DNA from: Girardia tigrina
Taxonomy: Eukaryota
DNA: 64,000 nucleotides
NCBI GenBank assembly: GCA_001938485.1
Contig: MQRK01224867.1
Location: 1 to 64,000 of the forward strand
Reading direction: 5' to 3'
In this document: piece by piece, positions 1-64,000 of the stretch
How positions within the stretch are numbered: position 1 is the stretch's first letter
How the letters are laid out: the number at the start of each line of letters is the position of its first letter
Notes under the pieces: model-generated
Told to the model about the DNA's origin: nothing
Databases searched by the model: none
Seen by the model: the letters and a program-made list of their open reading frames with translations, nothing else
Translations under genes and position numbers: made by a program

Positions 1-509
1 TAGAGTTTTCAAGTCTATACCACCATAATACAAATGGTATAATTGAAAGGCAATTTAGGACTATTCGGGATTATATCAACACGACAAGTGAGACAGATAA
101 AAGTAGGAATTGGGTTGATGTACTTCCAGAAATTGAATTTTGTTTAAATGCTACTGTGCAAAAATCATTACAAATGAGTCCAGCAGAAATAATTTTCGGT
201 TTTAAAATCAATAGAGAATGGGGTGATACAACTAGAGCTGGTAATAGAGAAGAACGGAAACAAACAGCTATCAAAAATCAAAATTTAATTACTTATCAAA
301 ATGACAATCGTGGAAATAGGTATTTCGAAAAAGATGACAAAGTTTTAGTAAAAAAAGAAGGTCGTGGGAAAGATGAACACAGGTATGAAGGTCCTTATCG
401 AGTCATTAAAAAAATTCATGATCGCAGTTATGAGTTGGAAAACGACATCGGTAAAAAAACTATACGCAATATAGAATGGTTAAGATCTTTTAAGAAAGGG
501 GGATGTTAG
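1..509 (+). mobile_element. Ty3/gypsy integrase C-terminal part (element truncated by window start)
   Basis: Frame from nt 3 reads EFSSLYHHNTNGIIERQFRTIRDY...WVDVLPEIEFCLNATVQ...YEGPYRVIKK (integrase core end plus GPY/F motif). A purine tract AAGAAAGGGGGA lies immediately before TG at 504. Confidence 0.9.
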
Positions 510-703
510 GAAGAATATTAGTATTATTAAATTATTATTCAAAATAATAATCATTCAAATAAATATTAATTTATATAAAATTATTTAAATGTGGTTCCAA
601 TTATTTCATCATTTATTCTCGCATTTTTTTATGTATTTGTTTTAATTAGTAAATATATTTTTGGGAAACGAAGTTATTGTGCAATTCTTATTAAGAACTA
701 ACA
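504..703 (+). repeat. 3' LTR (200 bp) of the gypsy element
   Basis: Starts TGTTAG right after the PPT and ends CTAACA (inverted termini). Pogo coding sequence follows directly. Confidence 0.8.
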
Positions 704-1331
704 ATTGTAAAGAAAAGAAGTTGGACCTGCGACTTGTTCGTAAATGGCGAGCAGATTACGAATATATACTCCTAGAGGACATGCAATAGAAAGGAAGCAG
801 TAGAAAGGTGGGTGCAGGGAGGAAACCTGAATTTAGCGAATTGGAAGATGACATTTTTAATTGGATTTTGGCTCGAAGAGAGGCCAATTTCGTAGTCCAG
901 AGATCAGATGTCCAGGAGGTCGTCCTTAATATTGCAAATGAACATGCGATTTCCTCCGATAACTTCAAAGTCTCCAACAAATGGCTTGATGGTTTTCTTA
1001 GTAGATTTAACCTTATCATTAGGTGATCAACTTCTCTTTTTAAAATTGAAGATACTGAGATCATCCGCCGTGCAGCTGAGTACAAATAATTTATTGACGG
1101 AATTGATTTTACTAGCTACAATTGACGAATATTGTAGCTATGGATGAAACTGCTGTTTACTTAGGTCAGTCAGCTGAAACCACAATAAACTTAAAAGGTG
1201 CCACCTCGGTCTATGTTCTATCTACCGGTTATGAAAGCACTAGAATAACCTGTATTTTGGCTATAAGAATGGATGTTTCGAAAGTAGCCCCATGTATTAT
1301 TACTAAAGGAAATAAGGAGACAATAGAGAAG
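704..1331 (+). pseudogene. Degenerate pogo/Tigger-type transposase fragment (CENP-B HTH plus start of DDE)
   Basis: GRKPEFSELEDDIFNWI...FKVSNKWLDGFLSRFNL...NIVAMDETAVY, with stops and a frameshift. Confidence 0.8.
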
Positions 1332-1500
1332 GCAAAAACAACCGGCGTTTTTGCGCTAATGAAACGGTTGAGGGCCGGCCAGTGTGCTTGTTTTTGCCAT
1401 ACTTTGCACGATTTTTGAGAAAATTACCAACAATGTCTCAATACCGTTGAATTCTATTGTGGCCGTGTTGTTGGCGGCGTTGAGTTGTAGCATGCAAAAG
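1332..1500 (-). pseudogene. Possible Tc3/Tc1-like transposase N-terminal fragment
   Basis: Minus frame reads IVGNFLKNRAKYGKNKHTGRPSTVSLAQKRRL (GRP motif). Short. Confidence 0.4.
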
Positions 1501-1639
1501 AAGAAACCAGTTTGTTCCTCCGCATGAACCTATGTTGACGAAAAAAAAGAAGAAACGGGAAAAATAAACTTTTATTTTTTTATCGAATTGTTATTCATGA
1601 TTTTTAAGTTTAAATTACATTCATTTTTTGTCCGTTGAA

Positions 1640-3539
1640 TCAGTATAAACAATCGTCACACCTTAGTATCTAGGTTGAAGAGAGGAGGGTTGCTCACGTA
1701 AAAGCCAAACAAATTTTGTTGTCATGAGATCCCTCGGTACATGTACCTGGAAAGTTCCTTTGTCGATTGGTGCGGTATCAAGAGTGCCAAAATGTTGCCG
1801 GGCCAGTTGTAAATGTAGGTCGTCACTGGGACAATCGTTGAAGAAGAGTTCGTTGACTATGGATGTGTTAGATTCGATAATTAATTGGGCAGGTGATGTC
1901 CCGTGGCGACTGCTGGGAATGTTTCGCCAATCTAAGAGAATGAACGACAATTGTTTGTACCAATCTTTGTTGATGGACATGGTACGAAGCGAATTCTTTA
2001 ACGTTCGATGGAATCTTTCATCAAGGCCATTTGACTGAGGGTGATACGCCGACGTCCGAAGCCGCTGAGTACCCAATTGTTTCAGGAGGTTTGTAAAGAC
2101 ACCAGATTCGAATTTACGGCCTTGATCCGTGATGATGCGTTTGGGTACACCAAATCTGGCTATCCAGTTGTTGTCTCCGTGTTAATGTTTCTCAAGGCCT
2201 GCGCGTGTTGCGATTATCAATTGTAAGAAGATACGAATATCCATTGCATGGTGGGAGGGGACTGACAATATCCATGTGAATAATATCGAAATGACAACCA
2301 GTTGGAAAATTGATGATCGGAGATTTAGTGGGACGGGTCACTTTATTAGACTGACATTGGAAACATGCTTGGCACCATAATTTGATGTCGCGTCGCATGA
2401 AGGGCCACACCACTTTGGTGAGCAGTAATTCATACGTAGCCTTGACTCCCGCATGCGCCATTGAGTGAACGGCCTTGAATACGTCTGCACCGAGGGCCGG
2501 GCCTAGAACGGGGCGGAGACAACCTGTGATAGATGTGTCGAAATAAATGAGGCCACGTGCAGTTGGTTGTTGCGTGTGAACATTGTCATTTATCCATTGG
2601 TGGATTCTGCTCCAAGACTTCCTGAGTGAACAAGGGTTCGAAGTCCAGGGATGCCACCTCAATGCGTTAGAAACAGTCGGCGACGACATTGTTAGTTCCG
2701 GAGATGAATTTGATCTCAATGTCGAACTGGGACAGGTAGCTGATTTGTCGCTGTTAGTGAGGTGATGGGTTCTTCATCTGGAATATTTGAAGAAGTGGCT
2801 TGTATTCCGTATAGATTATGGATGGTCGCCCGATCAACAGATGTTCGAAATGCTTTACCGACAGAAATAAACCCAGAAGTTCTCTGTCGAATGTGAAATA
2901 CCGGATCTGTGCGGATGAGAGTTTGTGTGAGAAATACTCCAAAGGTTCGGGTTTATTGTCGCGCACTTGCGTCAGAACAGCTCCTACCGCGATGTTGGAT
3001 GCGTCTGTTGTTAATGTGATCGGTAATGACCCATCTGGATAGTGCAGGGAAGTGTTCTGTGCAATATCTTGTTTGATTTTTTGGAAAGTCGTTATCGCAT
3101 TATCTGACCAGAATAGGCGTTGTTTCTTCGGACCAGAAGACATGTCCGTGAGCGGAGTTAACGTCTCTGAGATGTGAGAGACGAACCTGCGGCAGTAGTT
3201 GACCATCCCTAGGAAACTGATCAAGGGGGTAACCGTTTCTGGTCGGGGAAACTCTGTGATAGCTTTGATGCAATCTGGCAGTGGATGGATGCCATCTTGT
3301 GATAGGATGTGTTCCAGGAATTCAACACTGGGTTGAAAAAATGAGCATTTTGAAAGTTGCAATTTCAAATGGTTCGAATTGAGCCTCGAAAGGGTCTCGG
3401 AGAGATGTTGTTGGTGAGTCGTGATGTCTGCGGGTGCCACGACAATATCGTAGATGTAGGCTGCAGTGTTTGACAAGCCATTGAGAACGATATCGATGTG
3501 CCGCTGAAATGTTTGTGAGGTGTTTCGGAGTCCAAATTT
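1640..3539 (-). mobile_element. Degenerate Ty3/gypsy pol fragment (RT, RNase H, integrase)
   Basis: FGLRNTSQTFQR, YIYDI (YxDD-derived), FLGMVNYCRRF, LTTDASNIAVGAVL, DRELLG, HHCC zinc finger, TSAYHPQSNGLDERFHRTLK. Confidence 0.9.
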
Positions 3540-3875
3540 GAAAGTTGATTTATAATAATTGAGTAAAAATGAATAATTTGAGTAAAATGAATTCTGATAT
3601 TGACGTTACAAATACTTCTTGGAACTTTTTTTGGGACTGACGGCGTTGGTACTCACACAGGAGATTTAAACTTATCCTGTTAAATGACATCGAAGGAATA
3701 TGAAAGTGATATTTTAAAATTAATCAACGGTAAATCAAATTATTAGTCCAAGAATTAGCGAGTCATTGTCTAACTATATGTATCAACATAATTTATTATT
3801 CGATGAACATTATAAACAATAATAGAAAGCTAGTTTAGCAAACTTCATGTAACCATTACAAAAATTATTTACTCT

Positions 3876-4293
3876 TGTGAGGAATGTTTTGAATTGTGTG
3901 TTGATATTGTGCATGTTGTATGTTGATTCGGATAGTGCTTCTCCTACACAGATGGATGATTGATATTTTCTTTGATTCTTACTAATTAAAAAATAATTTA
4001 ATTTAGTTTTAAAGTAAAAAGATTTAAAATAATTTTTGAATGTATTATTTATTTTTTAATGTAATTTAAAATTTTAATATATTGATTTAATATGTTCTTT
4101 TTTTAAAAAAAATGTTTAGATTTAATTTCAACCAATTACATTCTTTATAATTAATAATTTTTATTATCAGATTTTCATTTATTGAAAATAATTAGTTTGA
4201 ACTCAGAAATATATTGATCAAGAGAGATGTCAAATAGTGAATGCGCTTGTGATATTAATAAATGTTGTAAACCTCATATTGATGTTGTTAATA
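3876..4293 (+). repeat. Solo LTR with TG...TA termini, TSD ACTCT
   Basis: Starts TGTGAGGAAT and ends GTTAATA. ACTCT at 3871-3875 and 4294-4298. Similar to the copies at 6864, 20201 and 38731. Confidence 0.8.
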
Positions 4294-4444
4294 ACTCTAT
4301 CAAATGATTTAAAATATTGGAAGGAATATGAAGAATGATAAAAATTGCTTAATTTGCGAAGAGCATGTACGGAGAATTAATAATCCATAATTTAAATCTA
4401 ATTCTTCACTTGATAGTATTGTTTTAATTATAATTTTTAATTAG

Positions 4445-4511
4445 AGATGCCGCAATTGGAAGATCAACATTTCATTTATCGTTAATTAATTGCTTACGAG
4501 GATTTGATAAG
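4445..4511 (+). CDS. CDC14: CDC14 phosphatase exon (R)DAAIGRSTFHLSLINCLRGFDK
   Basis: AG/GT flanks. Matches the CDC14 segment RDASFGxCTYNLTILDCLQGIRK. Phase 0 junction to the next exon. Confidence 0.8.
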
Positions 4512-4630
4512 GTAATTATGACAATTTAAACATTGTCTTATTGCTTTTATGATTATTGTTTTCAATTTTCTAGACTTCATATTTAAATATTAATTTGAAG
4601 ATTTAAAAGATTTTACTGAAAAGTAAATTA

Positions 4631-5912
4631 TTCGGTTGGCCAAAAAGTCATTGCGTTTTTTACTAAAATATTTATTATCAAAAAATGACATGGATGCACA
4701 AATATTTTTACACGATATACTGTCCATTATTTTCAATCACTTTCTTCCACTTTTCGGTAGCTTCATTATTCCTGATTCATAAAAACATTTGCCTTTGTCA
4801 GCAAAAAAGCCGTCTAGGAACGATTTGATATCATCATCATTGACAAATGTTTTTCTGTTTAAGGAATTCTGCAGTGATTTAAATAAGTAAAAATCCAATG
4901 GGGCCAAGTCTGGAGAATACGGTGGGTGCGGCAAAACCTCCCAAACCAGTGATAAGAGTTTCTGGCGAGTGGTCAAACTTGTATGCGGTCTTGCGTTATC
5001 ATGCTGAATTACAACTCCTTTTCGAATTGCTAATTCAGGACGTTCCTGTTGAATTGAATGAGCCAATTTCTCCACCTGACCATAATATCTGTCTGAATTG
5101 ATGGTTTCATTCCTCGGAAGGAGTTCAAAAAACACAATTCCTTGAAAATCCCACCAGACGGAAAGCATAACCTTCTTTTGGTGAATTTCTGCTTTTGGGA
5201 TCGTTTTCGCAGGCTCACCACGTTTGGTCCATGATCGTCGGCGTTCCACATTGTTGTAAACAATCCATTTTTCGTCACCCATAATGAAGCGCTTCAAAAA
5301 TGGATCACTTTGTTCTCGCTTCAAAAGGGAATCGCAAATGTCTATACATTTCACCAAATGAATTTCTTTCAGTTCATGTGGTAACCACATATCGAGTTTA
5401 CTGACGAATCCAAGTTTCTTTAAATGACTTCCAACACTTGATTTTGATATTTCCAGAGTCTCTGCAACTTCTCTGTTCGTCATATGTGGATTAGATTTGA
5501 TCAGTGCTGTTATTTTGTCGCCATCAACTTCAACTGGTCGACCGGAGCGTGGTGCATCTTTCAGATGAAATTTTTCAGAACGAAATTTAGAAAACTAGTA
5601 TTGACACTGTCGAAATTTTAAGGAGTCACTACCATATACAAAACATATCTTCTTATGAGCTTGCACAGCGGTTTTCCCTTTGCGAAAATAATGCAACAAA
5701 ATATGTCGAATATGCTCATTTTGATTTTCCATTTCGAATTGACGGTAAAGTAATCAATTAAAACAAAATCAATTAATATTTTGTATAAACATAGTCTGAA
5801 AATTAAGGTTTCAGAATATATAATTGAATTTAAATTTTATCATATCGTTTTATATTTTCAAGCTTTTTATTAGGACGTACTCAAAAACGCAATGACATTT
5901 TGGCCAGCCTAA
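4631..5912 (-). mobile_element. Full-length mariner (DD34D, cecropia/Hsmar1-like); transposase ~5732-4706 inactivated
   Basis: ~30-bp TIRs TTCGGTTGGCCAAAAAGTCATTGCGTTTTT / AAAAACGCAATGACATTTTGGCCAGCCTAA with TA flanks. Motifs PRSGRP, WLPHEL, GDEKW, HDNARPH, YSPDLAPLDF. One in-frame stop near 5597 and a C-terminal frameshift. Confidence 0.95.
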
Positions 5913-6208
5913 TAATAATAATAATAATAAAAGTTATACTTTGTGTCTGCTAGAATTCTTCATGAAGTACTGAGCTTTGAACTCGTTCCAAATGCTTATA
6001 TAATAAATATTAACATCTATTCTGCACAATCTCAGTGAGTTCATGAAGTCTTATGAACGCACTTACCTGTCTTGATGAATCTGGCACGAGAACGTATTCA
6101 GTGTTGCAATGCCTCTGAACACATTGTATTGTTAACAGTGTTTCTTACAGCTCAGTACGATGGGAACATTACTCCCAAAATTTTCTAATTATAAGCCATA
6201 TTTAGTAA

Positions 6209-6672
6209 TGTTAAGGGAACTCACAGATTTGACAGAACATTTATTACATTCTCATTTCTTATCATCTTTATGATGATCAATAGTATTGCTTTCACTTAGA
6301 TCCATGAATCAATTTTCAATATCTCCCATCATAATCTGAACTATATTTGAGAAGACCACTTTATTTAAAAATATTTAATTTAAATTTTATTGGCTGAAAT
6401 AAAATATTTTTATAGTCATTTTTAAACATTAATTTGATTTTAATTATTTAAAAATTTACAAAAATAAAATCANNNNNNNNNNNNNNNNNNNNNNNNNNNN
6501 NNNNNTAAAAATTTGAATATTAAATCTAAATTTAAATAAATTAGTTTCAGATTATAAGAAATTAAATATTGATAATCCATCTGGTTAGGAGAGACACAAT
6601 CCCAAATCAACATACAACATTTAAACATGCAAAAACTACACAAAAACATCCACACACCAAATATTCCTCACA
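6209..6672 (-). repeat. Solo LTR, TG...CA, TSD AGTAA
   Basis: TGTTAAG...TTCCTCACA on +, flanked by AGTAA on both sides. Near-identical to 22278-22741. Confidence 0.9.
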
Positions 6673-6863
6673 AGTAATAAACATCCAAATGTTAAATTCG
6701 CTATCGAAAGCTGAAATATCACTCTTAATTGAAAGCGACTGTATATAATTTACAATCAAGTGCCCAAAAGTTTATATTAACTGGAAGCGACAGTAGTTTA
6801 TCCTCCACCGCCTTCCTACATTATTGTGAAAAGAAGCAACTGTACTGGATTGTTTATCGTCAG

Positions 6864-7390
6864 TATTAAGGACACCAACATGGGTTTTCGAACTTTTATT
6901 TCCAATACAATTAGAATTGTCTTTTGGACAACTCTCAGCAAAACTTTCGTAATTCGACATCGTTCTAAATTGATAACTTTTAGTTAATGTTTTTTAATAA
7001 ACAACTATTCGAACAAATTTTTCATTATTTTCAGATTTTATTTTTAAAGTTCAAATTTTGTAATTTTAGTAATAATTTTATTTACATATTAATTTTATTT
7101 AAAAAATGATTTTATGTAAAGAAAGAACATTTATTTAATTCAAAACTTAGTTATAACTATTTACTTTATTTAAATTTTAATATGCAAATTTGAAAAGATT
7201 TAATATTTTAAAGTTTTTAAATATCTTATGTACTTTAAAATGCAAATTATACTCGAATAATTATTTATCGTGAACATCTAAAATATCAATTTTCCACCTG
7301 GGTGGGAGAAACACATTTCCAAATACTAAACTCAACATACAAAATTCAACAAACCAATTTCAGCATACCAAATTTAAAATATTCCTCACA
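6864..7390 (-). repeat. Solo LTR with TG...TA termini, TSD GTCAG
   Basis: Reads TATTAAG...TTCCTCACA on +. GTCAG at 6859-6863 and 7391-7395. Similar to 38731-39186. Confidence 0.8.
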
Positions 7391-7547
7391 GTCAGTATTA
7401 ACTTCAATATTAGTGTTATTTATACAGATACAGTGATACACAATCTATGACTTCCAATAAGCGACCTGCCACATCTCTACTTAATTATTTTACTAAAATC
7501 CTGCCACTCTAGATTTTAGCTCTTCCACCAAACAAACTTAAGTTTCA

Positions 7548-9600
7548 GTGACTTCCCTGAATGATCCTGTCAATTTTGATGACGTTCCGGTTGAACCGTC
7601 ATCAAAGAAGCGAAAGCCTCAAAAATACCGTGACAAACATTCTTGGTTAACTACGGATAACTACGATGTATTTTATAAAGAATATTATAAAGAGCAGCCG
7701 CTCCCAAAAGGTTCTGACGGAACTTTTATCAACCAACCCTTTACTAATTTAAAGAAAACTACGGAATGTTCTTCTAAAAACAATAAACTACTGAAACATG
7801 CCGAATCAGAGGCGCATCGTAAAGCAAAATGCTTCCATGTAGCCAAAGAAGACTCTCGAGTTCATGAAACTGTTTTCAATCAATTGCACATAGCAAGGGA
7901 ATCAGTAATGCAAGAAAATCAAGATCTTCTAGTAGACTATTTAAAGGTAGCATATTGACTTGTTAAAGAGAAAATATCGCACACTATAAAGTATTACAGA
8001 CTACTGGATCTGTGTACTGAGCTAGATGGTAGTGGGCGCATGAAGCAATGGCAGGAGCTCCGTCCTCAAAATGCTATTTATATGTCCCACAACATTCCTT
8101 GTGAGTTTCTTGTTGCTTTTAAAGAACACATACAAGTCTTTAAAAAACCAACTGAAAGTATTCAATATTAGTGTGCCCTATATGTCTGTAATGGCCGATG
8201 AGGCGACTAATCTGCGAGCAAGAACTACTCTGTCAGTTTGTCTTCGTTATGCTAACATTAATGGTGAACCAAAAGAAATCTTTATAAGTTTGCAGGAGTT
8301 GAAAAATACAGAGGCAACTGCAATAAAAGAAGGGATTCTGCTCGCATTAAGAAATCTTGAAGTCCAATGTCAGGAGGTAAAGTGGTTGTCCTTTGATGAG
8401 CTAACAATATGTCGGGTAAGCAAAATGGAACACAATCACAAATGATCAAACACCACACTAAAGATGCAGTCTAAGTCCATTGTCGAAGTCATCTGTTGAA
8501 GCTTGTGTGTGTCTATGCAGCATATAAATACAGGGACATAAAGAACATGTTCTCTGCTCTTAATAGTCTTTGGCGGCTACTTTATAACTGTCCCAAAAAA
8601 ATCGTAAATTCAAGACTGTACAAGAGATCCTAGATGCCCCCAAGTAGATCTCACACGAGCAGGAGACACAAGATGGACATCACACTATCAATGTGTTTCA
8701 GCAAAAACCAAATGTCTGTATGCTATCATAGTTACTCTGCAAGAAATTCATGCCGACAGTGGTGATTTATCCTCAGAGGCTGGTGGCCTTCTACAGACAC
8801 TTCAAACTCGCAAAGAAATTATAATTCTACATGCCCTGAAAAGAATTCTTCAGTCTCTCTCAATCTTGGCAAAGCATCTTCAAACTGCCACAGCTACACT
8901 TGCCACTATGCAGGAAATTGTTGCTACTGCACGTTTAACTCTGACTGAAATAAGAGATAAAACTCTTTATGAAGATGATGTCACTTTCTTCCTTCAATCG
9001 CATTCATTAGCACTTGTTGAAGACAACAATGCAGAGGAAGACAGATTACGCACCAAAGTGATTAATCCATTTATTGATTGCTTACTTGACAGCATGGACT
9101 CCAGGTTTTCCGATAAGGCGATGACCATGTGCACAGCTACATCTATCTTTGATCCACGTAAAATTCTACAGATGTTTCAAATTCTCATGCTCAATTACGA
9201 ACAATTTACAAGAGTCACCCATTTCTTGAAAATATTGTTGTGGATGTGATTGAAGATTTTAATGTATTCCGAAATCACATAGCTATTCTCCGAATGAAAG
9301 AAAACGTGCCATCCTCTAGTGAAGTTCTTCGCTCTCTTGTCAACACCAGCGGGGTGCTGAGCGGCACCTTTCCGAATCTTTCAATATTAGCTTTCATTAT
9401 TCTCCTGTGTCCTTTGAGTACACCTTCTGCCGAGAGGTCCTTTAGTACAAAGAACCGAATCGAAACTCGACTTAGATAGCGACTCTCTCTCACAAATCTA
9501 GAAGCGTGTATGCTCATTTCCATCGAGGGAAAGGATACACTTTCTGATGAGGAAGCATGTGAAATTCTTCTTATTTTGCATAGGCAAAAGGAGAGGCGAA
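7548..9600 (+). pseudogene. Degenerate hAT transposase (ZNF862-like)
   Basis: KHAESEAH, SVMADEATN, VHCRSH, TRWTS, and a C-terminal dimerisation motif FPNLSILAFIILLCPLSTPSAERSFS. Many frameshifts. Confidence 0.85.
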
Positions 9601-10151
9601 TTCACATCCCTTTTAAGGGTTAATACTATATATGTGCATTTGTTAATAATTGTAATATCTCTCGATATTCTTTCACAATATTTTTGTTCTGTCAGTGTGT
9701 TTGCTTTTTGTCGGATTGTCTGTATATTAGTGTTTTCATCACATACATCCACCTTTTACAAATTCATGTAGTTGTATGGGTTTTAATCAAGTCTACATTG
9801 AAGTGGATGAAATAATTAAATTGGAAATGTGTATTTGTTTGTATATATTGGTGTGTGGAAACATGTGTATATTGTGTGATTTGTTTGTGTTATGTTTGTA
9901 ATTGTATAAAGAAAAAAGGCAAATAATATTTTCCATTGAAAGATAATATAAAAATCAAATGATGGATTATATTCTTCTGATATGATTGTATTAAATTTGG
10001 AATTGTGACTCTTCTACCCATGTTTTATTGTAATACTGATATTTGGTTGTTCGCATAGTATTTGTAATATTAAAAGTTGAACAAGCAATTAATACCCCGA
10101 TAAAATTTTAATTATTATGAAATAATAATTAATGTTAATATTTAAAATGTA

Positions 10152-12290
10152 CAGTGAACCCTCTCATTAAGTCCACCTCCCATTAAGGCAATCAATTTTT
10201 AACGTATTTTTAGGCGTAAAAAACACATAACCCTCCCATTAAAGCCGAAATTCCTATTAAGACCCTTTTTGTATTATGATTGGATTTATTAATTTCAAAA
10301 ATCTTTTAAAAAAATTCATTTTTAACAATTATTTTTACATTTGATTGTTAATCATGACATTACATTGACATCATGATTTATGGATAGTTAAATTCTATAT
10401 AAGAAACTAAATAAAAAAATTTGTAATTTTCCAAATTAAAAATTTGTTTATATTTTCAGTAATAATTTCAGTAATAATTCAAAACTTAATCCCTCTAACA
10501 TGAAGCAAAACAAAGTAATAAAGAAATATGTTATACTTTCTATCTCACAAAATAAACTTATCAAAACTTATAGAATTAAGCACCCAAAATTAACACACAT
10601 CGAATTTGCAAAACATTTTTCAGAAGAATTTCATTGTATGGTAGGACGAAAGGTTGTAGGTCAGATTATTAAAAATGACGGACTGGAAAAATTAATTGAA
10701 TCAGTTAACAGGAAAAGAAAACTACCTGTTATTAGTAAATAACTTGAACAAGCTATGCTTCAGTGGATTAGCATGGCAAATGAGAGGAGCCTTTATACTA
10801 CATATCTAATACTACAAGAAAAGGCTTCTCCATTTGCGGAGTTACTCAATTTAACTTGGTTTAAATCAAGTAAAGGATGGATTGCAAAGTTTAAAAAACG
10901 AAACAATCTTAAATCATATCTTGTGTCAGGTGAAATTGCTTCCATTGAGCAGAGTGATATTAAAAAAATCAAGAAATTCTTAGATATAAATTGAAAAAAT
11001 TTGCAATGTGTGATATTTATAATCTCGATGAAACGGGGTTATTTTTTAGATGCCCACGTAATAGAACTATTACTTCACAGCCATGTAAGGGAAAAAAATT
11101 CAAAAGAAAGAATTACAGTAATGTTTTGTGTTAATAGTGATGGAAGTGATAAAAGAAAACATGTTGTGATTGGAAAAAAATTAAATCCCAGATGTTTTAA
11201 AAATTTCAATGTTAACTCCTTTGTTCATTACAAAGCAAATAGTAAGACATGAGTCACCATTAATGAGTTTCAATCATGTGTTCTTGATTTAGATAAAGAA
11301 ATGAGAAACAAAAGAAGAAAAATTGCATTAACAGTGGATAATGCCCCATTCCACAAATGTGACAATCTTACAAATATTGAACTAATTTTTTACCACCTAA
11401 TATAACTGGTGTTTTACATCCATTGGATGCAGTCATAATACGGTCTTTTAAGGCCCATTATAGACGAAATTTATTAATATACCTACTCGATAAATATGAT
11501 GAAGAAATACATCAATCAGTAAATGACACCAAAAAACACGACCTGTTCAATTCAATAACAGTTAAGGATGTAATTTGTTTTATTAAAAGTTAATGGAATA
11601 CTGTGACTAAGGAAACAATTATCAATTGTTGGAAGCATACAGGAATAATAAGTGGATTGGAAAAAATTATATGAAATAAAAAAAATTAAATGAAAATGAT
11701 CTTAATAAATTAGATGACGCAATAAAAAGTTAAACATGTAGACAGATTATTTGGCATATGATTATCTTACTTTTAAGGAGGAAAATGAAATTCATGAATC
11801 AATTAATGAAGAAGAAATTGTAGATTTAGTTACAAATAAAAATATATTCAATGAAGATCAAATATTACAAATAGAAGCAATTGATAATATAAATTTAAAT
11901 GCAACAAAGGACTGTGAAGCAATTCAAGATGTACCAATAACATTTAAAGGAGCATTCAATGCCTTAGAAATTGTCAAAAATTTTATTTATCAAAAACAAA
12001 CATGTGATGAAAAAGACATCGAAATTTTGGATAATATTGCTGAAAGAATAAGAAAAGAAAAAGTTATCCGAAAACAAACTAATCTAGATTGTTGGATTGC
12101 TGCAAAAAAAGAATAAGAAATGTATGTCAAATTAAAAATAATAAATTTTTTGTAATATAATTTTTTGTAATGTTATTTGTTTGTAAAAAAAATTGTAAAA
12201 AAAACGCCCCTCCCTCCCATTAAGACCAAATTCATATTAAGGCCATAAATACACGAGTCCCAAATGTGGACTTAATGAGATGGTCCACTG
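10152..12290 (+). mobile_element. Full-length Tigger/pogo DNA transposon; transposase 10500-12116 decayed
   Basis: TIRs CAGTGAACCCTCTCATTAAGTCCAC / GTGGACTTAATGAGATGGTCCACTG with TA TSD. Subterminal CCTCCCATTAAG repeats. Motifs FKSSKGWIAKFKKR, DETG, KERITVMFCVN, DNAP, PLDA. Confidence 0.95.
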
Positions 12291-13593
12291 TAAGTAATAT
12301 TCTTTAAGACTTATAAAATACATTTAAAATATTTTAATTAAATGAATTTTAGAAAATTAAAGTTTAGTAAAATAGTTAGTAAATTAAGTTTTAAAAAACT
12401 TAAACATTTTTATAAAATTTTGAAAGATTTAAAGAATAAATTTTACCAGAAATTAATAAAAATTTGTTTTCATTAATCAAGAAAAACAAAACTTCAAATT
12501 TAGTTTGATGATAAATAGTGGAAGTTCTATTGAGAATTGTTCCGAAGACAATTCAAATTATGTTATTAATAAAGCTTCGAAAACCATTGTAACGCTTTTA
12601 TTTTTCTAATGAATAATGATTCAGAATTTTACAAATGTAAATATTATTCAATTTTTTTCTGTTCTTTTAAAAAAATATCTAAATTTTCGAAGCACAATTT
12701 CCAAATAAATTCACGGAGAAATGTCTAAATTAGTCGGACCGAGAATTTCTCTTAATCACAAATCAAGAGACGAGAAATTAAATTAAAAAAAACTACAAAA
12801 AACGGATTGTTTGAATGAGCTAAAGGTAGAAATATGACGAGGGCGCAAATTCAAAACAAAACCTGAGCAACAAAAAAATCAGTTTTCATTTGGATTTTAT
12901 TTGAACGATAAATATTGTAGTTTGTTCATTCGGTCTTTTGATTTCATTTTTTCTGGGAACCGTATCGGAGCCCACTACAACCTTTATGAATGTTAATAAT
13001 AGCTATTTTTGATAAATAATTAGAAGTTGTACAAGTAGTACAAGTGACAATCGTAAAAAATATACAAATTGACTTTCTAAAAAAATGACTATTTCAAAAT
13101 AAAAGGTTTTTTTATTCGCAAGTTCAATGTAATAATTAAGTTTCATAGTTTCTGCAGATACTACTCAAATAAAACATTGTCAGTAATTTTTCTTTTATGT
13201 AAAACAGAACATCTTTTATTTAATGAATCAACATTAAAATTAACGTTTAATTTTAGATGAATAAATAGAACGTAAAAGTTTTGTGTAAGAGGCGCATTGT
13301 GTAGAATTTATAAAAAAACGAGATACTCAACTGTAATATATATTGTTGGGTATAACAATTAAATCTTGTTTCTATCTTTATTTATATTAAACTACTGATC
13401 TGACTCCAAATCGACCAAAAGGTTTCCTCCAACAATAATATATGAAGAATGAACAAATCCTTTTAATAATAATTTATTCTGCTAACAACAATTGAAGTTC
13501 AAATATAAATTCAACTCTATCAGTACGCTAAAATTCAAAGATCACACTTCGATCAAACAGTTACAACAACTTCTTAGTTCGAGCGATGTTAAA

Positions 13594-13692
13594 ATAATTT
13601 ATTTAAAACTTAACTTCTCCTATACAGGATACTAATACTTTCTTAATATTATAATTTATTTAAAACTTAACTTCTCCTTTACAGGATACTAA
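13594..13692. repeat. Short tandem duplication (~42-bp core, two copies)
   Basis: ATAATTTATTTAAAACTTAACTTCTCCTWTACAGGATACTAA occurs twice, about 58 bp apart. Confidence 0.8.
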
Positions 13693-14095
13693 ATTTCACT
13701 TACTGTTTCTTTAGTAAAAAATGATATTACAGAAATTGACAAATCAAGTTTACCGCACATATAATTCAAATTTAATTTCAATTCTTCTTTTTGAGTGGTA
13801 AAATGTTTGTTTTTGTAACTGAAATAACTATTGTTTATATACTAGTTTTTTCTAACCTTGAAAATTGAATAACTAAAACAAATCTCAAAATATTTACAAA
13901 TATTCTATCAATTTTATTAAAATAGCTATTATAATAATCAAAAAATTATTAATTTTAACCAGCGAATTATTTTAAATTTTTTATTAGATTTGAAAATTTA
14001 ATTTACATTTTTCGGAACCCCAACAATATCATAGCCGTTTACTATTTTGATTCTTTTATTAACAACAAAATGTAATTAATGAAATTTTTTCTTAG

Positions 14096-14158
14096 GCAAT
14101 TAGTTGCAGAATATTAAAAATACGAATTCTGAATGTGAATGAATATGATCATTATGAT
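14096..14158 (+). CDS. CDC14: CDC14 exon AISCRILKIRILNVNEYDHYD
   Basis: TTAG/GTAAGT flanks, 63 nt, phase 0-0. Same length and ending as the CDC14 segment [21 protein letters not shown]. Confidence 0.75.
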
Positions 14159-15476
14159 GTAAGTAAATCATCAGAATTAATGGTTTTAATGAAATAATAA
14201 TGTTCATATAATAAAATTTATTTTTATATACAGATTTCGGTAAATACTTATTAAATTTTACAATTAAAAGATGCTCTTTTATATGGATAAATAGTGTTCT
14301 GTTCGGGTAAGGGTTACTAGGGTCATTGTCATGAATTTTGGTCTATGTCGATAGAAGGAACCCCTTATAATTTACAATTGAATTACCTTTTTAAAGCAGA
14401 AAAATACTGAAATTATTGGAGAAGAGTTCCATCTCGGAATGTTTCTTGAGTCCTGTGACTGCTTCTATCGTCGAGTGGACATCTAATCATTTGATTCTTT
14501 CGATCGGGTTTTAAAATTCGATATTATAAAGAGAACGAAATATTTTTCAAATAGCGTGGTGTTAATAATTCCAAATTATCTGATCGGGAATATAATTGGC
14601 AGAGGAGACAGCAAGACCAACAATATTTGACCATTTTCTAAGATGACGATCAAAATTGAGACGAGTAACAGTGAGATAAAAGTCTTCATTTTCTCACCAC
14701 TCTGGGACACCCCGCCGACTCTATAGTGCCGCAGTCATGTAACTGCGCACGCCTGGATAATTTTCATTATCAACAGAAATACTTTGATTCACATAACGAG
14801 TGGCAGTTTTGTGAATCAATTTTCATAATACATTACAACGTATTAATTAATATTCAAAATTGGTAAAGCCAAGTGTCTTAAGTGTTAAAATCTTTAATTA
14901 AAATAAATTAAAAATTGGTTAAAGCGTTAAATAATTTTTTGAACTTAAAATGATTTTTCCGACTTGATTTTAAATGGTCTAGGACAGAGTTGTATGATCG
15001 ACTTAAATTTTTATTACTTAACTGCGATCGACTCTTTCAGAAATGAGAAAACATAACATAGTATGTTAATTAATCTTATTATAAAATTAAATAATCATTA
15101 TACAATGTAATTGTTATTAATTTTTGGATGCTGATGCATGGCATTCCATGTCATCGCAAAGTCTTGTAAAGACTGATTTGTATTCACTGATACACAGTCT
15201 AGATGCCATCAAGTGGTTATCAGTCAGAGAAATTTTAAGTTGGGATTTGATTATGGCTCATAATTAACCGATCATTAAAATAATAATAAATGAGGATAAA
15301 TTTAGTTATAAAAGGGCATTAACTTAACAGAAATAAAAAAACTATATTTTGAGCATTAATTTATTTTCAGACATGCGAAAGAACATTAATTAAATAAAAA
15401 ATAAACTAAATTAAAAAAGAACTTTATTTGAAACGAAATTGAGAATATAAAAAGTTACCAATTATCATTAATTTAA

Positions 15477-15858
15477 CGGATAACATGAAATAGTAGGACA
15501 CCTACTATTTTAATAGTAGGTGGAAAAAAATTGAAAAGGCGCCCAATATTGGTTTACACCTACTATTTGGTGCTTTTGTTTTGAACTTNNNNNNNNNNNN
15601 NNNNNNNNNNNNNNNNNNNNNNNNNNNNNNNNNNNNNNNNNNNNNNNNNNNNNNNNNNNNNNNNNNNNNNNNNNNNNNNNNNNNNNNNNNNNNNNNNNNN
15701 NNNNNNNNNNNNNNNNNNNNNNNNNNNNNNNNNNNNNNNNNNNNNNNGTTTCATGCTTTAAAAACGATACACCTACTATTTTAATAGTAGGTGGAAAATT
15801 TTTTGAAAACTTCATTACACCTACTATTTCATGTCCACCTACTATTTGATGTTATCCG
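15477..15858. mobile_element. MITE with TIRs, flanked by TTAA (spans an assembly gap)
   Basis: CGGATAACATGAAATAGTAGG / CCTACTATTTGATGTTATCCG. TTAA on both sides. Internal ACACCTACTATTT repeats. Confidence 0.75.
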
Positions 15859-15879
15859 TTAATTAACTATTGTTTTAAT

Positions 15880-15997
15880 AATGATTTTTAACAAGAGCTG
15901 GTATGCCTCTTTTACACTTAGTACCGATTTCAATATTTTTAGTTTGCGGTGGTGGCTTTTCAGTATTTTAATCTTATTGCCATGCCAATGATGTGCT

Positions 15998-16051
<54 letters not shown>

Positions 16052-16101
16052 NNNNNNNNNNNNNNNNNNNNNNNNNNNNNNNNNNNNNNNNNNNNNNNNN
16101 N

Positions 16102-16151
<50 letters not shown>

Positions 16152-16860
16152 TGAGAAATTCTTGCATATGCATGTACGTTTCTTCCATTCAACTTCATTG
16201 TTAGGTAAAATCACACATCAAATTCTGAATTGAGTAGATTTAAATGTTTCAAATGAATTGAATCGACCATTTTCATAGTTCTTTATATCCTTATTAGATA
16301 ATTTTGTATTATTGCTCACTGACAAATAATGTTTTGTGACATTTGCTTCTGGAATTGAAATGACTTTGTTTGATTTAGCCAAATTGTATTTCTTTCTTGT
16401 AAATTTTTTAAATTATGTCACTTGAATCATGTTTTTAGATCATATTTTTACTATTGAGGAAATTACAATGGTGAATCTTGAAAGCGGTAAACGTTCTTGC
16501 AAAGTATATTCATCTTTGATTATTCTATATTTCGCTTTAAGAGCATTATATGTGCTTGGAGTAAATAATTCTAAGCCTTCATACGAGCCATTCTTTGCTG
16601 ATAACCATTCATTTGTAAAGTATTCTATAAATCTGGTTTCATTTTTCCATCACTTGTAATGTTTCTTTGCGTAATACTACAAATCCTATCATTTTCGATT
16701 TTTTCTTTTGCTTTTTGTTTGTTTTCATATGTATAATATGGAAACCCTTTTCTTCTAGTTTGCTGGGAATGTATCTTCACATTTGTATAAGTTTGTATGT
16801 TTTCAAATTCGTTTTCACTATCAGTTTGATATTGAGCTATTCATTGATTATTAATTTCTT
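15880..16860 (-). pseudogene. Degenerate MULE transposase C-terminal part with SWIM zinc finger, interrupted by (TA)n
   Basis: FIEYFTNEWLSAKNGSYEG...PSTYNALKAKYRIIKDEYTLQERL and CICKNF-[(TA)n]-ICKHIIGMAIRLK. Confidence 0.7.
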
Positions 16861-18389
16861 AAAATTTTTAGCTTTATTTCGATTTATTTAATTATTTAAA
16901 TTTTCAATCAATTGATTTTGTTAAGTTGTGAATTATTAAAAATACCAAAGGTTAAATTTGTTATTTAGACAAATTTTATTTTTTTTGATTTTCCTTTTTT
17001 AAATTTATTTTCCAATATTTTTTTAATTTCGATTATAAATCGAAATTTTAAAAAACCAAAATACCTATTTTTGAAAATTAAACAATTAACAATAACACTC
17101 TCTTACAGTAGGGGACAAAATAATAGTCACCCCCATAAAAGTTTAGGTTTTTTACTGAAACTTTTGCTTAAATGTTTCAAATTCGCATGTGCATTTAAAA
17201 TTTCTTACTTTTACAAGAAAAGCGATATAAAAACACAATTACAGATGTTCATTTATTTATTTTATTCATTTTGAAGCTAATAAATAAATTTACCTGGCAT
17301 TGTACATTATAATTATCATGACCAATATTGACAATTATGATTGCATTATTTTTAAAATGATAGATTTTGCCAATTGATTGCCATCAAGTGGTTATCAGTC
17401 AGAGAAATTTTAAGTTGGGATTTGATTCACATAAAAAATAACGCTGCAGACAAACTAACATTTGTTTCGTCATGAAAACTTTTAGGGTTTGGTAACAAGA
17501 AGATAAATTTATTCACATGAAAATAACCAGTTACTGGGTATCAAACATGTCCTTTTCACATTAATCATGAGAAACAATCATATTTCATTTATTTACTTGT
17601 TTCTAACTTAGTTTTCTAACTTAGATTGTTGAAATAAAAGTTACTGTGCGGTTAATTAACCTTGTGATTCTATTAATTTTTGTTTTCTTAATTTATATGT
17701 AAACTAGAAAATGTATTTCGAGATTTTTTTGGGTAAGGTAACTGTAGTAAACATATTAAACAAAGACACGTATCTCTGCACATAGTAAAAAAAATAAGTT
17801 ATTCCCATTCCTTATGAAAATGATATATTTTTTGGTTTTTCTTAATCAATCCTTTAATATAAAATTTACATTTAAAATAAATATTTAAGTATAATATATT
17901 TTTAAAATAGTTAAAAAACAGAAACAAACAAAATCTAAAACAAATATATAAATTTTTATACACGAATTAACACCAAATTTTGGACTATTCTGTAATTACT
18001 CACAAATACTGTATGTATTTTTATTTAATTTTTATCTCATGTAAATGTATTTTTATTTTGGTTATGAGATTGACAATTTTTGTTCATATTTTTATTTTTA
18101 TTTTATTCACCAATTTGCTTCTCAAGAAATTATTTAAGAAAAGAAGATTTGATTTGGGAAGTTATTTAAGAAAAGAAGATGAAAAGTTTAAGAAGAAGAT
18201 CAAGAAAGAGAGAAATTTAATCATATGATACCATTGCCACAAATATCATATAATATCGTCATATATTTATAATTTATGATTATATGATTTGGATTTTAAA
18301 TTTAAAATCCGAATCAATGCACAATTAATCAACAATTATAATTTTTGAGTATACGTTTTCGACTTAATTAATTCAACATTTATTATTTT

Positions 18390-18485
18390 GTCAACACTAT
18401 TTCGCCAGTATTATTGAATAACTATTTCGCCAGTTTTGTCGAACAATTATTTTGCCAGTTTTAACGAACAATTATTCCGCCTGTA
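18390..18485. repeat. Short degenerate tandem repeat (~4 copies)
   Basis: Recurrent AACWATTATTTCGCCAGT-like unit. Confidence 0.65.
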
Positions 18486-19020
18486 GTTAAAAATACTGAC
18501 AGTAGATTTTATTCATTGTATATATATTCAATTTTAAAGTGTTTTAACTCTGGTTAATTGTAATTAATATTGTTGCAATAAAAATCATATACATCGTTGA
18601 TTAATCGTTTCATTTTACCACGTTTTTATTAGCTTGCTTTTACATTATATGGTATATTTATTTTTCGTAAAACAACGTATTTATTACTATCAGCAGGTTG
18701 TTTTACATATTCAAACAAAATCCAATATCATTTTTAATTACCATTAATTTAAACTTTAAATACATTAAATGTTAATTTAAATGTTAAATTAATTTAAATG
18801 TTAAATTTTGAGTCTTAATTGAAAATCATAATGAAAAATTGTGTATTTACATTTTATTTTTAGGATTCATTTTTACTCTATTATTAAATATTTTAAATTT
18901 ATCTGAAAAATGTCAACTATCTACTATCGAACAATTCTCGATCGACTGTTTGCTAACCACTGGTCTAGGACAACATTGCGGGAGCTTGAGTCGGGCATAT
19001 CCTGAATAACAAGACTTACT

Positions 19021-19023
<3 letters not shown>

Positions 19024-19078
<55 letters not shown>

Positions 19079-19151
19079 NNNNNNNNNNNNNNNNNNNNNN
19101 NNNNNNNNNNNNNNNNNNNNNNNNNNNNATATATATATATATATATATATA
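19024..19151. repeat. (AT)n microsatellite with gap (others at ~16000-16146 and ~25050-25147)
   Basis: Directly visible. Confidence 0.95.
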
Positions 19152-20200
19152 GTTTTGGGGGTTTAGGGTGTATCTTTTAGCTAAAATCCCTTTACTCATA
19201 AGTAGACAAAGTGAAAATAATTGCCCCTTCTGAGAATTTTTTTTAAATAGAGTTCAAATATATAGATATATACAATAAATTTATTTTATAATTTTTTATG
19301 TAAAAATGATAATAATAAATCATTTTTAAATATCTGAAATTGGACTTTCACAAATAATATATCAAGATTGTTAATTTGAAATTCTATTCTAACAATCTGT
19401 ATCGCGAACCACCCAAAAATATCAATCAACCATATGGGTAGGAGAGAATCAATTCCATTAGGAAAAACAACATACAAAATGCAAAACACACTTCATTATT
19501 CAAAATACTCATTACTGACTGGATAGCATATGATGAGTATTTTAACAAGGAATTACAAGGTTTTATAAATGATATGATGAGTTAGTTAATTTTCTTTTCG
19601 CTGATAAAAATTAAATAATTTAAATAATTATATGTTGTATTTTAATAAATATATAATTTTTGAAAATAATAAATTTGACTAAATAAATTTTAATATTCTG
19701 GAATACAAAATTTTTTTAATTTAAACAAATGAACAATATTTATGAATAATTATGATTAAATAAAATCGAATTAAATAATATTTTTAAATTTTTGTTTCTG
19801 AAAATTTAATCAGAATTTGAAAATATATAGTTAAATAGCGGCAAATTGATTATTAAAAGAAAATTGAAAATTTGTTTGAATTTGTTTGTAATAAAAATTA
19901 TTAATTGTGCTATTCCTGACAGACAATATTGAAGTAACTAACAAAGGAATTTATTTCTTGTTATTTTTAAATGTCGACCTATACGCTGTTAAATATATAA
20001 AAATATTTCAAAATGAAATATACTAAAATTTACTAAAATTACCCCAAAATGTAAGTATTTACTTAAATCTAGTTTTTTTTAAAACACATTTAATTTAAAT
20101 TTAAAGAATATCACAAAATAATATTAGTAATATTGAATAAAGGATAGTACCAAAAGTTAATACATTGTATGACAGGTTGCTTCATTTGCATATTTAATGC

Positions 20201-20702
20201 TGTGAGGAATATTTTAAATTATTTGAATGTGTAAATGTATGGATGTTGTATGTTGATTTAAGTATGTTGAATTTAGAATGGTGATTCTCCCACCCAGATG
20301 GAAATTGGTATTTTTTTATTACATTTAAAGGATTGATTATTCGAACATAATTAAAATAATCATTTGATAAGTTCATATTTTTAATTTCACAATTCAAATT
20401 AAATTTAATAATTTTTAGTAAAATTTAAATTAAATGCATTTTTAATAATTTGATGAAATTTTTATTATTTTGGGATTTATCGAGAAATGGTAAAAATTAT
20501 TATTTTTTAATTAATATTTTTTAGACGTTAAATATTTTAAAAAATAACTAAGAAAAATTTTTCGAATAATCATGATTAATAATAGAAATAAGAAAACCAA
20601 TTAGAACGATGGCAAACGATGAAGGACCTTCTGAGTGTTGTAATGACTCTAAATGTAATTGCAATAAAGATTTAAACGAGACTTGTCTAAATGTTCTTAA
20701 TA
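20201..20702 (+). repeat. Solo LTR with TG...TA termini, TSD AATGC/AATGA
   Basis: TGTGAGGAAT...GTTCTTAATA with a 4/5 TSD match. Shares the CTCCCACCCAGATGGAAATT block with the other copies. Confidence 0.75.
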
Positions 20703-21655
20703 AATGACTTTATAACAGTTCTTTTCAACAAAAATAGAATCCTTTTTAAGTTGTACTTCTTGGTTTGGGGTTGACCACATCTTACAATTTTTTTTCCATT
20801 CACATAATGTTTAGTAGTATGCCAATCTTCATAATTTGAACCAAAGCCTGCTTATACAATTGAGTTTTGTAAAGTTCCAATCTTTACATCCTTTTATGAT
20901 TCGCTAACTCATGAATTAACCAAAAAATGAACTGGAGATCTTAGACTCATATTTCTGCAATATTCAACAGATTTGTTATATACTCATTAATACACTAAAG
21001 TTTTGTTTCTTTTATTGAGCTTTATATTTCCATATCTTGTATTGGAAGATTTTGTGTAAATTTACATAAAATGATGATATGCTCAATTTTTACGGCCATG
21101 TTATTTAACTACTGAACCTATTTGCACGCGACAAAGAGCCCAAAGAATACTCTTTCCTTAACTACAGTCGATGAAAGAGAACATGCAGTCAAACAACTTT
21201 ATTAAATCTTTCTTGAACCAAGATATAGTTTAAATGGTTCATTCTTTAGAAAAAAGAAGCTTTTGAATTCGAAATAATGAAATTCTTTGAGTTGTCATAT
21301 CATTTAAATAGTGTTACCCAAACTAAATGACATTTAGTGGTATTAATTCAGTAGTTATACCATTAAACAATACAGATGCAGATAAAGTTTAAAAACTATT
21401 TAAATGTTTAACCTTAGGATCTTTGAGCATTGCGTTTTAGACATATTTTACTCAACTGGCTCAATGCAAATGAGGCTACCTACCATACAATGAATTAATG
21501 ACATAAGGCGATTTTGTTATTAAAAAAATTATAAAAAATTATCTTCTAATTAGCGTTGTTTAGTTTAGTTAACAAATGGCCCATGTTTTAAAATTTATTT
21601 ACAGATTTATTTTATTTAAATAAACAACAACTATTCTTATACTGTCTTCTTTAAG

Positions 21656-21743
21656 AATATTCAAAATGGGGACATCAACTGGATCATTCCTAGAAAGATT
21701 TTAGCATTTACTGGCCCGCGGTATAAAACACAATTGATCCAAG
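21656..21743 (+). CDS. CDC14: CDC14 exon NIQNGDINWIIPRKILAFTGPRYKTQLIQ
   Basis: AG/GT flanks. Matches the CDC14 motif ENGDFNWIVPGKFLAFSGP. Phase 1 junction G|GT to 24588. Confidence 0.9.
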
Positions 21744-22047
21744 GTTAGTTTCGCTGATTTTGTACTGATTTTTTATTATAAGACTGTAATCAAGAAGTTA
21801 AAGAGAGAGATCATTTTGTTGATATAGAGAAATATTGTTTTCATTATTTTAATCAAGAATTTCTTATTTTTGTATGTATAATGTCAATATTGTTATAATG
21901 GTAAAATGATCTCAATGAGATTATCTCAATGTTTTTTATCTACATTAGTTTCCTCTCTTGTAAATTGATTTTGTTAGTCAGAAATTTGGATTTACAATTT
22001 TAATTTTAAGATAAACAGAGATATTCTAGATTAGTGATACCAAACTT

Positions 22048-22948
22048 ACGGATGACGGGCCAACTGTGCGGCCAGGCAGACATATTTCTACATAGTGTCC
22101 CTAAAAAAATAGAATGGGCTCGACTCCGTCTCTAGGCTAAAGTGTCTGATAAGCTAGCCGATATATTGCGGAACAGCCGGTAATATCTTGTATTTAGTGT
22201 TGGACCAGCAATCCATCAACTAGGCTTAGCTATATAATCTGAGTGTGAAGGCTGTGAGGAGTAGTGACCTTGCGGTCTGTTAAGAGAACTCACACATTTG
22301 ACAAAACATTTATTACATTCACATTTCTTTTCATCTTTATGATGATCAATAGTATTGCTTTCACTTAGATCCATCACTCAATTTTCCATATCTCTCATTA
22401 TAATCTTAACTATACTTGAGAAAATTATTTTATTAAAAAATATTTAATTTAAATTTTATTGGCTTAAATAAAATATTTCTATAGTCATTTTTAAACATTA
22501 ATTTGATTTTAATTATTTAAAAATTTACAAAAATAAAAATCATTAAAATTTTTTAAAAGTTTCAATAATAAAAATTAAAAATTTGAATATTAAATCTAAC
22601 TTAAAATAAATTAGTTTCAGATTATAAGAAATTAAATATTGATAATCCATCTGGTTAGGAGAGGCACAATCCCAAATCAACATACAACATTTAAACATGC
22701 AAACACTACAAAAAACAATTATACACCCCATATTCCTAACACGGTCGATGGTTGGATTGCAACGTAATGATTCAGGATGAATCAATCCTGATGAACGCTG
22801 CTGCAATGAAGTCGGTTAATCGGCGGAGCTGAGGCATGCAAATCCCTACATGGGGGAGTGCCTTTTGAGAACCATCAGCGTCCCAGACCTCCTAAAAATC
22901 CTCAGGCTTAATACCGTAAAGGAGTAGAGGTGCACGGATGACGGGCCA
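22048..22948. mobile_element. Unclassified GC-richer unit bounded by 15-bp direct repeats, interrupted by a solo LTR
   Basis: ACGGATGACGGGCCA at 22048-22062 and 22934-22948. GC content well above the flanks. Confidence 0.5.
22278..22741 (-). repeat. Solo LTR, TG...CA, TSD CGGTC
   Basis: CGGTC at 22273-22277 and 22742-22746. Near-identical to 6209-6672. Confidence 0.9.
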
Positions 22949-24587
22949 CATCCGATCCAGTTATTACTTTATTATCATAGAAAAGTTTCGAATATTTAGT
23001 ATCTCTGTATAGGGAATAAAGTTATGAAGAGGCTCGCAAATTTATTTGTTCTTGTCCTTTAGATGACATAAGAATTTATTTAGGTTTTTATCACATGTTT
23101 TTCAATTACGGACAGATTTTTTTAGCTTATTGTTGGTGTCTAGAATAGGTTAGATTAACCATTGGGTAAATAGTCTCGATCACATGCTCGAAATCGGTAA
23201 TCCCATTTACCCTTTATTTTTAAAGTCTTCATTAAATCAATATTTTGATTGGATGTGAAATATATATCGTGAAGATTTATCTTGAAATTAATTATCAAAT
23301 TAAATTAATTAATTATCAGTAATTATGATTGAAAAATGAAATCTTAAAATTCAATTTAATTTACATTTTATATATTTAATATTAATTTACAGAATCCTAA
23401 ATTAGTGTTTAGAAATGTCAAAAACATTAATATTACATGAATATGTGGAGTAAAAATTTTCAGCATATCAAAGTTTGATCAAACATTATCAGAGAAACGT
23501 AAAAAAATAAGTAATTTAATTTTAAAAAATTTGTTTTTAGAAATTCATTGTAAATACTGTTGAGGTCATGTTTTTTTAAAAAAAATTAATATATATATTA
23601 TATACCGTACGGTTATAAATAAATAATATACCATACGGTAATTGTTATTAACAAAAATAATATTTTTCAAATATTTTAAAATATTTTGTAAAAAAAATGA
23701 GTTGATGTTTAGGGCTTCCCTTTCGGTCATTCCTGGGAATGAGGAACTATTTCGCCTCATTCCCGGGATGGCTCCGAGTTTGGAAGCCCGTGAGTATAAA
23801 AAATTATATGAAAAAAATATATATATAAAAACAAAATAATAGTTCTTACTGGCTTTTTGAGGAAATAAATTAAAAATGAAAATTCTGGGGAATATTTCCC
23901 TTTTTAATGAAAATAAGTTTCGGCTCATCTGCCGACAAATAGAAATTTGCCATTAGGCCATTAGTAGATAAGCCCATTTGGGCATAATTGATTTATGTAT
24001 TGGCCTTAATGGCCTTTCAAGTTGATTTATGGCCAAAAGGCCTAATAGTAATAATAATAATTATTTTGAAAAAAAATTTTTTAAATATTTTAATATTAGG
24101 TTGGTCGAAAAATAATGGCGGTTTTGGGACACAAACTTCAAAGACGTGCAAATTCACAGAAAATATATTAAAATTACAATTATATTAAAAATAATTGTAA
24201 TTAAAAACTTTAATTGTGTAATCAATCAAAATTGATTATCGATCTATGTAAAAAAAGAAGCGTGTCATGAAAAACAAAGTTAGAAGTGGAGAATTTTACA
24301 TATAATAAATAAATAATTAAAATGACTTACTTTTTTTAATAAAACAAAGTATTTTTTGTAAAGCATTTTACTGTAATTATAAACTTATTTGAGTGTCATT
24401 ACTTGAAAACATTTGGATTTTTATTACTAAATATGGCTTATAATTTGAAAATTTTGGTGGGGTAATGTTCCCCCCACATGTACAGAGCTGGAAGAAACAC
24501 TGAGCTAATATAAAGAAGTAATAATCGAGGCTTTGAATCATTTTAAATATACGAATAAATTAAAAATTAATTAAAACAATAATTTAG

Positions 24588-24818
24588 GTTACTTGTACCA
24601 TACACCAGAAATGTATGTATCTATATTTCACAAATGGAGAATTAGTACTGTAATACGTCTTAATTCACCAGAATATGATGAAAAAGTATTTATAAAGGCT
24701 GGAATAAATCACCACAATTTAATTTTCCCAGACGGTGGAGTACCATCCGAAAGATTAGTCCGAAAATTTTTCGAAATTGTGGACACATCTGTTGGAGGAG
24801 TGGCTGTCCACTGTAAAG
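24588..24818 (+). CDS. CDC14: CDC14 exon (GYLYHTPE...VIRLN...FPDGGVP...VAVHCK)
   Basis: CDC14 catalytic-domain motifs; AG/GT flanks. Confidence 0.95.
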
Positions 24819-24864
24819 GTATTTTATCATGTCTTTTAAAAAGCCCAAATAATCATGAAAGTAG

Positions 24865-25003
24865 CTGGATTAGGAAGAACAGGAACTTTGATAGGTTGTT
24901 ATTTAATGAAACAATATAAATTCACTGCTGGTGAAGCTATTGCATGGATTCGTATTTGCAGACCAGGCTCCGTTATTGGATATCAACAAAATTGGTTAAT
25001 GGA
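24865..25003 (+). CDS. CDC14: CDC14 exon ([46 protein letters not shown])
   Basis: Completes the HCKAGLGRTG active site across a 46-bp GT-AG intron (24819-24864). Confidence 0.95.
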
Positions 25004-25046
25004 GTAATTTTTATTCATTTTATTCCATTCTTTTTAATAACTTACT

Positions 25047-25079
<33 letters not shown>

Positions 25080-25789
25080 NNNNNNNNNNNNNNNNNNNNN
25101 NNNNNNNNNNNNNNNNNNNNNNNNNNNNNATATATATATATATATATCCATGAAATTTAGAAACCTGTTTTTAAAGGCCTTCTACTCAATCGATTTTCTT
25201 TAAACTTAGCATACTTCCTCATTCTCGATGACATGATTATGTAAAAATTTGATCGAAAAAAATCTTTTTAAGATCCTCAAATGGGCTAAAAGCGGAAAAT
25301 TCGGAGTTATCAAAAATATTAATTGCAAGATATCTATTTATAAATTATAAGTAGTTTATATTAATTTTTAATGTTTTTTTAATTGAACTTTTTTAAATTT
25401 TAAAATCTTTGTTGGCAAAGTAGAGTTCTGTCCGCATAAAGATCAGATATAAAAAATTTAATTTTTTGATTTACTATTTTTGTATATTTAAATGACAATA
25501 TACAATTAGAAATTTGTAAAACAAAAATTTAAATTTTGTTTCAATACCGACCTGTAAGATAAACGACTGTTAGAACGCAAGAATAATTTATAACAATTTA
25601 TTTAAATCCAAATTCAAAATTGTGTGCAACACTCAATTATTTAAACAACACAGCATAAATTAATTTAATATTTAATTAAAATAATTTCGAGAGACTTCAG
25701 AAAATTTTAGAACCGATTGTTAATATTGATTTTAATAAATTATAGTATTAAGATAAATTATAATAAAGATAATTCCTCACATCCCCCCT

Positions 25790-28700
25790 CGTTAGAAAAG
25801 TTTTAGTCACTCCACATTTCTTCTAATTCTTCTACCGTCTTCACTTTTTAGTTCGTAACTACGATTATGGACCTTATTAATCATTTTAAACAGTCCTTCA
25901 TATCGGTATGCTTGTTTGGATATGTTCTGTTGCTTTACTAGAACTTCATCACCAACTTCAAAGTTTCGTTTGCCTCTATGAGCGGTGCTATAAGTGACTT
26001 TATCCTGATTTATACGTGCTTTCTCAATGAGATCTTTTATTCTTGTTTATTACTTGCGTTACACTACTGCTGATTTATTTTGAATCCGAAAATGATTTCA
26101 GCTGGGCTCATCTGCATTTCTTTTTGATTTGTGGCATTCAAACTAAACTCAATTTCCGGTAGTAAATCAACCAAAATTTTTTTCGTTCTTTAACTAATGT
26201 TGCATTCATAAAATCCCTTATGGTTCGAAATTGTCTTTTCACCAGTCCGTTAGTGCTCTGGTGGTAGGATTTGAAAATTGTAATTTTATATTATACTTCT
26301 GTGCCATTAATTTCATCAAGTTAGATTCGAAACTTTTACCACAATCGACATGGATTATTCTTGGTGCACCAAACTTCAGTATCCAGTTTTTTACTATTGT
26401 TTTTACTGTAGTTTCTTTGTCTTGTTTTGTCACTGCATTGAGACTGATATATCGGCTACAATTGGTATATGATTGCCCAGACATATCATTTTCTGTATTT
26501 ATTTGGTTTCATAGGGCCACAAAAGTCTACATATATCTCTTCGAAAGGATGTATACCTTGTTGTTATACCATTTCTTTTGTTCTTCCTGTAAATGTCATT
26601 TGTTTTTGACAAGGTTCGCATGTGCCTATGACGCATCTTATGTTCTCAGATAACCCATCCATGTCATATTTATCTTATATATAATCTGTAACATTTTGTA
26701 TCCCTAAATGACATAATATGTGATGTATATCTATGATAAGTTCGATCGTTTTAGATTTTGGTTATAATAATTATTATTATCTAATAATTATTATAATTAT
26801 TATCTTTTTTAATTATTATCTTTTGTCACCACCACGTTGTCCTGTAAGTGAAACTGGTCTTGCTTACTTGATTCGATTTGTTTTTTATACTATATATTTC
26901 TTCATTATTATTCTGCCACCTCTGTCCATTTATCTCTGACTCTAGTGCTAATATTTTGGTCTTCATTTTTCCTGTTTTGGCATCAGGATGTTGTAGTTCG
27001 CAGTGATTACATGTTCCACATTTGTTCCGGGATAGTCCATTTGCATTACAGTGAAGTGCCCCATTGCGATATTCAAATTTCATATCCAGGCTACTTAATA
27101 AATTTAACCAAGTTTGAAATTGGGAGGTAATTGGTTTTTTTGTCGTTAACATATACGTTATCGCCTTATGATCTGTGTGTAGTGTAAACTGTTTTCAATA
27201 TAAGTAGTGTTTGAAATGTTGCGTAAAGTAGTAAATTGCTAATAGTTCTTTACTAGTGATACAATACCCTATCTCATGTTTATTCATGGCATGGGATCCG
27301 TATCCTATAAACATTTCGTTTCCGTTATCATCCAATCAGGAAAGGATCACTCCAATGGCATTAAAACTCACGTCTGTGTCCAAAATGAATGGTTTTTTAA
27401 AATCTTGGTATGTCAGTATCTGTGCCTTACACAGTAATTCTTTTAACTGATTGAAAGATTTTTCGCACTCATCGTTCCAGTATAACTTATCTTTATTGCT
27501 ACCACACAATGTGTCTAGATTTCGAGATATTTTCGAATAGTCCTTAATAAATTTCCTATAGTAATTGCATAGTCCTAAGAAACTTCTAAGATTTTTTACA
27601 CAATTTGGTTTTTCGAAGTTTTTTATGGCCTAGACTTTCTCTGGGTCTGTCATCACTCCCTTTTCATTGATGATATGTGAAGTGCCCGCATATTTTTTTT
27701 ATTTATAACAAAATATTTATTTGACTATCTATTTACTGTGTGTTGTGATGGACAGGGTCATTTTTTTGTGTTTTGAATGGGTTTGATTTTTTTATTTATG
27801 TGAATGGTAGCGTGAGAAGACACCAATGAAAGTAAAGAAATGACAGTGGATGATGAAATTATGAAGAAAATAATAAATAAATTATGAAGGCAATAATATA
27901 TTTGGCACGAAAATAAAAAAATCAATAAACAATTCAAAAAGTCAATAGCCTATATCAAAGCCAAATATTATAAAACCTCTCACCAAATTCCAAGTGGATT
28001 TATTTCTTATTATTCAATTCCCTGTGAATACAAAAACCGAACACAAAAATTCTTGACCAGCTCCATACAAATATTTGTTTTGCTGACAGAAATAAAGTAA
28101 CTTTGTACTATTTGAATCCCCTATAACTGACTTTATTTTTTTTGTGATATCCTTCGTTTTATCCTTCTGTTGTATTGTTATTAATCTAATCTTTTTTTAA
28201 ATTAACTTATTGTCTTTATTCTTATTTATATTCGTAGGTGGATTAAAAATTCGGTTCATCCTATATTTAATCCATTTCAATATGTCCTAAAAAATTAATC
28301 TCTTTTTGTATTAGTTTGCATTTTTCTGGTTTTACTTTTAGTCCAGCAGCTCTAATCCTTCCAAATATTTTATTTAACATAGTTACGTGATCTGTCGTTG
28401 TTTTTGAGAAAATCAATATATCATCCAGGTAGACTAGGGCCTCCTTCCGATTCATATCTCTAACCACTACATTCATAAGTCTTTGGAACGTTGCAGGGGC
28501 TGCTGCTATTCCAAACGGCATGCGATTAAAACAGTATTGACCAACTTCTAGTTTAGAACGCAGTTTCTATCTTTGAATTTTCTTCCAATTCCACCTGGTA
28601 ATACGCATTCCCTAAATCTATCGTGCTAAAGTATTTTGAACCATTTAGTGTGTCAATCATATCTTCAATATTTGGCATGGGGTATGCTGGCCGTTCGGTA

Positions 28701-29478
28701 ATTTTATTTAATTGTCTGAAATCTAGACACAATCTTATTTCATCTTTTTCCTTCTTCCATACGCATACCATGGGTGTGTTCCATGGTGAACTACATTTCT
28801 TTATGATATTATTGTCCTCAAGGTTTTTTATCAAATCATATATCTTCTTTACCAGATAGGCCGGCTTTCTACGGGGTCTCATTAATATAGGTTTCCCAAA
28901 CGTTTTTATACTATGCTTTAGCAAAATTGTGCACCCTATATCCCATTTAATCGCCATATCTCTTTATTTTGCTGAATTATTTCATATAGGGGTGATTTAA
29001 TATCTATCTTCATTATTTCTCTAGCATTTTTACATCTGTCATTATTCTAATAAGTTTTTCCGAAGTTTGTGCCTAGACTGCATATTTCCTTACTATTACA
29101 TAAATCAAAATTATTATTTTCATCTGATCGAGTATACTTATCTCTGTTCAGAAAAATTTTAAAGGCGTTCATAAAATCCATACCATATATTATTTTAGGA
29201 GACAACTTTTCCGCAATATAAAACTTTATCCGCTTTTTTGTTCCCTCTATTTCTAAATCTAAAGATATCAATCCCATAACTTTCAGTGGATTATCATTTG
29301 CACATACGATATTGTTAAAATCATTATATTCTATTTCAATATTTAAACTCTTTATTATACTTCTATCAATGACATTGATTCTGGCCCCTGTATCTAACAA
29401 ACAATCGAAATATTTATCATTAATTTTTACAACTCTACTTGGCCTACCATTCATTTTATCAAAAACTATTTTAAACAT
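25790..29478 (-). pseudogene. gypsy pol (PR-RT-RH-IN), frameshifted
   Basis: LLDTGARIN, RLCLDFRQLN, MPFGIAAAPATFQRLM, YLDDILIFS, WILKFGAPRIIHVDCG. Confidence 0.95.
27678..28279. repeat. Nested solo LTR (602 bp) inserted in RT, TSD ATATG
   Basis: TGAA...TTCA termini. ATATG at 27673-27677 and 28280-28284. RT reads FLGHI|INEKGVMTDPE across the insertion. Confidence 0.85.
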
Positions 29479-29562
29479 GGGAGAGCGTGAGAAATTTTGT
29501 TATATTTTTATTTACATTTACAACCGATATAGTAGATATATTAAAATATTTAAAAGAATCAT

Positions 29563-30438
29563 TTATACAATTACAATTTGATGGTGCAAGAGCGGGCGCA
29601 GCGATTTTGTAGCTGTGGCACGCCGGTGACGGGGAGCGAACATCCGGTCGGGGGTCACATTTAAAATTTGCACCTCGAGAATCGGGTTGATGACGATCGT
29701 GAGAATGGCCTTGATGATCTGCAGCTGCACGGCGTCCCCGGAATGGCCGTCCTGAAAGGCGTCACAGATGAACACGATGATCTTATCGATGAGTCTTTCA
29801 TTGGAGGAGTCGCGATAGAGCGCCGAGTTCGAGATGTGACCGTATGCATTCAGTTTCTGGAGACAGTCGAGTGCGATCACGATAATTCTCTGAGACTTGC
29901 ACGAGAACGCCATTTCGAATGACCGAAAGAAGCGCGGATCGTTCATGAGAGTGTCGACATCGGATTTGATCGACGGTAAGACGACGACTGATTGGCCGTT
30001 TGTGTCGGTAATTTTCTCTTTCAATTGCGCCAATACGTTGTCGCAACATTTCTTTAGTTCAGAGTTATGAGACCTTTTGATTTCTTTGTCGTGGAGAATT
30101 CGCGGCTCAGTGTCTCTCAGCTCACGATACCAATAATTGATTTTATTGAAACTGATCGATTCTGTTAAGTCGAAACACAAAATCACCGCCTTAGCGCCGC
30201 GATAATGCATTCGTGTCATTGACTGATATCGCCCGCTCCCTGCCGTGTCCCAAATGCCCATTATAATCGGAATATTATTGCTGTTCTTCAACTGGCGCGC
30301 GTGATAGGCCGCCCTCATTGTCGGTTGATAGGCGTTATTCGCCTGGAAATTCCCGTTCAAAAATCGATCGACTAATGCAGTTTTTCTAACGCATTCTTTG
30401 CCCAAAACAACAACTTTCAAGTCGACTTTGGTTACCAT
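29563..30438 (-). CDS. Chimeric intronless ORF (291 aa): Rab24-like N-terminal half (30438-30103) fused in frame to a BIG1/ARFGEF-like N-terminal DCB region (30102-~29669); probably a retro-captured pseudogene
   Basis: VDLKVVVLGKECVRKT...GIWDTAGS...YRGAKAVILCFDLT (Rab24-type WDTAGS), then ILHDKEIKRSHNSELKKCC...LDCLQKLNAYGH...LIDKII...VQLQIIKAILT (BIG1/2 N-terminus). Confidence 0.85.
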   Translation of the reverse strand: MVTKVDLKVVVLGKECVRKTALVDRFLNGNFQANNAYQPTMRAAYHARQLKNSNNIPIIMGIWDTAGSGRYQSMTRMHYRGAKAVILCFDLTESISFNKINYWYRELRDTEPRILHDKEIKRSHNSELKKCCDNVLAQLKEKITDTNGQSVVVLPSIKSDVDTLMNDPRFFRSFEMAFSCKSQRIIVIALDCLQKLNAYGHISNSALYRDSSNERLIDKIIVFICDAFQDGHSGDAVQLQIIKAILTIVINPILEVQILNVTPDRMFAPRHRRATATKSLRPLLHHQIVIV

Positions 30439-30917
30439 TACAATTCGAAATTAACGATAAAAATTCACACTGGATAAATTGAAAATCGAAGCAGAATTAA
30501 TGTTTATTTATTTATCTTCACAAATTGATTCGAATTCAATGAAAAAATAATAATGGCGACTTCAATTTCTGTTTAAATCTTTTTTGCGTCAACAAAATTA
30601 AATTAATACATTTAAACAACTCGAATAATTAAAATAAACATATTGTCATTTGCACTGTCCGATTCACTCAAAAAAACCGATTACAAATTAATTTTCAAAT
30701 AAAACCAAAAAAAGTATAATAGAAATTTCAATTTTTAAAATCCAAATTTTGAAGAATTAGATTTATTTGTGGAAATTCACAATAAGTTTGAGCCGGTTCT
30801 GACTGACAAGAAATATTCTAAATCTCGCTTTCTAGCACTAATTTTGAAGGCTTATTTCATCGTGAAACACAATTATTTACATTACAAATAAAGGTTCTAG
30901 AACTTTCTTACCCCTTA

Positions 30918-31907
30918 TCATATAGCTCCCATCACCTCTCGTCTTGACGGAGCATGCCCATTTGGGGATTGTTTATATTCTGATATATCCACGGTTTTCA
31001 CATCGTCATCCATTTCATTGAAGTCAATCGCTACCATGTTCCTCGAGTTACCGCCGAACCTTCTGTCGCGTTCACGGAGTTGTATTTGTCTTTTCTGAAA
31101 ACATTGGTAACTAAAATGTCCCCTTTTCTTACAATCGGAGCAAGTGATATTTTGGCATTCCTGTCTGATGTGGCCATATTCTTTACATGCATAACATTTC
31201 ACTTGCCGAATGGGGCAATTTCTCATAATATGACGTTCTCTTTGGCACGACCGACAGATTAGGTTTTTTCGGTATAACTCTCTTCCTGGCATTCGTCTTT
31301 GCATGCTGTTCCATTGTTCATTCCTCACTGACGCTGGAAAATCTTGCTTCTGTTTAACAATTACCAGATATGAGTGTCTTCTCTGAATCGTTGAAATGTC
31401 TTGGGTTTCTTCCTTCTCGATTATTTCCATTTTATTGATAATATCTTTAATTTAATCGACTTCCACTGCGTTTCTGAGGGTTAATTCCCTTTTAATAGCA
31501 TTGTTTTTTGTAATATGTACCAAAAGTATGAATTAAGTTCTGTTTCATTCCATTTGTGGCTTCATCAACTTCTTAACCATTAATTCAATTTTATCAAAAT
31601 ATACCTTTGCACAATCCAATCATTTTTCATATTTGTATAAGGATATAAGATCTTGTATTAGAGATGACGGTATTGTGAACGCTTTTCTTAATCTTTCCTC
31701 GAATTCTGTTATCTTCGGGTCCACTGATTCGTATATCGCGCTTAAATCTTTGGTGATGAACGCTTTGACCAAAATTCCTTGCAGGTGTTGGTTCGTGCCT
31801 GATACTTCAAAAAATCTCTTGCATTCCTTGATAAACTCTTCTAAATTTGAATCCACCGCAATCTTTGCTGGAACCAAATTTTGTAAATAATTAGGCGTGG
31901 TCGCCAT
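30918..31907 (-). pseudogene. gypsy gag with zinc knuckles, disrupted
   Basis: Starts MATTP at the LTR/PBS junction. CYACKEYGHIRQEC and CSDCKKRGHFSYQC knuckles. Stops and frameshifts. Confidence 0.9.
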
Positions 31908-32277
31908 GTTAGTACATAAGAATAATTTATAACAATTTATTTAAATCCAAATTCAAATTGTGTATAACAATCAATTATTTAAACAACACACCGTAAATTA
32001 ATTTAATATTTAATTAAAATAATTTCGAGAGACTTCAGAAAATTCTAGAATCGATTGTTAATATTGATTTTAATAGATTATAGTATTAAGATAAATTATA
32101 ATAAAGATAATTCCTCACAACGACAATAGAAGTTCCTATTAATCATGTATAATTAAATTATTCAAAAATTTGAAATTGAATTTGGAGCTTGATTTGATCT
32201 AAAATATAAAAAAGTAGAGTTTTTTCACACAAGTTTTCGCCAGCAAAAACACGCTATTCAATATTTGATCACGAACT

Positions 32278-33900
32278 AATCCATGACGTGACACATCCAG
32301 GCTCGAAAGCTACCTACTAACGAATGCGCTCCAAAGTTATCTGGCCCCTTATGCTCAAATACATAAAACTATGGTGTCACATCTGTTTCCAATGCCCGAA
32401 CTATTTGATCACGAGCAACATTCACTACCTTGAAGGACCTCAGTTACTTCCAAAAACCGCCCATTAACAAAGGAAAGCTGTACTTTGACACATAACTCCC
32501 TGAGTGAATCATGGCAGTACTCGGCCAAGGCCTAGGAGTTCACACCTTCCAGACAATCCATGACGTGACACATCCAGGCTCGAAAGTTACCTACTAACGA
32601 ATGCGCTCCAAAGTTATCTGGCCCCTTATGCTCAAATACATAAAACTATGGTGTCACATCTGTTTCCAATGCCCAAAAACAAGGTTACAAAGCACATCAA
32701 GCTACCTACCTTGACGTATCCCACAAGCAATCGGTTTGACACGGTGTACATGGGCATCGTTGGACCACTTCCTATATCACATGCTACCAGTACATCCCCA
32801 CCGTTTCTGACAGAAACACCAGGTAGCCCGAAGCCTTCCCCATAAGAACTCTAGCCAACGAAATAATCTCTGACATATTCCTCAATCACTGGATATAACG
32901 ATTCGGCATGCCGAAAAGGATCATCATAGATCCAGGGTGACAATTCCAGTCGGAGTTATTTAGGGACCTCACCGAACGGTTGGGTATCGAGAAAATCAGT
33001 ACCACCGCGTAGCACTCGCAAACTGACAGTCTCGTAGAACGGTCTTACAGCACCGTAAAAAATTCGTTCCGAACGCTAGCACGTTCACACGACTGGACGA
33101 AACAATTACCACTCATCTTTATAGACCGGAGAAACATTCCCCAAAGCAGATATGGGACCTCGCTTGCAAAATTACTCTTCGGGACAAACACTTCGTTCAA
33201 CAACGAGCTATTTTTCAATGAGGCAACAAGGAACGATGAGATGCTCACAGCGGCAAGCGACCACATTCTACGACCCGATAGAATTCCGCCTAATCCTGGA
33301 TGATTGCACTTCTTCGTCCCGAAAGAACTTGCCACCGCAAAAATTGTCTGACTCCAAAAAGAAACCGCCATCTCTCTAGAAAGTCGCTACACCGGACCAC
33401 ACAAGCTTCTAAACGTAGCACTCAACAACAACACAGCCAAAATTTTGACTCACGTAAAGGAGCTCACTGGGAATATCTACAAGCTCAAGCCCTGCCTACA
33501 CTTAAAGGACTTCACCATGGAAGAAACCAAGTCACAGACAGACAACAATTATTCCAACGAAAAGAAGACACGACCGCCTCCCTACAAAGGTAAGATAACA
33601 ACAAGACGCTAATTTTAAAGAACCATCGTCTGCCAAAGATGCTTCTGTGAAAACGCAAAGTAACAAATAGAACAATAACTCGCACCCCCATAACATAACA
33701 ACAACAGACAACACACTATCATACGCCACAGCATCAACTGACATACACAACAATATTAACAGCACATCACACAAGAGACGACACATCACTATACAACACA
33801 GTACAGCTGCGTTTCGTCAAATGGATCACTCGACACAGCCAGCCTCTTAAACCAGCAGCACGGACACAATCCAACTTTGTTCTACATTCTTCGGTGGAGA
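32278..33900 (+). mobile_element. Degenerate gypsy integrase fragment (related to 1640-3539) with an internal 120-bp duplication
   Basis: RFDTVYMGIVGPLP, WI.RFGMP, ERSYSTVKNSFR, RYTGPH. 32278-32397 is repeated at 32555-32674. Confidence 0.8.
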
Positions 33901-34109
33901 CTGATGGGGTGCTCCAATAAGTGAAACAGAAATAAAAAAAACTTTAAAAAAATTGTGTGATAATAATTAATGAAAATGCATAAAAAGTGTTACCATAAAA
34001 ATTTTGCAAATTTGAAAATAATTAATGTTATAAAACAAAGATGTTTGTTATTCCTTCTGGAAATAAATGACACTTTATCACCAACTCAAAAGTCGTTCTC
34101 GTTTCGGAT

Positions 34110-34197
34110 TTCAAATGGTGTGCATAATATACTTTTAGATGATACAAATATACCACAATTTTGGAGGAATAAAGGAAGCTATAAACAATATAATCGA
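34110..34197 (+). repeat. 88-bp diverged copy of part of a CDC14 exon (37765-37852)
   Basis: SNGVHNILLDDTNIPQFWRNKGSYKQYNR versus SSGVHNILLDDSNIPQFGRNKGSFRQYNR. Confidence 0.9.
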
Positions 34198-34268
34198 AAT
34201 CTTGATTTAATCCTTCGAGTCAGCACTTTTCCGGAACCTGCCGGAAACGACGAACGGACTGGCGTGCA

Positions 34269-36340
34269 CAGGGCCGGATTTACAGTTTCAGGGGCCCTAG
34301 GCCAAAAAAATGGGGCTCTATTTTGAAAAATAAAAAATAATACCAAGTTTATTTTTGTTTGAAAAAATATAATAGTCGTTTAATTTACCTCAAAATTTTA
34401 TTTCAATCAAATTTACATATTTTTTCTGTATTTTTCATTGACAAAATCGTTAATTAATGAATCAAAATCAACTGACCTCATTTTGTCAGCATTACTTGAT
34501 AATAATGCAACATTATTTAACGTTTTTTGGGAAAGAGTTGATCGCAAACAATTTTTTGTTAATTTTAATTTGGAACATGACCACTCTCCAGAACAATTTG
34601 ATATAATGAAACACATGAAAATTCTAAGTATTATTTCGGTATTAGGAAATGTAATCTCCATTTGTTTTTTCCTTAATAAGTTTATATAAATCCAAATGAG
34701 AGAAATGAGGAGCTTGGGTATTGAAATGATTAATAAAATATTTATGTATGTGTTCGATTTCAGAATATAAATTTTCGTCAATGTCTTCTGCGTAGTCTTC
34801 CACGAGACGACCAGCACAAATATTTAGTTTATCTTTATTGCTTCTTGTGTCTATTAAAAATGCAAATTTGTCATTCAATTCATGGTAGCATTGAGCTCTT
34901 TCTTTCAAATCTGTAGTGAGATTATTGACGATTTTAGGAAAACATTTTTCTTAAATTCTTCACGTGGACTCAACTTAAGTTCCTCTGAACAATTTTCACC
35001 TGGAAGAACTTTCATTTTACGGCGTCTCTTTTCTAAATAATCAGTATTTGGTAATAATCATGTAACATCTTGTTCTATTGAATCGAATTTTTCAGTTAAT
35101 CCAAGAAAATAATCAGGAAGAGATGAATAAAGTTCAGAACATGTATCAAGAGTAATACTAGCATGTTGCAATGATTTGGAAACTGCATTCATTCGTTGTA
35201 AAATTTTATCTCACATTATTGTTTGTATGGAAAATTCAAAAGTTTCCATTTTTTATAGTAAATTTCCAGCCTCTGCTCTTGCTTTCGTTTCAAAACTTGA
35301 ACTTACATTGATTGTAAGTAATGCTTCCATCAATTTGTTGTAGTTCTGGTAAATACATTTGACTGAGTCAGGATGAGCACTCCATCGAGTATTCGATAGT
35401 GATTTCAGTGAACTACTTCCTAATTGTTCCAAAATATTCCATCGCTTTGTAGAAGCAGAAAAAAATTGTACAGTTCTTGAACAATATCGAAAAAGTTAAT
35501 TGCTTCGAAATTATAATTCATACCAACCTCTCCTACTAAGTTAAGAGAATGACTTGAACATGGCAATAATTTTGCAAAGTTATTAAGTTCCAAAGTTCTA
35601 CTTTTCATGCCTTTATATTTTCCAGTCATATTACTGGCGTTATCATAAGACTGGCTTCTCCAGTTGCTGATTTCTATGTTCAATATTTCGTTTAAAAAGT
35701 TTACCGTTACATTTGCTAAATTTTCCCCTGTGAGATCATCCATATGGATGTAGTTGACAAATCTTTCAATTGGCTCATTGGCTTGATCTATGTACCTCAA
35801 AATCACACATAATTGATCTTTGTAAGTCACGTCAGGTGTCGAGTCTATTGATAAGCCATAATACTTCAATTTTAGAACATCATCGCTTATTGATTGCAAT
35901 ACTTTTCTTGACATCAATACGATCAATTCCTCATATGTAGTCTTCGAGATGTAGTTTGTTTTTCCAGAACCACTGTCACCATAATTTGTTATGTGCTCGT
36001 TCAAAAAAGGATCAAACTGTGCAATCAACTCTAGCAGACCGATAAAATTTCCGCTGTTATCAGTCCCAAATTTTCCATTCGAACCTCTAAAAGCTAAGTT
36101 TCTTTCAATCAATGTACAAATTACAGCCGTAACTCTTCTTAGAACCTCTCTCCAGTAGTTTCGCTCTTTACAAATTTGCAGTAAAAGTTGATCCTTTTAA
36201 ATGCTTTTTTTTCTATGAAAGTATTTTAAAAAAGCTGTTTTGTGCTCAGATGAGTTTTCATGGCTTTAAATCGACGCCACGGAATTTTTCCAATCTTTAA
36301 ATCCGATTGAAGCTAGAGCAAATTTTGAGGCTTCAAAAGG
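34269..36340 (-). mobile_element. Degenerate hAT transposon (ZMYM1-like transposase), one terminus retained
   Basis: Terminus CAGGGCCGGATTTA...GGGGCCC. Motifs LAFRG..NSGNFIGLLELIAQFD, DSTPD, QSYDNASNM, FPNTEIILRIF...KLKLTKNCLRSTLSQ. Confidence 0.9.
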
Positions 36341-37521
36341 TACAGAATACACAACCCAATGTTGGTGAATATATAAATATATATTGGTGAATATCTTTCT
36401 ATTTGATATTCATCATCTAGAGATTTTCGATATTTATCCCCTTTCAATCGTATTAATCAATGAAATAATCGAGCATGAATCGAAATCAAAACAATAACTC
36501 ATTCTTCAATAATTTTTTAAATGTATAATTGTATCACAAATTTTTATTCACGTATTCTTTCAAACACGACCTAAATCAATTCATAATTTTTATGCACGAA
36601 TGAGCCAAAAAATTCTTTTATTCACTTTCATCACAAATTGTGGTGATTCGGAGTGGCGATGATTAAAAATAATACGAAATAAAAAAAATAAATTGAAAAC
36701 TTAAATCTGGTGTTTAACCTAAAAATAAATGGTGAACTTTTGAAAAACAAGAATCGATATTGATGTAATTTTTTTATAAATAAATGTTAATTGGTGCACC
36801 ATCGCCTTTTCTCTTTTTTTCACATGACTGACGACTCATAGAACGATGTGTCCGGACTCTTCACAGCCCCACTCGAAGGAACCAGGAACTGCCGCCGGCT
36901 GTTACGAGAGCGAATATCTGAACCAGAACCAACCGTTTGCCACATAGTCAAACCTAAACCTGGGCTGTCATGGAGTGCTCGAACTACATCTCCAACCGGC
37001 GATACCCCACACGATCAAGAGGTGCTGGTTACCACAACCTAGTCCAGTGACCAGCACTTCACAAATACAAATTCAAATCTCAATACCCAATTCATTTTTT
37101 TACAAACGAATTCAAATTCCAATTTGATCACCTTTACACGAATTCATTTCATCTTTCTTTATTTCGATTTAGACAAACAACCAATTTAATCTCTAAATCG
37201 AAAATCCAAAAACGATAATTTTGGACAGAAAAAACCACTCACAAAAATTCGAAAATCCTAATCATATTTCTTTTTTTTGAAAATTTTACGACTCAATTAA
37301 TTTGTTATACGAAACTTCAATTTAATCGCACAACAATTTTCTGGTAACAATAAATTCAACTATAAAAATTCATTTGATAATTATTTTTTATTTATTTATC
37401 TCATCAAGTTTTAATGGACAATAATTATTTAAGCGCACAATCAATTTTTATTTAGACTTTCAACTTTTTTTATAATCGAACAACATGATTAATTTGGGTA
37501 ATTTATGAAAGCTTCTTTCAG

Positions 37522-37890
37522 TCACCAAGCCTGGTGTTGGAGAATCGGTCCGATGCATCAAAATGTTGTTCGACGAACTTTTTCAAGTAAAACAGGAGAT
37601 AACAGGGCTAAACTATCAGCTCTAAATAACTACGATATAAAAGTCCCGAAAAATCCTTTCTATGATACAAGTGACAAAGATATTTCTTTAATTCCTCAAG
37701 GGGACATGTTAAATAGCATTAAGTCCTTTAACAGAATCAGTCAGAATTTGTTGGAAACAAAAACTTCAAGTGGTGTGCATAATATACTTTTAGATGATTC
37801 AAATATACCACAATTTGGAAGGAACAAAGGAAGCTTTAGACAATATAATCGACAATCTTTGTTCTCGACTGACAGTTATGATGATAGCGA
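37522..37890 (+). CDS. CDC14: CDC14 C-terminal-region exon (HQAWCWRIG...QGDMLNSIKS...)
   Basis: TTTCAG acceptor and GTAAGT donor. Phase 2 matches GA| at 25003. Resembles CDC14 KQASLWVQG and QGDKLRALKS. Confidence 0.8.
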
Positions 37891-38730
37891 GTAAGTTATT
37901 TTACTTAACATGAATTACTGTTTTATATCAAATAAAGATTGTATGTAAAAATTATATAGTTAGTATATAAAATCAAGAGTTCTACAATATTCTCTGATTT
38001 TCATAGATGAAGATAAATCTAGATTAATCTATTAAATGTAACTTAAATATAAACTAATTATTTATTTAAGTTTCACTGCGGCTTTAAATAAAAGAATTTA
38101 ATTCAGGCTCAACATCGAATGAACATAAGTCAAAACTTCTTGCTAATCTTCTGACAGCCTGATTTTAGAATGCTTTGTGACCAATGTAAGTAAGTAATTT
38201 GATGAATCAAATCATTCGATTGATCTAATTCAACGAGAAATGTAAAATTTATTATAAAACTCTCTAAGGAGTCCCTCTTCTCTTAAGGTTTATTTGATAA
38301 CGAAGAAACAAAATCGAAGCAATGATCACATGCAAGAATCTTCTGAGACAATTTGTGTCCAGTCGCTTTGGACGAATTCCTTTTTCAATCACGAAATAGT
38401 TTGACCTTGAAGAAGCTTTTAATTATGAAAACGATCACGTGTGTTCGAAGGAACCTCTATCACTCAAGGAAGACACTATGCCATTATAAAAAAATCGAAA
38501 AGATCACAATCCTTATATATATATATATATATATTGACATCATCAAACGTATTTTTAACTACTTTGTGAATATCACTTATATTTGTTTTTACAAGCACCT
38601 TACAATACACATTTTACAAATGTACTAATTGTACATTTTAAACTTTGTTTCGAATTATCAAAGTCGAAAATCTAATTGTTAAACCTTGACTTCCCTCCTA
38701 GTATTACTAAATCATAGCTTTTATTACTTG

Positions 38731-39186
38731 TATTAAGAGCACCAATATGGGTTTTCACACACTAATTTCTTTTGGACAACTCTCAGACAAGCTTCCAGAA
38801 TTTGACATCTTGCTAAATTGATAATTTTTTGTTAATGTCTTGTTAATAAATAATAAATAAATCATTTTCATATTTTATTTTTAAAGTTCTACTTATAATT
38901 TCGGTAATAATTTTACCTAAATATTAATTTAATTTTAAAAATGATTATATTAAAAAACATTTATTTACTTAAAATTAAAAATCAGTTAAAAGTTATTTAC
39001 TTTATTTAAATTTTTGATATTAAAATTTGAAACGATTTAATATTTTAACAGTTTTTATAATATCTACTGTAATTTAAAATGCAAACTATGATTCGTGAAC
39101 ATCCAAAATATCAATTTCCATCTGGGTGGGAGAAACACATTTGCAAATACTAAACTCAACATAAAAAATTTAAGATATTCCTCACA
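38731..39186 (-). repeat. Solo LTR with TG...TA termini, TSD ACTTG
   Basis: TATTAAG...TTCCTCACA on +. ACTTG at 38726-38730 and 39187-39191. Confidence 0.85.
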
Positions 39187-39294
39187 ACTTGGAAAGAAAA
39201 AATAATCATTTCAACTGAAAATATTATTTTATCAATTTTCATTGAAAATTGTATGCATTACATAAATTATTGAAACTATGCTACTTATTTTCAG

Positions 39295-39415
39295 ATATTT
39301 CAAACACAAATCAACGGACTCTCTTCAAGGCATTGGTAAGCAGCTGGACGACCGTCGGCCTCCATCGGAACAGAATGGTATATATTTAGATAAGCTAATT
39401 GTTAACCAAAAATAA
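39295..39415 (+). CDS. CDC14: Probable next/last CDC14 exon (YFKHKSTDSLQGIGKQLDDRRPPSEQN...)
   Basis: TTTTCAG acceptor, phase-compatible with 37890, open GC-richer frame. It could instead splice at 39377. Confidence 0.5.
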
Positions 39416-39659
39416 ATTCAATATTTTTATGAACCCTCACTGTTAGATTTTTCCATTAAAAATAAGATTTGGAATTCTAATTAAATCAACAAATACAAAA
39501 TTTTTGCCATATTTGAATATTAAAATAAAAATTGTTCATGGGAATTAATTAAAAATAATAGGAATCTGTACTATTCTATACATATATTATAATATTTTGA
39601 GATTTAGATGTGATAGAGAATACTTTAGCACTACTTATTGTTCTACAAATACTCTTCAT

Positions 39660-40260
39660 AAAAGCTCTCAATCCTTCAGAATATGATATTTTAATGAATT
39701 TTTTGCATTCTTCAAACAAATCGAAAACAGTTTGTGATTTGCAAGCTAATCTGGTATATAAATTTAATTGTCACGGGTGTCAAAACTCGTACATCGGAGA
39801 GACAAATCGTCATCTCAAAACCCGGATTAGCGAGCACTCGCAAATGAGTCGATCGAGTAAGGTTCTTGATCATTGGTTATGTTGTAAGGATGGAACCTCA
39901 TCCATTTCAAAAGATGAGTTTTCTGTTTTACAAAATGGTTTTGATTCACATTACGAACGACAGTTTTGTGTTTTGTATTTGCATTATCGTAAAATATCAA
40001 ATTAATTCATCTATAATACAAATAAGTACATATTATTTATAATTTAAAATTTTTAGTAAGAATTATTTTACGTGTTCGAATACATATGAATTTGGGTAGT
40101 AAATAATAATATTTAATTCTGAATATACCTTTTAAAGTTAATGTATCTATTAAATTGTATTATTAAAACAATTCAATATTCATAAAAATTTTCCAAATAT
40201 TGCTGATGATGATGTATATAAACATCGAAACATGTCCAATAATTATATAAAAAAGATTTA
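39660..40260 (+). mobile_element. Penelope-like element 3' remnant (GIY-YIG endonuclease plus terminal region)
   Basis: LVYKFNCHGCQNSYIGETNRHLKTRISEH...DHWLCC, followed by a hammerhead motif. Confidence 0.85.
40198..40241 (+). ncRNA. Minimal type I hammerhead ribozyme
   Basis: TATTG-CTGATGA-T-GATGT-ATATAA-ACATC-GAAA-CAT-GTC-CAATA. Helix I TATTG/CAATA, helix II GATGT/ACATC, intact core, palindromic ACATGT, GUC cleavage triplet ending at 40236. Confidence 0.85.
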
Positions 40261-40353
40261 ATCAAATTATATTTTCAAATATATATATATATATATACTT
40301 AGGCTGTCCCAAAAGTCCTCAGATGGCCTTTAAAAACACAATAATATATCAAC

Positions 40354-40393
<40 letters not shown>

Positions 40394-40400
40394 TCATAAC

Positions 40401-42700
40401 ATTCCTCTTCTTTACAATGCCTTATTCATTCTATGTTTCATTGAAGAATTCTCCTTGTATTATTTTTACCTCAAAACAGTGGTAATGTAGTTTCCTTATA
40501 GTTTGGTATGGTCTTTCGTAACTATCAGATCCTTTCTTTCGTGAATCGATTTTCAGTAACAGCCAATCCCTTGGTTTAAAATTACGTGTAGCTGTAGTTT
40601 TTTTACTCTCTTCGAGGCGTTTAACATCTTCTACAATAGCTTTATTGTCTAGCTCATAATTTCTTTAACTATAAAGCGTTTATCATTTTCTGTGAATCAA
40701 TTTTGTAGGACTTTATCCTATAATTTTTTGTTTAGAAGCATAAATTCAATTTTAGGAAATAATTCTACCTAATTTTTCGATCCCCTATCTTTCATATGTT
40801 GAACCTAATGCATCTCAAATTGTATGAAACTGATGTTTTATTATTCCATTCGTATTATGGAGGTAAGGACTTGATAATGTTACAATAATTAATCTTAATT
40901 TTGCAAATTCAAAAAATGACTTTGATTTGAACACGTTCCGGCGGTCCACGTTTATATATGCTGGTGATTTATATTTGCTGGTGTTGTAAGGTGAGAATAG
41001 CCGTTGCTTTTTCTTAATAATAAACTGCTGTTAAGTTGACATACCTACTAAATCTGTCAATTGTTCCAAAAAAATTTCGTCCCATTTATTCCTTCTAAGG
41101 TCAATAAAAATCAATATAGATATCATCAAATGGTCGTTTTAAACCAAATATATTGTTTTTTCTTTTGTAATTTCAGTATACGTCTTTGAAATTTGACAAA
41201 CTGAACATCCCCGTACAATAATTTTGATTTTTTCATTAAGTCTGCCATGTCATTTTCTTCTTTTATGTATGCATATATTTTTTTTGAGTCTTGCATGACA
41301 TAAAGTTTTATGAAAAAAATGGGATATAGTCATTCCTCACATTATTATGCGGCCCTTATATTGTTTAACCTTTTCAAGATGAATTTTTTCTACAAACAAC
41401 AGAAAGTGGAATAGTAATTTATTGGACGGAGGAACAATCTGTTGATAACACATGCCTCACAAATGTATATGTAGTGGTCACTTTTATCGATAAAAAAGTA
41501 CGCAATGTAAATCGTGCGGGTCCACGTCAATTGGTCGAGGAAAATTTGTCGGGGATTTTTTGTCGAGGCGACAAATCGTCGGGGATTTATGGAATTTTTT
41601 ACATGAAAATTTTTTGAGAAAACATGGAATCTCAATTGTGTTTATACCATAAAAGTAGTGACCCAACAAAATAGCGCGATGAAAATGAAAAACTCGGGTA
41701 AATTTCAGAAAAGAATGAAAAATTCAAGTAAAATTTATAGACAATGAAAACTTCAATTTTAAAGTATTATTTAAAATATTTAACGAAAGTTTTAAATTTG
41801 ATTTTAATCTTAAAATTAATATTTAATTATTTAAATTTCGATCAAGGAAATGAAAATTAACTAATTCTTCATAACCAAAAAATTATATTTTTTTATATTT
41901 ATAATTATGTTTATATTTTATTCTATTATGTTATATTTTATTATATACAGATTTTTTTTCTAAAATTTACCTGAATTTTTCATTTTTTTCTAGAATTTAC
42001 TTGAATCTTAAAATTAAAATTCGAAAGCCAATTAAAATTGCTTATTAATTTTGACGGATTAATCGTCATCTTCAGAATAACTAAAAAAATCAGTTGTTCT
42101 GAAGATAATATCATAAATCGCCCACGAATTGTCGCCTCGATAAAAAATCCCCAATGAATTGTCACCACGACGAATTGTCACCCCGACTAATTATGTCCCG
42201 ACCAATTTTCCACGACCAATTGACGAGTTCCCAATCCTGCCCCGTATAAATAGTACTTGAATTACTACATAAAATGAAAAATTACCAATAATTATTTTCT
42301 GATGATGCAATATCCAATTTTGTGATTTTTCATGGATTTCGATACATATGAAATAACTTGGTCTTCACCTTTTTCATTTCTTTGCACCAAGGCAGCTCTA
42401 AAGTGCCAACTGATTCATATGTATCTAGTATAAACTCTTTTGCATAATTTGGATAGCACATATCAAAGTGCTTTTAAAATTCTCGAAAGCCTTCTCATTA
42501 GATTCAGATCAATAAATAGAATATTTTGCACTTCCACAGATTTCTTTTAATGGTTTGGAAACTTGTGAATAAGTTTTTATAAACTTTCGTTAATAATTAC
42601 ATAATCTATGAAAACTGCTCAATTTCTTCACACATTTTTGTTTCTCATATTCTGCAATTGATTTGATCTTTCGGGATCGGCCTTGATTCAATTTTTATTT
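40401..42700 (-). mobile_element. Heavily decayed gypsy pol (RT end, RNase H, integrase)
   Basis: RKFIKTYSQVSKPL, YYLYGAGF|TLRT, HKTLCHA..CSVCQ, PYQTIRK. Interrupted by a MITE. Confidence 0.75.
41518..42232. mobile_element. MITE with ~38-bp imperfect TIRs and 8-bp TSD
   Basis: GGGTCCACGTCAATTGGTCGAGGAAAATT / AATTTTCCACGACCAATTGACGAGTTCCC. Flanks AATCGTGC / AATCCTGC. Inserted in RNase H. Confidence 0.85.
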
Positions 42701-42849
42701 ACGATAAAACCTGAAAATTAAAGTTCTCTTTGAAATAATTTACATTTTCTAGATTTATTCGTAGTCTAGCATTTTGAATTTTAGAAAATAATTTTTTTAA
42801 TCGTATGTTCCGTTTAGGTTTATGAAAATATCAAAATATCGTCCAGATA

Positions 42850-43990
42850 TACTACAGCTTCTTTCTATCACATTTCTTTCAAAGCATCTGTTATTAGTTT
42901 TTGAAAAGTTGCTCTAGCTGCTGCAATACAAAATCTCATTATTCTGAAACAAAATTGTACTGTTTAAGTTGAAAAAGCAATTTTTAACCCTTTTGATTCT
43001 TCTAATTCAAATTGATAATATGCATTACCCAGATAAATTGAACTAAATAAGTCCTTCTTAAAGCATCCAGCATCTCATAAATGTTAGTCATAGGAAATGC
43101 CGGCATTTCTGTAAGCTGGTTTAACAGTCTAAAATCCCAACAATCGGATCACTATTTTGTCTTTTTTTGATACACACACCATGAGTGTTTTCCAGGGAGA
43201 TGAACAATTCTCTATTATTCCATGTTGCTTCTTCTATGTCAATTTCTTTTTTACTAGATTTACATCAAGGTTTCTGAGAAATTGGTTTTCCTGAAGTTAT
43301 AAGGCGATGTTTAACGGATATATTTTCCCAATATCCAATTTTATAAGACATACATCTGTACAGTCTTGTTTCTTCCACTTACTGTAGTTTCTCTCTACCA
43401 TTTCAAAATCTCTTTCAAGCTTCATATTTATATTTTCTTATCTAAGTGTTTAAAGCACATATATTTGAACCCATGGGATCCATCAAACTATCATTTGAAG
43501 AAGTGATTTCTACTTCATTCGTCACAGTTAAAAATATTAGATTGCATATATCGACGTAATATGAAAGGTATATGTACAAATTTACACTCCTCTTCACTAG
43601 CTTCAGACACATTTGCACTTTCTCCAGCTATTTTTCGGGAAAAAATCTGATGTCTGATCTTACGTCGATCTATCCAACCTCTAGCAATTTTCTCATTGCT
43701 ATTATCAAAGCTCCTACTAAAGTCAAATGCTGTAAGGCATAGTTTCACTTTTAATTGGAATGTTTCTGTCACGTTACTACAAGAGGGGATGACTCATATA
43801 ATACATTTCTTAGCCTTCGAATGCATTTTCTTAATACACCGCTTACTAATTTCATCCTATATGATAGTGTACAAATGATGATGATACCAATATCTTTCAT
43901 CTTCATGTTTATGACTCAACATAGTCAATAATTTCCTTTTTCTTGGTCCTCTCCAAAATGTGTAATTTACGCTTGTTGGGAATCATGGTA
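42850..43990 (-). pseudogene. Decayed Tigger-like transposase
   Basis: RGWIDRRKIRHQIFSRKIAGESANV...NIFNCDE. Confidence 0.7.
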
Positions 43991-44645
43991 ACAAAATTTT
44001 AAAAAACTGAAATACAAAAAATGTTTTATTTTTAAACTAGAAATTATGCAACAATCATTTTTTATTTATTAGTCCAATAAAACTTCTTTATAGAATGTGT
44101 CAATAAAAAATTTATTTATAAAAGTAGTTTCAATGATTAAAGATATAAAGTAAAAATGTTTAAATATATATTAGAAGACTACAATAGTTATAGATATAAA
44201 CATAAAAATAAAACTTAATCTATTCAATTCCAGATTCCATAATAATTCCGGATTTTGACATCAGACAACTACCGCTAAAATTCTTGGTAAATAAATATTT
44301 ATAAATATGTTTATTCTCATAGTTTTATATTGTAAATTAAATAATTATCATTTTTCAGACATCAAAATCTCGAGAATATTGACAAATTTATTCTGATTTT
44401 TTAACAAATAAAGACATCATTTCTTTGGCATAATAAATATTCCTTATCATTAATAATATAATAATAAAAATAGTAATGAAAATAATAATAATAAAATCCT
44501 AAAAGATACAGACGCGAGTGCCTCAGTTCGATCTTATTATTCATTAGAACTGTTATTTAAAGAGAATTAAGATAACTTTAATAATACAATAACAACAAAA
44601 TAAAAGAGGTTGATTTATAAATAATCAAAGAGCATCTTGTTTCTG

Positions 44646-45326
44646 TTACTTCATGACCAATTGGTCAATGTTACGTTGCAGAATCGTATCTTTCATAGCG
44701 TTAAACACCGTTTCAATATTCCGCTGATCGACAGCCGTTGTAAAATGTCGATAGAGCGTTCGTTTTTTCGAAGGAGTGGGCTGAGCAATAACTGAGGGTC
44801 TACCTGCGGCGTTTTGAGCTCCAATATTAGCGTTTGGTGATCGAGAATGAGCGCCAGGGTTATCGACAAATGAAACAAATGTATCAACTAGAAACTGTTG
44901 AACATTACTAAGATTATGAGGATCAAAATTGGAAGGAAAATCTGGAAATTCATTGCGAATATTTGAAATTTTATTGGTAACTTTTTCCGTTAATACGTCG
45001 GTTTTATTGAAAAAAATGATAACAGAAACTGAAAGAAAATACTGAACGTTAATCAAATCTTCAAAAACTCGCATGGCTTCGCGCAACTTATTCCTGTGTT
45101 CTTTAGACATTTTGTCATAGTAATGTTCATCGAAATGACTACTGGCAATTAGAAACAAAACACTATTCATATCTTGAAATACTTGACACCATTTTTTTCT
45201 TTCTTTTGTTTGACCACCGACATCAATAAAAACAATACAAGCTCCGTGAATATCAATCTCTTCTTCTATGATAGAATCAGTGGGTTTCCGAGACCAAACA
45301 ATGTCTTCATTTGACGGTTGAAAATT
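44646..45326 (-). CDS. G-protein alpha subunit, G12/13-like, terminal coding exon
   Basis: Acceptor AG at 45328-45327. NFQPSNEDIVWSRKPT, DVGGQ..ERKKW, FFNKTD, HFTTAVD, and the C-terminus KDTILQRNIDQLVMK*. Confidence 0.9.
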   Translation of the reverse strand, partial: NFQPSNEDIVWSRKPTDSIIEEEIDIHGACIVFIDVGGQTKERKKWCQVFQDMNSVLFLIASSHFDEHYYDKMSKEHRNKLREAMRVFEDLINVQYFLSVSVIIFFNKTDVLTEKVTNKISNIRNEFPDFPSNFDPHNLSNVQQFLVDTFVSFVDNPGAHSRSPNANIGAQNAAGRPSVIAQPTPSKKRTLYRHFTTAVDQRNIETVFNAMKDTILQRNIDQLVMK

Positions 45327-46458
45327 CTGAATTAATAGTCAATTAAAATAAATATATCTACATAATATGAACAAATTAATCACTACAGACAAGAATGAAT
45401 AATCACTTTAAAGAATACTTAAAGGAAACTCAAAATGTACCTAGCGCAAATATTATCAAGTTAAAATTAATTCAATTTCGATATGAATTAGATTATAATT
45501 CTTACAATTTTAAATAAGCATTGATAATCAAAAGGATTATCGAAAACTTTACAAACCCTAAGAATTCTCAAATAGAAATGAATAATTTACGATCAAATGA
45601 AATTCAGCAATAAATAATGTTACAATCATCATCTTGAAATAAACTAAAGCATAGTTCACTGAGTGGCCTTGCCAATCGATTTACAATATTCAAGTATATT
45701 ATGTTGATTTGGCTGAGATTTGATGACCGGATATTTGATAAACATTACTTATCGAATTTTTATATAATTACTGCCTTTTATCTTAAATTTTATAAATTAA
45801 GTCAATACTTTTTGTTCGATAAAACATTGAAAATTGTTTTCTCCAGTCTACAGGACTTGCTACTCCCAAATCTTCTAATATGAAAGACTTTCAAACGTTG
45901 ATTGTATAAAATTAGGATCATTAATGAAACTCAATTATTGCTTGACTAATCAAATAATCGTAACGATTTTGAAGTTAATCGAGAAATGATGTACCATTCG
46001 CTGATCTTGGATCATTTGAATATAAATATACTTTTAATATTACCGCTTAAATACAAACAATCAAAATTATTTCTTTTATAAATAAAATAAATATTATTTT
46101 AAAAAAGTGAAATCTCAGCATAACAAAGTTTACAGAACTGAAATATTTTATTTTACTGAATATTCGTTACGTTTTTAAAGTTTATGGGAAATAAATAACA
46201 AATGTTCTATACATAAAAGTTCGTCACTTCAGATATCGTTTAAAAAACCAATTTTATTTTATTTTTAAAACAGCAATCTAAAATGTTAGTATTGAACCAT
46301 TTTATTTTTCACATTTTTTAAAATTAAATTCTCAAGATATAATTGATTCATATCTATTGCTGTAGTCATTCTGTTGTATTAATCATCTGATAACATCAAA
46401 TAGAAAAATTACTGAAGTCAATATGCTTGAACTCCATTTCTCTTCAACACTCAGTGTA

Positions 46459-46561
46459 CGGAAAGTCCGTTGCAATTCTCAAATATACAATTTCTGTCAG
46501 TATCAGTTTATTTTGATAAGCTTGTTCTTTACTTGTCCCAAGAATTGCACCGAACTTTCCG
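46459..46561. repeat. Small foldback / mini-MITE
   Basis: CGGAAAGTCCGTTGCAATTCT / AGAATTGCACCGAACTTTCCG inverted pair (2 mismatches). Confidence 0.6.
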
Positions 46562-47769
46562 GACATCTTGTTTATTATCAGTCAATCTATGTTAACATTA
46601 TTTCATCTGAACGTCTGAATAAAGCCTATTTTTTTCATTCTTTATATAAGAGGCCATCTTTAAGCAATTTTAAAATCCAAACGCAATATCAATTAGATAT
46701 TATTATAAGTGACTGGAGTTTATATTTATAATTTAAATTTTCGAAGATTACGAATCAATTAATAACCACAAGATTTATACATTACATATTATATTAAATA
46801 TTACATTTTAATTGCTTGATTTATACTTTTGTTCAAACATTTTAATGAAATTCATTATTGGTGATTAACTTCTCTTAATTTTTATAAAATTAAAGTTTTC
46901 ATCAAATCATTCTGCTTATTATCGCTGTGTCTTTGTATGAACTGTAGATGAACTACTAATATTGATCTCACTTGATTAATCTTGTCTTTCATAAATTTCT
47001 TTTACTCAGTTTCAAACAGCATGTTATAATCAACAGTAAATTACCGTTATTCTTTACAAAAAGATAATCAAATCAAAAACTGCATTTCCAAAGTTAATAT
47101 AAATTCTAAAATTTATCGCTTAAAATTCTTAGTAAAATTATTACATTAACTTAAAATAAATTTAATAAAACTGTCAATACTAAGAATACATTTATGGCAT
47201 TTGCAATTAATCAAAATTAAAATCAAAATGTCTAATTAGTTCTTATGGTTTTTAGAACAATTTTCTATCAAAATAAAATGACGAAGTGTTTCAATAATTA
47301 TTTCATTATTAATAAAATAGTTTAAAACGAAAAACACCGAAAAGAAAATCGTTAAATAACATAATAAATTAGTAACAAAATATATTAAATAACATTTACC
47401 GAATAATTTGACATAAGGAAAGCAGAAGAACGCATCATGTCAAACAATTTCAAAGTAAAATTATGTAGAATTGTTTTCCGTTGAATATTTCTCTCTGTTT
47501 TATAACAGGAAAATATAAATCTATACGGAGATAAAATTTTAATACAACCAAATGTGTTAACAGTGATCATCTGTGATCAGTGAATGCTTTGCATTCAACT
47601 TTGAGCTAGAATTAAGCGATAGAATAGATCAATTTATTTAAATGAATAACTTATACAACATACGATTTAAGATGTCAAAAAATTAATGAAAAGTTATGTT
47701 AAATTTTGATACATGAAAACGTTTTCAATACTGAAACCAAAAAAGTGAAAATTATTTTACTTTTACAGT

Positions 47770-50345
47770 GTTATAAGTTCTGTCCGAATCCTTTCTGTCT
47801 TCTTCACTCCCATAACCATTCTCGAACATAGGTTATTGAAGTCCTGTAGTTTCTGTATTCTCTTTTCTGTAGTCCTCCAGTTTTCACTACTGTAATAAAC
47901 TACAGGGAAGATACAAGTCTGGATAATTTTCTTCTTATTCCTCTGGGCTCCTCAATATATGGCTACCACATCCAAAGGATATAATTGCATGTAAAAGACT
48001 TACGTTCCATTGCAAAATGGACTCCACAGAGACGAACATATTTCAGAGACTGTGGAGAGCCACTATACCAATTGAAAAGAAGATCAGTGGAAGGAGCAAA
48101 CAAATGATGAAGGAATGCCTCCGTGTCGATGTGAAATGGTTATTCGGCAAAGATGCTGATTACAATGAATTTGTACAACACATTATTCGCCGAGACCCAA
48201 GCATTTCACAGAGCACATACATAGCTGGACTCATTAGGAAAGGAAGATCGGAAAGGACAGCAACAAGTTTATCCAAACTTATCTTAGATTTCGGACTTAG
48301 TATCGCGCCAAAAATAATGCGAAGGATATTGGAACACATCTTGGCATCAGACGAAGCAGTGAAGGAAGGAACAGACGCGTATTACGACGATATCAAAGTG
48401 AATACGAATAAAAAAAAGACCAATCAGCTAATGTCGGTACTCACTCGATTCGGTTTAGAGGCTAAACCCCCAATGACGATAAACGGAGGCAGAGTGTTGG
48501 GACTGGCTGTGAAAGAAACAGTAAACGGAGAGCTCAAATAGCAGCGAGACGGACCACTCCCACAACTGCCACATCAAATAACTCGTCATAATCTTTTCGC
48601 GTGGAAAGGACACTCCCCAGTGAAGGATGGTTGCGTCCATCGTCCAGCTTCATAAAACGAAATGCCAGTGGAGGAGATTAGGGCACCAAAGTGGAACCGC
48701 AGGTAGCAGCACTAGCACGACAACTTGCAGAAAGAATTAAGTCGGAAGATCCCGTTCAGGGAATCTGGGAATCCTGCAAACTGATGAAGGGAGAGTGTAA
48801 TGCAACACCAGCTCGATTGCAGTAGGGGTGGCCGTCGAGATCGGCACAGAAATTGTGGAGGACGCATGCTGGCTTCGACCGAAGAGTGACAGTAACCACA
48901 TTAATCTTTCAAAGCATGAGGCCACGAATCAAGCTCTCAAAGAAGTATTGAAATGGGGCCTCCGAAAGTTTGAATTATTCACTGATTCAGCCACAGTAAA
49001 CAAGTGGCTCACTGCAGCTTTGTCCGGAGCAGAACCAGTTCGATCTCAGGCCCTCAGTGAGTAGAAATAAAATAGAATTAATCTTTTCAAGCAGGTAGTC
49101 CAGGAGGAGAGCTTCATAGTATCAATTAGGTTCATTCGATCAGAAGAAAATAAGGCGGACATTTTGACTCGTGTACCAAGTAATTGGTTAGCAGTAAAAA
49201 ACGAATCAATCGCAGCATCGGCAATCGAATCAGGAGAGCAACAAGAGAGTGATGACCGCTTAAAGAAGTTGCACGAAATCCAACACCTTGGGACAAAACG
49301 CACTATGTTCTTGGCAAGGAAAGTGTGGGGACGAATAAAGTAACAGAGGTAACAAGTAAAATCATTTGTGAAAAAATGCGACCAGTGCACGTCAATCGAT
49401 CCAGCACCGGTTCGTTGGGAGAAAGGAGAAATCGGCACCAAGAAGACGTGGCAACGGTTGGCGGTAGATGTAACATATGAATGGAAAAAATTCCTAACGG
49501 TCGTAGACTGTGGCCCAGGACGATTTATTATATGGTGTGAAATTAAGTCCGAAAACGAGGAAGAGGTTTATAAAGCATTATATAGTATTATATTCGAATT
49601 TGGATCTCCAGAAGATGTATTACTGGATAATTTTAGCACTTTCAGAGGAAACAAGTGCTTGATCGATGGTGAGTATGGGCGAAATTCAGATGCGTGAACC
49701 GACAGAGCGAAAACGGAATTGTAGAACGGAGCCACCGCAGGTTCAAAAGAATGGTAGCTCGAAGTGGTGGTCAGGTCTGGGAGATGATCGCGTGGTACAA
49801 CGCAACACCAAACGCGAATGGTATAATTCCAGAATCAACGGTGTTAGCGCAAAAACAGAGATTGCTTCTGTCGAAAGATTTCTCGTTAATGCAACCTCAT
49901 CCACAGAAAGAATTGAAGAACGACAATTTGACAGTAGGAGAAAAATTATTTGTTAAGCCAGCACCGCCGTTCAACTGTACTAGGAAGTGGGCACGGGCAA
50001 CTGTTACCAAAGAACCCCAGTGAATCGCATAGAAGTGAAAGGAATGTCATACCACATCAGTCACGTGATGCGTGCAACCCCAATGTCTACAAAACGAACA
50101 GGAATCGGCAATCAGGAAAGTAATACATTCGACTCGACGAGAGTAGCGAGGATCGAATGGGAGAGCGACGAGGAGAGGAGTATACAGAAACGAACAATCA
50201 GCAAGATCCGAAAGCTGAAGAACGGCCTCGCCGCATGGTGCGTCCCAGGATTCGACTCAACGACTTTGTCTGTGCTAGCACTCAGATTCTCAGTGACGAC
50301 AAAGTGCCTCCTTGCTCGAGCAGCGTATGCTTGTGTGCCTTGAAG
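47770..50345 (+). mobile_element. Decayed, internally deleted LTR retrotransposon (probable 5' LTR ~47770-47959, RT YYDD, RNase H, integrase)
   Basis: FGLSIAPKIM, AYYDDI, LFTDS, CDQC, WQRLAVDVT, NGIVERSHRRFK. TGG follows the putative LTR. Confidence 0.8.
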
Positions 50346-51039
50346 GTGTTGGGTATTCGAAATAATTTTTGTTAATAACTTTAAACAAACTTTCTAATGT
50401 AAATGTCTGACTCCTTTTTAAATGGTTCTTCCAACTTTGTAATGAATATATAAATTTGATTAACCCTCTCTTGAGGTTTCAATCCAAATGAATCTCGTCG
50501 GAGATTAGTTTCAAAATATTAATAATAGTAAAAACTCAAAGGAATTCTAATTCAAAACTTTATTCAATTGACTCACAATGATCTTTCGGAATAGTACAAT
50601 GTATAAATAACGATGGAGGATTACAAGATATTAATCAGTATATAAAATTATATTGTTAATGTATATGTTTTTTAAGTTAAATATTTTTCTAGTTTTGTAT
50701 TTAACAAAATTGAGGTATTTATACCCGTTTTTTTATTAATATTAAAGTAAATTTAAATAAAAATAAAATTTTTAATTAAATAAATTAATTATTTAAAATT
50801 GAACTTAATTGCCCAGATTATTTTTTGATTATTTTATTTGTTTATTTACCATTGGTTTCTAGGAAAATATTTGTATTTCAAATTAATATATTTCTAAAGA
50901 TTAAAATGTCACATTTCCAACCGCTCCCTATGATGAGCGTAATCGCCCTTTTAGTTTGATGAATAAAATGAGTGAGCAGGAAGGCTCAACTCATTATTTT
51001 TTTGAAATGTAAATTTTAATTATTTTTTTGTGTATATAT

Positions 51040-51700
51040 TAATTTTTTGATATATATATATATATATATATATAATTATTTAATAAATGATAATAATATT
51101 AAAATAATAATTTTAATAATAATATTAATTTAAATAATAATATGATAATAATAAAATAATAATATTAAAACTAATAATAATATAAATAAAAAAATGATAA
51201 TACATATATTAAATTTAATAAAATAGAAAATAAATATTTTTAACATAATGTTTAAATACAAATAATAATAATAAAAATAGTAATGATGATAACAATAAAT
51301 TAATTATCTTTTAAGCCTTTAACGACTTTTGGCGCCCAAATCAGGAGTACCCCCTTAATGAACGGGTCCCTGAGGAAGAAGGAAAAACTCTTTAGAAAGG
51401 AACTAAATAAAAATAATAATAATTGTTTCATATTAATTTTAATAAAATACAATAGTAATAAAAATATAATAATAATGAAATAATAATAATAATAATAGTA
51501 TTAATAAATTAATAATATTAATGGTAATAGAAATTTAAAAAAATATAATAATTATAAAATAAATAATAATAATAAAGTAATAATACTAAAAATAATAATA
51601 ATAAAATAGTAATAATGAAATAATCATAATTTTTATTATACAAATTAAAATATAATAAATAATACTAAAATAATATTACACATTATTCAATAATAATATT
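51040..51700. repeat. Low-complexity (AAT)n-rich tract
   Basis: Directly visible. Confidence 0.85.
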
Positions 51701-54302
51701 TATACATTTTGCATATTATCTCTAATAACTACCCCGAGTCCCTGAGCACTGAGCTCAAACAAAAGAGTAGTTACAGAACTACACATTTTATTTTATTTTT
51801 AAATGTTTATTTTTTTTAATTTATTTTTAGGAGGGTAAGGCGTTTATTTATTTTAAATTTTACAAATATTTTCATTTTCAAAACCTTAACAAAGGCAAGG
51901 GGGCGTGTTATTAATTGTGATAAATTATTAATTCATTTGTTTTAATCGGTTATTTTTCGATGGGGAGTTTGGGTTTAAATAAATACTTGTGACGAATATT
52001 TATTTTTTTCTGATTTATACGACATTAATATATTTATATATAACCCTGAAATTTAAATTTGTTTAAATTTGCAAGATTCTGTAAATGTTATTGATAATTT
52101 AGTGTAGAAAATTAATACTGTTGAAACGAATCGAAAATAATCGAATTTGAAAAAGTAAAGATATTATAAAAACTAGTGTTTAGCTTGAGTTAACTCACAC
52201 TAACAAGTTTAATGACTCCTTCTCTAATGTAGCCCCGTTTACTCAGTTTATTACAACACAACTGTATTATGTTATATATGTAGTTGTATCTGTCCTGTTG
52301 ATCGACTTTTGCAGTTTAAGCTCCTACAAAATCAAAAATATTTAAACAAAATTGTTTTTTTTATTGTTTAAATTTTATATAAAAATTGATTTAATCAATC
52401 AATATTTGTGATCGATCAAGTGATATTCACTTCCGGATGAGCGAGACATAACTAACATTGAATAGAGAAATTTAAATTTTGCTAAAAAACGTTGTGGTCG
52501 ATCTCTGCATGCTGTGGAGGTGAACGTGGGTAATACTTTAATCTGCAGAAATATATTTTACACTTACATTATTAGCGCCATGTTGTTGGAAAACTACTAA
52601 AATCGTAAGCTAAATTTTAAGTCATTTTATATTTGACCTTGTAACATCGAGTTACATAACATTCCACACAAATTAGTGTATATATAATCTATTTGTATTC
52701 AGCTTTGCACTCTTTGTAACCTCGAGCTGACTTATCGTGACCTTGATTTTTATATTGGTTTTGGAATTCTTTCATTATTTTTTTAATGATTTGTATGTAT
52801 TAATAACCTTTGTATGTTACATTTTTATTTATTGTTCCTCTAAATATCTTTTATACTCTAAGTATTCATAGTTCTTATGCAGAATTAAAATTTTTCATTT
52901 TTATAAACTTTTTATGTTATAACTTTGACAATTATCTCGATATTGACTTCGGATATTGATCTAAAACCATTTTTTTTAGAAATGGTTGTGCACCACTACT
53001 GAAAACATAAGGAATGATTTTTAATCAATAGAAATAACCACAGTATGTTACCGCTAAAAAACACATTTCAGGAATTAGTCGCGACAAAAATCATGTATTT
53101 AAAAATATAAAATATTTTAAATGAATTGCAAGGCATACACAAAATAAAGTATATTTTAAAAAAAGTAAAGAAAATCACATATCACTAATTATATTTTTGC
53201 CAAAATCTATTTGCAAGATTGACTGAATTAAATGAAAAATATCAAAATTAAATCAAGAACCACAAACGACAAATATTTTATAATTAATCGATTGATATGT
53301 ATCCTTAGTGTGAAGTGAAAATAAACAAAAAACAATTGTAACGAGACAAGCTGGAGAATATTTCGAATGGAAATGTGTTTGAGTGACTCAAGTCTAATCA
53401 CGAGAATCAAGTAATAGTGCTAAAAGAGTTTATAGTTCAAACAAATTTAAATAACTAATACACGGAAACAACAATAAAGAATCATCGTTTAGAAAAATCA
53501 TATTATATAATTTACAGATTAAAACGGATTTAACTAACTCTAAAAATGATTCCGAAGAAAGAACATTGTTCTCCTATTTTAAACGACTTTCATTAGTAAG
53601 ATATGGTACACAAATAATTAATGAATTTCCATCATGTTAATAAAAGCGTCTTTTTTGCAAATAGCAAATATAACATGACGCAATCGGCTAACAAAACTAA
53701 ACTAACATTAACCAAACCTCATCTACTTTTCATTAAAAATGATTAGTGCAATGAAAACTAGTAACATTGAACTGAGCTATTTTTGTATTCAAAAATACTA
53801 AACCGACTAAACGATAAATCGAAAAAAAACATTTAAGTGACATAAGGAACATTTTTTGGCAGATAGAGAACTAAAATAAATCAACAATATTAAAAATCTT
53901 TTACAAAATTTAAAATACCACAAAATATTAAATGAATCAATATTATCGCACAAAATTAAAGAATCGATAAAATCTTTCATTAAAATATAAGTGTATGTTT
54001 AAATAGAAGTTTTAATTAAAATAATTGTATCGTATTTTAATAAATGTCAAATAAGTGCTACAAATAAAACGATAAATTATTTTACTACAAATAGAAATTA
54101 TTAATTTGAATTAAACTATAGTACAACTTCTTAGACAAAATTCATTTATGATCTTTTAAAAACTGGAGTGTACATTAAAAAATTATTTATGACACACGGT
54201 TTATGTCAAACAAAACCAGGTACGAGTAAATAAAATGTGATTTTTCTATTCGATTCTTCCTGAGATTACTTCCAAAACTGACTTCGGTGTAGTGAAAATT
54301 AC

Positions 54303-54371
54303 CTTAGAAACCGATGCAGTCATCACACCAGGCGGCATGACAAACAATTTATCTCTCAATGTTAAAATGAC
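54303..54371 (-). CDS. Candidate upstream G-alpha exon VILTLRDKLFVMPPGVMTASVSK
   Basis: AG/GTAATT flanks, phase 0-0, GC island. Only weak resemblance to YFLDNLDKL. Confidence 0.3.
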
Positions 54372-54687
54372 CTTTCAAACAAATTTCGTATAACCTGTGA
54401 ACAATCGGTGTATTATGGAATATCTTGTTAATTACTTTTATCAATGACTTGCTTAAAGCACGAATTGTATATGTCCTTTTGAAAGAACAGTATTTTTATA
54501 TGGATTTCAATTTCCAGAAATAAAAAACTTCGACTTCAGAAATAAACAAAATTTATATAAATATCAGAATGAATTAAGTTAGTTAAATTTTATTCGAAAT
54601 AGAAAAATACATTCATATATAATGAATACTAATGTATAATGAATAATAAAAATATTTTAATATTAAACAAATATTCCTTGAAAAAAT

Positions 54688-55121
54688 ATATATTATAAAA
54701 GCCCAAGTCACTCACTGCTTCACTAACGCTGACGTAGTTACTAAGAATAGATTTTATTGATTATTCACTGTAGTGAGTGTTTTATTAGAATCTAGACATT
54801 NNNNNNNNNNNNNNNNNNNNNNNNNNNNNNNNNNNNNNNNNNNNNNNNNNNNNNNNNNNNNNNNNNNNNNNNNNNNNNNNNNNNNNNNNNNNNNNNNNNN
54901 NNNNNNNNNNNNNNNNNNNNNNNNNNNNNNNNNNNNNNNNNNNNNNNNNNNNNNNNNNNNNTTTATTAATATACAATCATTTCTTTATTGATTATAAAAT
55001 CATTTCAAAAATTTACCTTACAGCGTTAGTGAGGCAGGCAGTGAGTGACTTGGGCTTTTATAATATAAAAAAAATTGAACGCCCGGCAAGAGAGGGCCGC
55101 GAAGCGGGCCGAGCGCGCTAG
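54688..55121 (+). mobile_element. Non-autonomous Helitron-like element with internal foldback (spans a gap)
   Basis: 3' GC hairpin CCGC-GAA-GCGG followed by CTAG|T. ~45-bp inverted repeats TATTATAAAAGCCCAAGTCACTCACTGC... at ~54690 and ~55021-55066. Confidence 0.6.
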
Positions 55122-55299
55122 TTTTAATATATTTCCACAATTTAATTGAACCAAATTAAAAATGTACATGAAAACATTTCAAAATGTATACTTATTACGT
55201 AGCAAACAAATACATTTAAATAAATGGTAAGGCCTAAAAGTTATTAATTATTTCCAAATGTACATGTTTAATAGAACATGATCCTGTCGTGGTACATGT

Positions 55300-55941
55300 G
55301 AAAATTGTCATTAAGCGATGAAGATTACACCTAGAGCTGCAATGAAACTGAAGTATGCTGCCAGAAGAAATCCATTTCTGTCATCATAAGAACTGCCATA
55401 TGAACATGACACCTCAGGTGGTATTGTAGTGACTGTCAAGACTATAAGGAACTGCTTAAAATCTATGAAATTGAAAATTTTTGTTGCAAAACAAAAGCCT
55501 TATTGGATTGCCTTTCAAAGGGCTAGACGAGTGAAGTGGGCCAAGTCCCATTTGTCTGAGTCTCTAGCTTTTTGGAAAACTGTTGTTTTTACTGATGAAA
55601 TACATATATCTCTATTTAATAAAGGAAAGAGAAACAAGGTCAGAGCTCACTGTCCCAGAACAATTTCATAATTGATAACCACCAGTACTAATGTAAAGAA
55701 TAATGAAATAACACTGCAATACTGCCAGAGTTTGATATGCTCAATGCCAAGGAGACTGAAGTCTGTCATCCACGACATGGGATTTCCCACAAAATATTGA
55801 CTTGCATGCAATGCAGACATGTTCCTGTCCCTCTACTATTGCTATTCGGCCTTCATTGTTACTGCATTTAATATTTTTCCATTCATTATTATGGAAATAC
55901 ATGTTTTCCACCTGGTGTCTTTAATTCAATTTCCCCCACTG
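55300..55941 (+). mobile_element. Internally deleted Tc1-like transposon, one TIR end (CACTG|TA)
   Basis: TIRNCL...KPY...RVKWAK...WKTVVFTDE and SMPRRLKSVI...PTKY*. Confidence 0.8.
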
Positions 55942-57134
55942 TACATATTTTATCTTAAATACCTATCTTTAACAATATCTTACAGACTTAAAGGTTAGTA
56001 TTCCAATATTTTACCTTTAACTGTTATCAAAGTGTTCTGATAATAAATCGAACGCATCATAAGTTGGATAATGTCTTGCATCATCATGCATAAACCAATA
56101 ATTCTTGTTTTTTTTCTGACGCAGAAGGATACATGATGATTTTATCATTTAATATATTGATGATCGGAGAACAAATCTTTGAAAACAAGATATTTGTATC
56201 AGCATCCAATAATAGACAAAATTAGTGAAGACCCCTAGATTCAATTGCTGATAGATATAAGTTTCAGAACTTCAGTCATACTCCTTACAGTCCCGGTCTC
56301 GCACCAAGAAACCTTTACTTTTTCCAACATATTAAAAGGATTTTGTGAAATCAAGATAAACTGAGGGAGAATGTACATAATTTCTTATACAAATAAGATT
56401 ATGGTATTTGAATTTTGCAAAAAATTCAGTTTAATTCGTCTTTTTTACAAATTCAGGCTTGGTACTGTTATTTCAATCATATAAACATACAGGGGTTCAA
56501 GCGATCTCCACATATTCCAAATCCGATATTAATTGATGACTTGTGCGCGAATTTCAAGTCGAAATTTCACAAAAAAATGATTTTAAAACAAAAGATGAAT
56601 TCATACAATATGTGGTGCATGTGTGGTATTCTGATCTTATTATAAGAACCACGCAAGTCATTGATTGAAAGTATGTAAAGAAAAATCAAAGATTGTATAG
56701 TTGCTAGAACTGGCGTTTAAAAGTTATTATAACACACCTTAGTTTATTTTTTTACAGTTACCCCTCTTACCAATGTTGTATTTATTCTGTTATATGAATG
56801 TATATTTATATTGTAGTTAATATATAACTATTATTCAAGTAACATTAATCACTACATCCAATTCACGATGACTGCTAATAACTGTTATGTACCTGTTAAT
56901 GTAAACATTGTATACATATTGTACTATACATGAGTGTAAACAACAAATCAATACATGAATAACAATCAAGTAAGATAAATCCAATAAGACAAAACGTATA
57001 ATACATTATTGTTAATTTATAAAATGAAATAGCATGGTATAATTTACGAAATCAAATTGTATCTTTTTAATAAAAAATAAAAACTACTGCGGACAAATGG
57101 AAAGAGACTCAGATTTGATTTGAGAAAAAAAATA

Positions 57135-57215
57135 CTCCCTCTGTCCGAAAATAAGAGTCCCATTTCATATGGGAATCCCATTAGAAATTGGACTCTTATT
57201 TTCGGAAAGATGGAA
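57135..57215. mobile_element. 81-bp hairpin MITE with Stowaway-type TIR and TA flanks
   Basis: TA-CTCCCTCTGTCCGAAAATAAGAGTCC ... GGACTCTTATTTTCGGAAAGATGGAA-TA. Confidence 0.75.
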
Positions 57216-58599
57216 TATTAAATATACTATTTGTTATTTACACAACTTTTTGAACTAAAAAAATATAAAGTAAAACTACTACTACTACTACTATTAGTCG
57301 TTATAATCATTATACTGTACATTTGTTATGTAAATGGACAACATGAGTTTAGGAGACTATTGGAGCAGCAAATAATGACAATATTTAAACATGTATTTTT
57401 TAACTTAATCTTATACATTTATATACATATGCATTTAGTTTTAATATTTATTAAAATGAAAAGAATCCGTAAGATTCACATTCCTGTATTAGAGTAAATA
57501 AGAAATAATTAAGAAATTCGGTGAATATAAAGTTGTTTAAATATCCTTGTTATCATTCTTATTTTGTTGAAAATTAGATGTTTTCGATTGAATAAATTTG
57601 AACCAATGTAACATTCCATTTTATGAAAATTTGTATTTTAACTCATAACTTGATTCAAAGTCAATAGTAATGAAATTTCTAATGAACTCTCTCCGTTAGA
57701 AATCAACAGCAATCATACTGAAACTGGGTACAACACCTTCATAGATTAGTAATTCCTGGAAAGTATTTAAAATTCCTATTTTGTTTAACATGTCTTTAAG
57801 TGTAAAATTAAATATTATTAATGTTTCATTATTAACAAATCATACTCTGATGAGACCGAAGATATTTTCGTAATTTTATTGAATATGCGAAGACAGTATA
57901 CTGAACTGTACAGTTTAGTTGCGCTCCAATTAAAGATCAATATGATTCGGCTTGTTGAGTTAAATTGTAAGTCAGATAACTTGAATGATCTTATGAGTAG
58001 AAAATAGATAGGAATCACATTTTGTATTTGTAAACACGTGTTTAGTAACGTATTTTATATTTAATGAGTTAATAAAGCACTTCAATTTTTTACAAATTCA
58101 AAATCAATCAAATTCTTAATTTTTTGAATACTTGTATTTACATTTTATAAATATTTATCAAAATCATGACGGTCTCAATCTGCCAAATATTATGTGAACA
58201 ACAAATACAAATCATTGATTAATTACTTACCCGATTTAAAAGCAGCAATTGAACACTATTATATATATACATTTATACATAGAAATATGAGATGTAGTAT
58301 GTTGATAATAAGTTATAATAATTTATCATATTATAAAAATTAAAATGATGTTGTGTCTCTGTAAATTAGATGCTATAATGATGATTCCTCGGATTTCAGT
58401 TGTGTATTGAGTCAAATATGTTCCTCTATTTTAACAATAAGAACACTTGGATTTATTTTTAAATATACAATATCAACAATATTCACCATACAACTTATAA
58501 AATGATAAAATGAGAGGGTACAGAACAACTCGGCACCAGGATATATAAAATTTAAAATTGTTTTGAAAAAAATGAGAACAATGTTTATATGACAAATTT

Positions 58600-59680
58600 T
58601 ACTAAACTCAAAAATTATTTAGTTCATATGAACATTATGAGACATGCCATGCAAAAACTTGAGCATTTTCTCCCGTTTATGGTTTCTTATTTTATTGAGA
58701 ATAGGCTCGTCTGCTTCCTCATATCATCGTCGTTTCCGTGGGGCTTCATATCTGGCGATGAAACGTTCGTAATCTGCGACAAATGTCTTTTGCATGTTTT
58801 TTTAAGTGAATAATAAATTTTCATATTACTGGATGACTGATACCATATCCTTGCTGTAATTTTCTAAGGTAACCTTCAGCAAAAATATTGGTTCTATCAT
58901 ACTGAATTAAGGTACGCTGATAAACCGACCAAACTTTAAATGAAAAGAGTTGAAGTGAAAAATATGTTTTGGTAAAACAACTTATGACTGGGTCTAATTC
59001 TGGAGGTAGATAGTTATCAAGAACTGAATCTAAAGCAATTGACGTCATCATACGAGCTTTTAATGCAAAATGTGCATCAATATTATAACGGTTGAAAAGC
59101 TGAAATTCAGAAAGATCTTTGCGGAGATTTTGAATGAGATGAAAGAAACAAACCCTTATGTTAACACCAGGGAATTTGGTACGTAAAGTCTGATATACAC
59201 CAATTTCAAAATCCATATTTACTGTATCTAGATTAAAATGTTGCCATATATTTTTAATCATCCGGAATTTGATTAAATAAAGGTAGAGTGAGCAAAAACG
59301 AACCATTATAATTTTAAAAAAATTGTAGGAATAACTAATTCCTGTCTTGTTTCAATGTATTGGTATACCTTTATTGGCACGAGTTCCGATTATCAATTTT
59401 CTCATTGTATCTCGTGATGGAAATTTACTTAAAACACCATCTGAAATTTTTTTGGCAACTGAAATTCTTATTTCTTTAGGCTTTTCTATTGTTTCGTTCT
59501 GCAGCACAACCGGTATTACTACACGTATGTTGAACACGTACGGAATGGAAACAAGTGTAAAAAGTATAGTGCTAGTTGTCCGGTGCCGAATTGTCCGTTT
59601 CCAAAATGAGAACCCTTTGGCAACATAAAACCGATATTTACAATTATCCAGTTTCATATTGAACAATTCAGTGTAAATAC
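58600..59680 (-). pseudogene. Decayed MULE transposase
   Basis: MDFEIG...FPGVNIRVCFFHLIQNL...WSVYQRT...RTNIFAEG. Confidence 0.85.
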
Positions 59681-61599
59681 AGGTAAAAATCCTCTTTTGT
59701 GTAAAAATAGTTGAAAACTAAAGACATTCCCATATAACACAGAAGATAATCTAATACAAATCTTTCACTTTTTACTAAAATGATTTGTATAGTCCTCCTC
59801 CACATTATTTAATTATTCTTCGATGTAAAAAGATATGATAAAAATAAAATTCTTCTTGCAAGATATTGTAAGAACTCTTTACGCTATTACACTTCTAACG
59901 TGAATTATTTCAGGACAAATCAAATAATTTATTTTTAAATAAAAATCCGATTTTATAAAGCAACTTAAAAGACAATTTACCGTCAATATTTCTTTGATTC
60001 TCTTTTTCATTGTATTATTTATTAATGAAAAAAGAGCGAAATTCATTTAATTATTTGTATTTGATAGAATTAAAAAAGGATTACTTTTGAAATTAAAAAA
60101 CAAAAAGAAAAAATTTCAAATGAAAGAAAATTTTATTAAATTTTATAAATAGATCTTTGCACCATTATAAATAAATAAGCTTGAAGTCTCTTATGTTGTA
60201 AAGCGTTTTTATGTGTTATATATTACACATAAAAACGACATCTGTCTAAATATTTATTTCTCAAAACATGTTTCACAAGTTTTGGCATCATCAGTTGACT
60301 AATTGAAAATTTCAAATTCAAGTCATTTATATAGCGACAGACTATTACGCAACATCACTTAATTTTCAGGTTTTTTTTGTAATTTAAAATTATTAAAAAT
60401 TACAAATTAACTTTGAACATTTAAGCATGGATTACGGTTAAGAAACAGAATATGTACCAGAACGTTCTGAGATCACATTGATTCAGAAACAAGTTATATC
60501 AATATTTTGAATAACTTCAGTCGAATCGGTGTTATCAATTAATTTTTAATCAAAAAATGATACTAATTTTCATAGAAAACCAAAAACAGAAATCGTTGAA
60601 TCAAAATACGAGAAGAAATACAGTTAAAGTTCTCAATATTGTTCCAAAATATCAATGGTTTATGATAATCAACTGACTTATTGTTGATTTGATTTGATCA
60701 TTTTTTAGAATTTCTCGTGTCTATTTATTGTTGGATCATGTGAGGTTTTTATTTAATTTATATCCGATCATTCAAATAAAGAATACAATAAAAAATGAAT
60801 AGATTATTAAAAAAACCGCAATGTAATTATTTTGATATGAAAGTTTACGTTGTGGTATTTTGTAGAGAAAGTGGAATGAAATGAATGAATGGCAAAAATC
60901 GGACAAAAATTGATTTGCTTCAGTTTATTTTCTAAAATTAAAGATAAACATTGTAAAATTTGAATTTCTCAATTTCATGAAATAAAACTTCGAAATTGCT
61001 TAAATTTTTTAATAGCTTTTCCAATGATGAAACAAGAGGTGATTGGTATTGCACTATGTCCGATACTCACCTTAAGATGGGTTTCAAACTGGTAAATTCT
61101 ACAAAAAATGATGACAAATGGGTTTGGAGAACATGAATCAATTTTTGATTCTTGGATTTCGTCGGTCAAAGAATGAAAGAATGTTAATGTTGCAATTATA
61201 AAATCTAAAGTGGTTAGTGGACTACAAACATCGATTTCATTTGAAAATGGTGAAATCGTTTATCTTGCTGATGTTAAATCATGCAGTGTGAACTCAGATG
61301 TTTGGCGAGCTGGACATTCTTGTTAAGATTCCAGAAACCGTTTAAACAGTAAAAATATAACTGTTTCAGTTGATGAAAAACATATCACTGTATCCCACGG
61401 AAACCGGATGGAATCAAGCATAGTTCTGTCTGGAGAGCTATGCTTGAAGATCCGGAAGAACGAGATGTTTGAGTCATTCGATCGGGAAATACCAAGGAGT
61501 GATGTTTAACTCAATCAGATCTCTGTCAAAACTGACATTCACGAGAAGAATCGCAGTGTCTATCAAATGCCGAATGAGAGTGGATCTAGGATAATGCTA

Positions 61600-61990
61600 C
61601 GTGCTGCTCGTTTTGATGTTCAGTTTTTCCATACAAGTTCGGTCAACATCATCATGGTCTAGAATACCTTCATCTCATTTTCAATCACATTCATTAATTT
61701 CGCCTTTTTTGTTCGATCCTTTATCGGTAAAACTATTGAATGTGATTAGTATCTTCAACGATAATTTTCAATATTTCTTCGTTGAAGACATTTTCAAACT
61801 ATCCCGTCGGCTTATTTATTTCTATAACGATGTTTCCATCCCTGGATTACCATTAAAGTCAAATTTATTAAGATAAAATTGCACATATTATCATATAAAG
61901 TTGTTCGGTAATGTAATCTTCCCCATCACTTGATGAATGAATTGCAGTATCTTTTCTTGATAAAGAAATGTTAGAAAGATTGTCTGAAGG
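61600..61990 (-). pseudogene. Possible piggyBac transposase N-terminal fragment
   Basis: FDFNGNPG...FENVFNEEILKIIVEDTN...ENEMKVF. Confidence 0.55.
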
Positions 61991-62879
61991 CGTCATTGAC
62001 TAATTGAGAGGATAAATTGACAACAATGAAAAATAGAATTTTGCACTAAAAGCAGAACTTTATTCAAAAAATAACAACTACGGTATAAAAAATAAAGATT
62101 TTGTGTAAATAACAGTAAAGAAAGCATGATTTAAATTGAAATTAATAAAATAGGCACATTAATTTTAAATGCAAATTTTTTATTCTAAGCAAATAATCTG
62201 AAAAATATGGACAGAACATAAATATTTGCCGCCGATATCGAAATGGTTAATTTTTACTCGTTAAACTCGTAATAATTTATTCATATAATATAATCAACAG
62301 AAACAATTACCTTGACACCAATTTTATCTAATTTGTTCAAATAATATCGCGAATTTTCACTCTGAAACAAAAAATTGACATGAATTTTTCAATCTTTCTG
62401 TTTTGGTGACTAAACTTGTAAGGGAAAAATAATGAAAGAAATTCGAAATTGTTTAATACTTGGTGTGTCGCAAAAGTCTTAGGCATTTTATCCTAGAAAC
62501 CCGAAGTGATATTTCAAAGCAGAAATCGTTTACTTTTATTTATAAAGGTGGAAACCCTTTAAATACTGAAATATATCTGAAAGAGCCTCATATCGATGAA
62601 ATTCTAGATAAACATAATCACATAGATGTTCAAAACTAATATTCACAATGGCCCTTAAATCGTTGCAATTAAGTGATATATAAGTGATGTCTTTCTGTCA
62701 AACTACCTTATATGATGCGTATTTCTAAAAACTCTGATTCATCGAAAAGTGCTGATTATCCGTTAAATATGAACATAATTGTATGTTACTAGGGTGATTC
62801 AAAAGTTTTTTCATTCTTCTATGCCTTACATTTTGACAGTTTGCATCACGAATCTCCTTGTATATTGTTTGTTTATTCT

Positions 62880-63800
62880 TATCAGATTATGGAGAGCGAA
62901 AAATACGGAATTCGAGTCCTGGTTTATTATCACATGAGCTTCAGTCGGTATATGAGAGCATATCAGCAGAAATTAAAGGATACGAAGCTCGACTGCGAAA
63001 GACTTTTCAGAAGAAAAGTACGTTAATGAAGATTTGGAAGAGGCGATAAACTTCGAAAGGTCAGAAAAATCTGCCGAGGAATATTTTACAAAAGCAAGGA
63101 AGCTAGCGGAAAAACTTGCAAAACAAAAATGGACATTGGAAGAAATTGAAAGATGCCTTCCGATTCACGGGTCAAAAGAAAGTGACATAAAGGAGATCAG
63201 ATTCAGAGAAATGAAAGAAATAACAGAGGTAAAGGACGTCATTAAGAAAGTAGACGAAGTCCGGAAAATGGAAAAGCCGGTGCACGCAATATGACCAACA
63301 TATAGAGATGCGGTCAAGAAACATGACGAGGAAATGAGATTCCTTCGAAAGACGATCTCCTATGCAGAACAACATCACATGTTGGAACTGTAAAGAAGTG
63401 AGACATAAAAGTAATGAATGTAAAAGACAGAGGAAAATCACATGCTCTACATGTAGAGAAGAAGGTCATATGCGATGCGGATGCAGGAAAGTAAGATGTG
63501 GAAGGTGTAACAATTTATGACATACATGTAGAGCTGAGGAATGTTACAAATTTGAGCAAAGGATATCAAGGGAGAACAGATTATCTAAGAAGAATTCTAA
63601 GAGTCAAAATTTACCAGATGGACAAAAGAGAATTGCAGGAAACCGGAACTCGGATGAATATCGAAGAGGGCTAGAAAGAGGCAGACAGATTGTGATGATG
63701 GAGAAAGAAGAGCTCGAGACACTAGAAAAAAACGAATCCTATCAAGGTGACGAGGAACCGATATTGGCAATGGTATTTTAGAAATAAATATTTTGAGTTA
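62880..63800 (+). pseudogene. Decayed gypsy gag, related to the gag at 30918-31907
   Basis: VYESI...YEARLRKTF, SAEEYF, and knuckles CWNCKEVRHKSNEC and CSTCREEGH. Confidence 0.75.
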
Positions 63801-64000
63801 TCAATTCCATTCTTGACCACGAACCCAACAAAACATCAATATAAGGTCTCGACAACATATTCCCATGAAAGGTTAACATATTCTTGTCTACGAAGTTCAA
63901 CTGACCACAAACAGCAAAGAGTGTTCGTAGAATGAAATATGGAACAACAAGAAATGACTTATGATTTTTCTAGAGAAAACTATTCTTCAGTGATAAGCTT

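What the first reader, a model, noticed from the sequence alone, without database searches (positions are those of the whole stretch)
3876..39186. LTR 3' ends encode a Cys-rich peptide in a fixed frame; the CA/TA terminus difference is synonymous (AAC/AAT = Asn)
Seen: an ATG-initiated frame runs to the LTR end in diverged copies: MSNSECACDINKCCKPHIDVVN (3876 copy), MSNYESFAESCPKDNSNCIGNKSSKTHVGVLN (6864), MANDEGPSECCNDSKCNCNKDLNETCLNVLN (20201), MDLSESNTIDHHKDEKKCECNKCFVKCVSSLN (22278). The 6209 and 38731 copies are disrupted, and a relic lies near 12510-12600. Lengths differ but the frame is preserved, always ending CTT/GTT-AAY-A, so the last LTR base is codon position 1. Followed by a PBS (TGG) it would read ATG, as in the intact element at 31907. 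Inference: translation starts inside the LTR and reads through the att site and PBS into gag, giving an N-terminally extended Cys-rich Gag. One sequence would then serve as integrase att site, primer-site junction and coding sequence.
Basis: partly seen in the sequence, partly recalled or inferred. Interest (0 to 1): 0.75.

Follow-up and report, generated by a model that had tools for sequence, protein, structure and literature searches.

The report
Gag gene starting inside the LTR
The end repeats of several very abundant jumping-gene families in this animal genome carry the first 22-32 codons of the element's capsid gene, so the same short DNA is likely read as protein, RNA-end signal, integration site and primer junction, a yeast-Ty1-like layout here found across a large gypsy-type lineage.

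Summary
Confirmed. The six copies are solo LTRs (5 of 6 with a perfect 5-bp target duplication) from four Ty3/gypsy-type families. Four carry an ATG frame of 22-32 codons running to the last LTR base (chance 0.03-0.04 each). The layout is lineage-wide: 56 of 69 related Gags have such a leader, and 55 of 56 end in N, Y or H, as an LTR end of ACA/ATA dictates. Cys-richness is limited to one seven-family group. Its invariant Asn-Lys is an AATAAA poly(A)-type signal read in frame. Only one Cys is constant, and the leader is predicted disordered. The CA/TA difference is synonymous, but nothing shows that this is why it is tolerated. The 31907 element is a decayed, leaderless relative, not an intact member. 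New lead: four sister families carry a PCNA-binding-like (PIP) motif in the same leader. Translation and transcript ends are inferred. Layout known from yeast Ty1; new variant.

The parts
3876..4293 (+). solo LTR, family 1 (418 bp, TG...TA, TSD ACTCT)
4227..4292 (+). LTR-encoded Gag leader, 22 codons; 20/22 identical to the N-terminus of full Gag P0165
4257..4262 (+). AATAAA read in frame as Asn-Lys (likely poly(A) signal)
6864..7390 (-). solo LTR, family 2 (527 bp, TG...TA, TSD CTGAC)
6865..6960 (-). Gag leader, 32 codons; 31/32 identical to full Gag P0235; AATAAA at 6895-6900
6209..6672 (-). solo LTR, family 3 (464 bp, TG...CA, TSD TTACT); leader 6210-6305 broken by a stop at codon 18
22278..22741 (-). 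solo LTR, family 3 (464 bp, TG...CA, TSD GACCG), inserted in another repeat whose empty site is seen in sequencing runs
22279..22374 (-). Gag leader, 32 codons; 30/32 identical to full Gag P0199; AATAAA at 22309-22314
20201..20702 (+). solo LTR, family 4 (502 bp, TG...TA, TSD with one mismatch)
20609..20701 (+). Gag leader, 31 codons; 23/31 identical to full Gag P0079; AATAAA at 20663-20668
38731..39186 (-). solo LTR, family 2 (456 bp, TG...TA, TSD CAAGT); leader from 38808 frameshifted, AATAAA lost
12410..12600 (+). relic of a family-2-like LTR 3' half, leader still readable at 12508-12600, terminus lost
3941..3955 (+). conserved box in the LTR 5' part, shared by all six long LTRs (likely U3 promoter element; function not tested)
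25568..32119 (-). decayed full-length relative with 213/214-bp LTRs, TSD GTCGT, order gag-PR-RT-RH-IN; leaderless
31896..31907 (-). LTR last base plus primer-binding site forming the ATG-GCG-ACC-ACG start of gag in the leaderless element

Best explanation
These are solo LTRs of Ty3/gypsy-type retrotransposons whose gag reading frame begins inside the LTR and runs in frame through the LTR end and primer-binding site into the capsid, so Gag is likely made with a 22-32-residue, predicted-disordered leader. SHOWN: solo LTRs with TSDs; leader frames beyond chance; full-length Gags of the same four families carrying the leader fused through N|MAT; the layout in 56 of 69 relatives. INFERRED mechanism: transcription starts in the AT-rich middle of the 5' LTR, and ribosomes start at the leader AUG (purine at -3 in 5 of 6 copies). 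Leaky scanning to the junction AUG (A at -3, G at +4) would give a shorter Gag, the only form open to leaderless families. The leader codons are overlaid on RNA and DNA signals: AATAAA read as Asn-Lys 37-40 nt from the end (likely the 3'-LTR poly(A) signal), the integrase end read as Leu/Val-Asn, and the primer site read as Met-Ala-Thr. The rest of the leader drifts quickly with frame-keeping indels. The Cys are likely partly a by-product of TG-rich 3'-end signals and partly selected (one constant CxxNK cysteine); their likeliest use, if any, is lipid or metal attachment on a tail outside the capsid core.
For: Full Gags matching each window peptide: P0165 20/22, P0079 23/31, P0199 30/32, P0235 31/32; further cluster members repeat the fusion. 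Of 157 representatives examined, 85 matched the Gag N-domain near their start and 69 had the MAx junction; 56 of these 69 have a leader (3-54 aa, median 16), against 0.16-0.25 expected for any in-phase ATG. Residue -1 is N 49, Y 4, H 2, E 1, against a 23% background for N/Y/H/D. GC is 0.28-0.34 in the last 100 nt against 0.10-0.14 mid-LTR, with codon periodicity. AATAAA lies in the leader in 5 of 6 long LTRs and 35 nt from the end, in another frame, in both LTRs of the leaderless element. NK at -12/-13 in 7 of 7 Cys families. Model of P0199: residues 1-40 pLDDT about 50, core above 80; best fold matches are dArc, copia, Ty3 and PNMA2 capsids (E 0.01-0.07); the family profile hits dArc1 at E 4e-4. 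A PIP-like motif conserved in the leaders of four sister families argues that these leaders are translated.
Against: No transcript start, poly(A) site, ribosome or peptide data: all runs laid were contigs and the RNA labels were guesses. Database Gags are gene-caller predictions that favour the most upstream ATG, and cluster representatives may favour long forms. I saw their proteins only, not their DNA, so the LTR position of their leaders is inferred from the match to the window LTRs. 13 of 69 relatives, and the 31907 element, have no leader, so it is dispensable in the lineage. 16 of 85 rows without the junction motif were dropped before counting. Leaders are less conserved than the capsid (37% vs 57% mean identity, 21 pairs). 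Further ATGs lie upstream in every LTR. No fold match reached E 0.001, and the alignment over the leader is shallow, so low pLDDT is weak evidence.
Confidence: 0.82

Rival explanations
1. Gag starts only at the junction ATG (LTR last base plus primer site), as in the leaderless element. The open frame upstream is a passenger that is not translated.
For: The junction AUG has a strong context and Met is kept in >=90% of 55 aligned Gags; 13 of 69 relatives are leaderless and lie at several places in the tree; leaders diverge fast.
Against: The junction Met is forced by the att and PBS letters, so its conservation says nothing on use. An untranslated stretch would not keep ATG-led, stop-free frames in 56 of 69 families, codon periodicity or a PIP-like motif.
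Confidence: 0.12
2. The leader is translated and its cysteines are a selected module (S-acylation site or small metal site) that targets Gag. This refines the best explanation rather than excluding it.
For: 15 Cys observed in the four intact leaders against 8.0 in stop-free dinucleotide shuffles (P 0.0013); TGY triplets 15/113 in frame against 0/109 and 8/109 out of frame; CxxNK in 7 of 7 family representatives.
Against: The families are related, so the P value is optimistic. Cys number varies from 2 to 5 among representatives, and positions change to Y/S/H between subfamilies. No Pfam match; predicted disordered. The leaderless LTR has a similar TGTT-ATAAA run right after its AATAAA, pointing to an RNA-signal origin for at least the Cys after NK.
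Confidence: 0.3
3. The LTR peptide is a separate small product (3'-LTR or solo-LTR ORF, like retroviral LTR ORFs), or a chance frame.
For: A solo or 3' copy reading into its flank is on record as a 40-aa prediction (P0244).
Against: The frame has no stop of its own inside the LTR and is fused to Gag in all four families; chance is 0.03-0.04 per LTR.
Confidence: 0.04

Closest known systems
Saccharomyces cerevisiae Ty1 (Ty1/copia)
   Same: [quoted passage not shown]
   Different: Ty1 is copia-type and primed by tRNA-iMet. Here the relatives are gypsy-type (PR-RT-RH-IN in the 31907 element) with CCHC knuckles, the junction itself creates a second in-frame AUG, a poly(A)-type signal is read in frame, and the leader varies from 0 to about 50 residues between families.
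Yeast Ty3, Drosophila dArc1/dArc2, PNMA2 capsids
   Same: Closest capsid folds and profile hits.
   Different: In Ty3 the 5' PBS segment lies next to the 5' UTR and is not described as coding (PMC4974528); no LTR-encoded leader.
Microsporidian Ty3/gypsy elements with coding mini-LTRs (earlier scan notes e1-7176853, e1-7177335; unchecked AI notes)
   Same: Start codon and poly(A) signal in the LTR, frame reading through LTR end and PBS.
   Different: LTRs of 38-160 bp there; those elements have one polyprotein (PMC4202319, passage), whereas here LTRs are 418-527 bp and gag has its own stop. Relationship not tested.
MLV glyco-Gag (recalled, no call)
   Same: Upstream in-frame start giving an N-terminally extended Gag beside the shorter form.
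   Different: Glyco-Gag starts at a CUG downstream of the PBS and is a membrane glycoprotein; here the extension lies upstream of the PBS, inside the LTR.
LINE-1 ORF2p PIP box (for the sister-family lead)
   Same: A retroelement protein with a PCNA-interacting motif (PMC7617806 and PMC5478143, search listing only; the biology is recalled).
   Different: Non-LTR element, motif in the enzyme; here the PIP-like motif is in an LTR-encoded Gag leader, and not in the window's own families.

Membership tests
Solo LTR of an LTR retrotransposon | Target-site duplication flanking a single LTR, no internal region | tested here: met
   5 of 6 perfect 5-bp TSDs, 1 with a mismatch; empty site with a 469-nt skip (LTR + 5) in runs X1, X3, X12
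Solo LTR of an LTR retrotransposon | TG...CA termini | tested here: inconclusive
   TG start in 6 of 6; CA end in 2 of 6 and TA end in 4 of 6 (three families), so the end is non-canonical in part
Ty3/gypsy (Metaviridae) | pol order PR-RT-RH-IN | tested here: met
   Met in the related 25568-32119 element (Pfam); pol of the four leader families was not seen
Ty3/gypsy (Metaviridae) | Gag with Ty3/Arc-type capsid and CCHC knuckles | tested here: met
   zf-CCHC, profile hit to dArc1 E 4e-4, Retrotrans_gag features 0.93; fold matches weak, E 0.01-0.07, with copia among the top
Ty3/gypsy (Metaviridae) | PBS next to the 5' LTR, polypurine tract before the 3' LTR | tested here: met
   Seen directly in the 31907 element; for the leader families the PBS is inferred from Met-Ala-Thr. 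tRNA identity open: the same 11 letters are labelled Arg or Trp in PMC4724089 (passage); no tRNA gene in the window
Ty3/gypsy (Metaviridae) | Placement in a named clade by RT phylogeny | not testable with these tools
   No reference set of named clades was on hand
Ty1-like layout | gag start upstream of the PBS, inside the LTR | tested here: met
   In-frame fusions for 4 of 4 families; use of the start codon not testable here
Ty1/copia | IN before RT; tRNA-iMet primer | tested here: not met
   IN follows RH in the related element; its PBS is not of the iMet type
Metallothionein or zinc-finger module | Conserved multi-Cys spacing, family profile match | tested here: not met
   0 Pfam hits for 4 of 4 peptides; only one constant Cys
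PIP box (sister families only) | Q-x-x-[ILM]-x-x-[FY]-[FY] pattern (recalled) | tested here: met
   2 of 56 leaders canonical, 4 of 56 relaxed, all in neighbouring tree rows; pooled shuffles reach either count 1 in 20000; absent from the window's leaders
PIP box (sister families only) | Binding to PCNA | not tested

The most novel reading that the evidence does not exclude
In this gypsy lineage the LTR end works as a swappable protein tag for the capsid: families change the LTR and thereby change what Gag binds. Sister families use a PCNA-binding motif (steering particles or integration to replicating cells), and the window's families replaced it with a cysteine cluster (membrane anchor or metal site), all written over the poly(A) signal, integrase end and primer site.
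Probability: 0.25. Interest if true: 0.75.

Novelty: new variant of a known kind. Interest (0 to 1): 0.5.

Why it matters
LTRs are normally annotated as non-coding. Here a widespread animal gypsy lineage puts the gag start in the LTR, so annotation misplaces its Gag N-termini, and every solo LTR (summed read depth 1-4 million against about 100 on unique flanks, which suggests very many copies) is a portable cassette with a likely promoter, start codon and open frame that runs into whatever flanks it. It is a clean natural case of four overlapping codes in about 45 bases. It also gives a testable lead: PCNA-binding-like motifs in Gag leaders. My one search for that returned only two LINE-1 papers.

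Tried and rejected
No whole genome was held, so full-length copies could not be read from this assembly. Locus searches found nothing: viral contigs with the gag and with an LTR pattern, metagenome contigs with a gag profile and with the LTR pattern. Laying four runs gave contigs only: loose ends at the LTR ends were mixed flanks (agreement about 0.4) and showed no primer-site consensus; nothing on transcript ends or expression can be drawn, and the small-share runs say nothing about habitat. RNA folding of five LTR ends gave z-scores from -1.0 to +0.9: no conserved structure. An intron in the AT-rich LTR middle was considered and dropped, as no donor site is shared in the alignment. dN/dS was not computed: the two within-family pairs are dead copies (6209 vs 22278 differ in the leader by 1 synonymous, 3 missense and 1 nonsense change) and the families are too diverged. 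The TGTGAGGAAT at 41341 is not an LTR start (no similarity to the LTRs; no 5-bp TSD). The tree table's '1 change' for leaderless rows counts them only against the Cys rows; the drawn tree scatters them over at least five places. The 8-row clade holding the 7 Cys families (plus P0201) has support 89/88, not starred. Literature: 10 searches found no description of this lineage or layout in animal gypsy elements; the library lacks most subscription papers and Repbase reports, so this is not proof of absence. Passages of PMC12471100, PMC3601003 and PMC3286476 gave nothing on coding LTR ends. No supplements were read. No complex prediction was run.
Full report
OBSERVATION. The window is AT-rich eukaryotic DNA full of decayed transposons; a G-alpha-12/13-like gene points to an animal host, not identified further. 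Five have a perfect 5-bp target duplication directly after the final A and one has a single mismatch. They share a TGT(G/T)AGGAAT start and a conserved box 55-100 nt in, then an AT-rich middle (GC 0.10-0.14), then a last 100 nt of GC 0.28-0.34. They fall into four families: 6209/22278 are 86% alike and 6864/38731 79%. Four copies carry an ATG frame of 22, 32, 31 and 32 codons that ends with Asn and leaves one base over; the other two are broken. Shuffles give such a frame in 0.028-0.039 of trials per LTR, and the four frames have GC1/2/3 of 0.38/0.36/0.17. Contigs of four public runs show summed depth of 1-4 million on the LTRs against about 100 on unique flanks in the two DNA runs, and the empty site of the 22278 insertion; summed depth is not a copy number.

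THE DECISIVE TEST. No genome was held, so I looked for full-length Gags. The gag of the 31907 element found two relatives; a profile of these was run against 1.84 billion representatives, and a second profile that included the LTR peptides against the 90% clusters. All four window families turned up as complete predicted Gags of 372-388 aa that begin with the LTR peptide and continue through Asn|Met-Ala-Thr into capsid and zinc knuckles: P0165 (20/22 identical to the 3876 peptide), P0079 (23/31 to 20201), P0199 (30/32 to 22278) and P0235 (31/32 to 6864). Several members of each cluster repeat the fusion. Met-Ala-Thr is what the last LTR base plus the primer site give in the 31907 element. These are predicted proteins from unnamed public assemblies; I saw no DNA for them.

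HOW WIDESPREAD. Of 157 representatives examined, 85 matched the Gag N-domain near their start; 16 lacked the junction motif and were dropped, leaving 69. Of these 56 have a leader (3-54 aa, median 16) and 13 start at the junction. The residue before Met is N 49, Y 4, H 2, E 1: N, Y and H are all codons of the form xAC/xAT, as an LTR ending ACA or ATA requires, against a 23% background. This is independent evidence that these leaders lie in LTRs, and it shows that the integrase end dictates the residue. Most leaders are short and acidic. Cys-rich leaders (2-5 Cys) are confined to seven families (23/217 residues against 8/742), which group in the capsid tree together with P0201 (support 89/88); leaderless families are scattered. 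Gene callers favour upstream ATGs and related families are not independent, so the nominal P values overstate.

ANATOMY OF THE OVERLAP. In 5 of 6 long LTRs an AATAAA starts 37-40 nt from the end and is read as Asn-Lys; the leaderless element has AATAAA 35 nt from the end of both its LTRs, in another frame. Asn-Lys at -12/-13 is the invariant of all seven Cys families. I infer that it is the poly(A) signal, which would put most of the leader in R and leave a very short U5. A Cys three residues before it is constant in 7 of 7 representatives; the other Cys change between subfamilies. The four intact leaders hold 15 Cys against 8.0 in stop-free dinucleotide shuffles (P 0.0013), so composition explains about half. 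Leader identity between families averages 37% against 57% for the capsid. A structure model of P0199 leaves residues 1-40 unstructured (pLDDT about 50) ahead of a confident helical core, whose nearest folds are dArc, copia, Ty3 and PNMA2 capsids at weak E-values.

CA/TA. TA ends occur in 4 of 6 copies from three families, three of them followed directly by a perfect target duplication. Independent decay is unlikely, so TA is probably an inherited end that integrase accepts (inference).

THE 31907 ELEMENT is a decayed relative (LTRs 94% alike; stops and frameshifts; order PR-RT-RH-IN) with a 213-bp LTR and a stop 12 codons before the junction. It shows the junction-only state, not the leader state.

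A LEAD BEYOND THE FINDING. The leaders of four neighbouring families hold a PIP-box-like motif (pattern recalled): two canonical, two relaxed; pooled shuffles reach either count 1 time in 20000. Three of them branch successively outside the Cys group and one lies within it. This supports translation of the leaders and suggests that they can carry function. Binding was not tested, and the window's own leaders lack the motif.

MECHANISM AND RIVALS. Most likely (0.82): Gag is initiated in the LTR, with a second start possible at the junction by leaky scanning; the leader is a flexible tail written over the RNA-end, att and primer signals. Rival: only the junction AUG is used (0.12). Rival: separate peptide or chance (0.04). 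Within the main reading, a selected Cys function has about 0.3. Nothing here measures transcripts or protein.

KNOWN AND NEW. Ty1 has its primer site inside GAG behind a 53-nt 5' UTR (PMC4974528 and PMC3592414, passages), so the layout is known. Earlier scan notes report it for microsporidian and copia elements (unchecked). Ten literature searches showed no description for an animal gypsy lineage, within the limits of that library. Verdict: real, correctly read, a new variant of a known kind; interest 0.5, raised by the four-layer overlap and the PIP lead.

Noticed in passing
proteins P0059, P0068, P0075, P0201 (sister Gag families): The LTR-encoded leader holds a PIP-box-like (PCNA-binding-type) motif; 2 canonical, 2 relaxed; 1 in 20000 by pooled shuffles.
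   Followed up: partly
window 29563-30450 (-): Open, GC-richer, intronless 295-codon frame joining a Rab-like GTPase part to a Sec7/BIG1 DCB domain (Pfam), lying between gag and protease inside the 25568-32119 element: possible capture of two host mRNAs.
   Followed up: no
window 30960-30966 (-): Slippery-type heptamer near the gag end; related Gags end in similar QGNE/PNA/SGNE motifs, suggesting a conserved -1 gag-pol frameshift (mechanism recalled).
   Followed up: no
window 22380-22398 (-) and 6311-6332 (-): Short in-frame upstream ORF that stops just before the leader ATG in both family-3 copies; could matter if it lies in the transcript.
   Followed up: no
window 1-703 (+): 3' end of another gypsy element with a 200-bp LTR (504-703) of the same TGTTAG...CTAACA type, without a leader ATG near its end.
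   Followed up: partly
window 62850-63770 (+): Second decayed gag of the same lineage, 5' end unclear.
   Followed up: partly
window 19379-19495 (-): Relic of the conserved 5' part of a long LTR.
   Followed up: no
window 22020-22940: Multi-copy repeat of unknown kind into which the 22278 LTR inserted; empty form present in runs.
   Followed up: partly
window 44649-45338 (-) and 24560-25010 (+): Host genes: G-alpha-12/13-like 3' part and a dual-specificity phosphatase fragment (Cdc14-like by recall) with an apparent short intron.
   Followed up: no
window 4740-5594 (-), 7500-9620 (+), 35420-36196 (-): Mariner transposase with a long open frame and two decayed hAT-like elements.
   Followed up: no
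window 51330-51350 (+): Primer-site-like sequence (Lys type by recall) after an AT-rich low-complexity block; may mark another LTR element.
   Followed up: no

Follow-up and report, generated by a model that had tools for sequence, protein, structure and literature searches.

A 64-kb stretch of DNA, referred to here as the window, carries on its minus strand a complete Ty3/gypsy-type LTR retrotransposon, and between gag and protease of this element lies an open reading frame in which a fragment of Rab24 is fused in frame to part of the amino-terminus of a BIG1/BIG2-type Arf-GEF. With somewhat better than even confidence, we interpret the locus as a dead gypsy copy that gained a host cDNA during reverse transcription, the cargo deriving from a single chimera that had already been spliced and being most likely a passenger. 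The core of the original prediction, an intron-free Rab24-BIG1 chimera borne on the sense strand of an element, is borne out by the LTRs, target-site duplication (TSD), primer-binding site (PBS), polypurine tract (PPT), domain order, and Pfam and PDB matches.

Anatomy of the retrotransposon

The element and its parts are located as follows:

25568..32119, minus strand: whole Ty3/gypsy-type LTR retrotransposon, 6,552 bp, recognised from LTR pair, TSD, PBS, PPT and domain order
32120..32124, minus strand: TSD GTCGT, 5' side, by direct reading
31907..32119, minus strand: 5' LTR, 213 nt, TG...CA, 202/213 identities and one gap against the 3' LTR
31894..31906, minus strand: PBS TGGCGACCACGCC, beginning TGG and adjoining the 5' LTR
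30918..31579, minus strand: gag (one part), three CCHC zinc knuckles, from Pfam zf-CCHC and motif count
25806..29478, minus strand: pol (one part; 3' bound approximate) with protease (PR), reverse transcriptase (RT), RNase H and integrase (IN), from Pfam on separate pieces
25782..25790, minus strand: PPT GAGGGGGGA, adjoining the 3' LTR
25568..25781, minus strand: 3' LTR, 214 nt
25563..25567, minus strand: TSD GTCGT, 3' side, by direct reading

The two LTRs are in direct orientation, have TG...CA ends and are 94.4% identical. Searching separate pieces of pol with Pfam gives the order RVP/gag-asp_proteas, RVT_1, RT_RNaseH(_2) and, last, rve; the element as a whole reads gag(CCHC)-insert-PR-RT-RNaseH-IN, all on the strand of the chimeric reading frame. 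All the hallmarks of a Ty3/gypsy (Metaviridae-type) element are present, namely LTRs with a TSD, PBS and PPT, a zinc-knuckle gag and an integrase-last pol. This confirms a minus-strand Ty3/gypsy copy, structurally complete but degenerate in coding sequence, in an AT-rich animal genome. Within the 64-kb window there are no further copies of the gypsy element.

A search for close relatives of the element lacking the insert gave none; a single short relative was recovered, the 1,087-bp locus L007, and a PR-based metagenome scan yielded distant gypsy elements only, 25-44% identical. L007 shares 91.7% nucleotide identity down to window position 31101, its gag protein is 79% identical, and it departs from the window sequence past the zinc knuckles, ahead of the insert. 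The start coordinate of gag given above is approximate, having been placed from the gag gene of this relative.

The chimeric reading frame

The longest open reading frame of the window has the following parts:

29563..30438, minus strand: chimeric reading frame, 291 codons plus stop
30103..30438, minus strand: Rab24-derived half, residues 1-112, G1-G3, beta1 to alpha3
29668..30102, minus strand: BIG1/BIG2-type DCB fragment, residues 113-257, equal to human BIG1 residues 17-167, helices 1-6
29566..29667, minus strand: carboxy-terminal tail, residues 258-291, GC 0.53, modelled with low confidence

Pfam places Ras at residues 8-112 (E 2e-24) and DCB at residues 122-249 (E 1e-12). With a GC content of 0.48, a third-position GC content (GC3) of 0.60 and a CpG observed/expected ratio of 1.5, against a GC of 0.32 in pol, a GC3 of 0.24 in PR and a GC of 0.23-0.25 in the insert flanks, the frame is compositionally foreign to the element.

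The Rab half begins at the parental methionine. Its assignment to Rab24, with WDTAGS as the variant motif, holds: matches to named Rab24 proteins reach 108-134 bits with 50-53% identity, whereas the highest-scoring Rab of another kind, Rab5A, gives 63.7 bits, and the serine following WDTAG is shared by 99 of 124 family members. The half stops after alpha3 at residue 112, at about 60% of the G domain, so that G4 and G5 are absent; a complete G domain, with G1-G5 and a carboxy-terminal prenylation cysteine, is not present. The second P-loop glycine, found in 120 of 122 members, is replaced by arginine, and the region around switch II is modelled with low confidence. As had been proposed, the half cannot be a normal GTPase, G4 and G5 being missing and the P-loop glycine changed; on its sequence, it is a derived Rab24 fragment and no functional member of the subfamily.

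The second half had been assigned to the DCB-containing amino-terminus of BIG1/BIG2, and both the Pfam match and the structures 5j5c and 5ee5, in which BIG1 DCB residues 17-167 match residues 112-257 of the frame (E 8e-28), agree with this. The fragment covers positions 22-125 of the 177 in the DCB profile and is modelled confidently (pLDDT 84-92). HUS and Sec7 are lacking, so the DCB, HUS and catalytic Sec7 that mark a large Arf-GEF are not found together. Judged by the published Arl1 contacts (PMC4956616), all five contacts of helices 4 and 6 are retained, but helices 7-8, Arg14, all helix-8 contacts and the dimer interface are absent. In all, seven of the 12 closest Arl1 contacts are missing, among them Gln200, mutation of which abolishes Arl1 binding (PMC4956616).

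The tail has no detectable homology in any frame. Reading it as frame-shifted BIG was rejected, no frame beating shuffles, and extensions toward P0041 and P0042 proved to be gapped noise. An ancient Ras+DCB architecture was likewise discarded, as none occurs among 10 DCB proteins with long amino-termini.

The best matches to the Rab and BIG halves are spread over Metazoa. A word-indexed protein search with the Rab half gave no close relative; neither did a full HMMER scan with the BIG half over 1.84 billion representatives (best 45% identity), nor metagenome and viral-contig scans. Exact look-ups of the chimeric frame and nine other frames of the window found no second copy or parent. One copy is known, the search for other copies and for the parental genes in protein, metagenome and viral-contig data having returned none. 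In the literature, no paper was found that ties Rab24 to retrotransposon chimeras.

The junction and missing introns

The two halves meet in frame at 30102/30103. In a crinoid, a gastropod and a sponge, Rab24 has a phase-0 intron after the residue aligned to residue 112, within one codon, so the Rab side of the junction lies at a conserved exon border. This coincidence appears to be newly found here; its chance probability is about 0.1. Rab24 introns at positions equivalent to 39/40, 63/64 and 89/90 are absent from the frame, as are BIG introns at the equivalents of about 137, 194 and 243, known from a psyllid, a nematode and a fish. Besides the junction position, six intron positions conserved in orthologues are therefore missing, in line with the earlier claim that neither half shows introns. 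Intronless parents would remove the argument for an RNA intermediate and are conceivable here, as one flatworm Rab24 has no intron in the relevant region and one schistosome BIG1 has a single intron there.

The Rab24 and BIG parts would have been joined by splicing of one pre-mRNA, because the Rab side is a conserved phase-0 exon end. The original prediction had instead proposed the successive capture of two mRNAs, that is, two template switches between separately packaged transcripts. Drosophila offers documented multi-gene chimeras that took at least three switches to form (PMC5131818), and the BIG side of the junction falls inside exon 1 in 4/4 mapped BIG genes, at no exon border. An in-frame junction whose Rab side lies within one codon of a conserved phase-0 intron argues against random switching. 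We regard two switches as possible but rather improbable, and favour the single spliced chimera.

The insert and its borders

The following features delimit the insert:

29519..30872, minus strand: foreign insert, 1,354 nt, consisting of a 434-nt AT-rich leader, the chimeric frame and a 44-nt trailer, recognised by the composition jump
30873..30883, minus strand: left copy of the 11-nt direct repeat AATGTAAATAA bracketing the insert
29508..29518, minus strand: right copy of the 11-nt direct repeat AATGTAAATAA
30439..30872, minus strand: non-coding, AT-rich leader within the insert, GC about 0.25

That a non-retroelement insert separates gag from protease is evident from the composition jump and from spacing. 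The distance from CCHC to PR is 1,700 nt, or 335 nt net of the insert, against 135-246 nt in distant gypsy loci; from the gag stop to the start of PR there are 1,439 nt, 1,354 of them bracketed by the 11-nt repeat. All element domains are present, the insert having been added to the element without replacing any of its sequence. The AT-rich leader, which has no match in Rfam, is possibly the parental 5' UTR.

Neither end of the insert shows an A-run in either orientation, and its borders lack terminal inverted repeats (TIRs) and Helitron-type ends. Other signs of a vehicle are missing as well: Rfam recognises no family in the insert, and tandem repeats of any significance are absent. Pack-MULE-type elements have TIRs and a 9-11-bp TSD, while Helitrons have 5'-TC and 3'-CTRR ends with a hairpin; capture by a DNA transposon of either kind was rejected, the insert having neither TIRs nor ends of the 5'-TC/3'-CTRR type. 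A LINE-mediated processed pseudogene was also rejected, since poly(A) is lacking and the flanking 11-nt repeat is insufficient by itself.

With nothing replaced and an 11-nt repeat on either side, the arrangement resembles insertion into a continuous element rather than capture by one. A resident gypsy copy, perhaps already decaying, might have received a chimeric retrocopy or DNA fragment by another route, either from the machinery of a non-LTR retrotransposon or when a staggered break was repaired, with duplication of the 11-nt target and without the element ever having been a carrier. The repeat is exact, extends to a 15/16 match with one indel, and is reached in only 3 of 1000 shuffles when narrow 60-nt zones adjoining the gag stop and pol start are used; with broad, unbiased zones 79 of 1000 shuffles reach it, and short duplications can also result from non-homologous template switching. 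No element sequence is missing, whereas published LTR-mediated retrocopies replace it and do not have the appearance of interruptions (PMC5131818), and a younger insert would account for an open frame beside a much-broken gag and pol. Furthermore, a second extra segment, some 0.6 kb long, lies in pol and shows that foreign DNA entered this element copy elsewhere too. Against such a nested insertion, no known vehicle fits an insert without poly(A), TIRs or Helitron-type ends, and both the sense orientation and a landing in the roughly 75-nt spacer of a 5.2-kb element would have to be coincidences. We consider it unlikely.

Decay of gag and pol, and the open frame

As stated in the original prediction, the 291-codon frame on the element's strand is uninterrupted, in contrast to gag and pol, in which no fewer than 19 breaks were counted over 3.48 kb of recognisable coding sequence (at least three in gag, and at least 16 stops or frame changes across the recognisable coding parts of pol), against none in the chimeric frame. 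These are reference-free lower bounds and counts only. The probability of an unbroken frame beside at least 19 breaks in gag and pol is 0.009, or 0.05 with composition correction, making the contrast suggestive only.

Divergence since integration is 2.7%, and under neutral decay acting solely since then the frame would be open with a probability of 0.07-0.18, a figure that counts in favour of a passenger. Strongly conserved columns are altered at 6/32 positions in the Rab24 half and 6/28 in the BIG half (about 20%). This equal erosion fits one shared history for the halves, and its extent suggests more divergence than the 2.7% that accrued after integration.

An erosion of this size implies roughly 5-15% neutral-equivalent divergence, and at 5-9% an unselected frame would rarely be open (P ≤ 0.04). 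The chimeric protein could then be the product of a selected gene, element-borne or exapted by the host, expressed now or recently and kept open by selection. The protein might, for instance, act as a dominant negative by binding partners of Rab24 (in autophagy and at late endosomes) or of the BIG1 DCB (Arl1, trans-Golgi). The native methionine and open frame beside the broken gag and pol, the retained contacts of DCB helices 4 and 6, the confident DCB model, and a GC3 and CpG ratio far from local equilibrium are consistent with selection. The truncated Rab half with its lost P-loop glycine and poorly modelled switch II, the loss of Gln200, other close Arl1 contacts and the dimer interface from the DCB fragment, and the 34-residue tail without homology or model confidence argue against it. 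The searches made gave no second copy and no Ras+DCB homologue, and the statistics, which vary with the age assumed, are marginal. A selected gene is quite doubtful. Still less probable, to the point of being very unlikely, is an accessory gene selected in the retrotransposon lineage, disturbing autophagy or trans-Golgi traffic for the element, or since co-opted by the host. Such a gene, combining the Rab24 effector face with the Arl1-binding DCB helices, would be the animal-retrotransposon equivalent of a cellular gene acquired by transduction.

The original prediction had left open whether the chimera is a decaying passenger or a decoy. A passenger without function is most likely; a decoy is weakened by the absence of Arg14, the helix-8 contacts and the dimer interface.

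Origin of the chimera

An assembly artefact joining unrelated reads, for which a repeat-rich region and several runs of N elsewhere in the window (closest: 25080-25129) might speak, is highly improbable given that the element contains no N, that both insert flanks come from one element with matching LTRs and target duplication, and that the frame continues across the Rab|BIG junction.

The origin that fits best is capture via an RNA intermediate in the course of the element's reverse transcription, the evidence being a complete element, a cargo on its sense strand and the lack of ends of any alternative vehicle. A single template, spliced beforehand, most likely supplied the Rab24-BIG cargo. 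A chimeric pre-mRNA, from a fusion gene, read-through or trans-splicing, would have been spliced from the Rab24 exon end to BIG sequence. The resulting transcript would have run from the Rab24 start codon to the conserved exon end and on, in frame, into BIG1/BIG2 codons about 17-167, with an AT-rich leader, a short unrelated tail and no poly(A). Template switching inside a virus-like particle could then have led to LTR-mediated retroposition in one capture, and element and cargo would have integrated as one unit, with the cargo in the gag-pol spacer and the element sequence intact. The frame may have stayed open through youth or luck, encoding neither a working GTPase nor a working GEF. Gag-Pol read-through is impossible with the insert in place, so this element could have spread only via proteins from other copies.

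Comparison with known systems

That LTR retrotransposons can capture genes and thereby shuffle exons in animals is accepted, although few cases have been documented, and the present locus is most likely a clean example. It is unusually legible: the element is complete, the frame is open, two membrane-traffic genes are involved and one junction lies at a conserved exon border. The last point suggests that splicing, beyond template switching, can build the chimeras that elements acquire. Should there be further copies in which the frame is conserved, this would be a rare animal retrotransposon with a host-derived accessory gene; otherwise the locus holds a passenger in good preservation, which dates the mechanism and serves to illustrate it.

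In acutely transforming retroviruses, spliced host genes are taken up in sense, and a rare non-defective type keeps gag and pol. The present case resembles such transduction in having a spliced host gene on the sense strand, added without loss of gag or pol. It differs in that the cargo joins truncated parts of two genes and has lost the activity of each.

Like LINE-mediated processed pseudogenes and chimeric retrogenes, the insert is intron-free and possibly has short flanking direct repeats. Unlike them, it has no poly(A) or LINE-type 3' end, and its position is exactly inside an LTR element and in sense to it.

As in maize Bs1 (Elrouby and Bureau, as cited in PMC5131818), fragments of cellular genes are fused in one frame. 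Going by what is cited there, the plant element has three unlinked parents and several copies sharing switch points, whereas here there are two parents plus an unassigned tail, and one copy, in a genome of animal type.

A close comparison is with LTR-mediated retroposition in animals, in which partial mRNAs and multi-gene chimeras are copied without poly(A) (Tan et al. 2016, Genome Res 26:1663, PMC5131818), an example being the two-gene Drosophila chimera CG4799_CG11924_r inside a BATUMI element. The locus shares with these cases a partial, poly(A)-less mRNA-derived cargo on the sense strand, both LTRs kept, more than one parental gene, and a non-autonomous element. In those cases part of the element's coding region was replaced, whereas here the cargo was purely added, within the gag-pol spacer and between two copies of an 11-nt repeat, and one junction lies at an exon border.

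Structure of the element and its insert

The chimeric reading frame lies on the sense strand of a structurally complete Ty3/gypsy element, identified by its long terminal repeats (LTRs), the GTCGT duplication on either side, a primer-binding site, a purine tract and its domain order. Both LTRs start with TG and finish with CA, and they share 202 identities, with 11 mismatches and one gap. The primer-binding site, TGGCGACCACGCC, is located directly 3' of the 5' LTR, and the purine tract comes before the 3' LTR. Searched as separate open pieces, this strand gives Pfam matches in the order zf-CCHC, retroviral-type aspartic protease, RVT_1, RNase H and integrase core; gag contains three zinc knuckles. 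No further copy of the element was found in the 64-kb window.

Terminal repeats of the element and parts of its insert
31907-32119, minus: 5' LTR, 213 nt
25568-25781, minus: 3' LTR, 214 nt
Insert leader: 434 nt, AT-rich, GC 0.25
Insert ORF: GC 0.48, GC3 0.60, CpG observed/expected 1.5
Insert trailer: 44 nt

Between the stop of gag and the first ATG of the frame that carries the protease lie 1,439 nt. The 11-nt direct repeat AATGTAAATAA occurs in two exact copies, at 30873-30883 and 29508-29518 (15 of 16 positions match when extended), with the 1,354 nt of the insert between them. Dinucleotide shuffling gave a repeat this long in 79 of 1000 trials for the non-coding zones as a whole, and in 3 of 1000 for the 60-nt zones adjoining the gag stop and pol start. 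The last knuckle and the active-site motif of the protease are separated by 1,700 nt, whereas four distant gypsy loci have 135-246 nt; subtracting the insert leaves 335 nt, so no element sequence was replaced. The insert contains no poly(A), terminal inverted repeat, Helitron-type end or Rfam family.

Compared with another gypsy pol of the window, pol (25806-29478) contains one additional segment of about 0.6 kb, with reversed AT and GC skews and no ORF, Pfam match or clear terminal repeats. This segment is possibly another stretch of foreign DNA within the element copy. A short sequence (L007, 1,087 bp; JGI metagenome 3300013315, contig Ga0173609_10436272) is the element's only close relative; it has an open gag and 91.7% nucleotide identity from the LTR through gag. 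Right after the knuckles, at its positions 939-1087, it changes to unrelated, GC-richer sequence, making it uninformative on the insert; the switch is an interruption of its own, or another cargo, close to the same region of gag.

Domains of the chimeric protein

A single unbroken frame of 291 codons on the element's own strand (29563-30438, minus), as originally predicted, is the longest ORF of the window, which has an overall GC content of 30%. Residues 8-112 form a Ras domain (E 2e-24) and residues 122-249 a Mon2/Sec7/BIG1 DCB domain (E 1e-12; both Pfam). In the PDB, residues 112-257 align with human BIG1 residues 17-167 of the Arl1-DCB complexes 5j5c and 5ee5 (E 8e-28), confirming the second half as a DCB-containing BIG amino-terminus, and residues 7-115 align with Rab5, Rab21 and Rab22 (about 63 bits). 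The homology to BIG stops at residue 256-257, and the 34-residue tail matched BIG in none of the frames compared. An AlphaFold model of the product has a mean pLDDT of 74 (84-92 for the DCB part, 50-87 for the Rab part and below 57 for the tail); its nearest structures are 5ee5 and 5j5c, followed by Rab5 (Foldseek).

As the PDB search gave no Rab24 structure, the proposed Rab24 identity was tested on named sequences, of which a profile search yielded more than 100 called Rab24 by their sources. It held: the first 115 residues score 108-134 bits at 50-53% identity, about twice the best non-Rab24 score, with the flatworm Macrostomum lignano first and sponges next. The serine after WDTAG is shared with 99 of 124 Rab24-family proteins. 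The second P-loop glycine, present in 120 of 122 family members, is indeed an arginine here, and the Rab part ends after helix alpha3, which leaves it without G4, G5 and the prenylation end.

Erosion was scored on columns at least 90% conserved in non-redundant family alignments. The ORF deviates at 6 of 32 Rab24 columns (real Rab24s at no more than 3) and at 6 of 28 BIG columns (real BIGs at up to 7, median 1). Such equal erosion of both halves fits one shared history. In the DCB domain, helices 1, 4, 6 and 8 bind Arl1, mutation of Gln200 abolishes this binding, and helices 7-8 form the dimer interface (Galindo et al. 2016, PMC4956616). Aligned to BIG1, the ORF keeps the Arl1-contact residues Lys105, Ala108, Tyr109, Leu149 and Leu156; Arg14, every contact of helix 8 (Ile189 to Asn203, Gln200 among them) and the helix 7-8 dimer interface are missing. 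Judged from these alignments, neither parental activity could be present in the product.

Introns and the junction

Exons of orthologues were mapped onto their own genomic loci for Rab24 genes and four BIG genes. The Rab|BIG junction is at residue 112, and the Rab24 genes of a crinoid, a gastropod and a sponge have a phase-0 intron right after the aligned residue. The chance of a random break falling on a Rab24 exon border is about 0.1 (about 7 introns per 203 codons, with one codon uncertainty). At the junction, none of the four BIG genes is interrupted by an intron; the position falls within exon 1, some 16-30 codons past the start. The ORF lacks the Rab24 introns at its equivalents of residues 39/40 and 63/64 (crinoid, gastropod) and 89/90 (crinoid), as well as the BIG introns at about 137, 194 and 243 common to psyllid, nematode and fish. 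The parents may themselves have been intron-poor, since Macrostomum Rab24 has no intron across its first 145 or so codons and schistosome BIG1 has just one. Of the idea that two mRNAs were captured successively, the messenger origin is favoured by the missing conserved introns, but the exon border on the Rab side points to a single chimeric template, which would have been already spliced when captured by the element.

Relatives of the chimera

The original prediction called for a search for other copies and for the parental Rab24 and BIG loci; no close copy or parent was found in the collections searched. Against 1.84 billion representatives the BIG half reaches 45% identity at best, with nematodes, fish, a psyllid and flatworms as top matches. 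Exact look-ups of the ORF and nine further ORFs of the window returned no record, metagenome and viral-contig scans were empty, and none of the DCB proteins examined has a Ras domain amino-terminal to the DCB. In one database protein (P0027, 668 residues), the DCB and HUS domains of a BIG-type GEF occur together with an RVT_1 reverse-transcriptase fragment; this reflects either a gene model that extends across a transposon or a further juxtaposition of transposon and BIG sequence.

Preservation of the reading frame

Breaks were counted by a reference-free shortest-path method, so that all figures are lower bounds: at least 3 in gag and at least 16, stops and frame changes mixed, in the recognisable coding parts of pol, or at least 19 over 3,481 nt. 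This rate predicts 4.8 breaks in the 873 nt of the ORF (probability of none 0.009), falling to 3.0 (P = 0.05) after correction for its lower stop-proneness. The probability of the ORF staying open was also simulated under neutrality.

Neutral divergence and probability of an open frame
2.7% (half the LTR divergence): 0.07-0.18
5%: at most 0.04
9%: at most 0.004

Erosion at conserved columns suggests a divergence above 2.7%, with a wide error; given this and the marginal P values, the preservation signal is suggestive rather than decisive. The open frame would follow equally well from a younger insert.

Other features of the window

The window is a transposon graveyard.

Other elements and repeats
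2754-3476, minus: RT/RNaseH ORF of a second gypsy-type element
2192-2719, minus: integrase zinc-binding ORF of the same element
4737-5483, minus: mariner-type transposase ORF (Transposase_1)
34413-36112, minus: hAT-type transposase, in pieces (DUF4371, hAT dimerisation domain)
58821-59306, minus: MULE transposase remnant
32278-32400 and 32555-32677: direct repeats just past the 5' LTR, 123 nt, 98% identity, 277 nt apart
34110-34197 and 37765-37852: direct repeats just past the 5' LTR, 88 nt, 92% identity, 3,655 nt apart

The second gypsy-type element (about 1-4600, minus) is unrelated and has longer open pieces; a plus-strand fragment in the same region has 46-55% protein identity to the pol of the ORF-bearing element. 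The 88-nt repeats may delimit a further element that surrounds the hAT pieces. GC-richer islands with strong strand skews, at 32001-34000 (0.41) and 48001-50000 (0.44), stand out from surroundings of 25-30% GC; their ORFs (33045-33371, 48017-48541) have no Pfam match. A 174-codon ORF at 44646-45170 (minus; GC3 0.31, CpG observed/expected 1.5) matches G-alpha12/13-type subunits over their C-terminal third (Pfam G-alpha, E 4e-23; scores of about 91 bits against G-alpha i/12 and 13 chimeras), and is probably a host gene's terminal exon or another intron-free fragment.

Origin of the locus

The main rival explanation is a nested insertion of the chimera into the element at a later time, with which the flanking 11-nt repeat and the full retention of element sequence agree. 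A selected function of the chimeric ORF is possible but poorly supported. LTR-mediated retroposition, in which host cDNA would be taken up into the element, fits best. In animal LTR elements this process yields retrocopies that are partial, lack poly(A) and sometimes combine several genes (Tan et al. 2016, PMC5131818). The chimera differs from those retrocopies in two respects: its cargo is added instead of replacing element sequence, and one of its junctions is an exon border.
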